Program-made: the position numbers and the translations under genes
In this document: positions 1-64,000 of the stretch, piece after piece
How positions within the stretch are numbered: position 1 is the first letter of the stretch
How the letters are laid out: every line of letters starts with the position of its first letter
Notes under the pieces: generated by a model
The model's database searches: none
The model's input: only the letters and a program-made list of their open reading frames with translations
What the model was told of the DNA's origin: nothing
Source: an uncultured Pseudomonadota bacterium
GTDB lineage: Bacteria > Oederibacteriota > Muellerivitia > Muellerivitales > Muellerivitaceae
Assembly (NCBI GenBank): GCA_963843375.1
Contig: CAWJKT010000004.1
Span: 32,001-96,000 of the forward strand
DNA: 64,000 bases
Reading direction: 5' to 3'

Positions 1-754
1 CTCCTCCCGATAATACAGCACGCTCACGGCGCCATGGCGCTTGGAAAGCTTGGCGCCATCGGCCCGAGGATCATGGCCACGTGGGCATAGACGGGCGGCG
101 TGAAACCGATCGCGCGCAGCATGTTGATCTGGCGCGGCGTGTTGTTCAGATGATCATCACCGCGGATCACGTGGGTGATGTGCATGTCGCTGTCGTCGAC
201 CACCACGCAGAAATTGTAGGTGGGCGTGCCATCGGAGCGCGCAATGATCAGGTCATCCAGCTCCGCGTTCTGGAACACCACCGGTCCGTGGACCAGATCC
301 TCCACGATGACTTCGCCATCCAGCGGGTTCTTGAAGCGGACCACGGGCTGTATCCCGCCACGGGTGCGGTGCGCTGCCGGCAGCGTCCGTCATAGCGCGG
401 CTTCTCCTTGCGCGCCAGCTGGCGCGTTGCGCATCTCCTCGAGCTCGTCCTTGCTGCAGTAGCAGTGGTAGGCCTTGCCCTGGCCAGCAGCTGCTGAGCA
501 CCTGCGGCGTAACGGTCGAAGCGGCGGGTCTGGTAGTACGGGCCCTCATCATGAGTGAGGCCCAGCCACTGCATCCCATCCAGAATGACCTGGACGGCCT
601 CCTGCGTGGAGCGCTCGCGATCGGTGTCCTCCACTCGCAGGATGAAGCGGCCGGCGTGACGCCGGGCGTACAGCCAGCTGAACAGCGCCGTGCGGACGCC
701 ACCAATGTGCAGCAGCCCCGTGGGGCTGGGCGCGAAGCGGGTAACGATAGTCAT
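1..754 (-). CDS. gltX: Glutamate--tRNA ligase, 5' part (runs off window; apparent frameshifts)
   Basis: [19 protein letters not shown] (HIGH motif), [11 protein letters not shown]; a later frame gives [21 protein letters not shown]...[15 protein letters not shown]. Confidence 0.93.
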
Positions 755-835
755 GGAGGGCGCGATGTTAGCAGCTCTGACCGTCGGCATTGCCACGCGG
801 GCGCGGGATGCTTACACTTGCGCGCTCATTTTGGC

Positions 836-910
836 GGGCGGTTAGCTCAGCGGTAGAGCACTGCTTTCACACGGCAGGGGTCACAGGTTCAAGCCCTGTA
901 CCGCCCACCA
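836..910 (+). tRNA. tRNA-Val(CAC)
   Basis: GGGCGGT/ACCGCCC acceptor stem, TAGCTCAG D arm, anticodon arm CTGCT-TTCACAC-GGCAG, GGTTCAAGCC T arm, encoded CCA. Confidence 0.97.
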
Positions 911-991
911 TCCAGAAACATGGTTAAAACAAGGGCTTAGGAAGTTTCCTAAGTTCCTGTTTCTTTCTGCATGTTCGGATTTTGGTCATTT

Positions 992-1010
992 TGGGACAGT
1001 TCTGGGACAG
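992..1010 (+). promoter_or_regulatory. Putative integrase arm-type sites (TGGGACA x2, 11-bp period)
   Basis: TGGGACAGTTCTGGGACAG between tRNA and integrase; the same motif opens the junction repeats. Confidence 0.7.
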
Positions 1011-1055
1011 CACCTGTGGCGCGTGCGTGTGCGACGCCAACACGGAGACTGTCCT

Positions 1056-2039
1056 GTGGCGACAATCGAAAAACGCGGCAAGTTCTGGCGGGCGAAAATC
1101 CGTCGCCAGGGCGCCCCTGCACAAACCCGGACTTTTGAAAACAAGACCGTGGCCCAGCAATGGGCCCGTAGCATCGAGACCGAGCTCGATAGCGGCATTG
1201 TCATCGATCGGCGCCCGGCCGAGCGCACCACCCTGGCCGAGGTCCTGGAGCGCTATCGGCGCGATGTAACGCCGACCAAGCGCGGCGCGCGGGACGAGAA
1301 CCTGCGCCTCAAGGCCATGGCGCTGCGCCCCTTCGCCCGCATCCGCATGGCCGCGCTCACGAGCTCCTACCTCGCCGCCTACCGTGATCAACGGCTCAAG
1401 GTGGTGTCCGGGGCGACCGTGAATCGCGAGTTCAACGTCCTCTCCCACGCCATCGATACGTCCCGTCGGGAATGGGATATCCATATCCCATTCAACCCCT
1501 GCACCCTGGTGCGGAGACCGCCCCAAGGACGCCCACGGAGCCGACGGCTACAGGGCGATGAGGAACAGCGGCTGCTCGCTCACTGCCGGGCTGCGCGCAA
1601 TCCCTGGCTCGTGCATTTCGTGATACTTGCGCTCGAAACGGGCATGCGGCGCGGAGAGCTGCTGTCCCTAGAATGGGTCAACGTCGACCTGAATAGGCGC
1701 ACAGCGCTGTTGCCCATCACCAAGAACGGCGACAGCCGAGGCGTACCGCTGTCCAGCCGGGCCCTGACTGTCCTGCGCTCGCTTCCGCCCTCGACCACGG
1801 GCCGCGTCTTCGGGGATCTCACCGCTGATGCTGTCAAGCTCTCGTTTCGGCGGGCGACGGTTCGGGCCAGTATCACGGGCCTGCGATTCCATGATCTGCG
1901 CCACGAGGCGACCAGTCGCCTTTTCGAGAAGGGCTTGAACGTCATGGAGGTCGCCTCCGTGACGGGGCATAAGACCCTGCAGATGCTCAAGCGCTATACC
2001 CACCTGAATGCGGTGGATCTTGCCCCCCGGCTCGGTTGA
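1056..2039 (+). CDS. Tyrosine recombinase/integrase, Rci/Hp1-like
   Basis: TGMRRGELL, TKNG, FHDLRHE, TGHK, RYTH catalytic motifs; N-terminal MATIEKRGKFWRAKIRR; GTG start after GGAG. Confidence 0.95.
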   Translation: MATIEKRGKFWRAKIRRQGAPAQTRTFENKTVAQQWARSIETELDSGIVIDRRPAERTTLAEVLERYRRDVTPTKRGARDENLRLKAMALRPFARIRMAALTSSYLAAYRDQRLKVVSGATVNREFNVLSHAIDTSRREWDIHIPFNPCTLVRRPPQGRPRSRRLQGDEEQRLLAHCRAARNPWLVHFVILALETGMRRGELLSLEWVNVDLNRRTALLPITKNGDSRGVPLSSRALTVLRSLPPSTTGRVFGDLTADAVKLSFRRATVRASITGLRFHDLRHEATSRLFEKGLNVMEVASVTGHKTLQMLKRYTHLNAVDLAPRLG

Positions 2040-2073
2040 GCCGGTGACAATAACCCAAGCGTTAGGTTACACT

Positions 2074-2322
2074 ATGCCGACGATTCTGCGATTTCGGGGT
2101 TTGCGGGTGATGATTTACACCCATGATCATTGGCCACCCCATGTGCACGTCATTGCGCCCGAAGCACAGGCCAAGATTGCACTGGGTGAAGCACGACAAC
2201 GTCCTCATGTGCTAGTCAATGATGGACTAACACCGCGACAACTGAACTGGGCCCTGACTGAGATTGATCGCAATCGCGAATTGCTGCTGACGCGCTGGAG
2301 AGAAATTTATGGCGACGCCTGA
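2074..2322 (+). CDS. DUF4160-family protein (putative TA toxin)
   Basis: MIYTHDHWPPHVHV motif; overlaps the DUF2442 gene. Confidence 0.85.
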   Translation: MPTILRFRGLRVMIYTHDHWPPHVHVIAPEAQAKIALGEARQRPHVLVNDGLTPRQLNWALTEIDRNRELLLTRWREIYGDA

Positions 2323-2755
2323 GTGGATCAAGAAGGAGCTGCGCGCAAACTTCGCCAAGGCATCCCGTGCCGGGCGACTGGCTGCGAAGACGGAACCACG
2401 TGCAGCGACCGCGGCGTATCGCGGCCGAGAGCAAGCCCTGCACGTAGAGCTCACGAACGGCGCCAAATTCATCATCCCGGTGAAGCTCATTCCGGAGCTG
2501 CAGAAAGCATCGGTCCGAGATATTTGCAAGGTGGAAGTACTTGGCCGGGGTGGTGGGCTCCATTGGGAGACACTGGATGTGGACATCAGTGTTCCGGGGC
2601 TCATAGCCTCCGTCTTCGAAGGACCGACGTGGCTTGCTGAACTCGGGCGCGTCGGCGGTCAACGGTCCTCAGCCGCAAAAGCGGCAGCGGCACGGAAGAA
2701 CGGACGCAAGGGTGGCCGCCCGCGCCTACGAGATTCTGCGGATTCCAGGGCATAG
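2309..2755 (+). CDS. DUF2442-family protein (putative antitoxin)
   Basis: GLHWETLDVDISVPGL, C-terminal AARKNGRKGGRPR. Confidence 0.85.
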   Translation: MATPEWIKKELRANFAKASRAGRLAAKTEPRAATAAYRGREQALHVELTNGAKFIIPVKLIPELQKASVRDICKVEVLGRGGGLHWETLDVDISVPGLIASVFEGPTWLAELGRVGGQRSSAAKAAAARKNGRKGGRPRLRDSADSRA

Positions 2756-3074
2756 ACCCGACGAACCTGTGACCACCTCCAGCTACTTGTCGCAACCCCA
2801 CGCGATGGTGTCGCGATCACGGACGGTCGCCGGCATCATTCTCTGGTGTATGTGGCAGACGATCCGAATCCCCGCCTATCTCTTTCTGTCCATCCTTGCG
2901 CCCGTGGTTCGTGTCGTGCTGAGCGCGGTTGCGCTGCTCGGCATTCTGACAACGCTACTGTGGGAGTGCGTTCATCCGCAGCACTTCCCGTTCGCCTTAA
3001 TGCTAGGGATGTCCTTAGGCTTCGGGTTGCTGCTGTACGTCTACGAGTGGCTGCTGAGTTCTCTCAGCCGATAG
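2634..3074 (+). CDS. Small membrane protein (true start probably near 2805)
   Basis: Hydrophobic segments in the C-terminal 90 aa. Confidence 0.5.
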   Translation: MLNSGASAVNGPQPQKRQRHGRTDARVAARAYEILRIPGHRPDEPVTTSSYLSQPHAMVSRSRTVAGIILWCMWQTIRIPAYLFLSILAPVVRVVLSAVALLGILTTLLWECVHPQHFPFALMLGMSLGFGLLLYVYEWLLSSLSR

Positions 3075-3093
3075 GCCCGAGAAGGCCGGCCCA

Positions 3094-4119
3094 TCAGCGA
3101 GTTCGCTCCGGCACTCGAACCGGATCTGGCTTCTTTGGAGCAATTCGGTCTTTGAACGACTGGACGATCTGGTAGGCCAGCTGTTCCTTGTCCGTCATGA
3201 CGGGGGGCATCTCCTGCACAAATTTTCGCACATCGGCCACCAGCTTCGTTTCGCCCTGGCGATCGAGAGTCTTTGCAACTGCGAGCCACCCTGCGACCAC
3301 CGCCTTGCGGGTTTCGACAAGCTTCGCGCGCCCGGGCTCGTTAAACACCGACCCATTGGCGATCCGCTGGGCGACCTCGTCTACCTTCTGGCGCATGGCC
3401 CAGGAGGCTCCGCGCCGCTGTGCCCTCAGCATAGGGTCAAGTGTCTTTCTGCGGTTGGCACCGCGCACCGCTCGCGGAGTCGCGTTGGCGGGAACGCCCT
3501 GCTCCCGCATGCACTGTGCGAAATCCTCTCGCCACAGGCGCAGGGTGCGCTTGTCGATGCGGAGCCGACGACCGTGCAGGCCCTCGGACTTAACGACGAG
3601 GTGGGTATGGGGATGGGGTTGGTCCGTATGCAGCACCATGGCATAGCGGTGTTCTAAGCCGAACCGCTCACGCGCGAACTTCCTCGCCGCCGCCAGGACC
3701 TTCTCGGGTGGCGTCGGTGTCGGCATGGACAGCACAATGTGATGCACCAATTTCACCGATCTGGGCGGTGGCTTGCCTGATCGCGCACGGCGGTACTGAC
3801 CTGATGATAAATCCAGGTGCCAATCGTCTATCAGGCTCTCAAGGCTCTCCCTCCCCTTCAGGGACTCGCCGCCGTCTGTTTCCACCGGCTGCACACCGTT
3901 GCGGCTGATGTATTTTAGGTGCGCGCTGACCGCCCCGAGGTTCGTCGCTCCGCCAGTCACTTTCACCATGACCTCCGGTACCCTGCTGACGGTCCGGGCG
4001 ACCTGGGAGACATGGCTGGGCGCCAGGTGGTCTCTGGATTGGGGGCGGGGCCGTGCCGCACTGAAGATGTCGAGCCAGGGTTCGGCGTCAGGCCGAATCT
4101 GGACGAGTCGCTTACCCAT
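3094..4119 (-). CDS. MOBP/VirD2-like relaxase
   Basis: EVMVKVTGG, HLKYISRNG (motif I Tyr), HHIVLS, LHTDQPHPHTH (3H motif). Confidence 0.9.
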   Translation of the reverse strand: MGKRLVQIRPDAEPWLDIFSAARPRPQSRDHLAPSHVSQVARTVSRVPEVMVKVTGGATNLGAVSAHLKYISRNGVQPVETDGGESLKGRESLESLIDDWHLDLSSGQYRRARSGKPPPRSVKLVHHIVLSMPTPTPPEKVLAAARKFARERFGLEHRYAMVLHTDQPHPHTHLVVKSEGLHGRRLRIDKRTLRLWREDFAQCMREQGVPANATPRAVRGANRRKTLDPMLRAQRRGASWAMRQKVDEVAQRIANGSVFNEPGRAKLVETRKAVVAGWLAVAKTLDRQGETKLVADVRKFVQEMPPVMTDKEQLAYQIVQSFKDRIAPKKPDPVRVPERTR

Positions 4120-4666
4120 AGTTGGTCTCCCAGGTAATGAGCGCGGCGCGAGTGAAGTCGCGCGTGGCCTGCTCAAGGCCCTTGATGGCGGCTCCCATAC
4201 TGCTAAGCTCATGCTGTAGTTCGGTCGGCAACTGACCCGTCGCCAGCGTGTTTCGAGCGAGTTGGTGCGTCACACGAACTGAAACAGCCAGCACCGCAAC
4301 GGACCCTTTGAGGGCCTGGAGCTCCTGCTTCATCAAGGGCGGCCCCCCGGCCACATGGGCCCTGACGAGCCCGGCGATATAGTTGGACGCGGCCGTTCCC
4401 CGATTCGAGGCGCGCCAGCCAATGGCCTGCCGGTCTCCCGGTCGCAACCGGATGGTGATTCGGTCGGTGGCCGGTTCAGTGACCACCTTGGCGAGCAACG
4501 GTGGCCCGTACCGCGCCAGTTCGAGATAGGTGCGGATGGCGAGTATGGCGAGCTGGGATTCGGACAAGCCGCGCGCCTTCGCCAATTCCCCGAAGCGTTT
4601 CTTTTCATCCGGCGTCGGTCGCGCCGTGATTGAAATGAAGCGCCGTTTGCGCAGCTGGGGAGTCAT
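4112..4666 (-). CDS. MobC-like relaxosome accessory protein (RHH)
   Basis: Overlaps the relaxase start; two RHH-like segments (ITARPTPDEK, ITIRLRPGDR). Confidence 0.65.
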   Translation of the reverse strand: MTPQLRKRRFISITARPTPDEKKRFGELAKARGLSESQLAILAIRTYLELARYGPPLLAKVVTEPATDRITIRLRPGDRQAIGWRASNRGTAASNYIAGLVRAHVAGGPPLMKQELQALKGSVAVLAVSVRVTHQLARNTLATGQLPTELQHELSSMGAAIKGLEQATRDFTRAALITWETNYG

Positions 4667-4707
4667 GGCGCGCCCCGCCCGTGTGCCGCACAACGCGGAC
4701 ACCTCGC

Positions 4708-4715
4708 TATCCTGC
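4708..4715 (+). other. Putative oriT nic site
   Basis: TATCCTGC matches the MOBP YATCCTG^Y consensus, just upstream of mobC-relaxase. Confidence 0.6.
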
Positions 4716-4800
4716 CATCCAAATCAATCGACGCCCCTGTGTGACATGCCCAAAGGGGTTGCGCAGCAAGCAAACTCCGTCGCGTCCGCATATGTGAGTC

Positions 4801-5064
4801 TCAGGTTTGGACAGCAGTGGACAGCCGTGGACGGTCTGTCACACCAAATTTGCGTTGGGCTGAATCGCGAGCTATTGATGTAGGCGCATTCAGCACTTCG
4901 CGCGACTTCAGCCATGCGTCGATCTGCTCCTGGGAGAACAGTCGGCGCCTGCCAACTCGAATGCTGGGAGGCAGATCCGCTCCGCGGGCAAGATTGTTGC
5001 GGATGGTTCCGGGGGTCAGGCGAAGTGCTTGGGCAAGCTCATTGATCGTGATGAGGCGAGTCAT
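4801..5064 (-). CDS. AlpA/Xis-like HTH protein (candidate recombination directionality factor)
   Basis: LITINELAQALRLTPGTIRN...PPSIRVGRRRLFSQEQIDAWL. Confidence 0.8.
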   Translation of the reverse strand: MTRLITINELAQALRLTPGTIRNNLARGADLPPSIRVGRRRLFSQEQIDAWLKSREVLNAPTSIARDSAQRKFGVTDRPRLSTAVQT

Positions 5065-5093
5065 ATGCGGCGGTCCTATGAAGGGGCGAGGAC

Positions 5094-6305
5094 TTGCAAG
5101 ACTGCCGCACAGATTCCGGCCTGCGAATTCAGAAAGAGGCAACTAGGGCGAGGACTTTCTGTATGCGACCTCTTGTACTGGATCGAGTTGAAAAAGGACG
5201 GAACTGGCCGGGGATGCGAACCGGCCGGCCCTCCCAGGATTCTGCGCCTCGTCCGCGCGGCCCAAAGGCCAGGCCGACTTTACAACTTTGGGAACATGCA
5301 ACCTGGCGGGCACGCATGCGGGCGTGGTGCAACCAACTGAAGTCAGTGCTACTCGGGACAGACCATGACCCGGGACTCTCACAGGCCTACCGGGTTGTGC
5401 AGTCGGTCGATTGCCCAATCGATAGCCCCGCCACGTGGCTTAGTTGGTGGGACGGAGAGGCGGTACCTCGCCCGACTCACATAGCGGCGGCGAATTTGAT
5501 TTCACCGGGGTCCGTGGAACTTCTCGACCTAACGGAAATGCGCACCCCCGTCTCCAGACACTTTCTCGCGCTCGACATCGTCAACACCCTTTTCCGGCGG
5601 ATCGGACGCCCCAGCGACTATCGCCGAGAGCAGGCCAATCGACTCCTGCACGGATTGAACGATGCATGGGTGTCCTTCTTGGACACCTCACCACCCGGGA
5701 AGACGAATCGCTACAACGTCGAGAATCAGATTGGCAAGTCCACGTTGACACTGCTTGGGACCGTCGAGTTGACGCTAGATCAATTCATCGCGCTGGAGCG
5801 CCTGGGAAACAATCCAGGGCGGTGGGCGATGCCGAGTGAGGCGTTGCTTGAGTACAACTGGCTCGAACCGCTCAGCATCTTTCGATTCCTAGTGCGACTT
5901 GCGGGCTCCAATAAACTATCGCATCCAAAGCTTCTAGAAATGTGGGCCCACGATCTCGCAACAGCGACGATTCTCGTTCGCACGCTCGCCGAGGTAGCAG
6001 ATCGGAGACTTCCTCAGTTCCCGCTCCTCCGAATGGGCGTCGCTGGAGCAATGCACATTTTGGCTTCCATGACATTCTCAACACCGCCAAATATGATCGC
6101 CAGCGAGGATGCCTGCGGAATTGCCATCAATCTCTTTGCCGGCGACGCCCAGTTGGCATTGGCCAATCTGCATGCGGCTCGCGCTTGTTACTACGGCGCG
6201 TTTGCCGACCTCGGGATTTCCGAGCGAGCGCTTCAATCACTCAATGGCACGCATTGGGAGAAGACTTGGGACGGCGCATTCGCAGCTGCACGAGCGAGAA
6301 TCTAG
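5094..6305 (+). CDS. Hypothetical protein
   Basis: 403-aa ORF divergent from the AlpA-like gene; start uncertain. Confidence 0.6.
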   Translation: MQDCRTDSGLRIQKEATRARTFCMRPLVLDRVEKGRNWPGMRTGRPSQDSAPRPRGPKARPTLQLWEHATWRARMRAWCNQLKSVLLGTDHDPGLSQAYRVVQSVDCPIDSPATWLSWWDGEAVPRPTHIAAANLISPGSVELLDLTEMRTPVSRHFLALDIVNTLFRRIGRPSDYRREQANRLLHGLNDAWVSFLDTSPPGKTNRYNVENQIGKSTLTLLGTVELTLDQFIALERLGNNPGRWAMPSEALLEYNWLEPLSIFRFLVRLAGSNKLSHPKLLEMWAHDLATATILVRTLAEVADRRLPQFPLLRMGVAGAMHILASMTFSTPPNMIASEDACGIAINLFAGDAQLALANLHAARACYYGAFADLGISERALQSLNGTHWEKTWDGAFAAARARI

Positions 6306-6640
6306 CGCAACGCGAATCGCCTACGGCGCGGTGGCTAAGTCCAGCAGGAGGGACTCTGTCAGGAGACCATGGAAGTGAATTTCGAATGGCAATGCGGGGA
6401 TGAAGGCCATGTCTATACTTAAAGCAATACTCACTCGGACCCAAACATCGTGTAATTTCGGCGTCGGGGCCTACTGGAATTATACCGGTGTTCTGAGGAT
6501 AGGAAAGTCCTGGGGAAACGAAGTGCATCGCTGCGTATTTCGACTTTCCAGGAAGGTCATATTGATAAGTCCGTCCACCCAGGTATTTCTGACGAACGGT
6601 AACGTGTAGTTGATCGCCAATACATGTTGAGGATCTGCCA

Positions 6641-7417
6641 ATGGATGCCGTTGCTCGGTCTGTGCCCGTGGGAATTCACGCGGATGCTTCCCTTCGAGAG
6701 AAGCTGTTCAGCTTCTTCTTGGAGACGCAGACGGGTCCGGAGCTCGGAGATTGGCTGAAAGACATCGGCCAAGACTCTCGCGGATCAGTGTCGGAACGGC
6801 AGACTCGGATTAGGGCGCACAGCAAATATCCGACGATGCTGCCCGCCGAGTTTCCCGCACAAACGGAAGCATATCTCCAGCACTATACGGCAGGCGATCT
6901 GGCCGACCTTTGCGATGACATCGGCGTGTTGAATGAGGGCAATAAGGATACGTTGTATCGCCGTGTCATGCGGGAGGTGCACTACCGGGAAGGGTGGTTG
7001 CCTCGGGTCGAACCGGGATCAGTAACCCCACGTGCTGACGTGGTAATGCAGTTCTTGGCGTGGTTTCCAATAACGAAAAGCGGTAAGTACGAGAAGGACT
7101 ATTACGCGGTTATTCACGATGAGTTAAATGAGGTATTCAGTGGCGTTGTCTACGAGCAGCAGCCCATAGCTCACGGAACGACGCTGAAAATCGATTTCCA
7201 TGTGGGGAGTCCGCAAGGCCTTGGAGTTGGCATCGAAGTAAAAATGCCGACCAGTAATTCTGAGATTCAGAAGGCGCTGGGGCAGGTAGATCAGTACCAA
7301 CGCTGCTACGGCGACGAGTTGATTCTGTTTGTCCTGATAGATTTCCTGAAAAAGGCCGAGATCCATTTCTTTCGGGAAGAATTGGTACGTAAGCGCATAC
7401 GAGCAGTTTTCCGATAG
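6641..7417 (+). CDS. Hypothetical protein with C-terminal PD-(D/E)xK nuclease-like motif
   Basis: KIDFHV...GIEVK...ALGQVDQY. Confidence 0.6.
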   Translation: MDAVARSVPVGIHADASLREKLFSFFLETQTGPELGDWLKDIGQDSRGSVSERQTRIRAHSKYPTMLPAEFPAQTEAYLQHYTAGDLADLCDDIGVLNEGNKDTLYRRVMREVHYREGWLPRVEPGSVTPRADVVMQFLAWFPITKSGKYEKDYYAVIHDELNEVFSGVVYEQQPIAHGTTLKIDFHVGSPQGLGVGIEVKMPTSNSEIQKALGQVDQYQRCYGDELILFVLIDFLKKAEIHFFREELVRKRIRAVFR

Positions 7418-7567
7418 TTGCCGGTCTACACAGCCTTGATCTTCGCTGTGCTCCGCGCGATGTTCCACTGGTTCAAGATCGCGACGGCCGTAGGTGATTC
7501 ATCGGAGGGCTCAAGTTGCCCATAGCGTAGGGTAAGCACATATGAACCGACTGAAGCAGAACGCAAA

Positions 7568-8431
7568 TCATCGTGTCACCCAAGGCAACTGTTCGTAGTA
7601 CTGCAGGACCGCGGAGTAGGCGCTCGTGAAGTCAGGCAATTGGCTTGCGATTTCGTCTTGCAGCAAATCGTAGTCCTTCTCCGACCGGCGTCGGACTTCA
7701 GGGTCTGAAATGGACTGCTGAGTGGCACTGAGACCGCGGGCCACGCATTTCGCGCGAATCGCTTGGAGCACGCTTTGCTGGAACTCGGGGCCTTGTACTT
7801 CAGGTCGAGAGAGCAGTCGATACAGATCATAGACGTTTTGCCTACGGTCACGGTGTCGCACTGGTTGCTGAAGCATGGCTCGGTATTTCTCGGCCATTAG
7901 ATCAGTTAGGGCGGATGCCTGAACGCTGCCTCCTCCAGGTACCGGGACCAACTCAATGGCAGTTATGACTTCGTTGTAGCTCAGATCCAGCGCGACGGTG
8001 CTTGAGGAACGACCTCGCAATAGAGATCGATGACGTGGACCGTCAGCCTTTGGGGCGTAGCCGATTCGGATCTTGAGGGTCTGCCAGTTTCGACCTTCTC
8101 CCGGAGGACGAAGTTCCTGGCTTTGGATTCGGCAATCCAATCCATAGTCCAGTTCTTCTACAAGTTGCTGGAGGGCTATTCGCAATTCTTCGATTACGCC
8201 ATCGACGGCGACTTCGCGCGTGCTTTCCTTCACGGAGAAGTCGATATCGCGAGTGAAGCGGTCACCATTGTATTCAAGGGCCAAGAGAATACCGCCCTTT
8301 AACACAACCAACTTGGGGAGGCGCGGTGCTTTTGAGACTGCAGCTATGACGGTATGCACGGCCATTCGCAGTTCCCGCGTGGCTACATCCGGCGTGTTGC
8401 TGACCCATGCCTCGAGGACTTTCGCCTCCAC
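7568..8431 (-). CDS. AbiEii/AbiGii-family nucleotidyltransferase toxin (type IV TA)
   Basis: LKGG, RFTRDIDFS, AEKYRA, YDLYRL. Confidence 0.85.
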   Translation of the reverse strand: MEAKVLEAWVSNTPDVATRELRMAVHTVIAAVSKAPRLPKLVVLKGGILLALEYNGDRFTRDIDFSVKESTREVAVDGVIEELRIALQQLVEELDYGLDCRIQSQELRPPGEGRNWQTLKIRIGYAPKADGPRHRSLLRGRSSSTVALDLSYNEVITAIELVPVPGGGSVQASALTDLMAEKYRAMLQQPVRHRDRRQNVYDLYRLLSRPEVQGPEFQQSVLQAIRAKCVARGLSATQQSISDPEVRRRSEKDYDLLQDEIASQLPDFTSAYSAVLQYYEQLPWVTR

Positions 8432-8437
8432 CTGACG

Positions 8438-9349
8438 CTAATCCGAATTCAGCGAAAGGCACCACTTCTCAGAGTATGTGGAGCTGTAAGGTTGATTGGG
8501 CACCAGCTTGCGCGAGCCACCGCGCTTTGCGTGCCGCCGCCATTCCGCGAAGGATGGGGAACTGAGACCGCATCGCTCTTCAAGCACGTACCCCGCCCGC
8601 ACTTTGTCAATGTCCGTGCCGTGCTGATCGACTTCGGCGATTATCAACGATAAGTACTCACGGGCATGTGCTTCATATGTATCAATCACATGCTGGATTC
8701 CCCCGCACAGGTCTGCGTCTCTTAGCATATCCAAGAAGGTTCGCCCGAGCGTGGAAACACGGATTCCATGGGGCTCCAATTTCTTGAATGCCCCGTGGTG
8801 ACTACTCCGCGCGAAATGCACCGGCTGCCCCAAGATCTTTTCGAATTTCGAACGCCTCAGTGTCGGGAATCCGGCCTCCACGTACGCTTGGGTATCCGCC
8901 CCAAGATCCTTCTCCATCTGCTCCATTGCAAATCCGCGCCACTGCCGAGGTGCGGGTGATGACGCGAATATCGTATGCGGTATGCGATCAGTCAAACCAT
9001 GAATCGCCATAGCGCTGAGATGCGATAGGTAAGCAAATGGGTCCGCAACACACAGTAGGTCGTGCGCTTCGGGGTCGGTCGTGCCAAGGAGAGTATAGAG
9101 AGATCCGGCCGGAAACCCGCGGACCGGACGAATGACGCCGTGGGCGTCGAGGAAGTTCAGTACCTCGACGAAATGCCGTCGCTCTGGTTCTGGCTTACGA
9201 ACCTCAAGGCGCCTGCCATTAATTCCGCCGGCTCGGTAGACGCCGAAAATCTTCTTACCCAATTCGTACGCGGTAATGGCGCGAGCCTTGAGATCGGAGA
9301 GGGCGAGCGAAGCCGCTTGGGGGAGAGAAATGGTGGATCTGGATGTCAT
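8438..9349 (-). CDS. AbiEi-family antitoxin
   Basis: AYLSHLSAMAIHGLTDRIP, STLGRTFLDML; upstream of abiEii. Confidence 0.8.
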   Translation of the reverse strand: MTSRSTISLPQAASLALSDLKARAITAYELGKKIFGVYRAGGINGRRLEVRKPEPERRHFVEVLNFLDAHGVIRPVRGFPAGSLYTLLGTTDPEAHDLLCVADPFAYLSHLSAMAIHGLTDRIPHTIFASSPAPRQWRGFAMEQMEKDLGADTQAYVEAGFPTLRRSKFEKILGQPVHFARSSHHGAFKKLEPHGIRVSTLGRTFLDMLRDADLCGGIQHVIDTYEAHAREYLSLIIAEVDQHGTDIDKVRAGYVLEERCGLSSPSFAEWRRHAKRGGSRKLVPNQPYSSTYSEKWCLSLNSD

Positions 9350-9383
9350 CTGCTATATGTCCTGAGGACATATAGCAGATGAC
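9345..9383. repeat. Perfect palindrome (19-bp arms) over the abiEi start
   Basis: GTCATCTGCTATATGTCCT-G-AGGACATATAGCAGATGAC. Confidence 0.9.
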
Positions 9384-9435
9384 TTCAAACTCTGTCAAGC
9401 TCCTAGTCGGAATCAGGTCATTGACTTGGGGTTCC

Positions 9436-9480
9436 CGCACCCCTTACAATGCGTCCTAAGGACGCATTGTAAGGGGTGCG
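9436..9480. repeat. Perfect palindrome (22-bp arms) upstream of abiEi
   Basis: CGCACCCCTTACAATGCGTCCT-A-AGGACGCATTGTAAGGGGTGCG. Confidence 0.9.
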
Positions 9481-9756
9481 TAGACCCGAGCTTGAACTCC
9501 TCTCGAGTACTCATAAGCCTTGCGCAAATCATCCTTGTAGGCAACTTCGAAGCTCTAAACCCGCTTCCGCACAGCCGCGTTCGCGGGTTCACATCGCACA
9601 AATTATCAATTAATTCATGGTATTAGATTACAATACTGCTACGCTTTAGCTCCCGTAACAACTGCGCTACAGATTCTTTTTCTGTGATGAAACCTAACCC
9701 AAAAACTCTGTACGGACGCTGGTACGGGTTCCGACGAGATTCTTTTCAAGCCCTGG

Positions 9757-10632
9757 TTGGGAACATTGATGATTTCCCGTTCAATTACCGCCGCTGATAT
9801 TACTCAGTACCTTCAGGACCGGGATGATTTCGATCTTGAACTGTTCGCTCACCGATCATTGCGCGAAAGGGGGTGGGTAACCGCGCTTGGTGGAAGTTAC
9901 CTTGATCCGTTGCAGCCAGGGAAACTGCGGCAATTCGACGTGCGGGGACGACAACAGTTCAACGCCCGCGAGCGCGTGAAAATATTGCGAGAAGTTTATC
10001 TTGCCGTCGAGTGCAAGAGCCTTTCGCCAGAGTTTCCACTTGTAGTTTCGCGAGTTCCCCGGTCGGATATGGAGAATTCCCACGACGTCATCAAGCGTTG
10101 GCATCGTGAGGTACTAAACGATACGGCGTTTGGTGTGCTGAGCACCGGCCCCGAGACGATCCAGCTCTACGCGGCTTCGCAAATGGTGGGCAAATCTGCC
10201 ACGCAGATTCGTTGGCACGAGAACGGAAAGAAGTTAATAGCCTCCGATGCGGAGGGGTACGATAAGTGGTCCCAGGCGATGGCTTCTGCGTCAGAACTTG
10301 TGGATTCAGCTGCTAAGAACCCGCCGGACCCATCAGACCCTACCTTTGCCTTTGTTATGCCGGTGCTCCTTGTAAACGACGGCACGCTATGGGTTGTTGA
10401 CTATGCCGATGATGGCGTACGTCAGGAACCCACTATGGTGAACGATGCGCTTTTGTGGGTAGATCGAGAAGTCAAAATTGCAGGTAGGTACGAGACGAGC
10501 AGCTATCACCTGAGCCATCTGCACATTTACACGCGAAAGGGTTTCACAACTTTCCTAGATCAAATCGGGTCGCCGGGATCGATGCTATTGGAACGCATCT
10601 TCGGGTCGGTTGTTGCTAGAGAACTTAGTTAG
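9757..10632 (+). CDS. Hypothetical protein, PD-(D/E)xK nuclease-like
   Basis: FDLELF...RQFDVRG...LAVECKS. Confidence 0.6.
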   Translation: MGTLMISRSITAADITQYLQDRDDFDLELFAHRSLRERGWVTALGGSYLDPLQPGKLRQFDVRGRQQFNARERVKILREVYLAVECKSLSPEFPLVVSRVPRSDMENSHDVIKRWHREVLNDTAFGVLSTGPETIQLYAASQMVGKSATQIRWHENGKKLIASDAEGYDKWSQAMASASELVDSAAKNPPDPSDPTFAFVMPVLLVNDGTLWVVDYADDGVRQEPTMVNDALLWVDREVKIAGRYETSSYHLSHLHIYTRKGFTTFLDQIGSPGSMLLERIFGSVVARELS

Positions 10633-10685
10633 ACTAACTTCTCGCGAGAACCGCGACGGCTCCATGACTCGATAATCGCGTTTAA

Positions 10686-10982
10686 TCAGCCCTCGAGTAC
10701 CCGCCCTGTCAGGGCTTGGGCGTCATCGACAATGGCGTCGGACACTTCCGGGAATTCGCACACCTCCACGCGTCTTTCGCCTCCCTCAATCTTGGAGATG
10801 TAGGACCGGCTGCGGTTGAGTTTTGCGGATAGCTCCCACCGTGAGAGCCTAGCAGGCTTCCGGGCAAGTGATCCTCGAATTGGATCTCGTGCGAGATACC
10901 GGCGAATTGCGGCAAAGTAGTCGTCGCTGGACCGTTGGCCACCCTTACCTGCCCTTTTGCGCATCCTGCGGTGAGGTGGCAC
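10686..10982 (-). pseudogene. Degenerate XRE-family HTH regulator
   Basis: LSRWELSAKLNRSRSYISKIEGGERRVEVCEF; N-terminus poorly formed. Confidence 0.55.
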
Positions 10983-11537
10983 TCCATTATTTTTCTATTC
11001 TTCGGAGCGCCGAAATGGGCGCAATCCCGATGTCGATTATTAATCGACTCCAAAAAGTGGAAGATGGTGTCACCTGGCACAGTTACGGGCAGCCGCCACG
11101 GACCCTTGCGCATAGATGTCGGTTTGCTACCTTCAGCGCGTATCCGACAACTGAGGCAAATATCATGAATGCGATCAGCGCCAAGTGCGGCCACGTGAAG
11201 CGTCGGCTCAACAAGAATTGGCCACTGACCGAAGAGCTCCTGGCGTTCGCGCTCTCTGTCGTCGAACCGGCTGCAGTGAACGACGAATTCTCAAAGTTCT
11301 GCGCCGGCATTGCGGGCAAGTTGAGAAAGGGAACACCGCTCGGCAACTACGAACACCACATCATGGTCAACGTCCTGCTGCTGCACGTACGCCTGAGTAG
11401 CGGCGGAGCCGGCGCGCATCCATCCGTAGATCGCGGGAAAGATGTCACCGGGCCCGCAGACTCCGGGGCTACCAAACCTGCCTAGAATCGTCCGTCTCAC
11501 TCACCGATAGGGAGAGCTCTTTAGGTAATGTTCAGTT

Positions 11538-11591
11538 GCCCTCGGTTTTCGTTGATTTGTAAGGGCTATCAACCCCTTTTCTCACGGCAGG
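11538..11591 (+). repeat. Degenerate partial junction repeat (A0)
   Basis: GCCCTCG..TCGTTGATTTGTAAGG....TTTCTCACGGCAGG is colinear with the junction consensus up to the anticodon stem. Confidence 0.7.
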
Positions 11592-11606
11592 AATCTTTTT
11601 GGCGAC

Positions 11607-11638
11607 CCCTGCTCTCGGACGGCAGGGTCGGCTCACCG
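11607..11638 (+). repeat. Repeat B copy 1
   Basis: CCCTGCTCTCGGACGGCAGGGTCGGCTCACCG. Confidence 0.9.
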
Positions 11639-11659
11639 GGTCGGGCAGCCTGAGCCTAA

Positions 11660-12340
11660 TTACCTGCGCTTCCTTAATTTCCGACTTTTGTCCCTATGTT
11701 CCTTCGCATCACCTTGCGCGGCGGACCTAGCCGAAGCTGACATCACCGCCTCAGACATTCCAAGTGCTCGGGCAATCAATTCCCGCATCGCGTACAAGCG
11801 CGCCGCTTTCTCCTTCTGCGTCCAATTGAAAATCCCTTCTCCAAACAGAAAAAGAGATCCGGCCATGATGAATTGCACCGTCGAAAGCGCGTCCTTCACG
11901 TTGAAGACTCCTGCCTCTCGACCTTCCTCAACGATTCCAGCAAAAATCGGCCCCAGCACACGCACGGTTTCCACGTTGCTCCGATCATGCAACTCGCGAT
12001 TGACAGATGAGTGCAGATCCTCCACCACGCCCGCATTGCTATTCGCTAAACGCGAAAGCTCCGCAAAGATAGACTGGAACTTTTCGACCGGTCCCAGCTT
12101 TTGATCGCTGGCAATCGAACGAGACCGTTCTGCCATCGCTTCTACCAACTGCGTGGCGAGCGCTTCAAGGACCGCCTCCTTGGTGCGAAAGTAGTAATAG
12201 AACGTCCCCTTCGCGACTCCAGCCTCACGTACTATCTCTTCGACAGAGGTGTTCGAGTAACCAAGACGGCGAAAGAGCATATTTGCGATTTCCAGAATTT
12301 CGGCCCGCCGCACCGCTGGAGCTTTGACCGTTCTGCTCAT
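11660..12340 (-). CDS. TetR/AcrR-family regulator
   Basis: GYSNTSVEEIVREAGVAKGTFYYYF. Confidence 0.92.
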   Translation of the reverse strand: MSRTVKAPAVRRAEILEIANMLFRRLGYSNTSVEEIVREAGVAKGTFYYYFRTKEAVLEALATQLVEAMAERSRSIASDQKLGPVEKFQSIFAELSRLANSNAGVVEDLHSSVNRELHDRSNVETVRVLGPIFAGIVEEGREAGVFNVKDALSTVQFIMAGSLFLFGEGIFNWTQKEKAARLYAMRELIARALGMSEAVMSASARSAAQGDAKEHRDKSRKLRKRR

Positions 12341-12343
12341 GGC

Positions 12344-13210
12344 CTAGCGAGTTCCCGAGAGCCGAGGAGGATTCGCCGTATGCAGGCTCGAAGTCTCGGA
12401 GAAAAACAGTTGGCGATTCTTCATGACGACGACTGCTGCGACGATGATCAAAATGCCTGTCTGAATTAGCTTAGTGCGAGGATGAGGAGAAAACAGCTCG
12501 TTGAAGAACCCGGAGGTCACGTGAAACAGTGCCGCAATCCATATGTTCCTTGCGGCCCGGGTGTAAAGCCAATTCATCAGAAAGACGACGGGAAAAATGC
12601 TGACCGGGAAGTTAACCAGCTCCCAAATTCCGGTCTTCATCAAATTGCTATGGTAGTAGCCATCGACCAGCACTAAGGGTGCATGCCAGATACCCCAAAA
12701 CGTGGAGAAAATTATGCAGGTGGCAAAGAGAGTGAACCGGCGGCGGAGAGTATCGGTGCCGTAGGTATGCCAGGCCATCTCCTCGATGACGGGTACGACG
12801 AGCAGAACTGCCCATGTCGACACCACTCCCGAAGTAAAGGACGGCGTAGTCGCGATGCGAAACTGCGAAGCGTCGTAACCAAAGAGTAGCGAGATAAAGA
12901 TGGCGAGTAGGATACTTGCCGGCATGAGCCCCAGAGCCAATAGCCAATACACCGGCTTTGCGGCAGAGATATTGCGGAGACGGCGGCAACAGTCAGACCT
13001 GAGATGCCGATCTGCACCTATCATGGTGAAGGCCACGAACATCGGCGCAACGATTCCGAGAAGTCCGAAAAGACTCAATAGAGCCGCGAGCCGCGGCGAA
13101 GGCGCCACCCGATGACTGATCCATATGGCCCCGAGCCAAAAGGCCCAAGGAATGGCGGTGGATAGGCCATAAAAGAGCCACGGTCGACGGTAATGATCCA
13201 AAGGAGCCAT
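12344..13210 (-). CDS. CPBP (CAAX/Abi) intramembrane metalloprotease
   Basis: IEEMAW, WGIWHAP, ALFH motifs; multiple TM segments. Confidence 0.88.
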   Translation of the reverse strand: MAPLDHYRRPWLFYGLSTAIPWAFWLGAIWISHRVAPSPRLAALLSLFGLLGIVAPMFVAFTMIGADRHLRSDCCRRLRNISAAKPVYWLLALGLMPASILLAIFISLLFGYDASQFRIATTPSFTSGVVSTWAVLLVVPVIEEMAWHTYGTDTLRRRFTLFATCIIFSTFWGIWHAPLVLVDGYYHSNLMKTGIWELVNFPVSIFPVVFLMNWLYTRAARNIWIAALFHVTSGFFNELFSPHPRTKLIQTGILIIVAAVVVMKNRQLFFSETSSLHTANPPRLSGTR

Positions 13211-13257
13211 CTGTGAACGTCATAAGCATGGCGCTACGGCCAGCAGCCACCCTATCA

Positions 13258-13274
13258 ACTGACCGACGGTCAGT
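13258..13274. promoter_or_regulatory. Putative TetR operator
   Basis: Palindrome ACTGACCG-A-CGGTCAGT upstream of the CPBP-tetR operon. Confidence 0.65.
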
Positions 13275-13392
13275 CAATTCTGCGGCGCGATTGGATGATT
13301 ATTTGCAATGCCAGGAGTGGGCCGGCGATTAACCATTCGGTCTCACCGCATTGACTTCCCGGGCGCTATCCAGGCGGGCGCAGTCGATAAAG

Positions 13393-13935
13393 TTACTTGT
13401 ATGGCTGCCCGATCATCAGGCTAGGGTGATAGGGATCAATTGAAACCGAACCCGCTTCGAGATCGAGTTCAAGAATGTAATGAGACCCCGACTTTGCATT
13501 GAAGGCACCTATTTTTCTCCAGGTCGTTCCTTCCTCGTTCGCATTGCGCGCCCAGTCCCACGCACCAGCGGGCGCAGATCCGGTGTCGACCAGCCGACCC
13601 GACTGCCGCAATTTCCATTTGACTGCGCCGAGCGGGGGCGCTGCGGCTCTGCAGCGTTCGGCCGTCACGGGCGCTGAGGTGAGAGCCAAGCAGGTCGAAC
13701 CGTCTAATCGCCGGGTCCCTACACCGATCATGATTCGATAATCTTGCGTATCTGGAATTTGAAATTCGCGAGTCTGAAAATATCCGGTAGACGGCGACAG
13801 CGGTACCTGAAATGGTGCATAGAAGCGACGTTCTTGATACGTCATGGCGGCGGTCACGGCTGCGATGGCAGCCACGGCGATGAGGGCGCGTGTGATAGGG
13901 GTCTTATGGTTCAGGGCCCGGTCAATTAATGACAT
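13393..13935 (-). CDS. Hypothetical exported/membrane-anchored protein
   Basis: 180-aa ORF with N-terminal hydrophobic helix. Confidence 0.6.
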   Translation of the reverse strand: MSLIDRALNHKTPITRALIAVAAIAAVTAAMTYQERRFYAPFQVPLSPSTGYFQTREFQIPDTQDYRIMIGVGTRRLDGSTCLALTSAPVTAERCRAAAPPLGAVKWKLRQSGRLVDTGSAPAGAWDWARNANEEGTTWRKIGAFNAKSGSHYILELDLEAGSVSIDPYHPSLMIGQPYK

Positions 13936-14088
13936 GCGATGTGTGCCTCTTAGGACGCCATCCAGGTGACGAAGTTTGGGTCAAAATTGCTCGTTGTCTA
14001 AGTGCTGACGGGCGTCATGGCCGTCTCCGTCCGAGATGCTCGCTCTTGCCTGTCATTGATCAGGCACGGTCAGTCGACGTTGACGGGA

Positions 14089-14508
14089 CTAAAAGCACGC
14101 ACCCGCAAGTCCGCAACCTGCCGCAAGCAGCGCGAATGGGCATAGGCACGAGATCACCATGCCGCTGGCGAAGGAGAGCCAACGACCCGCCCGGGCGTTG
14201 ATCACGAAATGTCGTGATATCTGTGCGACCGCAGCGCAGGCAAGAAAGGGCCAGACAAGGAAACCTAGGAGCAGGATAGATCCCCGATACGCGAGAAACC
14301 GCTGTAAGGCAGATTCCGGCGGACCTCCGGTCCGAACAAGCGCATAAACCAAAAGACCGACGCAAACTAATGTGAGGATCGCAGCGATCAGGAGCACGCC
14401 GCCGTGCAGCCGTCGTCGAGCAGCCCACTGTGCCAGTACCCAGAGGACGCCGGCGCTGGCCGCCACCCAAACTGTATAGAACCAAGCAAGCTGCGTCAGG
14501 CTGGTCAT
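14089..14508 (-). CDS. Hypothetical membrane protein
   Basis: About four TM segments. Confidence 0.6.
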   Translation of the reverse strand: MTSLTQLAWFYTVWVAASAGVLWVLAQWAARRRLHGGVLLIAAILTLVCVGLLVYALVRTGGPPESALQRFLAYRGSILLLGFLVWPFLACAAVAQISRHFVINARAGRWLSFASGMVISCLCPFALLAAGCGLAGACF

Positions 14509-14690
14509 CGTTAGGAGGCCAGATCTGTCCGTATCAACGATCTGTTTGGTGCCGGTTCAAATTGGCGATCGGTGCTGCTATTCTACTAATTAGAACATCG
14601 ATTCTGTTTTCTCGTCAAGATGTGTGATGGGTGATTACCCATGATTGATCCCCTGCCGCTTTTTCCACCAATGCAACACCTGCGGTCAAC

Positions 14691-14990
14691 GTGCGAACTC
14701 TCTCCATAGCATCGATGTCGTTGACGATCTTGATCGCGACCGGGTCAATCGCGGCGAGCGTGACCAGCGTCAAAACGGAGCCTTCTGGGACTTTCAACAG
14801 AAAGACGCAGTATAGAGTCGAGTGCGCGGCTGAGGATGAAACGAGGGCTCCGTGCAAGGCTGCACTCACGAATACGTGCCCCAATGGACACACGATGACC
14901 GGTTATGACGACCAAGTGGTACTAACCGGTCCCCCGAATGGTCCGTATAAGGTCGCCCCGCGATATCTTTACTTCGTCTGCACGCGGTAG
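14691..14990 (+). CDS. Small secreted Cys-containing protein
   Basis: Signal peptide-like N-terminus, four Cys. Confidence 0.55.
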   Translation: MRTLSIASMSLTILIATGSIAASVTSVKTEPSGTFNRKTQYRVECAAEDETRAPCKAALTNTCPNGHTMTGYDDQVVLTGPPNGPYKVAPRYLYFVCTR

Positions 14991-15179
14991 CTGGTCCGCC
15001 GACCGAAAAAGGCGCTCAGCGATGGAAGATACCTGGCGGGAGAAGCGGTGATTGAGGTCATACGACTTGCTGATCCGGCGCGGACGCAGACGTTACTTGC
15101 GCCGAATCGCCGCTTGTCGTGTGAGGTTCCTGAAGTGGCAATTGACCACCGACGACGGAACAGTTGGTAGGGGAATAGA

Positions 15180-15863
15180 ATGGCGATGACGCAGCAAGCG
15201 CGGCTTATATTTCTGGTGCTGATGCTGGGTCCCCCTACGCAGGCCACATTCGCACAAGGCAATTCGGCATTCGCCAGAGTGGTTTCTGATCCTCGCGAAC
15301 AAGAGATGGTTATTAGCGCCGCTAAACGCTCGAACGTTGTCGTCGAGAGTCCGTGCGATGATGCACATTACAGCATCGCCAATCAGTTCTCGATCTTCGA
15401 GCCGCTCATGTTTGACGACGCTGGGACTCTGCGCTCCGGTATTTGGAAGCAGGTGATCAATTATGCAGGTTGCGGAGCTACGCGAATTTTGAACGTACTG
15501 GTGTCGGTAGCAGCTGGATCGCGTCCGAATGCCCGTCCATTGTTGCCGGGCACTACGCACGCCGACCCCCAATTGCAGATCGACGTGTTCAGATCGCCAG
15601 CCATGCAGATACAAATACAGCGCTGGCGCGACCCCACTTGTACCAAGGTCTACGTCGCGGACACCGCGTTCGTGAATCGGGAGGCCGAAACTCTTCCGGG
15701 AGCAAAAGAATCGAGCTGGCGCGAGGTGTGGACCGTGGCTGCGTGCGATCGCAAGGAATCCATGCCGGTAACTTTTGCGCCTGATTCGACTGGCTCGTCC
15801 TTTACGCTAACGCCAGGCTCGACGGACCAGGATAAGCCTGGCAACTCTGTAGGTCGGCCCTAA
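15180..15863 (+). CDS. Hypothetical secreted protein
   Basis: Signal peptide; internally repeated W(K/R)(Q/E)V...C motif. Confidence 0.65.
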   Translation: MAMTQQARLIFLVLMLGPPTQATFAQGNSAFARVVSDPREQEMVISAAKRSNVVVESPCDDAHYSIANQFSIFEPLMFDDAGTLRSGIWKQVINYAGCGATRILNVLVSVAAGSRPNARPLLPGTTHADPQLQIDVFRSPAMQIQIQRWRDPTCTKVYVADTAFVNREAETLPGAKESSWREVWTVAACDRKESMPVTFAPDSTGSSFTLTPGSTDQDKPGNSVGRP

Positions 15864-15924
15864 CAAGGGATCTACTGCTTTTCTGAAGGCGGACGCTGGC
15901 GACTGGGGTCACGGTCTATGTCGT

Positions 15925-16096
15925 TGGGACAATCTGGGACAGTCAGCCCATGACGCCAAATGACATCGAATGACATCCCGTGACGCCAAGTGACTGTTGC
16001 GCTTGGCCCTACGCCTCGCATATGGTTGATCTGTAAGGCCCTGACCACCGTTTCACACGGCAGGGGTCACAGGTTCAAGCCCTGTACCGCCCACCA
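15925..16096 (+). repeat. Junction repeat A1 (att-like; tRNA core 16051-16096)
   Basis: TGGGACAATCTGGGACAG + 5 TGAC at 10-bp spacing + exact copy of 865-910. Confidence 0.97.
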
Positions 16097-16370
16097 TCCA
16101 ACACTTTGAAAACAAATGGTTTTCCGCGTTTGTGGGCCAAAACCTTGAACCCAGAAACAGGGATTTGCGAGAATTCCAAGGTCAACCACGTACCGCAACT
16201 CTCTGGTAGGTGCTTCGGCATTCGAGCACGTCCCACTACTCCCGACGGGATTCGGTTCGCGATCCTCAGGACACTCCTGGCAGGTGAACTCCCGCCAAAA
16301 CAGGCGATCACGCGAACACTCTCACCGAAAGAAGTTGCCTTTCATTCTCCTCGATGCATACTGAATGCAT

Positions 16371-16646
16371 ATGGAGATCGAGTGGGATGCAGCCAAGGCA
16401 GCCACCAACTTTACGAAGCATGGCGTCCGCTTCGAGGAAGCCGCAACTACACTCCTTGACCCAATGGCACTCGCCCAAGAAGACACGATCTCTCGAGGCG
16501 AGGCCCGCTGGATACTGATCGGCATGAGCGCCAGCACGCGATTGTTGACCGTCGTTTACACATTGCGGAAAGAGGACACGATTCGTCTCATCTCCGCCCG
16601 TAAGACCACACGCAAAGAGGCCGCTGACTATGCGCAAGCAGTATGA
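16371..16646 (+). CDS. brnT: BrnT-family toxin
   Basis: MEIEWDAAKAATNFTKHGVRFEEA...IRLISARK. Confidence 0.92.
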   Translation: MEIEWDAAKAATNFTKHGVRFEEAATTLLDPMALAQEDTISRGEARWILIGMSASTRLLTVVYTLRKEDTIRLISARKTTRKEAADYAQAV

Positions 16647-16896
16647 TTTCTCGAAGGCGAAGCGCGCCAAGGATGTCCCACACCTCGCGCGCCTCCAGGC
16701 ACAGGCCAAGGGTAAGACCCGCATCACCATCATGCTGGACAACGACCTGCTGATGACTTTTCGCGCCAAGGCGGAATCAGAGGGAACGGGATACCAGACA
16801 CTAATCAATCAGGCATTGCGTCGGGCTACCGGACCTGACTCGGTGGATGAGGCAACCTTGCGCCGTATTCTCCGCGAGGAATTAAAGGCTGGCTGA
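16630..16896 (+). CDS. brnA: BrnA-family antitoxin
   Basis: YDFSKAKR...ITIMLDND...GYQTLINQALR. Confidence 0.9.
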   Translation: MRKQYDFSKAKRAKDVPHLARLQAQAKGKTRITIMLDNDLLMTFRAKAESEGTGYQTLINQALRRATGPDSVDEATLRRILREELKAG

Positions 16897-17093
16897 GTCA
16901 GTGCGCCATCGATACGCCCGGTGCTTTGTGATGGCCGCTTGCCTCGGGGCGGCCCCGATAATCCAAAGTGGACATGGAGCGGGTAATGACGACTCGCGAC
17001 TCGTCGAGATGAAACCTGAGTAGCTGGCGCCTGCGAGTCAGAAACGTACCTTGGCATGCCATAACTTTCACACAGCCGGAATCGGTTTACGAC

Positions 17094-17126
17094 CCCTGCT
17101 CTCGGACGGCAGGGGCGGCCCAACCG
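17094..17126 (+). repeat. Repeat B copy 2
   Basis: CCCTGCTCTCGGACGGCAGGGGCGGCCCAACCG. Confidence 0.9.
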
Positions 17127-17224
17127 AGAAACTTGCGATTGTTACTGGCGCTCGGAAAGAATAGCCTCAACCCGTCACTCAGACAGTCACAATTGATTCC
17201 ACGCGCAGGTCATTCAAGGATCGC

Positions 17225-17728
17225 ATGAAGTCGCTTCTGGCAATCGGACTGGCGGTGCTCGCCTCAGGAGCTCAGGTCAGCCTAGCGACGACTCCCGAGT
17301 GCGAGGGCTCGCCGTTCACTCTGCAGGGTCAGTACTTAGAAATCGTGAAAAGCGCCGTCGCGCAATCCCCGATCGCATTTCAGCGCGAAGTAGTCGCCGT
17401 AGATCCACCAATTCCGAGTGCAGCCACACCTCTGCCGAGCGTCATGCAGTGGTCAAAATTTGCAGTTGATCAGAACATTTCCTTTAGAGTGCTGCGTCAG
17501 TGGAAGGGACCATATCACGTCGGTGAAGTCGTAAATCTCACTGTTAGAGTCGCGCAAGTGTGTGGTGGCATTCCTTGCATACCTACATTTAAGATTGGCG
17601 ATGTCACGCTTTTGCTATCTCTCAAATCTTTGCCAAGTTATTCTGAAGGCTGCTGGGTGTACGAAGGTGTGGCGATTAACAGCGTGCTATCAGTGCCCAC
17701 GGCTCTGACATCCGGAAGCCGCCACTGA
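17225..17728 (+). CDS. Hypothetical secreted protein
   Basis: Signal peptide, AAGGA RBS. Confidence 0.65.
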   Translation: MKSLLAIGLAVLASGAQVSLATTPECEGSPFTLQGQYLEIVKSAVAQSPIAFQREVVAVDPPIPSAATPLPSVMQWSKFAVDQNISFRVLRQWKGPYHVGEVVNLTVRVAQVCGGIPCIPTFKIGDVTLLLSLKSLPSYSEGCWVYEGVAINSVLSVPTALTSGSRH

Positions 17729-17831
17729 GGGGACGCGGCTTAAGTAGGCTGCCGCCGGAGTTCCACCATACCGTTCTCAACGAATAGTGCTTATCACCAG
17801 TCGCCGCTTGAAGTGAGATTGCCGTAAAGGG

Positions 17832-18758
17832 TTGAGTTTCCACAACGCAGGGACCGCTGCCATGCCGTCACGCTCGATCCAATGGACGCTCCTTCTCTGG
17901 CTCTACGTCATCATCCCTGGGTACGCCGCAGCAATCGAACCTGTCCGTGCTGGACAAGATTCCTTCGTATCACGAGCAATCTTCTTCAATTCGCAGTTGT
18001 GGATCCTAACCGACGCCGGGCTGCTTTCGAGCATCACGGAGGGCGCCGACCAACAAGTCGACGTTCCTCTTCCTGCGCCCGCTCTCGATCTGTGGACTCA
18101 GGATGGCGCACCTGCGGTTCTTACCGGCGTGCGCAACGGTTCATCGTGGACTGTGCGTCAATGGAGTCATGGTGAGTGGAGCGCTACCGCCACCGTTTCA
18201 GTGAATGCAGACAGATTTATCGGCGTTGCTCCCTCACCAGGAGCCGTCACGATCCTTACCTCGAATCGGCTGATCGAAATTGTCGGTGGAAGTCAACGAA
18301 GCCTGGCACTGGTATGGCCCGCCAAGCCACTTGGTGCAGTCACGTCCGTCGCAGCAATCCGCGGCAGCCTGCTCGTTGGATTCAATGCGGGTGAGTGGGG
18401 CGGTGGTTTGAGGCGGATTGGCAGACCAAACAATCAGATCTCCATTGTCGAAAACAGGAGCGGAGATTCAATCTGCGGTGGACTGTTGAACACAGACTGC
18501 GACCCGGTAAATGGAATCGCCGTTGAACCATGGCAGAAGGATTGTGCGGCGATCACCATTGGCCTTGTTCATTTCATGACCCGCGGCGGCATCGTTGAGG
18601 TTTGCGGAGATACGGTGAAGCGCCTGTACAGCCGCTCGTCCGGGGGCGACCGGATCTCCACCGTACCGTTCTTCGGAATCGTGACAGCGAATTCCAATCT
18701 CGCGGCCGTGGGTGCCGATGGCATTTATAAGGTCGCGCCTGACGGCGTTGAAAAGTGA
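17832..18758 (+). CDS. Hypothetical secreted beta-rich protein
   Basis: Signal peptide, GFNAGEWGGGL motif; may be truncated at the 3' end. Confidence 0.65.
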   Translation: MSFHNAGTAAMPSRSIQWTLLLWLYVIIPGYAAAIEPVRAGQDSFVSRAIFFNSQLWILTDAGLLSSITEGADQQVDVPLPAPALDLWTQDGAPAVLTGVRNGSSWTVRQWSHGEWSATATVSVNADRFIGVAPSPGAVTILTSNRLIEIVGGSQRSLALVWPAKPLGAVTSVAAIRGSLLVGFNAGEWGGGLRRIGRPNNQISIVENRSGDSICGGLLNTDCDPVNGIAVEPWQKDCAAITIGLVHFMTRGGIVEVCGDTVKRLYSRSSGGDRISTVPFFGIVTANSNLAAVGADGIYKVAPDGVEK

Positions 18759-18964
18759 GTCCACTTCCCCAGTTTCAGCGAATTGGGCACGTGTCAGTAA
18801 GCTTCGCGGTACCTCACGTGGTTTTGCTCCTGACTGACGTCAATCAGCGGCGTAGTGTCAGCGGCAGCGTCCCAATGATTGTGGCCAGGTAAAGCGCGCG
18901 TCTTCGTCGCAGCAGAGCCGACGTTCTTAGCCGATGATTTTGGTTCAAGAGCCATCTTTGTCGC

Positions 18965-19135
18965 TGGGACAATTTGGGACAGTCAGCTCGTGACGCCGAA
19001 TGACATCGAATTACATCGCGTGACGCCAAGTGACTGTTGCGCTTGGCCCACGCCTCGCATATGGTTGATCTGTAAGGCCCCGACCACCGTTTCACACGGC
19101 AGGGGTCACAGGTTCAAGCCCTGTACCGCCCACCA
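18965..19135 (+). repeat. Junction repeat A2 (core 19090-19135)
   Basis: Same structure as A1; exact 46-bp tRNA core. Confidence 0.97.
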
Positions 19136-19426
19136 TAAAAAATCCCTTGATTGTCAGGTAATTGCCGCGCAATTGGGGCAGCATAGGCCCGCCTCGGTTT
19201 TGGCCGTACGGACACCAGTACGAATTTTTTCGGGCAATTCGTAGAGTTCCGCGCCCCAAAATTGAGCGAGCCAGTGGCGCCAATGCGGACGCGCTCACCG
19301 TCCCCACGGGGACCCATGAACTCGCGCGCACGTCCCTGCCTAGAGATCGATCGATTCGGTTTCGATTCTCGCGCAAGCGAGAAGCCCGCCCAGAGGCGAC
19401 CCGAGGGGCGAAATTAGTTCGCCAAT

Positions 19427-20617
19427 CTATAGTTGCCATTCATAGCCTGGGATAATTCTCCGCATAAATTCATCGAATAACGGAACGGTAAAAGCTGTAT
19501 CACCGTGGTTCGGACTAAAAACCATGCCCTTTGAAATTAACTGATTTCGCGTGGGCCCGAGTGATGTGACTTCGCGCTTTAGAAGTCTGGCGATATCTCC
19601 TGACCTATGCGGCCCTGTACCAAGTTCAGCCATTGCGCGAAGGTACTTCTTCTCACTGGGGGTGAGTCGATCGAATCGAACCCGAAAGAAGCTCTCATCT
19701 AGCGCCGCAACTGCTGACGCCGAGGCGACATTGACGTCGTTCAGAGTAATTGGGGAAGTGCCAGCGGTATCCCAAGCGTGCTTGCCCCATTCTTGCAAAA
19801 AATATGGGTATCCATGAGTTACGCGGACAATATGCAAAAGCGCGTCGTCGTTAATCGCAATGTTTTGAGCTTGAACGGGTCTTGAAATGGCAATCTTGGC
19901 TTCTGGATCACGTAATGCGCCAATCTCGGGAAAGTCGAAAAGCCTTTCCGCATACGATTTTGCACGGCCCATGCGTCCTCGCAGCTGGGGCAATCCAGCA
20001 CCCACCAGCATGACGGGTAGGCGCCGCTGGGCCGTACGGTGAAGAGCAGTTACCAGCGCCGCGAGTTGGTCCTCATCAACGTACTGGAGCTCGTCAATAA
20101 AGATCGCGAGCGCGGTGCCGGCCTCTTTGGCGGCATCGCCGACAACTTCAAGAAGTGCGGCGAGATCGTGCTCCAGGTCGCCATTGTCAGCGAGTCCGGG
20201 CTCTGGCTCGAAGTCGAACCCGACTTCGATGTCCGCATACTTTACTTTCAGCGCACGGGCGAAGCCCGCCAAGCCTCTGAGAGCGCGTTTCGCGATGTCC
20301 TTCGTTTGCTCATTTCTCGACAGTCGAAGCAATGCCTGCCGCAATTCAGGAGCGAGGAGAGCGGGTAACGACCTCTCTTCCGGCGCTTCGATGCGTATGG
20401 TGTGGATGCCGATAGACTCTGCGTCGTCGCGCATTCGATCGAGCAGCACAGTCTTTCCAACACCCCTAAGGCCAACCATAAGGATGCTTTTTGTTGGCAG
20501 TCCCCGGCGCGACCGCTCAACGGCAATTCGAATCGTCTCGCGAAGTTCATCGCGGCCAGCGAGCTCGGGCGGAGGAGTACCGGCCCCAGGAGCGAAAGGG
20601 TTGTCGATAGGATTCAT
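19427..20617 (-). CDS. AAA/P-loop ATPase with probable C-terminal winged helix
   Basis: NPFAPGAG, Walker A GLRGVGKT, Walker B IFIDE, GYPYFLQ. Confidence 0.88.
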   Translation of the reverse strand: MNPIDNPFAPGAGTPPPELAGRDELRETIRIAVERSRRGLPTKSILMVGLRGVGKTVLLDRMRDDAESIGIHTIRIEAPEERSLPALLAPELRQALLRLSRNEQTKDIAKRALRGLAGFARALKVKYADIEVGFDFEPEPGLADNGDLEHDLAALLEVVGDAAKEAGTALAIFIDELQYVDEDQLAALVTALHRTAQRRLPVMLVGAGLPQLRGRMGRAKSYAERLFDFPEIGALRDPEAKIAISRPVQAQNIAINDDALLHIVRVTHGYPYFLQEWGKHAWDTAGTSPITLNDVNVASASAVAALDESFFRVRFDRLTPSEKKYLRAMAELGTGPHRSGDIARLLKREVTSLGPTRNQLISKGMVFSPNHGDTAFTVPLFDEFMRRIIPGYEWQL

Positions 20618-20822
20618 GGGGCGATATTATGCATCTATTACGGAGTTTACAAGAAAACCCTAAACTCACTAATATCCGTACCTTCGACTACCGAGCGTAA
20701 CCTACGTCTTCTCTGTTGCGCATAGTAGTTAAACGGGCGCCCCGGCGTGCAGGCGGCGCCCGATGCAGACGGGCGCAAAACCGAGATCCTTATCAGTTAC
20801 TGCTCATTATGGTTTGCCTCGG

Positions 20823-20993
20823 TGGGACAATCTGGGACAGCCAGCCGATGACGCCAAATGACCTAGAATTACGTCGCGTGACGCTAAGTGACTGTTGCTC
20901 TTGGCACTCCCCTCGCATATCGTTGATTGGTAACGCCCTGACCACCGTTTCACACGGCAGGGGTCACAGGTTCAAGCCCTGTACCGCCCACCA
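20823..20993 (+). repeat. Junction repeat A3 (core 20948-20993)
   Basis: Same structure; exact core. Confidence 0.97.
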
Positions 20994-21119
20994 TAGATTC
21001 AAGCGCTTATAGGCGCTTCTTCATAGCTCTTCACGCTCTTCGATCGAATTTGGGACAGTCTGCCGCACATGCCGCAGACGATTCGAACGGCCATGGACAG
21101 TCGCAAGGGATGATGGGCA

Positions 21120-21530
21120 GTGATTCGGACCCCGGTACCAAGGTGGATCAGCAACGAATTGTGCCGTAACTTTGCCAGGGCTTCGCGCGCCGGCCAGCGA
21201 GCCGCCATGCAAGAGCCCAGAGCTGCGACCGCGCGGTACCAATCTCGCATCGGCGCACTTGAACTTCAGCTGACGAGCGGAGTCACGCTGACAATTCCCA
21301 TCCGGCTGATCCCGGAACTCAGGCGCGTTGCGGCACGCGATATCCGTGCTGTCGAAGTCCTCGGCCGCGGAGGCGGCTTGCACTGGGAGCGACCCAACGT
21401 CGATTTGAGCGTTCCAGGGCTTGTTGCCTTCGTTCTGCGACTCGAGCAAACGGCAGACCGCGACCAGGTGTTGATTTGCCGCGACCCACAGTCGTCGCGG
21501 CTCAGCGGTCGCTCGCGCGGCCTTCTATAA
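21120..21530 (+). CDS. Orphan DUF2442-family protein
   Basis: Paralog of 2309-2755 (GRGGGLHWE..VDLSVPGL); no DUF4160 upstream. Confidence 0.75.
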   Translation: MIRTPVPRWISNELCRNFARASRAGQRAAMQEPRAATARYQSRIGALELQLTSGVTLTIPIRLIPELRRVAARDIRAVEVLGRGGGLHWERPNVDLSVPGLVAFVLRLEQTADRDQVLICRDPQSSRLSGRSRGLL

Positions 21531-22946
21531 CCCCAAGCGACGCCGCAGGTTGGTGAACACCGTCGAGTCCGGTGGGACGGGCATCATGGAGCTGTCGCGC
21601 TCGAACTGCGCAATGAGGGCCTCAACCATTTCACGCCCATCAGCGTTTCCAACCGCCTCGAGCGGCGTTTTGTTATTGAGGGCTGGCAATGCCACCTCCG
21701 GCCAGTTCTCATAGTGACGACGTTGGAGTTGCTCAAGCTTTGCGCGCACCTCGGGCTGCTTAAGAAGCTCTTCCTGTTCGGCATTACGGGGCGTGAATCC
21801 GGCGCCAGCCCCAGGGAGGCTTGCCGCGCGCGTGACATCGACGGGGTGCTTGCGCGTTCTCAAATAGCGCGCTTTCAAACCGGAAGTTTTCTCCAGTAGC
21901 TTGCGGAACGTGCTCGCACGGGCCGCGGAATTGACCTCCACTTTCAGTTTACCCTCCACAATGTGAAGTTGTCCGAGCACGACTGTTTCAAGTTCGTGCT
22001 TCGGATGGTTGTGCCGGATCCAGGGGATCTGCGCCTCGATCACGGCACCCTTGGCACTGAACTTCGCTTCCGCCAGAAGTTCCTCGCGGGTGCTGCCAAG
22101 CGCGAGGGAACTGAGTGCATCGAAGGCCGCTTGCGCGGAATCGATCTCGAAGTACAGCGTGCGCGGCTCGATCGGTTCACCATCGGTGTTGTGGAGCTTG
22201 GGCAGCGGTGGATTGAGGTAGGCGTCCGCGAGAGAGAAGTACAACGTGCGTAGCGCGAGGTCGCTCGAGTGCTCGAGCTCCGGACGGGTGCGGACCTGGA
22301 TTAGGTGGATCTTGTAGCTCGGGGGAAAACTGAAAGGGGCAAGACCCTCGACCATCGCGATCCCGGAGAGCGCTACGATCTGCCCGAAAATGATGTCGCC
22401 CCGGGCGAGTGTGGCTGAAGCCGAGCGTTCACGCACGTTGAACTTGGCGCAGGTCAGGACGTCTCGCGTGGTGAAGCCCACTCCGGGTTCGCATTCGCAG
22501 ATCTCATGGAAGCCAAAGGGTGCTATGAGGCAGGCTTCGAGATAGCGCTGCAGCAGTGGATGAAGGCGCCCGGCTCTGCGGTCGAGATAGGCGCGCGAGG
22601 GCGGGACAGCGTAGAGCGTCGCGTCGGAGATGACGTTGCCTTTGAGCTTCTGCGGCGACCAGACGTGGAAGAGCCATGCGAAGAAAAGCTCGGCGTTGGG
22701 CTCGCTTTGGACGAACTCCTCGCTCTTGCCCATCGTGAATTCGAACCATGCCTGCTGGATGGCGTCCACGCCGTAGCACTTCGCGATGAAGTGCAGCATG
22801 TCGCCCGCGTAGCCGTCGATGGCCGCGCGTACGCGTCGCCAGGTCTGTTCGCCGAGTTCGGCCACCGTGGCCGACTCTGAGAGACAACAATACTTGTACT
22901 TCTTGCCGCTGCCGCAAGGGCACGCATCGTTGCGTCCGGGCTTCAT
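21525..22946 (-). CDS. SEC-C motif protein
   Basis: MKPGRNDACPCGSGKKYKYCC; C-terminal WPEVALPALNNKTPLEA. Confidence 0.85.
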   Translation of the reverse strand: MKPGRNDACPCGSGKKYKYCCLSESATVAELGEQTWRRVRAAIDGYAGDMLHFIAKCYGVDAIQQAWFEFTMGKSEEFVQSEPNAELFFAWLFHVWSPQKLKGNVISDATLYAVPPSRAYLDRRAGRLHPLLQRYLEACLIAPFGFHEICECEPGVGFTTRDVLTCAKFNVRERSASATLARGDIIFGQIVALSGIAMVEGLAPFSFPPSYKIHLIQVRTRPELEHSSDLALRTLYFSLADAYLNPPLPKLHNTDGEPIEPRTLYFEIDSAQAAFDALSSLALGSTREELLAEAKFSAKGAVIEAQIPWIRHNHPKHELETVVLGQLHIVEGKLKVEVNSAARASTFRKLLEKTSGLKARYLRTRKHPVDVTRAASLPGAGAGFTPRNAEQEELLKQPEVRAKLEQLQRRHYENWPEVALPALNNKTPLEAVGNADGREMVEALIAQFERDSSMMPVPPDSTVFTNLRRRLGL

Positions 22947-23098
22947 GAGGGCATTGTGGCACGAGCAGCGGGCTTGGCGCGCGCAGCTCGCGCGGTGCGC
23001 AATGCGCCACAGAGCATGCCCGCCTTCGACCTCAGGGTTTGTGAGGGCGTTCCCGCCGAGTGATTGACAGCCACTGGGCAACTGGTAATACTATTGGT

Positions 23099-23335
23099 AT
23101 GAAAGTCGCCGTCTCCATACCCGACGAAGTCTTCAGCGAAGCCGAGGATCTGGCGAAACGGCTAAAGGCTTCGCGCAGCGAGATCTACAGCCGTGCACTC
23201 GGTGAGTTTCTGGGCCGGCATGCGCCCGATCGCGTGACGGCCGCCATGAACAACGTCATCGCCAACGTCGGCGAGAAATCCGAGGCCTTCAACCGGCGCG
23301 CGGCGCGCGGTGTGCTGCGGAAGGTGGAGTGGTAA
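23099..23335 (+). CDS. RHH antitoxin
   Basis: MKVAVSIPDEVF...SRSEIYSRAL; coupled to the toxin. Confidence 0.85.
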   Translation: MKVAVSIPDEVFSEAEDLAKRLKASRSEIYSRALGEFLGRHAPDRVTAAMNNVIANVGEKSEAFNRRAARGVLRKVEW

Positions 23336-23673
23336 TCGAACAGGCGGAAGTTTGGTGGGCCGACCTCGATGAGCCCACTGGGTCCGAACCCGGATACCGC
23401 CGGCCCGTCGTCGTCGTCCAGGGCAACGCGCTTAACCGCAGTCGCATCGGCACCGCCGTGTGCGTTCCGCTGACCAGTAATCTCAGATGGGCCGATGCCC
23501 CCGGCAACGTCCTGTTGCCAAGTCACGAAACGGGGTTAGCGCAGGACTCGGTCGCAAACGTGTCGCTGATCGTCGCCCTGGACAAGCAGCAGCTCACCGA
23601 GCGCGTGCGCAAGATCCCACGCCGCCGATTTGAACTCATTCTCGCGGGAATCGATACGATCCTCGGGCGGTAG
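23329..23673 (+). CDS. mazF: PemK/MazF-family toxin
   Basis: GSEPGYRRPVVVVQ, VPLTSN, GLAQDSVAN. Confidence 0.92.
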   Translation: MVIEQAEVWWADLDEPTGSEPGYRRPVVVVQGNALNRSRIGTAVCVPLTSNLRWADAPGNVLLPSHETGLAQDSVANVSLIVALDKQQLTERVRKIPRRRFELILAGIDTILGR

Positions 23674-23679
23674 GCCGCC

Positions 23680-23844
23680 ATGAAAGCGAAAACGCGAGCT
23701 AAGTCGGAGCGACCTCAAAGCTTCACCGAAGGCATTGAACGGGCACTGCGGCGCGCTGCCAGAGATGCGCGCAAGACTGCTCGCATATACGGCACACCCC
23801 TTTACGTTTGGCAGAACGGCAAGGTGGTCGCCAAGAAACCATAA
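23680..23844 (+). CDS. 54-aa basic protein (not in ORF track)
   Basis: MKAKTRAK...YGTPLYVWQNGKVVAKKP; degenerate paralog at 32732-34350. Confidence 0.6.
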   Translation: MKAKTRAKSERPQSFTEGIERALRRAARDARKTARIYGTPLYVWQNGKVVAKKP

Positions 23845-23874
23845 AGACGACCCTACCCGTCACGGTTCGATCGC

Positions 23875-24045
23875 TGGGACAATCTGGGACAGTCAGACCA
23901 TGACGCCAAATGACATCGAATGACATCGCGTGACGCTAAGTGACTGTTGCGCTTGACCCTGCCCTCGCATATCGTTGATCTGTAAGGCCCTGACATCCGT
24001 TTCACACGGCAGGGGTCACAGGTTCAAGCCCTGTACCGCCCACCA
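23875..24045 (+). repeat. Junction repeat A4 (core 24000-24045)
   Basis: Same structure; exact core. Confidence 0.97.
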
Positions 24046-24125
24046 TCTAAAAGCCAGCTAGAACAATCACTTATAGTGTGACCCCGAGCTAGCTGAATTG
24101 GCCTTTCGGAGGGGTTTTGGGACAG

Positions 24126-24161
24126 TACCCAAATCGGGTATGATTCTACCCAATATGGGTA
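24126..24161. promoter_or_regulatory. Tandem palindromic operator candidates
   Basis: TACCCAAATCGGGTA and TACCCAATATGGGTA at the start of the MNT gene. Confidence 0.6.
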
Positions 24162-24781
24162 AGAGCCAAGCCAAGCCCCGCCCCACTGATGGCGCAGCCA
24201 GTCTGGTGGATGCGCTGTTTTCGACAGTAAAGCAGCGCGTGCTGGGGCTGCTATTCGGCCAACCGGATCGCAGCTTCTATACCGGCGAACTCATCCACCT
24301 TGTCGATGCTGGATCCGGAGCGGTGCAGCGTGAGATTGCCCGCTTGGAAAAAAGCGGCCTTATCACCATGCGCCGCGTGGGAACTCAGAAGCACTACCAA
24401 GCGAATCCTGGTTCTCCACTTTTCGAAGAACTGCGAAGCATCACCCGCAAGACGGTGGGGCTTGCCGATCCACTGCGCGTTGCGTTGACCCCGCTGACGA
24501 AGCAGATCTCCGCCGCATTCGTCTATGGGTCAGTTGCAAAGCGTCGCGACGCCGCAGCCAGCGATATCGACTTGATGGTCTTGAGCGATAGCCTTGCGTA
24601 CAGTGAAATCTACAGCCTTCTTGAACCTGTAAGTGAACAACTGGGCCGCACCGTAAATCCGACGGTCTACAGCGCCGCGGATTGGTCCAAGCGCGCGCGA
24701 AACGGGAATGCCTTTGTGAGCCGAGTGCTGGCGCAACCCAAGCTATGGATCATCGGGTCCGAGAATGACCTCCCTCCTTGA
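24155..24781 (+). CDS. HTH + minimal nucleotidyltransferase (MNT) antitoxin
   Basis: FVYGSVAK...SDIDLMV; N-terminal wHTH. Confidence 0.85.
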   Translation: MGKSQAKPRPTDGAASLVDALFSTVKQRVLGLLFGQPDRSFYTGELIHLVDAGSGAVQREIARLEKSGLITMRRVGTQKHYQANPGSPLFEELRSITRKTVGLADPLRVALTPLTKQISAAFVYGSVAKRRDAAASDIDLMVLSDSLAYSEIYSLLEPVSEQLGRTVNPTVYSAADWSKRARNGNAFVSRVLAQPKLWIIGSENDLPP

Positions 24782-25187
24782 ACGGCTAACAGGTGCTGGA
24801 AAGCCCTGGGCGGCGGAGCCGCCGGACGCGAAGGAATTCGAGGGGCTCAAGCACTCAGCGCTCGCACGCTTGAAGGATGCGGCGAACCCAGTAAACGCGC
24901 TGGAGAGCCGCTTTGATCTCGCCTACAACGCCGCCCACGGACTGTGTTTGGCCGCACTCCGTCACAAAGGATTTCGGGCGCATCACCGTTACATCGTCTT
25001 TCAGGCGTTGCCACACGCTTTGGGATTAGGTCCGGAGGTCTGGCGCGTGCTCGACAAGAGTCATCAGATCCGCAATCTCGGAGAATATGAAGGCGATCTG
25101 AACATCGATGAGCGGCTTGTTGCCGATCTCATCACCGCGTGCCGTGTCGTCGCCGAAAAGGTCGAAGGTCTCCAACGCCCCCCGTGA
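24765..25187 (+). CDS. HEPN-like partner of MNT
   Basis: RFDLAYNAAH...IRNLGEYEG; overlaps the MNT gene. Confidence 0.75.
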   Translation: MTSLLERLTGAGKPWAAEPPDAKEFEGLKHSALARLKDAANPVNALESRFDLAYNAAHGLCLAALRHKGFRAHHRYIVFQALPHALGLGPEVWRVLDKSHQIRNLGEYEGDLNIDERLVADLITACRVVAEKVEGLQRPP

Positions 25188-25235
25188 CTACTGAACTGAT
25201 CGCATCAGCCCTTCTCCGGTCGACAAGCTAATGTT

Positions 25236-25267
25236 CCCTGCTCTCGGACGGCGGGGGCGGCTCATCC
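25236..25267 (+). repeat. Repeat B copy 3
   Basis: CCCTGCTCTCGGACGGCGGGGGCGGCTCATCC. Confidence 0.88.
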
Positions 25268-25337
25268 AAGGATGCCTCCTTTTCGGTGCTTGCCGGTGCC
25301 TGCTCTGGATATCTTGGCAGATTGCCGGCGATGGGTG

Positions 25338-26228
25338 TCATGGTGCTCTCAGCAGCGTCGGGGTGTTACGCGCACGCATCAGCTGCTCGACGTTCGGCGC
25401 GTTCAAGCCGTCGGACCGGCCTTTGAAATAGGTCCGTTGTGCAAGTTCCGGCGAAAAGTGCTCCGTCTCGGCAAAGCCGGCGGTGCGCAACATGGCCGCC
25501 ATCTCCTCGGGCGTGAAGAAGGTGGCAAAGTGGGCGCCGGTCGCGGTGGAGATTCGCTTGCCTGTCTCGATCATTTCGGGCGACGGCGGGACGAATGTCA
25601 GTACAAGCTCTGAGCCGGGTGCGAGGTGTGCGGCCCAATTCAACGTCGCGTCGATCGCTTCGCGCGTCAAATACTGGGTGACGCCGAGCCAAGACAGGAA
25701 CGCCCTCTCATCGGACCGAAACTTTGCGCCCGCAAGCGCAGTCTCAATCGACGTAGTCTCGAAGTCGCAAGCCGCGAAGCGTAGGTTCTTGGGCGCCTTG
25801 ATCCCGAGTTCGGCAAGGCGCTTACGCTTCCACTCTTGTGCGCGCGCGGTATCCACCTCGAAAACAGTAAGGTTGAGTGGAGTCGCCGCATGCCGAAGCG
25901 CAAAACTGTCGAGGCCGGCGCCGAGAATTACCTATTGCCTGATTCCGCGCTCGCGGGCGGCCTCGAGACAATCTTCCGTATAGCGGCTCCTAAGGGCCCA
26001 TGCGGCCGAGATGGCCTTGTTTCGGGTCGGCACTGGTACTCCAGGCATGGGCCCGCGTACGATGCCCTCGGTGACGCCCAACAATCGCGCGGCGAAATCG
26101 TCCTTGAATACCTTGGGTTCACCGTCCACTAATAGGTGACGGGCGCGCATGAGCGCTGCACCGACCGCCGTCATGTCAACGCCCTCGGGCGGCGACCAAA
26201 TGGGTTGCTCCATGTGCGTGAACATCAA
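25338..26228 (-). pseudogene. Class I SAM methyltransferase (LCM-like) with in-frame TAG at 25932-25934
   Basis: Two same-frame ORFs; RQ*VILGAGLDSFA, SWLGVTQYL. Confidence 0.8.
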
Positions 26229-26271
26229 TAACTGCCCCAGTGAGCCAGCTGCTTCGCCTCGATGCGGGGAC

Positions 26272-26784
26272 TCAGCGCGTGCGCGCGATGACTTCGCGGA
26301 AACGAACCTCCTCCAGGCGCATCAGCGCATTGAGGCCGGGCATCCCCTCGGGGCCGAAGGTTCGCAGGTACGCCGGTAACAGCTGCGGCGTGGTGAACTC
26401 GACGAGCTGCGTTCCTTCGAGCCAAACGTTGATCACTTCGAACTGGCCATTGTCGCAGTGCCCGCTCGGCCAGCCTTCGCGGCGCGCGATTTCGTGGATG
26501 TGTTCCTCGGGCAGTTTGGCCATGAAGAGCCCATGGAAGCCGTTGCGCTCCGGTGCCGACTCCGCGTGCGGCATTTCCGTGTAAGCACCTGGGCCCGGCG
26601 CGTATGTGATGCCCCACGGCTCGAGCGAGATCATGGTGCCACGATCGTCGCCGCAACAAACGAAGAGCGCGCCTTTGTTGAACGGCGGAGATGGAGCCGC
26701 GACGACGATGGCGTCCAAGATCTTTGCCAAGACACGGGCCACGCGCTCGGGATCGTGTGCATTGAATGAAAGGTGATATAGCAT
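26272..26784 (-). CDS. Glyoxalase/VOC-like protein
   Basis: MLYHLSFNAHDPERVA...EVINVWLEG.QLVEF. Confidence 0.6.
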   Translation of the reverse strand: MLYHLSFNAHDPERVARVLAKILDAIVVAAPSPPFNKGALFVCCGDDRGTMISLEPWGITYAPGPGAYTEMPHAESAPERNGFHGLFMAKLPEEHIHEIARREGWPSGHCDNGQFEVINVWLEGTQLVEFTTPQLLPAYLRTFGPEGMPGLNALMRLEEVRFREVIARTR

Positions 26785-26809
26785 CTCTTTCTCCCTGCTC
26801 GTTGCAGCC

Positions 26810-27433
26810 TCAGCGTATCTTCTGCGTCCGGCGGCGGAGGCCTTCGGCGAGCGCCGAGAGAGCCTGCTCGACGACAGCCGAGGCCTCGGCGGCATCCATC
26901 CCCCAGAACGTGCGCAGCATCTGCCACGAGGGAGCCGAATAGAGGACCTGCGCCGCGGCGGCGGCACGGTGCAAGATGCGCGCATCAAGCCCGGGCACGG
27001 CAGCGTCGACGCAGCGGAGCATCATCTTGCGGCGTGCGTCGTTCCCGCGCAGGCGCAGCCGCATACCCTGGCGCGACGACAACATCGCATCCACCATCGC
27101 AGTATTTGCCTCGAATCCGGCAAAGGACCTCTTCATGTTTGCCACGAGCTCAGCAAGCGTCTGCGCGTCGAACGTGCCCGGACCGGAGACGTGCTCCTCG
27201 TGCGACCACCAGAAGGCGTCCTCCAGATCCTCCTTCGTCGCGAAGTTGCGGTAGACCGTCCGCTCTTGTACCCCTGCGGCGTGCGCGACCGCGGCGAACG
27301 TGAGCTCCTTCCCCACGGCCACGAGATCGCTGCATGCGTCGAGAATGCGCTCCCTCGTGTCGGAGCGCTGCTGGTCGCGAAGCGGCGAGTGATAACTGCG
27401 CTTAACGGCGGCCCTAGCGCGCTTCGAATTCAT
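26810..27433 (-). CDS. TetR-family regulator
   Basis: LTFAAVAHAAGVQERTVYRNFATKEDL. Confidence 0.9.
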   Translation of the reverse strand: MNSKRARAAVKRSYHSPLRDQQRSDTRERILDACSDLVAVGKELTFAAVAHAAGVQERTVYRNFATKEDLEDAFWWSHEEHVSGPGTFDAQTLAELVANMKRSFAGFEANTAMVDAMLSSRQGMRLRLRGNDARRKMMLRCVDAAVPGLDARILHRAAAAAQVLYSAPSWQMLRTFWGMDAAEASAVVEQALSALAEGLRRRTQKIR

Positions 27434-27757
27434 GGCAGTAATAATGACATGAATTGGAGTGACAGGCAAGCGTGCGCTGCGTAGTCCTTCGCAGTTCGAG
27501 TGATCGACTGTGACCAACGTCCATTGCTTCTGGCCGAAGGTCGCCGTTTCAGGTCTACCGTTGGAACGACGCAAAGGTTGACTGAGAGTCGACCGGTAGC
27601 AGCCATCCTTGCCATTCGGCCCAGGCCCAACCGAATGACGGATTTCGGAAGACCCATCTGACAGCAGGCCGCCACCTTAAGGCCCGCCACCGAGGTCCTG
27701 GCCCTTTCCCTTCAAACAGTCTATTTAAACCCAACCGTGGTTAGGTTATTATAGTCT

Positions 27758-28006
27758 TTGCCAACGGTTCTTCGCTTCGGCCGTGTTCGAGTCATGATCT
27801 ACACGAACGATCATCGTCCCGCGCATGTCCACGTTTGGGAGGGCTCACGGCAGGCGGTGTTCAATTTGAACTGTCCAAGCGGACCGATCGAACTGCGGGA
27901 GAACTTTGGGTTTTCCTGGCCGGATGTAAACCGCTTGGCCAGATCGCTGAAAGTCCACGTGCAAACGTTGTGTGCAGCCTGGAGGACGATTCATGGCAAT
28001 TACTAA
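27758..28006 (+). CDS. DUF4160-family protein
   Basis: MIYTNDHRPAHVHV. Confidence 0.85.
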   Translation: MPTVLRFGRVRVMIYTNDHRPAHVHVWEGSRQAVFNLNCPSGPIELRENFGFSWPDVNRLARSLKVHVQTLCAAWRTIHGNY

Positions 28007-28406
28007 GGAGCAATTTAAGGCGGCAAACGAGCGCGGTGCGGCGGCGATCAGTCGCGGACCGATTGCGCGAGCGGCTCGCTATGATTCACGACGTGGTCTG
28101 ATCGTGATTACGCTCAACGGCGGTTGCGAGTTTGCCTTCCCGGTGGCGCTGGCCGAAGGGCTGGCAGGCGCGCCCCGATCCAAGTTGACGAAAATCAAGA
28201 TTAGCCCGAACGGGCTAGGTCTGCGTTGGCCGCTGCTGGATGCGGATTTGTATGTGCCAGGGCTCATAGAAGGCGCCTTCGGTTCACATCGGTGGATGCA
28301 ACAGATCGGCAAACTCGGTGGTGCGAGCCGCAGTTCGATCAAGGCGAAAGCTTCTCGCGAAAACGGGAAGCGCGGCGGGCGTCCCAAAGAAGGAGTAGCC
28401 GCTTAG
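27993..28406 (+). CDS. DUF2442-family protein
   Basis: GLRWPLLDADLYVPGL, ASRENGKRGGRP. Confidence 0.85.
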   Translation: MAITKEQFKAANERGAAAISRGPIARAARYDSRRGLIVITLNGGCEFAFPVALAEGLAGAPRSKLTKIKISPNGLGLRWPLLDADLYVPGLIEGAFGSHRWMQQIGKLGGASRSSIKAKASRENGKRGGRPKEGVAA

Positions 28407-28515
28407 CGCATCGATTGGAATGAAACGCGCCCGTATGTCCTGCCCGTCAGCTTTGGAGCCATTTCCCAGCAGCCATAGTGGGTCACAACCGGTCCACGAG
28501 ATTTCGCGGGTCTTC

Positions 28516-28688
28516 TGGGACAATCTGGGACAGTCAGCCCATGACGCCGAATGACACAGAATTACGACGCGTGACGCCAAGTGACTGTTGCGAATGGCCC
28601 GCGCCCCTCGCATATCGTTGATCTGTAAGGCCCTGACAACCGTTTCACACGGCAGGGGTCACAGGTTCAAGCCCGGTACCGCCCACCA
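28516..28688 (+). repeat. Junction repeat A5 (core 28643-28688)
   Basis: Same structure; one core substitution at 28675. Confidence 0.96.
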
Positions 28689-28780
28689 TATCAACCGCTT
28701 ACGGTCTGCGTTGCCGGTGCCTTGCTTCAAGGGTCGTCGCGCTCTTGCTACGATGTGCTACAAGTGCTACCGTCGCGGCC

Positions 28781-29032
28781 ATGAAGAGCAGAGTCATCAC
28801 ACAGCGGGAGCTTCGCAATCAATCCGCAGCTGTGCTTCGCGAGGTGGAAGCGGGCCGAACGATTGTCGTGACACGCAACGGTACGCCCGTCGGGGAATTG
28901 CGGCCGATCCGCAGGCACCGCTTTGTGGCTCGCGCCGCCATTGCTGACGCAGCAGCGCGCGCACCTCGGATTGACGCCGGTCGCTTTCGTGCAGACTTGG
29001 ACGCAGTGATCAATCCGCATGTCGATGACTGA
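28781..29032 (+). CDS. Phd/YefM-family antitoxin
   Basis: ITQRELRNQSAAVLREVEAG.TIVVTRNGTPV. Confidence 0.9.
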   Translation: MKSRVITQRELRNQSAAVLREVEAGRTIVVTRNGTPVGELRPIRRHRFVARAAIADAAARAPRIDAGRFRADLDAVINPHVDD

Positions 29033-29426
29033 ACCGACTCGCGGCGTTCTCGATACTTCAGTCGTGATCGATCACGATGCAATCGATCCCAGTCTGCTAC
29101 CGGACGAATCGGCGATTTCCGCCGTAACACTCGCAGAACTCGCCGCTGGTCCCCACGCTACCGAAAACAAGGATGAACGAGCTCGACGCCAGGACCGATT
29201 GCAGTGGGCTACTGCAACTTGGGATCCGCTGCCATTTGATGCGGAATCGGCTCGCATGTACGGCAGGATGTTCGCGGCTGCGCGAGCCGCAGGCCAGTCA
29301 AGCCGTACGCGCCTTGCAGACTTGCTCATTGCTTCCACAGCCGCTGCCAATGGACTGCCGGTTTACACGCGCAACCCTTCGGATTTTGAGGCGCTGAAGC
29401 GCATCCTGAAGATCATCAGCATCTAG
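29019..29426 (+). CDS. vapC: VapC (PIN) toxin
   Basis: VLDTSVVI, TLAEL, DLLIASTA, YTRNPSDF. Confidence 0.92.
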   Translation: MSMTEPTRGVLDTSVVIDHDAIDPSLLPDESAISAVTLAELAAGPHATENKDERARRQDRLQWATATWDPLPFDAESARMYGRMFAAARAAGQSSRTRLADLLIASTAAANGLPVYTRNPSDFEALKRILKIISI

Positions 29427-29444
29427 AGCGAATCGCCCTCCAAG

Positions 29445-29476
29445 CCCTGCTCTCGGACGGCAGAGTTGGCTCACCG
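29445..29476 (+). repeat. Repeat B copy 4
   Basis: CCCTGCTCTCGGACGGCAGAGTTGGCTCACCG. Confidence 0.88.
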
Positions 29477-29917
29477 ACGCACGTGGGATCGCTAGTGGCA
29501 ACCGGGCGAGAACGGCCAACGGCGGAGCGTTTTGTAAAGCGGCAGCGGTAAGACAATTAGCGGCTCGAAGACGGCCACGGGAACTGCGGCGAACACGCCC
29601 TGCAATTGCGCCGGCGAGAGGTGACCGGCATGCGCAAATGCCTTGTGGCGAATTGTCACAAACTTCTGCTCGCCCTTCATGGCAGTTTCCACCAACTGCG
29701 CCAAAGCGGCATCGACGAAGGACGCCATCTGCGCGCCTTAATGCGCGAGGCCGACGGGCGCATCGCCGTGCAGATGGCTCTGCCGAGCGGGACCTATCTG
29801 GAATTCACGGGAACTCGCGGCGGATCAATAGTTATCTCAAACCATAAGGACTTTTCTAATTTGATACTAATCTGGCATTGTTATTGTTGCGAAAATTGAC
29901 GGTCACTGAGAGCCCTT

Positions 29918-30631
29918 ATGGACGCGAATCGCGCACTGAAATTCCTTGCAATTGTGCTGCTTGTACAATTTCCGTGTCTCGCGCAGGCACAATGGTCCGA
30001 TAGGTCAGCCAATTTCGCGTTCGCGGCAGGCTACAGCGGAACGGTGGGTAGCACCTCAACCTACCTTGACGGCGGTTTCGTGCTCGGTGGCGCAGTAGAG
30101 CTGTCGCCCGAGTTGCTGAATCCGTTTGTGTTCCGCTTCAATCTTAACTACAGCCAGTACAACGCGACCATCGGTTATCTCAATCAGGCGGCGCAGACAC
30201 TGAGTCAGGAGGTAGATTCTGGAACGGGAAGCGTCGTTTCCGGAACCGCCAATATCCTGTATCGCATCCCCATCGCGTATGGCATACGCGCCTATGGTCT
30301 TGCCGGCATTGGAGCGTATTACACGCGCATCGAGCTTGATCAGGCGTTACCGTTCAACGGCGGCTACGGTTGTGGTTATGGCTGTGGATACGGGTACGGA
30401 TATGGATACGGGTACGGCTACGGCTACGGCTACGGCTACGGATATGGATATGGTTATTCCGAGGCGCAGGTCGCGGCTCACGGCGTGACGAATTTCGGCT
30501 GGGACGCGGGAATTGGCGTGGAGTTCGCGCTTCCCGACCGTCGGTCCTGGTTCATTGAGGGGCGCTATGAGCACATCAACGCGCAGGGCCCGCTTTCCTA
30601 TGTGCCAATAGAGGTGGGCTTTCGCTTCTAA
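29918..30631 (+). CDS. Outer-membrane beta-barrel protein with Gly-Tyr repeat loop
   Basis: Signal peptide, amphipathic strands, terminal GFRF. Confidence 0.85.
   Translation: MDANRALKFLAIVLLVQFPCLAQAQWSDRSANFAFAAGYSGTVGSTSTYLDGGFVLGGAVELSPELLNPFVFRFNLNYSQYNATIGYLNQAAQTLSQEVDSGTGSVVSGTANILYRIPIAYGIRAYGLAGIGAYYTRIELDQALPFNGGYGCGYGCGYGYGYGYGYGYGYGYGYGYGYGYSEAQVAAHGVTNFGWDAGIGVEFALPDRRSWFIEGRYEHINAQGPLSYVPIEVGFRF
30361..30456 (+). repeat. 6-bp coding tandem repeat, (GY)n
   Basis: GGCTAC/GGATAT/GGTTAT units. Confidence 0.9.
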
Positions 30632-30636
30632 GAGCC

Positions 30637-32529
30637 GTGGCAAGCTCAGTGAGACTGCTGCTTTGCGCATGGCTGCTCCTTCTCGATGGCTGCGGAGGCT
30701 CGGGCACGCCGACACCTCCTCCCTCGGCCGCAGATAGCGGCAATAGCGTCCCGGTTCCGACGAGCATGGGCGCGATCACGATGGCGCCTCAGTACGCGGC
30801 CCTCGGCAATGCACAGCAGCAGCGCTTCATTGCCGCTGGGAGTGCCGGATCGGTGACCTGGTCAGTCAACGGGATCGCAGGTGGCAATGCCAATGTCGGG
30901 ACTATTGATGGCGCGGGCGTCTATGTCGCCCCCCAAATTGCGCAAAGCATCAATGTGGTAATACGGGTGGCGGCGTCCGCAACACCCCAGACCCAGTTCG
31001 CCACGGCCGTCGTTGCGCTGATCGCACCGGGCAAAGTTACGCAAACCGCCAATCCGCAGGTGGCGAATTTCCAGATTAATTTGCCCCAGGCCGGCACGGT
31101 GACGGTCCAGTTCGGCACTGATACCACCTACGGCCTTAAGACCTGGGCACAAGGAACCGACGCCGCCAGCGCTCAGGGAGGTCCGGTTGCAATCCAGGTC
31201 GCCGGCATGCGGGGCAGTACCAGCTACCATCTGCAGGGCATTGTTGCATTGGCAAATGGCGCGACCTATCAGGATGCGGATCAAACCTTCACAACCGGCA
31301 CGCCGATTCCAACACCCTCTCTGACGATCACGAATCCAAACAATCTGCGGCCGCAGGCAGGCGTTGAGCTTTTCGATGCCGTGCTATTCGGTTCGACGCA
31401 CTACGATCCGTCCCTGGCACAGGCTTTTGTGACTGACCTGCAGGGCAATGTGCTGTGGACCTATCGGTACCAGGGCACCCCGGCAAATGTCATCACACCT
31501 ATCAAGCTTCTTCCCAACGGCCACTTCCTTCTGAACTTGACTGTAACGACGCCCGCGAATGGTCCCGCGATCCCCGCAGGAACCTTGAATGAGCTGCGGG
31601 AAGTGGATCTAGCGGGCACGACCATCCGCGAGCTGACAGTCGGTGCATTCAACCAATCGTTGGCTGCTGCGGGCTTCACGGGCATTCAGCTCTTTGCATT
31701 CAGCCATGACGTACTCGCGCTGCCGAACGGTCATTACGTGCTGCTGGCAGCCGTGGCAAGAGAGGTCAGTGGGGTGGTGGGATACTCCGGTACCGTCAAT
31801 GTCGCCGGGGATGTGATCATCGACGTTGACAGCAACTTCAAGCCCGACTGGGTCTGGAGCACCTTTGACCACCTGGACATCAACCGCCATCCGTTCCAGT
31901 TTCCGGATTGGACTCACAGCGACGCCATGCTGTACTCCCCGGATGACCACGCGCTGCTGCTGTCGGTTCGGAATCAGAACTGGATCATCAAGATTGATTT
32001 CCAGGACGCCACGGGATCGGGCAATGTGCTGTGGAGACTGGGTGAGGGTGGAGATTTCCAGCTGATGGGCGGCACGGATCCCACGGACTGGTTCTATGCT
32101 CAGCACGGAATCAATTTCTTCAGTATCAACTCCAGCGGTGTTTTCGACCTGGGGGTGTTGGATGACGGGGACGATCGGCAGTATCTGGCCGGCGCATCGT
32201 GTGCCGGGTCATCTCAGCCGCAATGTCTGTACTCGACGGGGGAGGTCTTGAGCATCGATGAATCGGCCATGACGGCAACTTTGGTCCATCAATATCTTGC
32301 CCCCGCGAGCCTATACAGCTTTTTCGGAGGAGATGTCACAGCGCTGGCCAACAGTGATGCTGAAGTGGATTTTGCTTCGCCCGTTGCCGGCGCGCTCATT
32401 CAAGAAATCCAGTTCGGCACATCCGTTCATGAAACTGCTCCGACCGTTGTCTGGCAAGCTACGACCCCAGGCGTGGACGTGTATCGCTCACAGCGTCTGC
32501 CGAGCCTGTACCCGGGTGTCCAATGGTGA
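30637..32529 (+). CDS. Aryl-sulfate sulfotransferase (ASST)-like lipoprotein with Ig-like N-terminus
   Basis: Lipobox-like LDGC, FSHD, DWTHSDA, LSVRNQ, FYAQHG. Confidence 0.75.
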   Translation: MASSVRLLLCAWLLLLDGCGGSGTPTPPPSAADSGNSVPVPTSMGAITMAPQYAALGNAQQQRFIAAGSAGSVTWSVNGIAGGNANVGTIDGAGVYVAPQIAQSINVVIRVAASATPQTQFATAVVALIAPGKVTQTANPQVANFQINLPQAGTVTVQFGTDTTYGLKTWAQGTDAASAQGGPVAIQVAGMRGSTSYHLQGIVALANGATYQDADQTFTTGTPIPTPSLTITNPNNLRPQAGVELFDAVLFGSTHYDPSLAQAFVTDLQGNVLWTYRYQGTPANVITPIKLLPNGHFLLNLTVTTPANGPAIPAGTLNELREVDLAGTTIRELTVGAFNQSLAAAGFTGIQLFAFSHDVLALPNGHYVLLAAVAREVSGVVGYSGTVNVAGDVIIDVDSNFKPDWVWSTFDHLDINRHPFQFPDWTHSDAMLYSPDDHALLLSVRNQNWIIKIDFQDATGSGNVLWRLGEGGDFQLMGGTDPTDWFYAQHGINFFSINSSGVFDLGVLDDGDDRQYLAGASCAGSSQPQCLYSTGEVLSIDESAMTATLVHQYLAPASLYSFFGGDVTALANSDAEVDFASPVAGALIQEIQFGTSVHETAPTVVWQATTPGVDVYRSQRLPSLYPGVQW

Positions 32530-32609
32530 GGGTGTCCATTCGTGTTCCAGCCCGCGCGTATAGACCGCGGCGTCCCTGAATTGATCGCATCAGTCCTGCG
32601 CCGCGCGCC

Positions 32610-32872
32610 AACGTGATCCGGCGATTTTCAAGAAGCTGGAAGAATTTTGTTCGCCGCTACCGGTTGTTGGCGCACGGCTGGGCTGTGTACGACAATTCAG
32701 GCGGCCGCCCGCGGTTGCTGCAGAGAAGTCCATGAAAGCGAAAGCGCGAGCTAAGACGAGTCGACCGTAGAGCTTCACCGCTGGTAATGGACGGCATTGC
32801 GGCGTGCCGCGAAAGATGCGCGCAAGAATGCTCCTATGTGCGGCACAGCCCTTTTGCGTTTTGGCAGAACGG
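32610..32872 (+). pseudogene. Remnant: 3' end of a zeta-toxin-like ATPase plus decayed copy of the 54-aa ORF, interrupted by IS
   Basis: VIRRFSRSWKNFVRRYRLLAHGWAVYDNSG; DNA similarity to 23680-23844. Confidence 0.55.
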
Positions 32873-34317
32873 GCTGATGTCCCATTCCGTGGTGTACGAG
32901 TGAGTGGCTAAGGAGCGCTGAACGAAGTGAGGGCCGGAGGCCCGAACGGAGTTCAGCGCCGGCGGCCAGCCGGCTGCCCCCCCGAAGGGGGCGGCCATCG
33001 TGATTTTCCGGTTAAGGTTGGGGTTACCACACCTTTCAACGTCGACCGAGGACACCACGATGACCACCAAGAGCAATATCGCACTCGCCGAGCTCACCGA
33101 AAAGGGTGCAGATGCGGATCTGCTGCGGGACATGATCCAGTTCGTCGCCCAGCGGATGATGGAGATGGACACGCAGAGCCTGTGCACCGCGGCGTACGGG
33201 GAACGCAGCCCGGAGCGGTCCAACAGCCGCAACGGCTACCGGGAGCGGCTGTGGGAGACACGCGCCGGATCTGTGGACCTGAAGATCCCTAAGCTGCGCA
33301 AAGGCAGCTATTTCCCCGGCTTTCTGGAGCCCCGCCGGACGGCTGAGAAGGCTCTGACCGCCGTCGTGCAGGAAGCCTACATCCAAGGCGTATCGACCCG
33401 CTCGGTGGACGAGCTGGTGAAGGCGATGGGCATGAGCGGGATCTCCAAGAGCCAGGTCTCGCGCCTGTGCGAGGAGATCGACGAGCGGGTGCATGCTTTC
33501 CTGGGCCGCCCGATCGAGGGGGACTGGCCGTACCTGTGGATCGATGCCACCTACATCAAGGTACGGGAGGCTGGGAGGATCGTCTCGGTGGCCGTAATAA
33601 TCGCCGTTGCCGTGAACACCGATGGGGTCCGCGAGGTGCTGGGCATGGCCATCGGTCCCTCGGAGGCGGAGCCGTTCTGGACCGCGTTCCTGCGCTCCCT
33701 CACGCGCCGGGGACTGCGCGGGGTGAAGCTGGTGATATCGGATGCCCACGAGGGCCTCAAAGCTGCCGCCGCCAAGGTGCTTAAGGCCACTTGGCAGCGC
33801 TGCAAGGTTCACTTCCTGCGAAACGCCCTGGCGCATGCCGGCAAGGGCCAGCGGCAGATGGTGCTGGCGATGATCAACACCGTCTTTGCCCAAGAAACCC
33901 ATGAGGCGGCAATCACCCAATGGCGTACCGTGGCCGATCAGCTGCGCGCGAAGTTCCCGAAACTCGCCAAGCTGATGGATGGCGCGGAGTCCGATGTCCT
34001 CGCCTATATGGGCTTCCCGAAGGCGCACACCAAGCAGATCCACTCGACCAATCCGCTGGAGAGGCTCAACGCCGAGATAAAACGGCGTACAGATGTCGTG
34101 GGCATCTTCCCCAACGAGGCCGCCATCACACGGCTCGTCGGCGCCTTGCTCCTGGAGCAGAGCGACGAGTGGGCGCTGCAGCGTCGCTACATGCAACTTG
34201 AAGGCTTGCAAACCTTGACCGACAATCAATCCGCTCGGCTGTCCGCAGTGGTCAGCTGAGCACGAGTCCAACCTGACCAGGAATCACGACTCGTACACCA
34301 CGTCCAGGGACACGATC
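32873..34317 (+). mobile_element. IS256-family insertion sequence
   Basis: Imperfect 28-bp terminal IRs containing CGTGGTGTACGAG; 8-bp TSD CAGAACGG at 32865-32872 and 34318-34325. Confidence 0.95.
33060..34259 (+). CDS. IS256 transposase
   Basis: [45 protein letters not shown]. Confidence 0.97.
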
Positions 34318-34381
34318 CAGAACGGTAAAGTGGCCGCCAAGAAACCACGAGGACGACCCCCATCTTTCACAGATAGATCGC

Positions 34382-34406
34382 TGGGACAATCTGGGACAGC
34401 CAGCCA
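34382..34406 (+). repeat. Truncated junction repeat (arm pair only)
   Basis: TGGGACAATCTGGGACAGCCAGCCA without TGAC boxes or tRNA core. Confidence 0.85.
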
Positions 34407-34458
34407 CACAACCCCAGGCGGCGCGAATCCATCACGGCAGCCGCAAAGGAAGATCACC

Positions 34459-34806
34459 GTGATTCGGACGCCAGTACCGGCATGGATCCGTAGCGAGTTG
34501 CGCCGAAACTTCGCGCGGGTTTCACTCGCTGGTCGCTGGGCTGCCAGCCAAGAACCCAGAGCGGGCAGCGCACGCTACCAGTCTCGAATACGCGCCCTTG
34601 AGGTCGGGCTCACGAGCGCAGTGACGCTGAAAATTCCAATCCAGCTCATTGCGGAACTCAAGCATGCTAGCCCCCGCGAAATCCGGGCCGTTGAGGTCCT
34701 TGGCCGCGCAGGCGGACTTCACCGGGAACGTTTGAATGTCGATTTGAGCGTCCCAGGGCTCGTTGCCAGTGTTCTGCAACTCGGACAGTTGACCGGCCAC
34801 GACTAG
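34459..34806 (+). CDS. Orphan DUF2442-family protein
   Basis: Close paralog of 21120-21530 (IRTPVP.WI..EL.RNFAR). Confidence 0.7.
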   Translation: MIRTPVPAWIRSELRRNFARVSLAGRWAASQEPRAGSARYQSRIRALEVGLTSAVTLKIPIQLIAELKHASPREIRAVEVLGRAGGLHRERLNVDLSVPGLVASVLQLGQLTGHD

Positions 34807-35138
34807 GGACCAATCGCTCAAGCGCTAAAAACACGACAATGAGCCGCGGTTGATCACCGCCGCCATCCCCGCCGGCCACGTTTCGCCGAACCAGCCAGGG
34901 CAATCTCGCGGCCAAAATACTACCGAGTTTTTCAACGAAATAGGTCAGGACCGCCATCTCAGGGGAGATCTTCCCGACTGGCGGCTTTCGGGAGCCGGAT
35001 CCGGCGCTTCCGGCCACTACCGGTCAGTGCCGGCCGGCGACTCTCCGTCATAGAGCGGTTATTCCCAATGAGGTCGCGGCATTCGCTATCATTTCATGTT
35101 GTTGTATCCGCCTGAGGAACTCCGCGCCGGAGGCGCAA

Positions 35139-36775
35139 GTGCACGGGAAACATCTCATCGCAGCTGTCCTATTGATGTTGACTGCGGCGCGTGGCGTGAC
35201 GCAAGAGCATGAGCATGGGAATGGCGAGAAGCTGGGGGAGGTTCATTTCGCCACATCGTGCATCGAACCGGCGCAGAACGATTTTAATCGCGCCGTAGGC
35301 CTGCTCCATTCTTTCCAGTTCAGCCGTGCCATCGACGGATTCAACGCCGTTCTCCGAAAAGATCCTACGTGCGCAATTGCGTACTGGGGAATCGCTCTAA
35401 GCGATTGGAGCAATCCATTCGCACCGGGACAAAAAGACAAGGGTCAGTTGCAACTCGGGCGGCAGAGCGCCGAACGAGGCAAGGAGTTGGGCGCAAAGAC
35501 AGACCGCGAACGCGCCTATCTCGCGGCAGTCGGCAAGCTGTACGGCAACTTTGAAAGCACACCGCAGCAAGCGCGCCTGCTCGCCTATCGCGATGCCATG
35601 GGAGACCTTGCCGGCAAAATATCCGCAAGACCCCGAAGCGCAGATTTTCTACGCATTGGCGCTCGCGGTCGCGGAGGATCCCGGCGACAAGACCTACGCA
35701 GACCGCCTCAAGGCGGGAGCAATTCTTGAGAAATTGTTTGCACAGCAGCCAACGCATCCCGGACTCGCGCATTACTTGATCCATGCCTACGACGTGCCGG
35801 CCTTGGCGGGGCGTGCGCTGGTTGCGGCGCAGCGCTACGCGGAAATTGCACCCGATGCGCCTCACGCGCTGCACATGCCCTCGCACACATTTACCCGCCT
35901 GGGTTACTGGCAGGAGTCGATTGACAGCAACGTGGCGGCGGCGGCGGCCGCGCGGCGCCAGGGACAAACGGCCGAAGAGCTGCATGCCAGCGACTACGAG
36001 ACTTATGCCTACTTGCAAACAGGGCAGGACGAGGCGGCAGCCCGGATTGTAAGTGGCCTGCCGGAAATGGCAGCACGCTTCGATCCAAAGGCGTTGCTGA
36101 TCGGCGCCGGCCCACCCTCGGCCGGCTATTTTGCGCTCGCGGCAATCCCGGCACGATACGCCTTGGAGCGCCAGCGACTGGCAGCAGGCTGAGCGGCTGG
36201 CGCTAGTCGCGAGACGCCGTTTCCGTACGCCGATGCGATCACATGGTTCGCCCGAGGATTGGGCGCGGCGCGATTGGGACACGCTGCGGCGGCAAACAAA
36301 GCAGCGGCAGCGCTGAAGCAGATCCAGGAGCGCCTTTCGAAGGCCAACGAGCGTTACTGGGCGCAGCAGGTGGAAATTCAGGCCACTGCGGTCTCGGCAT
36401 GGACTGCGCTGACGGCGGGCAAGAACGAGGAAGCCGTGCGGCAGATGGAACTGGCAGCGGCATATGGAAGATGGGACGGAAAAAAGTGTGTTGACACCGG
36501 GTCCACTGTCCCCAGCGCGGGAACTGCTCGGCGAGATGTTGTTGGAGATGAATGAACCTGCTGAGGCATTGGTGCAATTTGAAGCAACGCTTAAGAAGGA
36601 GCCACGGCGCTTCCGATCATTATATGGAGCGGCGCACGCTGCGCAGCTCAGCGGGAGCAGAGATCTGAGTCAAAGATATTTTGGCGAACTGCTGACGGTT
36701 TGTGCGCACTCCGACAAGCCTGGAAGACCCGAGATCAAGGAAGCGCGTGAGGCGTTGGCGAAACAGAAGAGCTGA
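35139..36775 (+). CDS. Exported TPR-like protein (split over several frames)
   Basis: Continuous homologous segments: LLHSF, HPGLAHYLIH, HALHMPSHTF.RLG.W, RELLGEMLL. Confidence 0.75.
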
Positions 36776-36907
36776 CTCGACTGCTCGAAAGCGGCCGTTC
36801 CCGACCGTCAGCAACGAGTCACGACCGCCATCTCGGCGGAGCTTTCTCCGACTGACGGGTTTCCGGAGGTGAATCCGGCTCTTCCGACCAGAGGCAGTCT
36901 GTACCGC

Positions 36908-37077
36908 TGGGACAATCTGGGACAGTGCGGCCATGACGCCGAATGACAGCGAATTACATCGCGTGACGCTAAGTGACTGTTGCCCTTGGCCCTGCCCTCG
37001 CATATCGTTGATCTGTAAGGCGCTGACCACCGTTTCATACGGCAGGGCTCACAGGTTCAAGCCGTGTACGCCCACCA
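36908..37077 (+). repeat. Junction repeat A6 (core 37033-37077, decayed)
   Basis: Same structure; 3 substitutions and 1 deletion in the core. Confidence 0.95.
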
Positions 37078-37275
37078 TCGAATCCAAGACTTACGACAAA
37101 TCAGCTCCGGAAGTACGGCAAAAGTACGGCATGTTCGGTCCCAGACTGCCTTGGACAAGCATGGACGGGCCTCGACACGAGGTGGTTCGGCGTTATCGCA
37201 CGCTCAAGGCCTGGTCGGAAAAGAATCCGGACCTTGCCGGTCGCTGACGGACGGAAGCTAGCCCCGATTGCGGAT

Positions 37276-37968
37276 TCACGGCGTGTAGTAGGACATCGCG
37301 TAGCCGCGTTCCTGCGCGCGGTTCACGGTGACGATTCCGGCCGCCACCATGCGGCCGTTCGGAACCAGATGCGACTCGAATTCCTGGCGGACCCCCTCCG
37401 CGTCGTCCTTAGTCTGCGCGGCCACCATCGCAGCGATTCGCTGCGTCGCCGCCCCGCACACCGCGAAGTGCACGCCCTGGCCGGCCAGATCGGTCAGCGT
37501 GGCGTCGGCATTCGCGAGGCCGGGCCCGTAACCCTTCACGTCGTAAAGATTTCGAGTCGGGGCTTCCTGCGTCTTCGGGTCCGTGAACTTTGACATGTTC
37601 GACAGGATCTTGCCGTACTTCGACCAGATCGCGTCGTCGTATCCGAAAACCGTCGCCATGTGGCGCAGGATGATGATGATTGCGAGCTGCGATGATTCGA
37701 TTCCATAGGCGCTCTTGTTGACGCCGATGTAGTTCCGCGCAAAGAACAGCGCGTGCGCAGTACCGTCCGCGGACGTCGCATCGAACACCAGGCGGTGGCG
37801 ACTCGGCAGCTCCATCCAGTCGTCGTCCTTTTCGAACACCGGCTGCCAGCGCGCAGGCTTCGCGGACGCCTGTGTTGGCAGAACAGCCGCGCCGAGCACG
37901 ACGGCCCCGGTGCTAAGGGCAGCGACCACCCTGCGACGCCCGATCGCGCGCCGATCCACTTCCGTCAT
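37276..37968 (-). CDS. Tat-exported DsrE-like protein
   Basis: GRRRVV signal; VHFAVCG, VAAGIVTVNRAQERGY. Confidence 0.65.
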   Translation of the reverse strand: MTEVDRRAIGRRRVVAALSTGAVVLGAAVLPTQASAKPARWQPVFEKDDDWMELPSRHRLVFDATSADGTAHALFFARNYIGVNKSAYGIESSQLAIIIILRHMATVFGYDDAIWSKYGKILSNMSKFTDPKTQEAPTRNLYDVKGYGPGLANADATLTDLAGQGVHFAVCGAATQRIAAMVAAQTKDDAEGVRQEFESHLVPNGRMVAAGIVTVNRAQERGYAMSYYTP

Positions 37969-38023
37969 ATTCCTTCCTCCGTGCGGGGTGTTATGCGCAG
38001 TGTGTGCGAGCGGCGCGCGGAGA

Positions 38024-38464
38024 TCAATGCGCGGCACCGGGGCTCGCCGGGGACCGGACGCTCGCGAGGAGCCCCTGTACATACGCCCCGGCGAACATCC
38101 CCAGAATCGCGATCAGCAACGGCCAATTACCGACGCCCAGGCCCGCGATCGCCGGTCCCGGGCAGACGCCGCTCAGACCCCAGCCCACGCCGAACAGCGC
38201 CGCGCCACCCATCGTGCGTCTGGTCATCTCGGACGGATGCGTGCCGAATGCGCCGCCGAGCACGGGCCCCGCCAGGATTCGCGGCAGCACCCGATACGCG
38301 ATGGCGGTCACGACCACGGCGCCGCCGAGAACGAGGAGCAGGCCGAAGTCCTGAAACCGCAGGAACGAAAGCACGACCTCGGGCTTCACCATCGCCGAAT
38401 ACGCCAACCCGAAGCCGAACAGCACGCCGGTGAACAGCGCGACAATCACCGTGGAGGCCTTCAT
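38024..38464 (-). CDS. YeeE/YedE-family sulfur transporter subunit
   Basis: LFGVGWGLSGVCPGP. Confidence 0.85.
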   Translation of the reverse strand: MKASTVIVALFTGVLFGFGLAYSAMVKPEVVLSFLRFQDFGLLLVLGGAVVVTAIAYRVLPRILAGPVLGGAFGTHPSEMTRRTMGGAALFGVGWGLSGVCPGPAIAGLGVGNWPLLIAILGMFAGAYVQGLLASVRSPASPGAAH

Positions 38465-38937
38465 CACGCACCCCCGAAAGCGGCGACGAGCTGCGCCGTG
38501 ACGATCGCGGTCACGAGGAAGATCACGACCGCGAGAATCGACGGCATCTGGAACGAGCCGACACCGCAGATGCCGTGCCCCGACGTGCAGCCGTTGCTCA
38601 TCCGTGCACCGAAGCCCGCGATGAACCCGCCAACTGCCAGTCGCCACCAGGGTACCTGCGTCTGGAACGTCGTGCCATGGGCGGCCGTAAGCAGGAACAG
38701 TGCACCGCCGAGCACGAGGCCGATGGAGAGCGCGAGCCGCCAGCCGCGGCTCGACACGAATCGATCCTGCCGGAAGAATGCAAGCCGTGATACGAACGAC
38801 CAGGTCGAACTGAAAACCGTACTCATGCCGGGCACGAGCCCGGACATCGCGAACGCGAAGCTCACGGCCACACCCATCAGAAGCCCACCGACGAGGTAGG
38901 TCTCGATACCGTTCGGGAAGAACTGCTGCATGGTCAT
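38464..38937 (-). CDS. YeeE/YedE-family sulfur transporter subunit
   Basis: GFGARMSNGCTSGHGICG. Confidence 0.88.
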   Translation of the reverse strand: MTMQQFFPNGIETYLVGGLLMGVAVSFAFAMSGLVPGMSTVFSSTWSFVSRLAFFRQDRFVSSRGWRLALSIGLVLGGALFLLTAAHGTTFQTQVPWWRLAVGGFIAGFGARMSNGCTSGHGICGVGSFQMPSILAVVIFLVTAIVTAQLVAAFGGA

Positions 38938-39222
38938 TTACCCCGTGAGCGGAGTCGTCGCTCGCCGTCTTCAGTGGACTGTAACATCTAACCCGGGAGT
39001 ATGATTGTGCGCATGAGCAGCACGATCAAACTGTCTGAGGTGGAGCGCGCGGAGCTATTAATTCAGTCATTTGCGTGGGCCGTGATGGGGCGATTGATGC
39101 CGACCTGCGGCAGCATGTGAGCCCTCAGTGTGTCACTGGACGGGCTACGGCTATGCAAACCCTGGGTCGGCTTGCATACACTGCGAAGTTCAGAACCTCT
39201 ATTCCGCACAGGAGCGATACGA

Positions 39223-40086
39223 ATGGTGCAGCGACCGACGACCGACAGCCTTCCGGCCGAGGAGTGGGCCGGTGAAATGGGCGAACGATGGCTAGCGCAC
39301 CTGCAACAGTTCGAGGGCATGATCGCTCCGATCGGGCGGGCACTGATCACCCGTGCCGGTTTTCGCCACGGCGAGCGGGTCGTCGACCTGGGATGCGGAG
39401 CCGGTGGCACGAGCCTCGATATTGCGCGTGAGATCGGCGCGCAGGGCGAGGTTCTGGGCATCGATATCTCATTGCGGCTGGTTGCAGCCGCGCAACAGCG
39501 GGCGCGGGCTGCACACGCTGGGAATGTGAGGTTCCAATGTGCCGATGCTGCGACCGTGCGGCTGGGGCCGCCCCTATTTGATCGACTGTTCTCGCGCTTC
39601 GGTCTGATGTTCTTTCCGGATCCAGCTACAGCCTTCAGGAATCTGCGCACGCTGGTTCGCCAAGGCGGACGCATGGATTTTTGCGTGTGGGCACCCGCGC
39701 GGGAGAATGGTTGGGTCGCGCAGATGATGGAGATCGTCGGGCGCTGTGTGCAGCTTCCAGCACCCGTCCCTCGGGCGCCCGGCCCGTTTGCGCTCGATGA
39801 TCCGACCTACGTCCGCGAGCTGCTGGAGCATGCCGGATTTGCGGCGATGACATTTGATACGTGGACGGGGGACCAGTTGGTCGCCGGTGCGGGCGCAAGC
39901 CCTCGAGAGGCAACGGATTTCGTGTTCAACGCAATGTCCTTTGGAAGGCTGCTCGAGGCATCGTCGCCGACGGTTCGGGAAGGTGTGCAAACCGAGCTAA
40001 CAGAGCTGTTCGAAAGGCGGCACGGAGTTGACGGCGTACGGATGCCGGGTAAGGCCTACCTGGTGAGCGCGATGGCAGGAGGATGA
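39223..40086 (+). CDS. Class I SAM methyltransferase
   Basis: VVDLGCGAG, FSRFGLMFFPDP. Confidence 0.88.
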   Translation: MVQRPTTDSLPAEEWAGEMGERWLAHLQQFEGMIAPIGRALITRAGFRHGERVVDLGCGAGGTSLDIAREIGAQGEVLGIDISLRLVAAAQQRARAAHAGNVRFQCADAATVRLGPPLFDRLFSRFGLMFFPDPATAFRNLRTLVRQGGRMDFCVWAPARENGWVAQMMEIVGRCVQLPAPVPRAPGPFALDDPTYVRELLEHAGFAAMTFDTWTGDQLVAGAGASPREATDFVFNAMSFGRLLEASSPTVREGVQTELTELFERRHGVDGVRMPGKAYLVSAMAGG

Positions 40087-40123
40087 TCCGCATCGCCGGT
40101 GCGGGTCCAGTCCACTGACCCCG

Positions 40124-40594
40124 ATGCTCGGACCGCAGCAAGCACCGCGCGTGCTGGCCGTGTATTTCGAGTATCACTGTCCGTACTGCCGCGCGACAGA
40201 CAAACTGCTACGGCCGCTCGCCGAGCGCAACGCTGACCTGCAGATCCTGTACCGGGAATATCCGATACTCCGCGAGGATTCGCAGCTCGCGGCGCGCATT
40301 GCACTTTCTGCGCAGATACACGGGCGCTTCTTCGAGACACACGATCGGCTCACGCATCTCTCCGGAGAGTTCACGGGAGCCGTGGCGACACAAATCGCAC
40401 GGTCGCTTGGCATTGAGGCATCGACTTCTTGACATGACATGGGAAACGAGCGAGTCAGTGCCGAACTGCGCAAGAATCTCGCGGACGGGGCCGCTTTGGG
40501 ACTTGATGCCACGCCGGCGTATGTTACGGCGCAGGGCGTGCATCAGGGCGAGATCGGCATGAAGCGGCTTCAATCGATGGTGGACGCCGCCTGA
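40124..40594 (+). pseudogene. DsbA-family protein, disrupted
   Basis: FEYHCPYCR, YREYPIL; premature stop at 40432. Confidence 0.7.
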
Positions 40595-40783
40595 GGATCA
40601 AACGCGATAGGCAAGTCCCCCCGCTTCGGCTACTCGGCGAGCGAGAGCTCGTGAGTCATTCGTCTCTCGAGCGGGCCATATCAAGGAAATTACCGCATCG
40701 CCCGTTGCCAGTGTGTCGACTCAATTCGACGCTCGCTGGCGGACGCAACGCCGTCGGCGCTGTTTTCGTGCGACACCTCATGC

Positions 40784-41884
40784 TCAATGCGGAATTCCGG
40801 TCCGCAATAGCATGTAGAGGGCAACACTGACTATGAGGGTGGCAAAGACGTACGTAAGCATTCGCCGCTGGCGTGCCAGCCGGAGCGCACAACGCAGCCC
40901 GAGCATGCCACCCAGCACACCTCCGAGGATGAACGGCAGGGCGATGCGCCACTCGATCAAGCCTGACAGCGCGTAATTGATACCTGCCGTCAGACCAAAG
41001 GCGCCGACAGAAAGCAATGAGGAGCCGATGGCGTTGAGAATCGGCATGCCGCTGCCGAACATCAGTCCCGGCACAATGAGAAATCCACCGCCGATGCCGA
41101 AGAACCCGGATAACAGACCCACCAGGAGGCCGATACCGCTGAGCCGTGCCGCGACCCGCGCGGTCAGCCTGACCTGCGGATCACCGGTCCCGGTGCGCGG
41201 CCAGAGCATGGCGGCGGCGACGCCGACCATGACCCAGGCGAACAGGAACAGCAGACTTTGGCCGTTGAGGAGCTTGCCGAGCGAGGATCCGACCGCCGCG
41301 CCGACGATGCCGGCGGTGGCAAAGACGCTGGCGCAGGGCCATTTGACGGTGCCGGCACGCCAATGGCCGGTAAGATTTGCGAGGGCATTGGTGCCAACCG
41401 CAAGCGCGCTGGTACCGATGGCAACGTGCGGATCGCGCACTCCGACCACGTACAACAGCAGCGGTACCGCAAGAATCGAACCGCCCCCACCGACCAGGCC
41501 AAGGGAGAATCCCACGCAACCGCCGCACAGGCTGGCCAGTGCGGCCTGTATCCCAAAGGTCGTCACGCTAGCCGCATCGAACGCGGTCCCACCGACCGTT
41601 ACGACCGGCAGCCGGCGCCCGACCAGGGAAGACTTCGGTCGGCGTATCCACGGCTGCAGCTCCTTCCTATACCGTTGGCGCGCCTCGTGCGCCGAGAGGC
41701 ATACTAACCGAATGACTCGCAAGGAGAACTGATCATGCGCCATCTTGCATCCCTGCTCGCTGCAACGGTATTTCTGGCCTCCGCCGCCGCAGCGGCCGAA
41801 GCGGACTTCTGGACGACGCCGGCGATCCCTGGCTACGGTAAGATTCATGCACTGCCGGACGCGGCTTACAGGCCCGACCCGCAC
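40784..41884 (-). CDS. TauE/SafE (TSUP) sulfite exporter family (true start near 41600)
   Basis: GLVGGGGSILAVP, GFFGIGGGFLIVP. Confidence 0.88.
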   Translation of the reverse strand: MRVGPVSRVRQCMNLTVARDRRRRPEVRFGRCGGGGQKYRCSEQGCKMAHDQFSLRVIRLVCLSAHEARQRYRKELQPWIRRPKSSLVGRRLPVVTVGGTAFDAASVTTFGIQAALASLCGGCVGFSLGLVGGGGSILAVPLLLYVVGVRDPHVAIGTSALAVGTNALANLTGHWRAGTVKWPCASVFATAGIVGAAVGSSLGKLLNGQSLLFLFAWVMVGVAAAMLWPRTGTGDPQVRLTARVAARLSGIGLLVGLLSGFFGIGGGFLIVPGLMFGSGMPILNAIGSSLLSVGAFGLTAGINYALSGLIEWRIALPFILGGVLGGMLGLRCALRLARQRRMLTYVFATLIVSVALYMLLRTGIPH

Positions 41885-42280
41885 AGCAGCTACCGGATCG
41901 TCTTCTCAGTGACTGCCGCGGGCAAGAGCCCCTCCGATGTCAATCCGGGACTGGACCATGTGGCGCGTGCGGTCAATCTGTACGTGGCCTCTGGGGTGCC
42001 GCTGTCGCACCTGAAGTTCGTTGCAGTGGCATCCGGTGCGGCTACCGCCCTGGCGCTGGACGATGAGCACTATCGTGCGCAGTTCGCCACGACAAATCCC
42101 AACCTGCCCCTGATCGCCGAGCTGCGCAAGGCCGGCGTTGATATCGCCGTCTGCGGCCAGGCCGTTGCCGAGCATCAGTACGACTATGCGTGGTTGGACA
42201 AGTCGGTGACACTGAGTCTGTCGGCGCTGACGACGATCACGACGCTGGAACACGCCGGCTATGCGCTGGTGACTTTTTGA
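41735..42280 (+). CDS. Exported DsrE-family protein
   Basis: NPNLPLIAELRKAGVDIAVCGQ. Confidence 0.8.
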   Translation: MRHLASLLAATVFLASAAAAAEADFWTTPAIPGYGKIHALPDAAYRPDPHSSYRIVFSVTAAGKSPSDVNPGLDHVARAVNLYVASGVPLSHLKFVAVASGAATALALDDEHYRAQFATTNPNLPLIAELRKAGVDIAVCGQAVAEHQYDYAWLDKSVTLSLSALTTITTLEHAGYALVTF

Positions 42281-42293
42281 TCCGCCGCGCGGT

Positions 42294-43316
42294 TTGAAGC
42301 ACATGCGATTGAGATCTGCAGCTGCTGGTGCGGGCCTGCGCCTGATATGCATGATCGGCGCGCTTGCGCTGGGCCTGGGAGATTTTGCGGCACCGGCACT
42401 GGCGGCGGAGGTTTCGGGCTCACCCGACGATGGAGTCTCACCGCCGTGGCAGCACGGTAGCAATAATGATGTGACCTCGCGCGGCGTCGAGTTCACCGTG
42501 CCGGATGCGGACAATCTGGCCGACTTCCATGGCGACCCGCAGCATCCGCTGCTGGTGCTGTATGTCGGAGGCAATTACTTTTTTGCCATAGCACCGCTGG
42601 TGCACGAGTTTGAGCGCCTGCACCACGAATACCTTGGCCATCTGTATTGGGAGACGCTTCCACCCGGGGTGCTGCTGGAGCAGCTGAAGGCAGGCGGCAC
42701 CATTACCGTCGGAAATATGAGCTGGACGATCAAACCTGACGTGTATCTGGCGGGCATGGAGGCGGTTCAGGGGTCAGTGGCCGAGGGAACGCTCGAGGCA
42801 CCGGCAATGCCATATGTCACCAATACGCTCACCATTATGGTCGCCCGTGGCAACCCTGCCCACATCCAGCGGCTGGCAGATCTGGCCAGCCCCGGCCTCA
42901 AGCTGGCCATGCCCAATCCGCAGTTCGAGGGCATCGCGCGACAGATCAAGCAGGCTCTGACGAAGGCTGGTGGGGTGAAGTTGGTGCAGGCGGTGTATGA
43001 GGACAAGGTTCGGGATGGCAGTACGCTTTTGACCCGGATCCATCACCGGCAGACGCCGCTTTGGATCATGCAGGGGCGTGTGCAGGCCGGCGTCACCTGG
43101 CAATCCGAGGCGCTGTTCCAGGCGCAGGCCGGATACCCTATCGACCAAGTCGAGATCCCGGCCTCCGATAACAGCACCGGTGTCTATGCCGGCGCACTCG
43201 TCAAAGGCGCTGCGCATCCGCGCGCCGCGCTGCTGTGGCTACAATTCCTGCAGTCGGCACCAGCCTTGGCAATCTTCGAGCGATATGGCTTCAAACCCTA
43301 TGCGAGCTCCCGCTAA
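42294..43316 (+). CDS. ModA-like oxyanion substrate-binding protein
   Basis: MVARGNPAHI, HHRQTP, AGVTWQSE, IFERYGF. Confidence 0.75.
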   Translation: MKHMRLRSAAAGAGLRLICMIGALALGLGDFAAPALAAEVSGSPDDGVSPPWQHGSNNDVTSRGVEFTVPDADNLADFHGDPQHPLLVLYVGGNYFFAIAPLVHEFERLHHEYLGHLYWETLPPGVLLEQLKAGGTITVGNMSWTIKPDVYLAGMEAVQGSVAEGTLEAPAMPYVTNTLTIMVARGNPAHIQRLADLASPGLKLAMPNPQFEGIARQIKQALTKAGGVKLVQAVYEDKVRDGSTLLTRIHHRQTPLWIMQGRVQAGVTWQSEALFQAQAGYPIDQVEIPASDNSTGVYAGALVKGAAHPRAALLWLQFLQSAPALAIFERYGFKPYASSR

Positions 43317-44886
43317 CTGCCTGCGCTCAAGGTTTCGGTGCCGAGCCACACTGATCGGGGCATGGGCGACCGCGCTGCTGGGTGTGGCGGCGGGTCATGC
43401 GGCTACCCCAAGCGGCGCTCGAATCGCTGCTATCGGAAATGGCCGCACGGTGCCGGCCTGTGCAACCTGTCACGGCCCCTCCGGCGCTGGCAATGCCGTA
43501 TTGGCATCCCCCCGACTGGCGGGATTGCCAGCGACCTACCTGGAGGCGCAACTGCAGGCATTTGCCCGCGGCCGGCGCACGAACCCGGTGATGCAGCCGA
43601 TCGCCCGGGCGCTTTCCGCCCGGGAAGCGCAGGCGGTATCAACATTTTATTCGCGTGAACCCGATACGGCAGCGGCTGCGAACGTCGGCATAGAAGCGAC
43701 GACAATGAATCGCGGCGAGCAGCTGGCGAATCGCGGCCGCTGGGCGCAGGAACTTCCGGCCTGCTTTCAATGTCACGGCCCCGGCGGCCTTGGGGTCGGC
43801 GCCGCCTTTCCACCCCTGGGACGACAGCCCGCCAGCTATCTTCAGGCGCAGCTGCATGCATGGCAGCGCGGCCTGCGGGATCCGGGACCCATGGGTTTGA
43901 TGGCGGCGATTGCCAGGCGGCTGTCCGAGACCGACGTCCAGGCTGTAGCGGCCTATTTCAGTGTAGGTGCGCCAACGCGTGCGGACATGCCGTTGTCGCG
44001 GGGATCGAACCCGCCACCGGAGGTGGGCGCGGTGTCGCCGCCCGGCCCGCAGCGAATCTTCAGTCCCCCTCCGGAGTCGACGATTCCGCCCGATGAATTC
44101 GGCGAGGTGGTTCGACGCGGCCGAGGCATCTTCGATGACCCGGGGCGCAACGCCGCCGCGTACGTTGGCAATAGACTGCGCTGCAGCAACTGTCACCTGG
44201 ATTCCGGACGCAAGGCGAATTCCAGTCCAATGTGGGCGGCCTACGTGGCCTATCCGGCGTACCGCGCCAAGAACCGGCACGTGAACACCTTCGCCGAACG
44301 CCTGCAGGGTTGCTTTGCCTACAGCATGAACGGCAAGGCACCACCCCTAGGCGATCCGGTGCTGGTGGCTCTGGAGTCGTACGCATACTGGCTTGCAACG
44401 GGGGCGCCTATTGGTCCGAATCTCACCGGTCGCGGCTATCCAAAACCGTTGCGACCCGCTGTGCCGGCGGATTACATCCGCGGCCAACGGGTCTACGGCC
44501 AATACTGCGCGCTGTGCCACGGTGCCGAAGGCGGTGGGCAGGACGCAGCGGATGGCAGCATGGTCTTTCCGGCACTTTGGGGTGATGGTTCATTTAACTG
44601 GGGTGCGGGCATGGGCGACATCGGCACCGCAGCCGCTTTCATCCAGGCCAACATGCCGCTCAGCCAGGCCGGCTCCCTCAGCGACCAGAACGCTTGGGAT
44701 GTGGCCACATTCATGGACAGTCACGATCGTCCACAGGATCCGCGCTTCAACGGTTCCGTCGAGTCGACACGCGCACAGTTTCACGACTCACCGGATTCGA
44801 TGTACGGCCACCAGGTGGCCGGAAAGGTACTAGGGGAATCCTCGCCCGCATCGGGCAGCCGCTTGTCGCCAAAACCTGCTGAATGA
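43300..44886 (+). CDS. Tetraheme cytochrome c, TsdB-TsdA thiosulfate dehydrogenase fusion-like
   Basis: CATCH and CFQCH (c4-like), CSNCH and CALCH, with ERLQGCFAYSMNG and SFNWGAGM. Confidence 0.8.
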   Translation: MRAPANCLRSRFRCRATLIGAWATALLGVAAGHAATPSGARIAAIGNGRTVPACATCHGPSGAGNAVLASPRLAGLPATYLEAQLQAFARGRRTNPVMQPIARALSAREAQAVSTFYSREPDTAAAANVGIEATTMNRGEQLANRGRWAQELPACFQCHGPGGLGVGAAFPPLGRQPASYLQAQLHAWQRGLRDPGPMGLMAAIARRLSETDVQAVAAYFSVGAPTRADMPLSRGSNPPPEVGAVSPPGPQRIFSPPPESTIPPDEFGEVVRRGRGIFDDPGRNAAAYVGNRLRCSNCHLDSGRKANSSPMWAAYVAYPAYRAKNRHVNTFAERLQGCFAYSMNGKAPPLGDPVLVALESYAYWLATGAPIGPNLTGRGYPKPLRPAVPADYIRGQRVYGQYCALCHGAEGGGQDAADGSMVFPALWGDGSFNWGAGMGDIGTAAAFIQANMPLSQAGSLSDQNAWDVATFMDSHDRPQDPRFNGSVESTRAQFHDSPDSMYGHQVAGKVLGESSPASGSRLSPKPAE

Positions 44887-44916
44887 ACGACTCGCCCGCA
44901 GCAGCACGCGCGCCAC

Positions 44917-45200
44917 TCAACCTGCAAGTTGCTTGCGGACAGACAACAACTCCCGGCGACGGCTGGCGGTCGACTTCGGGTAGCTCATATTCAGCGCGTC
45001 GAACGCATCGAGTACGATTCTCGATACATTGAGCCTCGCGTTCCTTTTGTCATCCGCTGGCACGATGTACCAGGGCGCGTCCCGCGTACTCGTGGCACTC
45101 AGGCGCGCCTCGTACGCCTTCATGTAGTGCTCCCAATAGCTCCTCTCCTTGATGTCCGCAAGGCTGAATTTCCAATTCTTCTCCGGTTCATCGACACGGC
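44917..45200 (-). pseudogene. C-terminal fragment of polyphosphate kinase 2
   Basis: [16 protein letters not shown]...[11 protein letters not shown]. Confidence 0.75.
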
Positions 45201-45241
45201 TTTGTAAGCAGCGTGGATCAGCCGCGGACTGTACCAGCGCA

Positions 45242-45598
45242 TTAGCGCTTCGAGCGCGACGCGGGCGCAGCCGCTCCGAGCATCTGCGCTTGGTAAGCAA
45301 AGTGCTGGGCCATCTGACCGCAGACCAGGTCACACAGCTGATAGACCCGCGGATCCGCGATCCGATAATAAGCATTAGTGCCTATCGCCGTACGCTCCAC
45401 AAAGCCGTAACGTGCAAGAGTCGCCAAGTGCTTGGAAACATTGGCCTGACTGCATTCCAGCAGCTCGGTGAGTTCCCCGACATTGTGTGCCTTATCACGC
45501 AACGCGTTCAGGATCTTCAGTCGCAAAGGTTCTGAGAGCGCCCGAAAGTATTCAGCGACGTGGCCCAAAGCTTGATCATCCAGCACTTTCAATGGCAT
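45242..45598 (-). CDS. ArsR/SmtB-family regulator
   Basis: [28 protein letters not shown]. Confidence 0.9.
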
Positions 45599-45697
45599 GC
45601 ACCCCCGCTTGCGAGCATCGACCATAGGTTACCTTTGATTTCTGTTTGCGTCCATCACTATATAGCGATATATTAATCAATAAATGGAGCGGGTGCA

Positions 45698-46702
45698 ATG
45701 AAAGCTGCGTTAGCATTCCTTATTGCGGGAATCCTAGGATCCATGGCGGCGGCAGCGGAAGGGTTCGCAACCTATCCCGTGAGCTCCCGGTCGGAAGGTG
45801 CCTCCTTTACCGCGACTGGTACCGTGGAGGCCGTTCGCCAGGGGACTCTCGCCTCCCAAGTGTCGGGCCGTATCACTGAGGTGCGGGTCCGAAATGGGGA
45901 TGAGGTTGAAGCCGGCCAACCACTCATCCAGATCGAGGTGGGTGACTCTGCGGATACCGTCGCTGCGAGCGCAGCGGCCGCGAGTGGCGCCGCCGCGCGG
46001 CTCGTCAGTGCGCGTGCGGACTTTGAACGGGCACAGCGTCTTCAAGCGCAGGATTACCTGAGCGTGGCTGCGCTGCAGCGCGCGCACGCCGTACTGCGTT
46101 CGGCCGAGGCGGAGGCAGCAGCCGCCGAGGCGCAGGCGAGGGCCGCGCGGACCCGTGCCGCCTGGCACTCGGTGCAGGCCCCGTATGCGGGCCGAGTGAC
46201 GGATCTGTGGGTGAGCGCCGGGGATCTGGCCACACCCGGCAAGCCACTGCTCGGTCTTTACAATCCGACGGCGCTGCGAGTCGTTGCACAGGTACCGGAA
46301 TCAATGGCCACGCAGGTGCAGACCAGCATGCCGGCGCAACTGCGGGTCGGTGAATCCGCGCTCATCACGATTGCCACGTGGCGGCTGATTCCCGCCGTGG
46401 ATCCCGTGACGCACAGCGTGGAGGTCCGGGCGGAATTGCCGCCCGGCAGCGGCCTCGAACCCGGCCAATTCGTCAATCTTCTGCTCCCGCTACACGGCGC
46501 CACCGCGGAGATTCGAATCCCACTGAGCGCGGTCCTGCGGCGCAGCGAACTTGTCGGGGTCTATGTCATTGATGCCCAGGGTGTAGCACACCTGCGGCAA
46601 GTGCGCCTCGGCCCGGTGACGGGAAATGCCGTGACCGTCCTTTCAGGTCTAAAAAGCGGGGAGCGGGTGGCGCTCGATCCCGTGACGGCCGGGAGGCAGT
46701 AG
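45698..46702 (+). CDS. RND efflux membrane fusion protein
   Basis: SQVSGRI, APYAGRV, VLSGLKSGERV. Confidence 0.9.
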   Translation: MKAALAFLIAGILGSMAAAAEGFATYPVSSRSEGASFTATGTVEAVRQGTLASQVSGRITEVRVRNGDEVEAGQPLIQIEVGDSADTVAASAAAASGAAARLVSARADFERAQRLQAQDYLSVAALQRAHAVLRSAEAEAAAAEAQARAARTRAAWHSVQAPYAGRVTDLWVSAGDLATPGKPLLGLYNPTALRVVAQVPESMATQVQTSMPAQLRVGESALITIATWRLIPAVDPVTHSVEVRAELPPGSGLEPGQFVNLLLPLHGATAEIRIPLSAVLRRSELVGVYVIDAQGVAHLRQVRLGPVTGNAVTVLSGLKSGERVALDPVTAGRQ

Positions 46703-46710
46703 GTCACATC

Positions 46711-49923
<3,213 letters not shown>

Positions 49924-49927
<4 letters not shown>

Positions 49928-50136
49928 CATCGTGGCAACTGACTCGAGTTATGGCCGGATCCTTTATCTTGCTTTCGCTCGCTTTGGGCGTGCGCGGGAG
50001 TCCGATTTATCAAAGCACCTATTGGCTGTGGTTCACTGCGTTTGTTGGCGTGAACCTCCTGCAAAGCGGTCTGACGCGCTGGTGTCTGATGGAGCGGATT
50101 CTGCGCGGCTTTGGACTCAAAGCCAGCACCGAATGA
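49924..50136 (+). CDS. DUF2892 (YgaP-like) membrane protein
   Basis: FTAFVGVNLLQSGLTRWC. Confidence 0.8.
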
Positions 50137-50260
50137 TCGAGGCACAGAGTACTCCAGCATGAAACTCCTCTGTCCCGTCATCCTTGATCTCCCATTGCGC
50201 AGCGGCGGCGCGGTCTGCGGGCGTATTCGCATGCCCCGGGAGTCGCGCGGATCGCGCAGA

Positions 50261-52957
<2,697 letters not shown>

Positions 52958-52962
52958 GGCGG

Positions 52963-53232
52963 GTGGCCTGTCATGCGATGGCTGCAAATAATTCGCGCGA
53001 CCTTGATCAAGGGCGTACAGGTCAGGCAATGAAAGTAGTTCAGGAAAAGGGTGGGCGAGCTTTGAAAAGCCGGTACGCGCGCGACATCACGCTGGCTTTG
53101 GGCATCAAGCTTGCGCTGCTCACGGCTTTGGTGGCGCTGTTTTCCCGCGCTGCTTCTCATCCGGCCAGTGATGCTGCAGCGACGGCCGCAGCGGTGGCGG
53201 GCGTTGCCCGGGATGGAGGGTCGAGCCCATGA
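52963..53232 (+). CDS. Small membrane protein preceding cydA
   Basis: DITLALGIKLALL single TM; ATGA overlap with cydA; start uncertain. Confidence 0.55.
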   Translation: MACHAMAANNSRDLDQGRTGQAMKVVQEKGGRALKSRYARDITLALGIKLALLTALVALFSRAASHPASDAAATAAAVAGVARDGGSSP

Positions 53233-54773
53233 CTGACACCACGCTGCTCGAGCTGTCGCGCTGGCAATTCGGCGTGACGGCAATGTATCACTTCCTGTTT
53301 GTTCCCTTGACCCTCGGACTGTCGATCCTGATCGCAATCATGGAGAGCGTGTTTGTCATGACCGGCCGCCCTATCTGGCGGGACATGACGAAATTCTGGG
53401 GCACGCTGTTTGGCATCAACTTTGCGATGGGCGTGGCCACCGGCATCACGATGGAGTTTCAGTTTGGCACCAACTGGGCGTATTACTCGCACTACGTGGG
53501 GGATATCTTCGGCGTGCCGCTGGCCATTGAAGGTTTGATGGCATTCTTCCTGGAAGCGACGTTTATCGGTCTGTTCTTCTTCGGGTGGGATCGGCTCTCG
53601 CGTCTGCAACACCTGGTAGTCACCTGGCTGGTCGCCATAGGCAGCAATTTGTCGGCGTTGTGGATATTGATCGCCAACGCCTGGATGCAAAACCCCGTAG
53701 GCGCGAAGTTCAACCCGGATTCGATGCGCATGGAATTGCAGTCCATCTCCGCGGTCATTTTCAACCCGGTGGCTCAGTCGAAGTTTGTGCATACCGTGAG
53801 TGCCGGCTACGTCACCGGTGCGATGTTCGTGCTCGCGATCAGCGCCTGGTTTCTGCTGAAGGGGCGCCATAAGGAGCTGGCCCGCCGATCCGCGACTGTG
53901 GCCTTGAGCTTTGGTCTCGCCTCGGCGCTGTCGGTGGTCGTGCTCGGGGATGAGAGCGGGTATACCGCCAACCAGCACCAGAAAATGAAGATCGCGGCCA
54001 TGGAGAGTATGTGGCACACGGAGGCGGCCCCCGCGCCCTTCGTGTTGTTTGGGCTGCCCGATGAGCGCAACCGGACCACGAGCGCCGAGCTCAAGGTGCC
54101 GTGGATGTTGGGGTTGATTGCCACCCGGTCAGTCGACAAGGAAGTGTCGGGTATCTACGAGTTGGTGGCCATTGCCCGCCAGCGCATCGAGAATGGCATT
54201 CCAGCGTATACCGCCTTGCGCACCTTGCGCGCCGATCCAGGCAATGCCGCGGCACGGACCCTGTTGGAGGCCCATGCCGCGGATCTGGGCTACGCCCTAT
54301 TGCTGCGTCGATATGTGGCGGACCCCGCACAGGCAACCTCGGCGCAGAAAGACCAGGCGGCCTGGGATACTGTCCCGTCGGTGGGCTTGCTGTTCTGGTC
54401 CTTCCGAATCATGGTGGGCCTGGGGTTCTTCTTCATTGCACTCTTTGCCTTTGGCTTCTATCAGGCCTCCCGCCGCCGCTGCGAGCAGCATAGGTGGTTC
54501 CTGAAGCTCGCGTTGTGGAGTCTGCCTCTGCCGTGGGTCGCCGCGGAAGTCGGCTGGTTCGTGGCCGAACACGGGCGGCAGCCGTGGGCCATCGAGGGTG
54601 TGCTGCCGACCTTCCTGGCCGTCTCCCCCATCGCGACATCCAATGTCGTACTGAGTCTGTGCGGTTTCGTGCTCTTCTACTCGGTGCTCGCGGTCATCGA
54701 TGTGTTTCTGATCGTCAAGTACATCCGACGGGGTCCCGCCGAGGAGTTGCAGGGGGTGCGTCATGGGACTTGA
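53229..54773 (+). CDS. cydA: Cytochrome bd oxidase subunit I
   Basis: [23 protein letters not shown]. Confidence 0.96.
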
Positions 54774-55905
54774 GTTCGCGACCCTCAAGGTCATCTGGTG
54801 GTTGCTGCTGGGGGTGCTGCTCATCGGCTTCGCCGTGATGGATGGATTTGATCTCGGAGTGGGCATGCTGCTGCCATTCCTCGGGCGTAACGATTCTGAA
54901 CGACGGGTCATCATCAATACCGTGGGGCCTGTGTGGGAAGGCAACCAGGTCTGGTTGATACTGGGCGGGGGAGCGATCTTTGCGGCCTGGCCCGCCCTTT
55001 ATGCGGCGAGTTTCTCAGGTTTTTATCTGGCAATGCTGCTGGTGCTCGCGGCGCTCATCCTGAGGCCGGTGGGCTTCAAGTTCCGCAGCAAGATGCCGCA
55101 GGCCCGCTGGCGCAGTATTTGGGATTGGGCGCTGTTTGTCAGTGGGCTGGTCCCAAGCCTCGTCTTTGGAGTCGCGATGGGAAATCTCCTGGAAGGCGTC
55201 CCGTTCACCTTCGATTCCGAACTGCGTGCCACCTATGCCTTTGGGCTCTTTGACCTGCTCAACCCATTTGCGGTGCTGTGCGGCCTCGTCAGCGTCGTCA
55301 TGTTGGCGAGTCACGGTGCGACCTACCTTGCGATCAAAACGCAAGGGGACATTGCTGCGAGGGCCAAGGCGGCCTCCCGCCTCTTGGCGCTGTTGTGGAC
55401 GGGTTTGTTTGCTCTCGCCGGGCTCTGGCTATGGAAGAGCGGCTTCGGATTCGCCATTACGGCTGGAGCACTGCCGCAGGGTATCCCCAATCCCCTGGGC
55501 AAGACGGCGGTTCAGGCCGTCGGCGCGTGGCTGATGAACTATCAGCGCTGGCCCCTCACTCGGCTGCTGCCCGCGATCGGTCTCGCGGCTCCCCTGCTGG
55601 TCGCTGCGCTGGCCGGTATGCGCCAGCGACTCATCGTCTTCGTCGTGAGTGGTCTGGGCATCGCCGGCGTGATTGGGACGATGGGCGTGAGTCTGTTTCC
55701 ATTCCTGCTCCCGTCGTCCACATATCCTGGCAGCAGTTTGACGGTCTGGGACGCGTCGAGCAGTCAGCGCACGTTGGGCATCATGCTGATCGCCGTGATC
55801 ATCCTTCTGCCAATCGTGCTCGCCTATACGTCGTGGGTGTATCACGTGCTGCGCGGGCCCGTCACGGCGGCGCAAATTCACTCCAATCCGGACGGCAACT
55901 ATTAA
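54763..55905 (+). CDS. cydB: Cytochrome bd oxidase subunit II
   Basis: [17 protein letters not shown]. Confidence 0.96.
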
Positions 55906-55914
55906 GGAGGCAAG

Positions 55915-56046
55915 ATGTGGTATTTCACTTGGATATTGGGACTCGGATTGGCATGTACCTTTGCGATCCTGAATGCCATGTGGTTCGAGTTGGATGCGGA
56001 TCAGCGTGCCCTTGAACGACCCGCCGATGCGAAGAACGTTTCCTAG
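55915..56046 (+). CDS. cydX: Cytochrome bd subunit X (not in ORF track)
   Basis: MWYFTWILGLGLACTFAILNAMWFE after AGGAGG. Confidence 0.92.
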   Translation: MWYFTWILGLGLACTFAILNAMWFELDADQRALERPADAKNVS

Positions 56047-56202
56047 CTCTGTGCGACTGCGCTTAACCGAGCTCGTGACTATGAGTCACCACCCAAGCCC
56101 CGTGAAAACACTCGCAGCGGGTCAAAGTCATCCCGCACATAGGGAAGGAGGTATCGCGGCCTGGAAGACCGCGGACCTGCCCCTCATTGTGCACGGTACA
56201 GC

Positions 56203-56643
56203 ATGAAACCTTATCCGCACACGTACCGCGTCAGCGCACGCGGAGCAACCGCCGGCTCGGTTGTTGTGGCGTCCCAGGCAGTGCCCGATATTCAATCCGC
56301 GCCACCCCCGGACTTTGACGGACCCGGTGATGTGTGGCCGCCGGAAACACTGCTCGTTGCAGCCGTCGCGGACTGCTTCATTCTCACATTTCGAGGTGTG
56401 GCGCGGGCAGCCCATCTCGACTGGGAGCAACTCGAGTGCCACGTGGAGGGCATTCTTGAGCGGGTATCAGGTGTGACGCAGTTTTCCAACTTCTCAACGC
56501 GCGCTAAACTCACAGTCAAGGCAGGCTCGGATAGTGCGAAGGCGCAGGAAGTCTTGCAGCGCGCGGAAAAGGGTTGCCTGATCGTCAATTCGCTGCGCGG
56601 CGAGCGACACCTGCAGGCCGAGCTCATCGAGTCGGCGACTTGA
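56203..56643 (+). CDS. OsmC-family protein
   Basis: WPPETLLVAAVADC, AEKGCLIVNSL. Confidence 0.85.
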   Translation: MKPYPHTYRVSARGATAGSVVVASQAVPDIQSAPPPDFDGPGDVWPPETLLVAAVADCFILTFRGVARAAHLDWEQLECHVEGILERVSGVTQFSNFSTRAKLTVKAGSDSAKAQEVLQRAEKGCLIVNSLRGERHLQAELIESAT

Positions 56644-56907
56644 GTGGACCAGGGGCGTGCACAAAATTGCGAGGCGCTAAGTACTGAATCGCGAAAAACA
56701 GCATTCCGCCGTGGAATCGACAGAATATGGACGCATCAATTCAGGTGGAAGTCTTTGGTGTTGCCGCGATTGTGGGGTGGATTCTCGGCGGTTAGGCACC
56801 CCAAAGTGGTTAATTCCGGATTCCTGGCGCTTAACAATCGCGACGGTCTTGGTGGCACTGGGCATTGCACTGGTGCTGATGTAGCCAGCCCGGGCTTAGG
56901 AAAGTAC

Positions 56908-57603
56908 GTGAAAATTATAGGCCTCATCGGCGGCATGAGTTGGGAATCGACCGCTCTGTACTACCGTCAAATCAACGAGACGATCAAGGAACGCTTGGGC
57001 GGCCTGCATTCGGCCAAGATCATCTTGTACAGCGTGGACTTCCACGACATCGAGCGACTTCAGCATGCGGGTGATTGGGAGGCTGCGGGAGCCATATTGG
57101 CACAAGCGGCTCGTGCGCTAGAAGCTGCAGGCGCCGCTTTCTTGGTTCTGTGCACTAATACGATGCACAAAGTAGCCGCTCGTATCGAGGCTGCAGTCGC
57201 GATCCCGCTTTTGCACATAGTCGACGCAACCGCCGTTGAGATCAAGCAGTCCGGGTACTCAACCGTCGGCTTACTCGGTACGCGAATCACTATGGAGCAA
57301 GATTTCTATCGCGCCCGACTCACACAACGTCACGGCCTTCGAGTCATCGTTCCGGGGCCGGAAGACCGTGAGTCCATTCACCGCATCATCTTCGAAGAAC
57401 TGTGCCTCGGCATCGTCACGGCTGAGTCGCGCGCAGCCTATCGAAAAATCATCGGGACTGTAGCCTCACAAGGCGCGCAGGCGATCATTCTTGGGTGCAC
57501 AGAGATATCGCTTCTGGTTGATCAACAGGACTGTGAAGTTCCGCTGCTTGACACTACTTCGATACACGCTCGCGCCGCCGCCGAAGCTGCGCTCATGAAG
57601 TGA
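56908..57603 (+). CDS. Aspartate/glutamate racemase family
   Basis: GLIGGMSWES, LCTNTMH, LGCTEI. Confidence 0.92.
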   Translation: MKIIGLIGGMSWESTALYYRQINETIKERLGGLHSAKIILYSVDFHDIERLQHAGDWEAAGAILAQAARALEAAGAAFLVLCTNTMHKVAARIEAAVAIPLLHIVDATAVEIKQSGYSTVGLLGTRITMEQDFYRARLTQRHGLRVIVPGPEDRESIHRIIFEELCLGIVTAESRAAYRKIIGTVASQGAQAIILGCTEISLLVDQQDCEVPLLDTTSIHARAAAEAALMK

Positions 57604-57826
57604 CCCAAAACCCTTCGATCCAGCCTGAGATCATCGGGTCCGAAAATGAGCTCCCTGCTTGAACGCCGAACACGTGCCGCCGCCGTGCACCCCACCACCC
57701 TCGACCCAAACCGCAGCGCCCGAAGCTGCTGAGGGCAGTTGGGAATCTAGTATTAATCCTATTATTATAAATGTTGAAAAGGATAATGGATTTGGTATCA
57801 TCCCTTCCGATCCGTAGAACGGACAA

Positions 57827-58078
57827 ATGACCCGCCACATGAGCCACTACGCCCCGGCACCGAAAAAGACCACCAGCGTATCGGTGGCTGAGCCCCTTTT
57901 GGCTGAGGCTAAGGCTCTGGGCATCAATGTTTCGCAGGCGGCCGAAGAAGGCCTCGCGAAGGCCGTCTCCACGAAGCGCGCCGAGCAGTGGATCCAGGAC
58001 AACTGGGACGCAATCCAAAGCTCGAATGAGTACGCGGAGAAGCACGGACTACCGCTCGCCAAGTACCGGATGTTCTAA
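57827..58078 (+). CDS. ccdA: CcdA-family antitoxin
   Basis: LLAEAKALGINVS...WIQDN...HGLPLAKYRMF. Confidence 0.9.
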   Translation: MTRHMSHYAPAPKKTTSVSVAEPLLAEAKALGINVSQAAEEGLAKAVSTKRAEQWIQDNWDAIQSSNEYAEKHGLPLAKYRMF

Positions 58079-58378
58079 ATGGCGAGATTCAGTGTCTACC
58101 CTAATCCTGAGGGCGACGGCTACCTGCTTGATGTTCAGGCAGACATTGTGAGGCATCTCAACACGCGAGCAGTTGTGCCCCTGATGCCCCTGGGGAAGGC
58201 ACCGAAGCCGGCCACACGTCTCAACCCGCTGCTCGTAATCGACGACATCGAGCATACGATGCTCACGCAGTACCTGGCAGCAGTTCCAATCAGTGTTCTC
58301 AAGCGCGAGACCCTGAATGTGGCGGATCGCAGGGACGACATCGCCAACGCGATCGATTTGCTACTGCAAGGCTCCTAA
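58079..58378 (+). CDS. ccdB: CcdB-family toxin
   Basis: YLLDVQAD, TRAVVPL, RLNP, AIDLL. Confidence 0.9.
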   Translation: MARFSVYPNPEGDGYLLDVQADIVRHLNTRAVVPLMPLGKAPKPATRLNPLLVIDDIEHTMLTQYLAAVPISVLKRETLNVADRRDDIANAIDLLLQGS

Positions 58379-58403
58379 GTCCATGCCGTAGAACTTCGCT
58401 CTG

Positions 58404-58548
58404 TGACGCGAAGTGCCATCGAATGACACTACCTGATGCCAATGGACTGTTGTGCATGGCCCTCCCCTCGCATAGCGTTGATCTGTAATGCCCTGACCAC
58501 CGTTTCACACGGCAGGGGTCACAGGTTCAAGCCCTGTACCGCTCCCCA
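58404..58548 (+). repeat. Junction repeat A7 / terminal attR (core 58503-58548)
   Basis: Decayed TGAC region, no TGGGACA pair; core 44/46 identical to the tRNA. Confidence 0.92.
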
Positions 58549-58558
58549 AAGGTCCTCA

Positions 58559-59396
58559 CTACGACGCCTTCGCGGCAGTCAGATATACGGTTCGACCCAC
58601 CGAGAGCGCCTGACCGGATTCCACCAAAGGCCGCATGACCTTTTCGAAGGTCTGGCGCTCCTCTGGGGTGAATCTTTCGGCCAGGATGGCGCTCAGCGTC
58701 GGTGCCCACGGATGCGGTGAGCTTTCGATAAATACCTGCCACGACGGAATGATGGATGGCCGCAGGTCCATGTGAAGTTCCATGTGTAGGTTTGTGAAGC
58801 CGCAGGCCCGAATCGACTCAAACAGCGTGCGCTCTGAGAAGTTGGTTATCGGACTGGCGGCAAGCTTCTCCAAGGTGTCGGGGAACTGCGCCGCCTTCCA
58901 GCGATACAGCAGCGGCAGAAAGGGATCTTGAGGCCCGGTACTGGGTTTTTCGACCATGCTTTTCAGCATACATGTCACATAGGCCTCCTCCTGAAGTATC
59001 GGCTCGGCTACCGAGATGCGGCCACCGGGTTTCAGTACGCGATGGAATTCCGCCAATGCGGCCTTCTTGTCTGCCACGTAGGTCAGAGCAGCCCGAGTCG
59101 TGATGGCATCGAGGCTGGTGTCGGCAACTCCGGAGAGTTTTCGGCAGCACTCGTGGAAGGAGCATTGCGGCAGGACCCCTCGTTCGGTCGCCTGAACTTG
59201 AGCACCCTGCAGGAGCGGTGCCGATGTCACCGAGAGTCATTCCCGGTTGCAGTTTCGCGCCCTCCAGTACCCGGTCCGCGATTGCTTCAACTTCGGCGCG
59301 CAGTGTCGCCTGAAAGATCGGGTCGCCGCCGTTGCGCAATTGAAGAAGCCATGTGGACCAGGTATCGGTGAGACGCGGATCTTGGTGGGCAGTCAT
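58559..59396 (-). pseudogene. SAM methyltransferase, frameshifted or internally deleted
   Basis: LGDIGT.. in one frame; DAITTRAALTYV, FHRVLKPGG in another. Confidence 0.7.
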
Positions 59397-59501
59397 GCAA
59401 ATACTCTACACTTTAGCCCGGCAATGTATCGCTACTGAGCCGATGGTTTTAAAGCCAGAGTCCGGATATTCTCGCTCAAAGCAGATCGAAGGTTTCCTGT
59501 C

Positions 59502-60032
59502 ATGCGCTGCTGCGGTTTGCAAATTTGCCTATTGCTGTTGTGCTTCGGCGGTGCGCACGCCGGAGAAGTGCCGCTCGGACAACAGCTGCCAAGCATGACG
59601 CTGCACGGCCTGAACGGGCCGGCCCAGACCCTCGGGACCTTTCGTGGCCGGCCGTTGCTCATCAATGTCTGGGCCAGCTGGTGCGGGCCATGCCGGCAGG
59701 AAATGGCCTCCCTGGAGCGACTCGCCTGGCGCGACTCGGACCCGCACCTGGCCATCATCGGGATATCCACTGACGATGATCCGCAGGCGGCTGTGGCGCT
59801 CCTTCGCAGCACCGGCGCGACGATCAGTCAATTCATTGATGCGCGCCGGCAAATGGAAACCCTGCTGGGCGCCTCCAGCATACCCTTGACGGTGCTGGTG
59901 GATGCCCAGGGTCGGGTGCGGGCGCGCTACTACGGCTCGCGTGAATGGGACAGCCCGGCGGCGCTGCAGCTACTTCGCACTGCCTTGGGCGCGCACGAAT
60001 TGGGCGAGACTCGCGCGCCCGTCCGCCCATAG
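59502..60032 (+). CDS. TlpA-family thiol-disulfide oxidoreductase
   Basis: NVWASWCGPCRQEM. Confidence 0.92.
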   Translation: MRCCGLQICLLLLCFGGAHAGEVPLGQQLPSMTLHGLNGPAQTLGTFRGRPLLINVWASWCGPCRQEMASLERLAWRDSDPHLAIIGISTDDDPQAAVALLRSTGATISQFIDARRQMETLLGASSIPLTVLVDAQGRVRARYYGSREWDSPAALQLLRTALGAHELGETRAPVRP

Positions 60033-60548
60033 ACCAAAAGGCGTCGCGAGCGCGTCCTGCGGCAGTCGCAGCAGGATGTGGTGGCTCAGGGCGATGAAGC
60101 GCAGCGTCGCCAGGTCGATGGGATAGGCGTAAGTCACCACATCGGCATGCGGCGGATAGTGCAGCGCGCCCCGATCCGCCACGACAACCGGCAGCTGCTC
60201 GAGAGCCTGCAGCACGATCGCGCGGTCGTCGGCTTCGATCTGCAGCGTTCCACTGCTCGCCGGCGGTGGCGTCGACATGCGCTTATCGACGGTTGACCAG
60301 CGGTACAGCAGCAGATAGTCATGGTAATGGCCGGCCTCGTCCAACTCCAGCGCCACCATGGTCGCGTAGTCGCGGGCATAGGCGGCCACGTCGGTGCGCT
60401 CACGCGCAAACACCAGTGGGTGTGTGACCAGCAGCAGCGTGTTACCGCTTTGCGGATCCAGGATGGCGCGCGAGTCGGGGGACGGCGCATGAACGCAGCC
60501 TGAGCCCAGCAGCAGTGCGGTAAGCAGCAAGGTCCAGCGGCTGTTCAT
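59970..60548 (-). CDS. Putative lipoprotein
   Basis: Lipobox-like LGSGC. Confidence 0.7.
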   Translation of the reverse strand: MNSRWTLLLTALLLGSGCVHAPSPDSRAILDPQSGNTLLLVTHPLVFARERTDVAAYARDYATMVALELDEAGHYHDYLLLYRWSTVDKRMSTPPPASSGTLQIEADDRAIVLQALEQLPVVVADRGALHYPPHADVVTYAYPIDLATLRFIALSHHILLRLPQDALATPFGLWADGRASLAQFVRAQGSAK

Positions 60549-60555
60549 GGGTCTC

Positions 60556-63021
60556 TTAGAAGCGCAGCCGGTAGGATGCGGACAGGTACAGGGAGCGCTG
60601 CTGCAGCGTGCTGGGCTCGATGGCGCCGTTCAGGCTCTGCGGCTGCAGGGATTGCTGTTGCTGCTGCATCTGGTAGCCCGCCGTCAGCTCGAAAATGGAA
60701 CGCCGGCCGGTCCAGTCGGCGCGCAGCTGCGGCAGGTACAGAAGTTGCCGCCCGCCGAGCATGGGATCGGTCAGTTCCTCGACGCTCAGTCGGGGCCCCA
60801 AGCGCCAGGCACCATACACCACAAAGCGGGCGTCCCAGGAGAGCGTGGCGCTGCGCGCCTGAGGTGAATCATCCACCCGCACGCCGAAGATGTGCAGGTC
60901 GCTGGCCTGCAGCAGGCTGGCGCCGGATAACTGGAGCGAGATGTTCTTGTCCAGCCCCATGGAGCCGATGGCCTCGACACCGCCGGAGGCCGGCGTGCCG
61001 CCCAGCTGCAGGGCCGACAGGCTGGCCATGAATTGCCAGCGCGCCCCCAGCGAGCGGCTCGCCGACAGCACGAAGGTTTCGCTGGTGGCGGCCCGATCCA
61101 GCGCGAGCTGCTTGAGCTGCGAGGGGGTGTACTCGCTCGCCAATGCATTCAGATCCGCTGCGGCCTGGCCAATCAGGGCGTCGTTGAGTTCCAACAGCGG
61201 GCTGCGACGATAGTCCGCATCAAATCCCAGTACCCAGGATTGCCCGACGCGGGCATTGCCGATGAGAGTGGCCGAGTTGAGCTCCTGGAAGTCGACATCG
61301 TAGTCCACGAGCACCACTGCGGTACGGCCGGACTGGGTGTAGCGGGTTTGCAGGCCGACCGAGCGCCGATCGGTGAAGCCCTCGATGGTCTCGTTGAACA
61401 GGTAGCCGTCCAGGGACCACGCGGCACTGGGATCCCATTCCGCGCTCACGGTCGCGAAATTCTGCTGGGTGGAAAAATCGGAATACGAGGAATAGGCCGG
61501 CAGCCCGGCCGCGGCGCTGATCAGCAGATGCGGATTGAGCTGGTAGCCCAGGTACACCCCATCGAACAGACCGATGTTACCCTGCACCGCCAATGACTGG
61601 CGACCGATGCGGCCGGTCCAGCCCAGGATACGATCGGTCAGTTCGACGTAGGCGGCGGTGGTGCGATCCTGGCTGCCACCAAAGGTGGTCACGAGGTTCT
61701 GGGTGTAGCCCGCGTCCACCCGTGCCGTAAAGTCATAGCGATCGCCGCGATCACGCAGCAGCAGGTCGGTATACACCAGCGCCGCGTTGGCCGAGGTGGT
61801 GGTGGTGGTGACGCCTGCCGCCACGCTCTGATCCGTCCCGTACTGATAGGTGATCGAGGCGCTCCCGGCCATGCTCCAGTGGCTCGGGGTCGCGCGTGCG
61901 AATTCACCCGTGGAATTGGGTGCCAGGGAGGCGGCCAGCAGACTTTGCAGGCGCGCGCGCACCCGCACCGCCCCCGGCCGGTCCGGATAGCGGCGCAGGT
62001 ACTCCTCGCACTCCGCTTTGGCCTGCGCCAGCTGCCCGGCGCGCTCGCGCACCAGCCCGAGCAGTTCCTGGGCATCGGCGCGGGCCGGATATTCGGGCTG
62101 GCGCAGCAATCGGGTGAGCAGCTCCACGGCTTCCGGAAAGCGTTGCCCCGCCAATGCCGTGCGCGCATCGCGCAGCAGCTGCGCGCGCGTCTCATCGGGC
62201 AACGGCGCATCGGTCGTGACGGGCGCGGCCGCGGCCGGCACGCCGGCGCGCTCCACCACCGTCAGATCAGTCTGCTCATCGTTGATGGCCAGCCAGGCGC
62301 GCGGATAGACGGACAGTGCCGCCTGCAGCACGCGTTGCGCCTCCTGCTCGCCCGCAAAAGGCCCGACCCGCAACCGATACCAGTGCTGGTCTTCGAGGTT
62401 GATCTCGGACACGTAGGCCTGGGTTTGCAGGGCCTTGGCGGCGGCTTCCACCGCGGCTGGCGCGAAGGGCTGCTGCGAGGAGTCGAGGTTGACCGCGTAG
62501 CCCGCCGCCGCATCCGGCTGCGTCAGTAACACCCCGGGCTGGTGGTGCCGGGTGCCGATGAGGCGCACGCGCAGGCCCAGCCCGGAGGCCATGGGCGCCA
62601 TGACGAAGTCCAGCTCCCCGGTCCAGTTCAGCGTCAGGGTGACCTCGCCGGGAACCACGCCATCCACGCGCGCCCCGGTCACCAGCTCCCCGCCACCGCC
62701 GACCAGCGGCAGCTCGGGCACAAAGGCATTGAGCAGGTTGCCGCAATCCGGTCCGAGCCGCAGCGTGATGCTCGTGCTGCTGCCGTGATCGGCGGGGGAA
62801 CTGGAGATGTAGTGCACGCTGCAGGCGAACTGCACCGTCACGTCCGCATAGTCATCATGCTCGGTGGTGTCCACGAACTGCACCAGCGTGCCCGGCGTAC
62901 GCACCGGCGGTGCCGCCGCCGCGCTGGGCGCGGCGCTGAGCAGCCCGGCAAGACCCAGCGCACACCCCCACCACCACAGCGCCCGCCCCGGCCCTGCACG
63001 GCGCCTACTCGGGGCACTCAC
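60556..63021 (-). CDS. SPOR + TPR + beta-barrel outer membrane protein
   Basis: WYRLRVGPF (SPOR), TPR helices, strand-rich C-terminus ending YRLRF; GTGA overlap with the cytochrome stop. Confidence 0.75.
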   Translation of the reverse strand: MSAPSRRRAGPGRALWWWGCALGLAGLLSAAPSAAAAPPVRTPGTLVQFVDTTEHDDYADVTVQFACSVHYISSSPADHGSSTSITLRLGPDCGNLLNAFVPELPLVGGGGELVTGARVDGVVPGEVTLTLNWTGELDFVMAPMASGLGLRVRLIGTRHHQPGVLLTQPDAAAGYAVNLDSSQQPFAPAAVEAAAKALQTQAYVSEINLEDQHWYRLRVGPFAGEQEAQRVLQAALSVYPRAWLAINDEQTDLTVVERAGVPAAAAPVTTDAPLPDETRAQLLRDARTALAGQRFPEAVELLTRLLRQPEYPARADAQELLGLVRERAGQLAQAKAECEEYLRRYPDRPGAVRVRARLQSLLAASLAPNSTGEFARATPSHWSMAGSASITYQYGTDQSVAAGVTTTTTSANAALVYTDLLLRDRGDRYDFTARVDAGYTQNLVTTFGGSQDRTTAAYVELTDRILGWTGRIGRQSLAVQGNIGLFDGVYLGYQLNPHLLISAAAGLPAYSSYSDFSTQQNFATVSAEWDPSAAWSLDGYLFNETIEGFTDRRSVGLQTRYTQSGRTAVVLVDYDVDFQELNSATLIGNARVGQSWVLGFDADYRRSPLLELNDALIGQAAADLNALASEYTPSQLKQLALDRAATSETFVLSASRSLGARWQFMASLSALQLGGTPASGGVEAIGSMGLDKNISLQLSGASLLQASDLHIFGVRVDDSPQARSATLSWDARFVVYGAWRLGPRLSVEELTDPMLGGRQLLYLPQLRADWTGRRSIFELTAGYQMQQQQQSLQPQSLNGAIEPSTLQQRSLYLSASYRLRF

Positions 63022-64000
63022 TGTCGTGGACCACCGCTGGTGACCGGCCGGCGCAGCAGCGGCCGCAGCGGCTTGACCGCCGGTGCGATCGTCCAGGTCA
63101 AAGTGTTGTGGCAGGTACCGCAGTCGGCGCTGGTCAGCGGGTGCGGCACCTGCTTGCCGGTGGCGAGGCTGCCGTTGTGGCAGCTGGCGCAGGTTGCCGT
63201 CAGCTCCAGGTGGCTGAACCTCACGGGCAGCCAGCCAATCGTGCCGTGGCAGCTGTCGCATTCAGCGTGCGTCGCGACATGCTGGGCGGGCAGGCCTGCT
63301 GCGATCACGGCGTTGTGGCAGCTGCTGCAGCGGGCCGTGATGCTGCGGTGATCAAAGCGCGCCGGCAGCCAGGCGAGCGTCGTGTGGCAGTCCTGACACA
63401 GACCCGTGGTGCGGATATGGCCCGGGACCATGCCGGTGGCCAGCACGCCATTGTGGCAGCCGGCACAGTTGCTGGTCACACCCGCGTGGGACATCGGTTG
63501 CATGCGCCCCAGGGGCCTCATGCCGGCTTGGGTCGTTCTCGGCGCGGCCACGACCGCGCTCACCACACTGGGCGACTTGGCCTTCACGACCACATTGCGC
63601 ACCAGGTTGCCCCCGTCCCAGTTGTTGGTGTTGTGGCAGCTGCTGCAGTCTGAAGTGAGCTTGCTGCCGGAGTTGTGATCGCTCGGCCGCGTCGTCAGAC
63701 CGGTGACACCATAGAAGCTCAAGGCCGGGGTGACCTTGTTGTGACAGGCGTCGCAGGTCTTGCCGATGACCGCGAACATCAAGGTGTGCTTCGCCGAGGT
63801 CATGGTGGTGCCACTGAAGGAGGTGAATACCGTGCTCGTATGGCAGTCCTCACAGGGGGTGGTGCTGGTGGGGATGTGCACCGGGGACAGCACGGCGTCC
63901 TTGGGCGTGTAGTTGTTGTAGAACACCGGCGGCGTCGCATTCGGCGCCCCATGACAGCTAATGCAGCCGCTGGTGATGCCGGTATGCAGCACTGGATTGG
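63018..64000 (-). CDS. Multiheme c-type cytochrome, C-terminal part
   Basis: Ten CxxCH motifs in the visible 324 aa; ORF runs off the window. Confidence 0.9.
   Translation of the reverse strand, partial: NPVLHTGITSGCISCHGAPNATPPVFYNNYTPKDAVLSPVHIPTSTTPCEDCHTSTVFTSFSGTTMTSAKHTLMFAVIGKTCDACHNKVTPALSFYGVTGLTTRPSDHNSGSKLTSDCSSCHNTNNWDGGNLVRNVVVKAKSPSVVSAVVAAPRTTQAGMRPLGRMQPMSHAGVTSNCAGCHNGVLATGMVPGHIRTTGLCQDCHTTLAWLPARFDHRSITARCSSCHNAVIAAGLPAQHVATHAECDSCHGTIGWLPVRFSHLELTATCASCHNGSLATGKQVPHPLTSADCGTCHNTLTWTIAPAVKPLRPLLRRPVTSGGPRQ

Follow-up and report, generated by a model that had tools for sequence, protein, structure and literature searches.

Tandem integrase-less units behind one integrase-bearing mobile element at a tRNA-Val gene of an uncultured soil bacterium

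Results

We analysed a stretch of 64,000 nt (hereafter the window) from an uncultured soil bacterium, corresponding to positions 32,001-96,000 of the forward strand of contig CAWJKT010000004.1 (GCA_963843375.1). The source is a metagenome-assembled genome (MAG; 80% complete, 4% contamination) in 32 contigs, and the contig that carries the array is 564,527 bp long. The sole tRNA gene found by ARAGORN in the window encodes tRNA-Val(CAC) (836-910, + strand; Rfam tRNA, 66.9 bits). It is preceded by a left chromosomal flank that holds the N-terminal part of a gltX/gluQ-like gene, resembling class I aminoacyl-tRNA synthetases of the Glu/Gln type (251-796, - strand; PF00749, 133.6 bits). Two Steroidobacteraceae MAGs match the left flank and tRNA at 90% and 88% identity, and the right chromosomal flank, from 58551 onward, matches contig C118 of a relative (G031) at 78%. 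From the tRNA gene to 58548 lies an array of 57.6 kb, the units of which hold 2 to about 20 genes each, on both strands, with many toxin-antitoxin pairs.

A sequence-only reading of this DNA had noticed that the last 46 nt of the tRNA recur seven times in direct orientation. Search, alignment and BLAST recovered all of these copies, giving eight cores and seven arms, all of them direct repeats, and the start-to-start distances between cores (15186, 3039, 1858, 3052, 4643, 8390 and 21470 nt) agree with the unit lengths that the reading had listed. An ungapped search with a 36-nt piece of the tRNA 3' end, allowing up to 3 mismatches, matched at 875, 16061, 19100, 20958 and 24010 (0 mismatches), 28653 (1) and 58513 (2), against a shuffle expectation of 0.00 (n = 100). 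The core copy at 37033 escaped this search because it carries substitutions and a 1-nt deletion, and was recovered by alignment and BLAST. With growing distance from the tRNA, the copies show 0, 0, 0, 0, 1, about 4 and 2 mismatches to it, and the 46-nt block is perfectly identical in five copies. Identity to the tRNA, which forms the attL core, begins at the anticodon loop (TTTCACAC; position 865).

A conserved non-coding arm stands in front of each core copy. The reading had correctly reported such a block, shortened in the last copy, and its length is about 135 bp rather than 125. Alignment and BLAST placed the arm-plus-core copies, all on the + strand, at the right ends of unit 1 (A1, 15915-16097), unit 2 (A2, 18955-19136), unit 3 (A3, 20813-20994), unit 4 (A4, 23865-24046), unit 5 (A5, 28506-28689) and unit 6b (A6, 36898-37079). 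A7 (58404-58548, + strand), the most decayed copy, forms the distal end of the array; it keeps the proximal arm and has lost the distal GGGACA part. Within the window, arm and core are pairwise 82-94.5% identical over 146-194 bp, and the copies differ from one another at many positions. In each unit a terminator-like hairpin directly follows the tRNA copy.

The arm contains two GGGACA sites, five TGA(C/T) repeats at 10-nt phase and an IHF-like block, and by its layout it looks like a complete P arm. An alignment of full arms took in 40 distinct copies, drawn from the window and from 26 further loci on soil MAGs or metagenome contigs. Mean column conservation was 0.94 in the arm-site block, 0.91 in the IHF-like block and 0.94 in the core, compared with 0.44 and 0.48 in the sequence directly outside arm and core. 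The five TGA(C/T) repeats, in exact 10-nt phase, reached 0.935 versus 0.749 for the other middle columns. The GGGACA repeats of the P arm are also present in the P' arm beside the integrase gene (int). We conclude that the array sites are classical arm-plus-core attL/attR junctions, and that the arm-type repeats are putative protein-binding motifs, kept while the spacers diverge. A P' arm site (GGGACA within 150 bp) was present in only 22 of 50 distinct unit left ends, and window units 2, 3, 6 (6a) and 7 begin without one. Because the site is absent from many left ends, many units may move only together with their neighbours, and units that lack it may not be individually excisable.

Unit 1 opens with its P' arm (911-1022, + strand), in which we read a terminator-like palindrome, CTTAGGAAGTTTCCTAAG (936-953), then a T-rich run and two GGGACAG arm-type direct repeats (993-999 and 1004-1010). 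The same layout occurs at loci L018, L025 and L040 and in integrase-less units of L019, L022, L030 and L049. The arm is followed by a tyrosine integrase gene of the HP1/phage type (1023-2039, + strand; PF00589, 102 bits; phrog_1, 201 bits). The best matches of the protein are generic tyrosine-recombinase, XerA/XerC and HP1-type, its closest solved structure is HP1 integrase (PDB 1aih, E 2.3e-11), and it shares 97% and 98.6% amino-acid identity with the integrases of G031 and G230. The integron-integrase model scored 23 bits, against a cut-off of 265. That unit 1 alone encodes an integrase, as the reading had proposed, was borne out: tblastn of the integrase against the window gave nothing else better than E = 1.4, and when the whole assembly was translated in six frames and searched with PF00589 (E <= 1), the window was hit at 1545-2009 only. 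Window units 2-7 yielded no integrase fragment, nor did the 19 integrase-less units that were scanned.

Directly behind int lies a DUF4160 (DhiT-like toxin) and DUF2442 gene pair (2008-2755, + strand; PF13711 and PF10387), which is probably a stabilising toxin-antitoxin module; the DUF4160 gene scored 36 bits with the DhiT model NF048015, under its cut-off of 100. The - strand carries genes for a MobA/VirD2-type relaxase (3094-4212; PF03432, 55.5 bits; MobP1, 90 bits, cut-off 200), a NikA-like protein (4112-4702; PF21983, 24 bits, below cut-off) and an HTH_17 excisionase-family protein (4801-5142; PF12728, 41.8 bits; TIGR01764, 28.3 bits, cut-off 28.8). Further on, a degenerate arm end with a core-like TTTCTCACGGCAGG (11537-11591, + strand) splits unit 1 into 1a and 1b, and the first of the B sites described below follows after 18 nt. 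A composite of this type, with a near-full arm and a B site, is also found in G230 (9642-9817). Judged by its gene content, unit 1a is a live-looking integrative mobilizable element (IME), with an HP1-type integrase of the arm-dependent kind, an excisionase-like HTH protein, a MobP-like relaxase together with its NikA-like partner, and the toxin-antitoxin pair.

Unit 3 carries an AAA ATPase gene (19427-20617). Unit 4 has a left end (20995-21530, + strand) that comprises a hairpin, a single GGGACAG site (21052) and a DUF2442 gene (21120-21530). This left end marks a family of units without an integrase, with relatives in unit 6b (73%), L009 (75-86%), L055, G180 and the tRNA-adjacent unit of G032. 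The cargo of unit 4 comprises a SEC-C protein, a MazEF-like pair and a 54-aa ORF (23680-23844), and its junction with unit 5 across A4 (23678-25264) is 96.2% identical to L011, a contig of G031. Within unit 6, the first 46 bp of an arm, with two GGGACA sites (34358-34403, + strand), are fused to a unit-4-like left end (34388-34783 versus 21047-21444, 72.7% identity), so unit 6 consists of two fused units, 6a and 6b, with the junction deleted. The end of 6a holds an IS256-family insertion (about 32865-34317, + strand; transposase 33000-34259, PF00872, 424.9 bits); the IS is missing from contigs of runs X1 and X2, in which 34318 directly follows 32864. This insertion, the arm start and the degenerate arm and core in unit 1 had gone unnoticed in the earlier reading. 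Unit 7 (37080-58403, + strand; 21.5 kb) is of higher GC and has GTACGGCA repeats in place of GGGACA at its left end. Its metabolic cargo includes TauE, a SoxA/TsdA-type cytochrome c, RND efflux, a pyridine-nucleotide disulphide oxidoreductase, cytochrome bd, OsmC and a racemase, and CcdAB stands at its end.

A new detail of these arrays is the B site, a 17-nt mimic of the tRNA anticodon stem-loop (CTGCT-CTCGGAC-GGCAG in B site 2). It occurs only within these arrays, 0.55-1.55 kb past an att core (14 tabulated spacings), and homology between genomes often stops at it. The window has four, all on the + strand: B site 1 (11609-11625), B site 2 (17096-17112, 999 nt past A1), B site 3 (25238-25254, 1192 nt past A4) and B site 4 (29447-29463, 758 nt past A5). 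Homology to L011 and L012 stops at B sites 3 and 4, respectively. A nucleotidyltransferase gene pair directly precedes B site 3, and a Phd/PIN toxin-antitoxin pair directly precedes B site 4.

The arm system recurs in 38 metagenome loci, and an arm match was found in 11 of 301 sampled genomes of G031's family. As the reading had anticipated for related genomes, G031 has the same gltX-tRNA-Val-int arrangement, with 7 arm copies, and module orders differ between loci; multi-arm arrays also lie on contigs of 988 kb, 1.02 Mb and 309 kb. Among 22 complete units (17 non-redundant loci), 19 are without an integrase. The three that have one (in one case in two pieces) are all locus-proximal, directly after an intact tRNA-Val or core copy. 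In G032 an integrase-less unit lies directly behind the tRNA, and no homologue of int lies within 40 kb of the two small units of G310. The integrase-less units of L019, L022/L030/L052 and L049 run from core through hairpin and GGGACA directly into what in the window lies downstream of the int stop codon; the DUF4160/DUF2442 pair comes directly after the att core, with no int, in L019, L022, L030, L049 and L052. On this architecture, we read some integrase-less units as clean int-deletion derivatives of an int-bearing element.

Units also change neighbours. Downstream of the MazEF module lies unit 5 in the window and a unit-7-type left end in G230; the units downstream of a Fic unit differ between L019 and L045, as do those upstream of a DhiTA unit between L019 and L030. 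Modules shared by the window and G031 are 96.2%, 96.1%, 90.8% and 89.6% identical, with chromosomal flanks at 90% and 78-83%. Vertical descent could account for much of what is shared with G031, G032 and G180, as the identities of units (73-88%) and flanks (78-90%) are comparable.

The sole hint of unit excision or of a circle is one 510-nt Logan contig (depth 3.4) from a soil run of another study, which joins 28604 to 23962, as in a unit-5 circle or tandem junction. On one side of the joint there are no more than 82 nt, 34 nt are ambiguous, and another unit order in another strain fits it equally well.

Discussion

We conclude that the array consists of one integrase-bearing mobile element followed by about eight integrase-less packets that keep its attachment site. 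It probably arose, although we hold this with some reserve, by tandem accretion, in which elements inserted one after another, site-specifically, at the tRNA-Val anticodon loop and left non-autonomous units in a row with an IME. Units 1b, 2, 3, 4, 5, 6a, 6b and 7 would then be non-autonomous relatives of unit 1a. Each would have brought its own tRNA 3' half and terminator-like hairpin, some also a P' arm site, and each would end in a full P arm, in which two sites would serve the integrase and five phased ones a bending or directionality protein, beside an IHF-like block. None of them encodes a recombinase. The integrase might recombine attL with a more distal arm and carry the intervening units along in a composite circle (cis-mobilisation), or units might be excised and integrated singly, with integrase and excisionase supplied in trans. 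New units would enter at the tRNA and shift older ones outward, and the toxin-antitoxin pairs would stabilise the array. The roles of the motifs, the action of the integrase on these sites and the direction of growth are what we infer from sequence.

The earlier suggestion that non-autonomous units are served in trans stands in part. Discrete, att-bounded units without an integrase, conserved arm motifs, recurrence in relatives and int-deletion forms fit units served by an integrase encoded elsewhere; the scarcity of P' sites at left ends speaks against single mobility for many of them. All units but the first, we suggest, match what is expected of CIME-like elements, mobilizable in cis or in trans, that have accreted at a single att site.

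The units might instead be fossils, once-complete integrase islands that integrated singly and later lost the integrase, with arms no longer in use. This is unlikely, but it deserves some weight: the published tandem model runs in three steps from integration through decay to a CIME and on to new integration (PMC5704250), and the most distal copies are the most decayed, the 6a/6b junction is deleted, an IS landed in unit 6a and more than half of left ends have no P' site. However, the arm motif columns stand at 0.91-0.94 in 40 copies from many loci while spacers and flanks fall to 0.44-0.75, which is not expected of unused DNA. Moreover, the integrase-less left end is common to copies only 73-88% identical, so the integrase-less form is old and has been kept, and the scanned units hold no remains of an integrase.

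Repeats of about 180 bp at 82-94.5% identity, with a 46-nt block perfect in five copies, could also serve as portable homology, so that units would be gained, lost and reordered by RecA after DNA uptake. The fusion of 6a and 6b goes back to a deletion between microhomologous GGGACAG motifs, and 50 of 88 HSP endpoints other than contig ends lie away from att sites. Such recombination could shuffle units without the integrase, and concerted evolution could add to arm similarity within one array. As the main explanation, however, we consider it improbable, since it leaves unexplained why conservation picks out motifs of protein-binding type and not entire arms, and why each unit has its own terminator-like hairpin behind the tRNA copy. 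The switch in G230 from an A4-like arm (94.8%) to a unit-7-like left end falls at the core, which fits a core crossover and is not decisive. Very improbable is an assembly artefact, in which the metagenome assembler would have used the shared repeat to chain alternative islands that belong to different strains living side by side. In its favour, the genome is a MAG, a relative's short-read MAG breaks exactly at arms, and of the words sampled from the stretch, soil runs contain only 30-80%. Yet the contig spans 564,527 bp in a 32-contig assembly, the repeat copies are distinguishable at many positions, and independent assemblies contain unit 4/A4/unit 5 (L011, 1587 bp, 96%) and A5/unit 6 (L012, 949 bp). 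A 298-nt contig of run X3 crosses A2 into unit 3 (18981-19278), and the long contigs elsewhere carry multi-arm arrays as well.

Site-specific tandem accretion, the explanation we prefer, is a process already described for ICESt1/ICESt3, Dehalococcoides ssrA islands, tycheposons and SCC composite islands. The idea of integrase-less att-flanked units in tandem, put forward in the sequence-only reading, is not new and corresponds to the published CIME/accretion concept (PMC5704250, PMC3146451). In the ICESt1/ICESt3 family of Streptococcus thermophilus, CIMEs (att-flanked units without integration and transfer genes) and IMEs accrete in tandem with an autonomous element at one target gene, and the composite can be excised and transferred in cis (PMC5704250; Pavlovic 2004 and Bellanger 2011 cited therein). 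As described in that account, one or two non-autonomous units are present there, whereas here there are about eight, small and rich in toxin-antitoxin genes, with a full P arm of about 135 bp per junction, motifs conserved across genomes and a B site in addition; the helper there is an ICE, and here it would be an IME with a relaxase. Dehalococcoides likewise has many tandem islands behind one small-RNA gene, with direct repeats of its 3' end and an extra conserved sequence adjoining them, and 15 islands without an integration module have been proposed as cis-mobilizable elements (PMC3146451). There, in the published description, the enzyme is the serine recombinase DsiB, the repeat is 20 bp with a 15-bp adjacent motif and the target is the tmRNA T-loop, in contrast to a tyrosine integrase, a 46-nt tRNA half with an arm of about 135 bp, and a tRNA anticodon loop.

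The tycheposons of Prochlorococcus are stacked tRNA-targeted cargo elements with partial tRNA copies between them, in which new arrivals shift older ones into the island and remnants carry extra partial tRNAs (bioRxiv 10.1101/2020.12.28.424599). By the definition in that preprint they have integrase and replication modules, and their remnants are degenerate fragments without clear boundaries, whereas the integrase-less units here have complete conserved arms. Their hosts and integrases are unrelated to those of the array. SCC elements use serine recombinases (Ccr), short arm-less repeats and a protein-coding target gene, and their recombinase-less cassettes are acted on in trans. In staphylococci, SCC composite islands with ccr-less pseudo-SCC elements at rlmH resemble the array, within what the cited preprint describes, in that cassettes without a recombinase share attachment repeats and stand in tandem with another that encodes one, all at a single site of the chromosome (bioRxiv 10.1101/336396).

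The likeness to integrons that the sequence-only reading had stressed is real as a resemblance: one recombinase gene heads a directional array, each unit ends in a conserved site and, as in sedentary chromosomal arrays, toxin-antitoxin genes are many and unit content differs between relatives. It fails as a classification. The array is not an integron because it has no IntI and its units are multi-gene, on both strands and with their own expression signals, where integron cassettes are promoterless single ORFs. There is also no attI/Pc expression platform, and the sites are double-stranded arm-plus-core att sites rather than folded attC hairpins. Taken together, the array is no new kind of integron but a known process seen in a large and clean example.

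The array downstream of tRNA-Val

ARAGORN identified the tRNA-Val(CAC) gene at 836-910 as the sole tRNA in the window, and an Rfam search of the window matched this tRNA alone. A 36-nt piece of its 3' part recurred without mismatch at 16061, 19100, 20958 and 24010, with one mismatch at 28653 and with two at 58513, where 100 shuffles gave an expectation of none. The copy at 37033, which carries substitutions and a 1-nt deletion, was recovered through alignment and BLAST. All of these core copies are in direct orientation, with start-to-start distances of 15186, 3039, 1858, 3052, 4643, 8390 and 21470 nt, and identity with the tRNA extends from the anticodon loop (TTTCACAC) through the CCA end. 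The sequence-only reading had the tRNA 3' end recurring seven times, directly, at such spacings, and ARAGORN, pattern matching, alignment and BLAST all bore this out. In total, the tRNA 3' half is present eight times in direct order in the array, and a P arm, the conserved non-coding block that precedes the core, accompanies seven of these copies. That this block stands before each copy was upheld, its length being about 135 bp rather than the ~125 bp first given; the last arm is indeed shortened and lacks its distal part.

The units between these junctions are bounded by att sites on both sides, all belonging to one site-specific system with one target gene. They measure 1.9-21.5 kb and contain 2 to ~20 ORFs each, on both strands, and units 1-6 have a GC content of about 53-61% compared with 62-71% in the right flank. 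A degenerate arm end followed by core-like sequence lies inside unit 1 at 11537-11591, so that unit 1 in fact consists of two, 1a and 1b. Similarly, the first 46 bp of an arm (34358-34403) run straight into a left end like that of unit 4 (34388-34783 is 72.7% identical to 21047-21444), and unit 6 is thus also two units, 6a and 6b. The junction between 6a and 6b was deleted between the GGGACAG of a P arm and the GGGACAG of the following P' arm, the stretch just after a core. We conclude that the array holds about nine units. The end of unit 6a is split by an IS256-family element at 32865-34317 (transposase 33000-34259, PF00872). This insertion is polymorphic: contigs of two soil sequencing runs connect 32864 directly with 34318, so an IS-free form is present in nature.

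Unit 1a encodes the only integrase of the array

We compared 83 non-overlapping ORFs with Pfam, and selected ORFs also with NCBIfam and PHROGs. Unit 1a contains a tyrosine integrase (1023-2036; PF00589 above cut-off), which scored 201 bits against phrog_1 and had the HP1 integrase as its best solved relative (E 2.3e-11). By these matches it is a phage-type enzyme. The integron-integrase model TIGR02249 gave 23.1 bits against a cut-off of 265, and Rci-type proteins were absent among the best matches, no Rci model or sequence being among those searched. A six-frame search of the whole assembly at E<=1 placed PF00589 within the window at 1545-2009 alone; 14 further matches were all on other contigs, and six of these also matched the window integrase at 33-38% identity. 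With the next best tblastn hit at E=1.4, the claim of a single integrase, in unit 1, held.

The same unit encodes, on the minus strand, a MobA/VirD2-type relaxase (3094-4212; PF03432 above cut-off) and an HTH_17 excisionase-family protein (4801-5142; PF12728 above cut-off). It also carries a DUF4160/DUF2442 pair, DhiT-like but below cut-off, a NikA-like protein, likewise below cut-off, and AbiEii. The MobP1 and TIGR01764 matches of the unit were also below their cut-offs. Mating-pore or T4SS families were found in none of the 83 scanned ORFs. Unit 1a therefore has its own integrase, directionality factor and relaxase beside no mating-pore genes, which makes it by annotation an integrative mobilizable element (IME). 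A 403-aa ORF at 5094-6302 had no match in Pfam, NCBIfam or PHROGs. Beside AbiEii, just upstream of ORF 8438-9349, are two 45-bp near-perfect palindromes (9342-9386 and 9436-9480; 93% and 98% self-complementary).

Motifs of the P arm are selectively conserved

Arm plus core was 82-94.5% identical in pairwise comparisons of the window copies. Every full arm starts with two GGGACA repeats ~10 nt apart, and the interval from the tRNA to the integrase gene holds a further two, GGGACAG, at 993 and 1004. The array thus has the arrangement of an arm-dependent, tRNA-targeting tyrosine integrase system of the lambda/HP1 type with anticodon-loop sublocation, in which the identity block reaches from the anticodon loop to the 3' end and arm-type sites are repeated to the left and right of the core; Williams reportedly set out such a classification in 2002. 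Mean column conservation was calculated from an alignment of 40 distinct full arms, drawn from the window and from 26 further loci. Conservation was 0.94 for the arm-site block, 0.935 for five TGA(C/T) repeats in exact 10-nt phase, 0.749 for the remaining columns of this middle stretch, 0.91 for the CCTCGCATA..GTTGAT..GTAAGG block and 0.94 for the core, compared with 0.44 in the flank just upstream of the arm and 0.48 in the flank just downstream of the core. The selective conservation of these motifs is a direct result, unlike the roles assigned to them: by analogy with lambda- and HP1-type sites, they could be integrase arm sites, excisionase or bending-protein sites and an IHF site, and the arm looks like a working P arm.

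On the other side of the core, the CCA is followed in most units by a short palindrome with CTTA at its centre, often with a T-rich run behind it; we read this as a putative tRNA terminator, in which case each unit would once have lain directly behind the functional tRNA. A GGGACA site within 150 bp was present in 22 of 50 distinct left ends, including those of window units 1, 4 and 5 and excluding those of units 2, 3, 6a and 7; seven of the 50 had two or more. Some left ends have tandem GTACGGCA repeats in place of GGGACA (window 37100-37135, L041, L044 and L018; L-numbers denote arm-bearing loci in other genomes or metagenome contigs). The idea that a second integrase family uses these repeats for arm binding found no support, because such units mostly still end in GGGACA-type arms.

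Three further features were observed near the arms. The distal part of the last arm contains CATGCCGTAG, an inverted near-copy of GTACGGCA, at 58390-58405. Just upstream of the arm in three units is a 54-aa basic ORF (23680-23844; homologous DNA at 32730-32864 plus 34318-34359; L011:5529-5842); the copy at 23680-23844 had no family match in Pfam, NCBIfam or PHROGs, and the region behaves like an arm extension. At L056 (G031:C118:1671-1983) and L018:1733-2042, the core is preceded by a different conserved block of ~270 bp, 70% identical between the two loci, which may be a second arm type.

Most units lack integration and transfer genes

Decayed integrases in units 2-7 would have spoken against non-autonomous units, and neither tblastn nor the six-frame PF00589 search detected any. 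Relaxase and recombinase families were likewise absent from units 2-7 by Pfam, with the exception of the IS256-family transposase; these units are thus without integration and transfer genes. The toxin-antitoxin (TA) pairs of units 1b-6b comprise a MazF-type pair, Phd/PIN, a nucleotidyltransferase pair and DUF4160/DUF2442, accompanied by an AAA ATPase, a SEC-C protein, TetR regulators and an arylsulfotransferase. Unit 7 carries TauE, SoxA/TsdA-type cytochromes, an RND efflux system, a pyridine-nucleotide disulphide oxidoreductase, cytochrome bd, OsmC, a racemase and CcdAB. One ORF of the array, 29918-30631, includes a run of 12-nt GGCTACGG-type repeats (30362-30457) that encodes a Gly-Tyr-rich stretch, and has weak matches to outer-membrane beta-barrel proteins and KRTAP.

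We also surveyed 22 complete units of 608-8675 bp from 17 non-redundant loci of relatives. PF00589 was detected in one unit each of L018 and L040, and a unit of L025 had an integrase as two tblastn pieces; the remaining 19 had none. All three integrase-bearing units are at the proximal end of their own locus; an intact tRNA-Val precedes those of L025 and L040, and that of L018 follows a core copy with no detectable full tRNA. The cargo of the 19 integrase-less units is dominated by TA pairs (BrnTA, VapBC, Phd/PIN, CcdB, Zeta, Gp49) and also includes Fic, AAA/STAND ATPases, regulators and hydrolases.

Two integrase-less layouts recurred. At L022/L030/L052, L049 and L019, the core is followed by the unit-1 palindrome and GGGACA repeats and then directly by ATAACCCAAGCGTT and the DUF4160/DUF2442 pair. 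In the window, ATAACCCAAGCGTT follows the integrase stop codon, and the relatives cleanly lack the equivalent of ~1020-2048. As judged from these boundaries, the units in question are derivatives of the integrase-bearing element. The second layout consists of core, hairpin, one GGGACAG site and a DUF2442 gene, and is found in window units 4 and 6b (73% identical to each other), L009 of G031, L055, the tRNA-adjoining unit of G032 and a copy in G180, with identities otherwise of 75-88%. Identities of 73-88% among these copies indicate that this integrase-less architecture is old and has been maintained.

Related arrays recur with variable content

The arm was found nowhere else in the source assembly and in none of 30 other genomes of its assigned family. 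A pattern scan of one genome per species led to two Steroidobacteraceae MAGs, G031 and G032. G031 has gltX-tRNA-Val-integrase with a flank of 90-91.7% nucleotide identity and 97% identity over the first 108 integrase residues; its seven copies of the arm are spread over three contigs whose breaks fall at arms, and it has the same right-hand chromosomal flank as the window (78-83%). In G032, an intact tRNA-Val is followed at once by an integrase-less DUF2442 unit, and the best integrase match is 33% identical. Within the family of G031, 11 of 301 genomes had an arm match; two candidates were scored per genome in this sample, so arm copy numbers are floors. Four genomes were examined further. 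In G230, the cut start of the array contig carries a window-type integrase (98.6% over residues 56-338); there are fewer units than in the window, and an arm, a core-like sequence and a B motif (see below) are combined as in window 11537-11625. G310 has tRNA-Val and then two units of ~1.2 kb, with no integrase homologue within the 40 kb examined. G180 has three arm matches and G269 (L059-L061, G269:C2:690001-750000) has five over 18 kb of a 1.02-Mb contig, the 60 kb examined containing no tRNA and no homologue of the window integrase. The scan also gave 38 loci on metagenome contigs, many with two to four arms, among them a four-arm array on a 988-kb contig (L045) that starts beyond the part seen. 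Related arrays with variable content, which the sequence-only reading expected behind tRNA-Val, thus occur in G031, G230, G310 and metagenome loci.

The source assembly is a MAG of 80% completeness and 4% contamination. Comparison of the window flanks (1-910 and 58549-62000) with the Steroidobacteraceae MAGs G011, G031 and G032 gave 88-90% identity on the left and 78-83% on the right, and a genome labelled as the same genus had the tRNA alone in common (82%) and no flank DNA. From these comparisons, the taxonomy of the bin, or the membership of this contig in it, looks doubtful.

Neither the content nor the order of units was fixed among relatives, as homologous modules had different neighbours. 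Window 23678-25264, which spans the end of unit 4, junction A4 and the start of unit 5, is 96.2% identical to L011 of G031, with the rest of both neighbouring units differing. The end of unit 5 before A5 has a 96.1% identical counterpart in a different G031 unit, where its distance from the arm of that unit is 2.4 kb greater. The MazEF module is followed by unit 5 in the window and by a unit-7-type left end in G230, a Fic unit shared by L019 and L045 (95.4%) has different downstream units, and a DhiTA unit has different upstream units in L019 and L030. Two of the four modules common to the window and G031 are 96% identical, above both flanks (90% and 78-83%), which hints at exchange after host divergence without proving it.

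We compared Logan contigs from four soil runs with part of the window; the best run contained 0.80 of the sampled words, and uncovered parts in runs X3 and X5 are uninformative. A 298-nt contig from X3 spans junction A2 into unit 3. In X5, a run from a different study, one 510-nt contig joins 28604 to 23962 at a depth of 3.4; one side of the joint accounts for 82 nt, and 34 nt are ambiguous. This is the junction expected of a unit-5 circle or tandem copy, and another unit order in another strain would explain it equally well. Loose ends in runs X1 and X3 place the tRNA 5' half before the core at 16051; they are ambiguous, as the true tRNA locus was outside the part compared and shares 50 identical nt with that copy. 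An X1 joint from 34400 to 21399, one side of which covers 46 nt, probably reflects a variant start of unit 6b.

A second motif within units mimics the anticodon stem

A 17-nt motif, B, occurs on the plus strand of the window at 11609-11625, 17096-17112, 25238-25254 and 29447-29463 (CTGCT-CTCGGAC-GGCAG). Among relatives it is found, again solely within such arrays, at L011:7208, L012:6285, L019:7448, L022:1215, L025:1623 and 5928, L030:5455, L039:1061, L049:1600 and 3123, and L064:4556 and 9801. The set comprises 16 distinct copies from the window, nine loci and G230, with ~0.02 matches expected by chance in 532 kb on both strands by our own arithmetic. The consensus, CTGCYC.C..ACRGCAG, reproduces the two arms of the tRNA anticodon stem (CTGCT...GGCAG), frequently together with the GGG that follows, around a different 7-nt centre. 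B was on the strand of the att sites in all loci scanned on both strands, with no copy opposite; for both G230 copies, strand and position were obtained by a scan of this type too. The stretch of G269 has three looser matches, one on the opposite strand, which may be unrelated.

In 14 tabulated spacings, with duplicates counted once, the distance from an att core or the tRNA to the B behind it is 0.55-1.55 kb; of the 37 left ends long enough for this test, 10 have B no more than 1.7 kb from the core. Where genes were checked, it directly follows the integrase (L025), the DUF4160/DUF2442 pair or another TA pair. The second L049 copy (3123) is 2.8 kb from the only arm of its locus. At window 11609 and G230 9801, B is ~18-20 nt after degenerate arm and core-like sequence. 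Six of the 16 copies have a core-like TTTCACACGGCNGG ~35 nt upstream, and in the window and G230 a P arm is fused to this core-like element. Using HSPs of at least 250 bp between non-redundant loci, we scored 88 endpoints that were not at contig ends and found 29 at att sites and nine at B, an enrichment given that the B windows make up 0.67% of the sequence, the HSPs being mutually non-independent. Eight of the nine were right-hand ends. Sequence to the right of B differs between genomes with a common left side.

What could B be? We rejected a genome-wide REP element: all four matches in the 4-Mb assembly were within the array, with none outside it and none for a reversed-pattern control. A fragment of another tRNA was also rejected, as several loops have no T at the U33 position, no T-arm follows and the assembly has no such tRNA. 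The loops vary (CTCGGAC, CGCGGAC, CGCAGAC, CACCGAC and others) around a 5-bp stem that is invariant and shows no compensatory change, which is evidence neither for nor against a structured RNA. Our leading idea is that B may be a secondary integrase site. Should strand exchange by the integrase extend to B, or to the core-like TTTCACACGGCNGG, B would resemble the attI of integrons. We consider it unlikely that the array as a whole is a two-site gene-shuffling platform, combining arm-bearing att junctions with B as a second, arm-less site. If it were, B would be a landing pad through which one tRNA-targeting phage-type integrase swaps cargo among integrase-less units. B is a concrete new lead on cargo exchange inside such elements.

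Interpretation and comparison with known systems

The most economical account of these results is tandem accretion at one att site, with an active-looking IME first and integrase-less units like CIMEs (att-flanked elements without integration or transfer genes) behind it. New units would enter at the tRNA and push older ones outward, and the decay of the cores with distance fits this order. What looks additional to the textbook case is how many and how small the passengers are, together with arm motifs apparently under selection, the clean integrase-deleted architecture and the B motif. The locus is a well-preserved natural example of how one integrase can support many integrase-less passengers, and it opens the accretion and CIME idea to testing beyond streptococci and Dehalococcoides. 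Its map of motifs, which has an IHF-like block besides two putative integrase arm sites and five phased sites, is clear enough for the design of binding and recombination assays. Further, the array is rich in TA and other defence-like genes and includes the 21-kb block for sulfur, respiration and efflux, and it thereby contributes to strain-level variation in an abundant uncultured soil lineage.

A literature search on integrase-less tandem tRNA/attR units returned unrelated tRNA papers alone. We compared the array with known classes. The sequence-only reading had assigned it integron-like behaviour, and as a class this does not hold: the integrase is nearest to HP1 and is not of the IntI type. 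Nor are the units integron-style cassettes. Integrons mostly carry promoterless single-ORF cassettes with a common promoter beside attI, whereas the units here have several ORFs on both strands. Integron cassettes have attC at their 3' ends; the repeat at the junctions here is made up of a 135-bp arm and one half of the tRNA, and Rfam matched the tRNA alone. Tycheposons (10.1101/2020.12.28.424599) enter at a tRNA and have older units pushed outward. They combine integrase, cargo and a replication module (primase, helicase or polymerase), in contrast to unit 1, in which no replication family was found by Pfam, NCBIfam or PHROGs. The cognate autonomous element of the integrase-less units is unit 1a, whose integrase also stands beside tRNA-Val in G031, L025 and L040. 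CIMEs are defined by loss of integration and transfer genes with attL and attR kept (PMC5704250), and 15 Dehalococcoides ssrA islands lack an integration module (PMC3146451). The units of the window fit the published CIME definition and have their precedent in the Dehalococcoides islands.

Follow-up and report, generated by a model that had tools for sequence, protein, structure and literature searches.

A short palindromic repeat, here called B, lies in four direct copies inside an island of about 58 kb at the gene for tRNA-Val(CAC), and is tentatively read as an attB-like core with an overlap of its own for the tyrosine integrase of that island, the explanation that fits best among those weighed here, though unproven. 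An attB-like core with an orthogonal overlap had already been proposed in a sequence-only reading of this DNA. The confinement of B to the island, its specific likeness to the targeted tRNA, its invariant centre and a switch of flanks at B speak for that proposal, while the seeming arm dependence of the integrase speaks against it.

The island and its A repeats

The window analysed is a stretch of 64,000 nucleotides, in which cassettes without an integrase come after an element that carries an integrase and a relaxase; an attR-like repeat, termed A, closes each cassette. An intact tRNA-Val gene, seven plus-strand A copies and an integrase in the first unit only make this an accretion array, which describes the context of B and not B itself. 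The features of this framework are as follows.

836..910, plus strand: tRNA-Val(CAC), the integration target, found with ARAGORN; its positions ~22-48 (window 856-882) are the template copied by B
993..1009, plus strand: paired GGGACA words, presumed arm-type integrase sites on the P' side, just upstream of int
1023..2039, plus strand: tyrosine integrase, the sole site-specific recombinase found in the island (Pfam PF00589, 3.5e-29)
11540..11595, plus strand: A0, a decayed A repeat truncated after TTTCTCACGGCAGG (core-prime, 11578-11591)
15915..16103, plus strand: A1, attR-like, an arm of ~140 bases with GGGACAATCTGGGACAG plus the tRNA 3' half
18955..19142, plus strand: A2, with no B after it
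20813..21000, plus strand: A3, with no B after it
23865..24052, plus strand: A4
28506..28695, plus strand: A5
33000-34259: IS256-type transposase, from a protein-family search
36898..37085, plus strand: A6
58374..58558, plus strand: A7, the last and most diverged A, the presumed outer end of the island

All matches of the integrase to NCBIfam Xer-like models fall below cut-off, and no other recombinase was found at 37-58 kb, apart from the IS256-type transposase at 33000-34259. Paired GGGACA words occur in every A and beside int, with 30 occurrences of GGGACA on the plus strand against nine of TGTCCC, and the integrase thus appears, from the distribution of these words, to use arm-type sites.

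Copies and sequence of B

The 17-mer CCCTGCTCTCGGACGGC has four exact copies in the window, all on the plus strand, at 11607, 17094, 25236 and 29445, and no fifth copy at up to three mismatches. Its count in shuffled sequence averages 0.49, and none of 100 shuffles reaches four. Throughout the assembly (4,051,312 bases in 32 contigs) the only exact copies are these four, all within 18 kb of one island, as the sequence-only reading had expected when it listed the four direct copies; a dispersed REP-like palindrome is rejected on this count and confinement. A lone match with two mismatches elsewhere in the assembly is unrelated. Beyond chance matches, B was not found in 98 other genomes of the phylum, in 185,579 species genomes or in IMG/VR.

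11607..11627, plus strand: B1, CCCTGCTCTCGGACGGCAGGG, 11 bases past A0
17094..17114, plus strand: B2, 17-mer match
25236..25256, plus strand: B3, 17-mer match, right arm GGCGGGG
29445..29465, plus strand: B4, 17-mer match, right arm GGCAGAG

In B1 and B2 the 21-base palindrome reads CCCTGCT-CTCGGAC-GGCAGGG. The flank variants previously noted in B3 and B4 are single changes in the right arm (A18G in B3, G20A in B4), and the second of these recurs in L026, one of two metagenome copies (L025 and L026) that bring the known copies to six from two sources. Both metagenome copies were retrieved with the 17-mer, and their identity over it is by construction. The 17-mer, made up of the left arm, the centre and the first three bases of the right arm, is invariant in all four window copies, as is the 7-base centre CTCGGAC within it, in a search that allowed three mismatches. 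With inverted arms around a centre of this length, B has the layout of a core-type att site, for which a centre of 6-8 bases is the criterion.

Likeness to the anticodon arm of tRNA-Val(CAC)

The anticodon region of the tRNA reads CTGCT-TTCACAC-GGCAG-GG, and B mimics it with a different 7-nt loop, just as the sequence-only reading had it; the likeness extends further than was noted there, to 27 bases. When the 17-base arm of B is compared with all 46 tRNAs of the assembly, tRNA-Val(CAC) is closest with three mismatches and the other 45 have at least six. Over the 27 bases (GAGCACTGCT-TTCACAC-GGCAGGGGTC) B matches tRNA-Val(CAC) at 18-20 positions, against 14-16 for the next best host tRNA, and only 20 places in the genome reach 19/27, namely the tRNA itself, the seven A copies, three B copies, three tRNAs and six others. 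Differences between B and the tRNA lie at three of the seven loop positions (CTCGGAC against TTCACAC) and at two bases of the left arm (GACCCCTGCT in B1 and B2, GAGCACTGCT in the tRNA). Both left-arm changes make B mirror the right arm GGCAGGGGTC, so that the left arm agrees at 9/10 positions with the mirror of the right arm of A and the tRNA, and the symmetry of B exceeds that of the tRNA.

Since the A repeats lack the left arm of the tRNA, B is not a decayed A. Nor is it a tRNA gene or pseudogene: ARAGORN finds only the tRNA at 836-910, Rfam yields no tRNA in 10800-30700 at E values up to 1, and the remainder of the tRNA 3' half resembles the B regions no more than chance would give (z -1.3 to 1.3). 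B specifically copies the part of the tRNA presumed to serve the island integrase as its attB core.

Gene context and flanks of B

The genes and remnants bordering the four copies are listed below.

11660-12340, minus strand: TetR gene, converging on B1
16365..16896, plus strand: BrnT/BrnA toxin-antitoxin pair (Pfam PF04365, 1.2e-26; PF14384, 7.7e-13)
17066..17079, plus strand: core-prime TTTCACACAGCCGG, another incomplete A core, 14 bases ahead of B2
24098..25187, plus strand: MNT-type nucleotidyltransferase (24098-24781; Pfam PF18765) and 140-aa partner (24765-25187)
25191..25235, plus strand: 45 bases left over from a DUF2442 gene (its 3' end), adjoining B3 on the left; the gene is intact in L025
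28745..29426, plus strand: Phd-type antitoxin and PIN (VapC-like) toxin (Pfam PF02604, PF01850)

B1 follows the degenerate, truncated A0 by 11 bases, as the earlier description of the fourth copy had said. The other three stand in the orders A1, BrnT/BrnA, B2; A4, MNT-type nucleotidyltransferase, 140-aa partner, B3; and A5, Phd-type antitoxin, PIN toxin, B4. The operons before them had been named BrnTA, MNT-HEPN and VapBC. BrnTA holds; the 140-aa partner has no Pfam or NCBIfam match and is tied to HEPN clusters only by a language-model lead (Atlas), its nucleotidyltransferase neighbour matching the NCBIfam MntA model below cut-off; and the supposed VapB is an antitoxin of Phd/YefM type (NCBIfam phd_fam above cut-off), with the VapC models of its toxin below cut-off. 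Likewise, the proposed A-TA-B-cargo-A unit applies to three of the seven full A copies (A1, A4 and A5). A 78-aa minus-strand open reading frame beside B4 is uncertain. Three of the six copies (B1, B2 and L026) are preceded, at a distance of 14-15 bases, by a partial A core, TTTCNCAC.GC.GG, an arrangement that would place B at the P' side position of an att site.

Outside the 17-mer the surrounding bases are unrelated among copies, and most pairs of flanks cannot be aligned. Left flanks fall into the classes B1, B2 and L026; B3 and L025; and B4 alone, and remains of a common unit (GAATC plus 10-11 bases) persist in B1, B2 and B4. On the right, B4 resembles both B2 (z 4.1) and L025 (z 6.3), B2 and L025 resemble each other at chance (z 0.3), and B1 and B3 each form a class alone. 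Left and right classes are discordant across the copies and combine freely.

17115..17149, plus strand: right extension of B2, shared with B4 (self-BLAST 17079-17149 to 29430-29499, 73%)
29466..29518, plus strand: right extension of B4, shared with L025 (77%) and B2

Metagenome contig L025 is 91% identical to the A4, MNT-type nucleotidyltransferase and partner segment up to B, and then continues with the right flank of B4 and an unrelated cargo gene. From -40 to -1 it agrees with B3 at 8-10 of 10 bases per bin and with B4 at chance; to the right of B it agrees with B4 at 6-8 of 10 bases up to +70 and with B3 at chance. The break of synteny at B that had been anticipated in relatives is thus seen in this contig. 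L025 and B4 agree on the right over no more than about 55-75 bases, and a plain B3 x B4 exchange within this array therefore does not account for L025. Among the compared copies no B x B or B x A joint was seen directly; what is seen is re-assorted flanks, switching at B in L025.

Possible functions of B

As a core-type site, B would be a DNA site derived from the integration target of the island, the anticodon-arm region of tRNA-Val(CAC), whose two arms would hold two integrase subunits and whose 7-base centre would be an overlap open to exchange between B sites alone, to the exclusion of A and the tRNA. Binding of B by the integrase, strand exchange at this site and the role of the anticodon loop as overlap are inferred from the sequence. 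The loop is taken as the overlap because the block of identity between A and the tRNA starts at the loop and because a class of integrases crossing over in the tRNA anticodon loop is known, reportedly from Williams in Nucleic Acids Res in 2002. Sites that must recombine together are expected to have an identical centre in unrelated surroundings. Tyrosine recombinases generally need overlap identity, according to a passage of one source (PMC2817482), and with three of seven positions different B would therefore be separate from A. In the proposed arrangement the cargo part of the integrase-less cassettes has at its left end B, which lies either immediately inside core-prime or directly after a small module (toxin-antitoxin or DUF2442) and would behave as a joint that re-assorts left modules and right cargo. 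The wider scheme is doubtful: one integrase would serve two non-crossing site types in a two-tier cassette system, A (TTCACAC) adding and removing units at the tRNA, and B (CTCGGAC, same arms) swapping cargo behind toxin-antitoxin anchor modules while the tRNA and A array remain untouched.

Several features count against a core-type site. Two cores that both lack arms are not the usual substrates of arm-dependent integrases, and no GGGACA arm sites lie beside B; if this enzyme carried out B x B exchange, it would depart from the textbook reaction. Both arms of B should matter equally, yet the right one varies in B3, B4 and L026. B also lies between convergent genes in three of the five copies with a known right side, a minus-strand gene converging on B1, B3 and the L025 copy, and such a position is the usual place for a terminator or insulator. 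This last feature favours a hairpin acting on transcription or RNA, that is, a terminator, insulator or 3'-end stabiliser that closes the left-end operon (toxin-antitoxin or DUF2442) and shields it from converging cargo, with the tRNA likeness as a leftover of origin, an explanation that is unlikely though not negligible. All six copies are co-oriented with the upstream gene, and the folding energies of B1 and B2 are -17 to -18.6 kcal/mol. The palindrome continues for three pairs past a one-base bulge with letters that vary by copy, which suggests a hairpin more than arms recognised by their sequence; pairing over 11 pairs is found in 87% of cells, against 33-55% when slid, and the T-A to T-G change in B3 keeps the RNA pair. 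Against this stand folding z values of -1.6, -1.9, -0.56 and 0.02 for B1 to B4, by which B3 and B4 fold no better than shuffles, and a stem covariation that 72 of 500 shuffles reach and that is not significant. No T run follows any copy, as had been remarked in setting B apart from typical terminators, the terminator scan does not call B, and no Rfam family covers it. On these counts, and with the loop, which a terminator does not need, as its invariant and best conserved part, B does not match an intrinsic (rho-independent) terminator. A hairpin also gives no reason for copying the very tRNA that the island targets.

Descent would explain that likeness if B were a relic without present function, a tRNA-Val-like fragment or old att region inherited with the left end of a single ancestral family of cassettes and conserved through recent common descent or gene conversion; the chance of this is low. 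Its absence from three of the seven cassette left ends and from all other genomes searched would suit a relic, as would the traces kept in the left flanks of B1, B2 and B4. An unchanged 17-mer in four copies beside unalignable flanks is hard to explain without selection or an active process, however; both left-arm changes raise the symmetry, and A0 has decayed where the adjacent B1 has not. It is very improbable that B acts at the RNA level, as an anticodon-arm look-alike in the 3' UTR of toxin-antitoxin mRNAs that would serve the RNase toxins (BrnT, PIN, HEPN-like) as a decoy or be cut by them. Three copies do follow operons whose toxins are RNases by family, and the PIN protein matches, below cut-off, the NCBIfam model of a tRNA(fMet)-specific VapC, but one target would have to be common to three unrelated toxin families, and B1 and L026 follow no such toxin.

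Comparison with known systems

Att-flanked units without an integrase are known to form arrays at tRNA genes. Tandem accretion arrays with integrase-less att-flanked units (cis-mobilizable elements) are described in passages on the Dehalococcoides ssrA islands and the Prochlorococcus tycheposons (PMC3146451; bioRxiv 10.1101/2020.12.28.424599), and resemble the A array in that the intact target RNA gene is followed by repeated partial copies of itself and that one unit has an integrase while the others have none. In those passages the repeats are the target 3' end only, and no second site type appears.

Like B, integron attC sites are imperfect palindromes that contain a bulged base and lie at cassette boundaries, in arrays that toxin-antitoxin genes stabilise; unlike them, B is conserved in its centre and not its ends, and the island cassettes end in A, not B. 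The attC box consensus GTTRRRY was not found in the B alignment, which has no R''/R' boxes, and the integrase scores 23 bits against a cut-off of 265 for the integron-integrase model, so that B is not an attC site.

With the core sites of anticodon-loop integrases B shares two inverted arms (tRNA anticodon stem and neighbours) around a 7-base centre, and its island, inserted at that tRNA, encodes a tyrosine integrase. B differs in lying outside the tRNA gene, four times inside the island, with three of seven centre positions changed and more symmetry than the target.

As a hairpin or a relic, B would be of minor interest, a peculiarity of a single soil bacterium from an uncultured phylum. Should a single integrase serve two sets of sites split only by the overlap, this would be a simple natural route to modular islands; to our knowledge, short of a dedicated literature search, no natural island has two such site sets for one integrase. 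Spacer-variant sites that react only with their own kind include engineered lox and FRT variants and the natural Xer sites dif, cer and psi. B, with arms nearly the same as those of the tRNA (two of ten left-arm bases changed) and a different centre, would likewise make two non-crossing sets for one enzyme, a property predicted for B from its sequence; if the prediction is true, A and B would form a ready orthogonal site pair for genome engineering, the natural counterpart of engineered spacer-variant lox sites.

Organization of the island and the A repeats

The left end of the island carries the target tRNA gene together with the genes for integration and mobilization, as follows:

836-910: tRNA-Val(CAC) gene, at the window start
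1023-2039: tyrosine integrase, directly downstream of the tRNA-Val(CAC) gene (Pfam PF00589, 3.5e-29)
3094-4212, minus strand: MobA/VirD2-type relaxase

Downstream of the integrase lie a DUF4160/DUF2442 pair, the relaxase, a NikA-like gene, an excisionase-like HTH_17 gene (4801-5142), and an AbiE pair. Seven further copies of the tRNA 3' half (TTTCACACGGCAGGGG...CCACCA) lie on the plus strand (16051, 19090, 20948, 24000, 28643, 37033, and 58503), in each case preceded by ∼140 common bases starting with GGGACAATCTGGGACAG, an arrangement termed repeat A (A1-A7). Paired GGGACA words, as in A, are also found between the tRNA and integrase genes (993 and 1004). This layout corresponds to an integrative mobilizable element, downstream of which lie att-flanked units that lack an integrase. 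No second site-specific recombinase was found anywhere in the island, where the sole further mobility gene besides the integrase/relaxase set encodes an IS256-type transposase.

In the region 32730-34416, this IS256-type element (transposase 33000-34259) interrupts a stretch ∼80% like 23678-23908, just before A4. Directly past it, a GGGACAATCTGGGACAG word abuts a copy of the P'-side DUF2442 region (34388-34807, which resembles 21047-21468), as would be left by deletion of the core that separates the arm sites. The integrase-bearing unit ends in an attR-type repeat, A0 (11420-11595), that has decayed and is without the tRNA 3' end, so that the element could exit only along with the downstream cassettes, via A1-A7. 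Outside the window (G000 C4:195405-195481) lies another, 77-base tRNA-Val(CAC) gene whose sequence differs, so that the copy carried by the island may be dispensable or foreign. An oriT-like site (4681-4718), lying upstream of the relaxase gene and of the NikA-like gene, consists of an imperfect inverted repeat, GTGTGCCGC...GCGGACAC, followed 5 bases on by TATCCTGCCA, a word that forms the nick region in RP4 oriT and in T-DNA borders. The final and largest unit (37085-58503) encodes TauE, DsrE, and a SoxA/TsdA-type cytochrome (sulfur-handling), an RND efflux set, and a cytochrome bd oxidase, and is without a mobility gene. An outer-membrane-like protein (29918-30631) contains Gly-Tyr repeats with a 12-base period (30362-30457), and soil sequencing run X1 has a length variant of 6 bases within them, at 30413.

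Copies of B and their gene context

The observation of a second repeat, B, is real and specific. CCCTGCTCTCGGACGGC is present at 11607, 17094, 25236, and 29445 (B1-B4), on the plus strand in all four cases; a tolerance of three mismatches yields no extra copy, four matches were reached in none of 100 shuffles, and the 4.05-Mb assembly holds no further copy. The complete palindrome reads CCCTGCT-CTCGGAC-GGCAGGG, with the right arm changed to GGCGGGG in B3 and GGCAGAG in B4. All four copies are identical from the left arm through the centre to the third base of the right arm, while the sequence just outside this conserved part is divergent and mostly unalignable.

The sequence-only reading had placed three copies behind toxin-antitoxin operons that follow an A repeat, and the fourth after a degenerate A. 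This order is borne out at B2 (A1, then BrnT/BrnA) and B4 (A5, then a Phd-type antitoxin and a PIN toxin), and B1 begins 11 bases past the decayed, truncated A0. At B3, where an MNT-HEPN pair had been named, A4 is indeed followed by an MNT-type nucleotidyltransferase with a 140-aa partner, but the HEPN identity of the partner is a lead only: it has no match in Pfam or NCBIfam and adjoins clusters named HEPN in a protein atlas (0.97). The first cargo gene past B3 (25338-26228), of leucine carboxyl methyltransferase type, is split into two ORFs, each with a Pfam LCM match, and is probably a pseudogene.

Relationship of B to tRNA-Val

When compared with all 46 tRNAs of the assembly, as had been proposed from the resemblance to an anticodon arm, the 17-base arm of B is nearest to the island tRNA-Val (3 mismatches; the next has 6). 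The likeness extends past the anticodon arm: across the 27-base stretch GAGCACTGCT-TTCACAC-GGCAGGGGTC, the B copies have 18-20 matching positions (14-16 for any other tRNA), and at least 19 of 27 is reached at only 20 places in the genome, namely the tRNA, seven A repeats, three B copies, three other tRNAs, and six others. The A repeats lack the left arm of the tRNA, and B is thus not a worn A; it is a copy of the uninterrupted target. The left arm of B1 and B2 departs from the tRNA by two base changes, each mirroring the right arm, and the centre differs at 3 of 7 positions.

Two tRNA-derived alternatives were rejected. ARAGORN and Rfam report nothing at B, and its flanks are collinear with the remainder of the tRNA no more than by chance, which dismisses a tRNA gene; the idea that B continues a decayed 3' half of the tRNA, judged by T-arm collinearity, likewise scores at chance. 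Like mimics of other host tRNAs amounted to scattered single chance matches, under a filter (1 mismatch per 8-base arm) so strict that B itself was missed.

Flank switching in related contigs

A metagenome scan with the exact motif returned four loci, of which two are chance matches and two are real (contigs L025 and L026, from one sample). L025 starts within an A core and shares 91% identity with window 24012-25189, which encodes the MNT protein and its partner. It continues into an intact DUF2442 gene, of which the window keeps the last 45 bases only (25191-25235), then B, ∼55-75 bases like the right flank of B4, and a 543-aa minus-strand ORF without a counterpart in this genome. L026 runs from an A core through a GGGACA word, a DUF2442 gene, and a partial A core (TTTCACACGGCCGG) to B, where the contig ends.

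The left flanks fall into three classes, {B1, B2, L026}, {B3, L025}, and {B4}. On the right, B4 resembles both B2 (z 4.1) and L025 (z 6.3), the B2-L025 pair does not exceed chance (z 0.3), and B1 and B3 form classes of their own. In 10-base bins from -40 to -1, L025 is identical to B3 at 8-10 of 10 positions and at chance level to B4, whereas to the right of B, in bins up to +70, it matches B4 at 6-8 of 10 and B3 at chance level. The break of synteny at B that had been proposed as a test in relatives is thus seen in L025, which switches from a B3-like to a B4-like flank. Such a switch could occur at any selected element amid turnover of its surroundings; site-specific exchange is unproven, and the common right flank is short.

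Occurrence of B, the A arm, and the integrase elsewhere

Beyond chance, B was not found in 60 relatives, 98 other genomes of the phylum, 185,579 species, or IMG/VR. The 17-mer, allowing up to 1 mismatch, gave 10 matches in 8 of 60 other genomes, none palindromic and none in a tRNA, and these are therefore regarded as chance coding matches. The 21-mer, allowing up to 3 mismatches, gave 37 matches in the 98 other phylum genomes (18 with a reversed control); the seven inspected, at five loci, have flanks unlike those of B and no tRNA close by. A collection holding one genome for each of 185,579 species gave 3 matches in unrelated phyla, about chance level, and IMG/VR gave 20 matches to the 17-mer, with the palindrome completed in none. 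An 18/21 match in IMG/VR sequences L111-L113 was rejected as B, being a separate TTCGGACGGC run; the stretch that holds it also has a T-tailed hairpin terminator, located ∼220 bases upstream of the run.

The A arm is absent from the 98 other phylum genomes, where just the tRNA part matches, and the best phylum relative of the integrase is 34% identical. Closer integrase relatives in IMG/VR (46-48% identity) carry neither A nor B. One IMG/VR contig, L123, otherwise unlike the island, has three consecutive GGGACA words near base 5000 on the reverse strand (GGGACATTTGGGACAATCTGGGACAG), which may represent an arm site of this kind within an unrelated element.

Parts of the island are present in five soil runs. 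Low-depth contigs from four of them gave one weak joint from within B3 (25251 to 25359, side 20, depth 2) and 54 further loose ends, and the joints listed from these four runs include no B x B joint. In the run X5, one low-depth contig joins the A5 arm to the A4 core (28604 to 23962), the junction expected of a circle or tandem copy of the A4-A5 cassette, though 34 bases fit either side and it may be an assembly artefact.

Proposed role of B and alternatives

Judged from sequence comparison, B is quite possibly a core-type site for the integrase, with an overlap of its own, a reading that we hold tentatively. Such a site would pair with another B and not with A or the tRNA, as the enzyme family generally needs overlap identity (available part of PMC2817482). 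A partial A core ends 14-15 bases upstream of B in B1, B2, and L026, and B4 retains a GAATC-plus-10-bases part of the core-to-B spacer. For a circular unit with an att site of the form "arm - TTCACAC - GGCAGG - AATC... - B - cargo", integration into a resident A would yield exactly A0-B1 as the left product and a full A, such as A1, as the right. From this anatomy, B would form part of the P' side in the att sites of integrase-less units, and the toxin-antitoxin or DUF2442 modules would sit with a full A on one side and, on the other, the partial core adjoining B. Against a core site, the integrase looks arm-dependent, the right arm of B is variable, the outer stem hints at a hairpin, and the known copies number only six.

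A hairpin that acts on transcription or as RNA, separating the left-end operon from the converging cargo, is on balance unlikely. The B stem can be extended by 3 pairs past a one-base bulge with letters that vary between copies, and 87% of cells in the extended stem are paired (33-55% in slid controls); its covariation is not significant, being matched by 72 of 500 shuffles, and the folding energy is unremarkable (z -1.6, -1.9, -0.56, and 0.02 for B1 to B4). As the sequence-only reading had noted, no T tail follows B, and a terminator scan made no call there, which argues that the sequence of the centre has been kept, more than hairpin stability. A second hairpin or pseudoknot right of B found no support in a comparison of three sequences only. 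A relic retained by recent descent, which would account for identical copies within one island and has the divergent flanks to contend with, is distinctly unlikely, and an RNA decoy for RNase toxins, a role that the anticodon-arm likeness and the toxin genes before B call to mind and that B1, past A0, fits poorly, is highly improbable. A relaxase nick site, considered because the minus strand of B reads CCCTGCC, like TATCCTGCCA of the oriT-like site, was rejected since the matching word falls within the variable arm, which is changed in B3, B4, and L026. On sequence evidence, a core-type site with a separate overlap, as first proposed, is the best available interpretation and agrees with the synteny comparison at B, the only comparative test feasible here.

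Comparison with known systems

A literature search on anticodon-loop overlap sites turned up no such case among the titles and abstracts listed, and novelty in print is not claimed. In their available parts, the papers on comparable arrays (PMC3146451; bioRxiv 10.1101/2020.12.28.424599) make no mention of a second site type. Layouts of this kind are described there for the Dehalococcoides ssrA islands (PMC3146451) and for tycheposons (bioRxiv 10.1101/2020.12.28.424599), and the present array resembles each of them in its att-flanked, integrase-less units following an integrase-bearing element.
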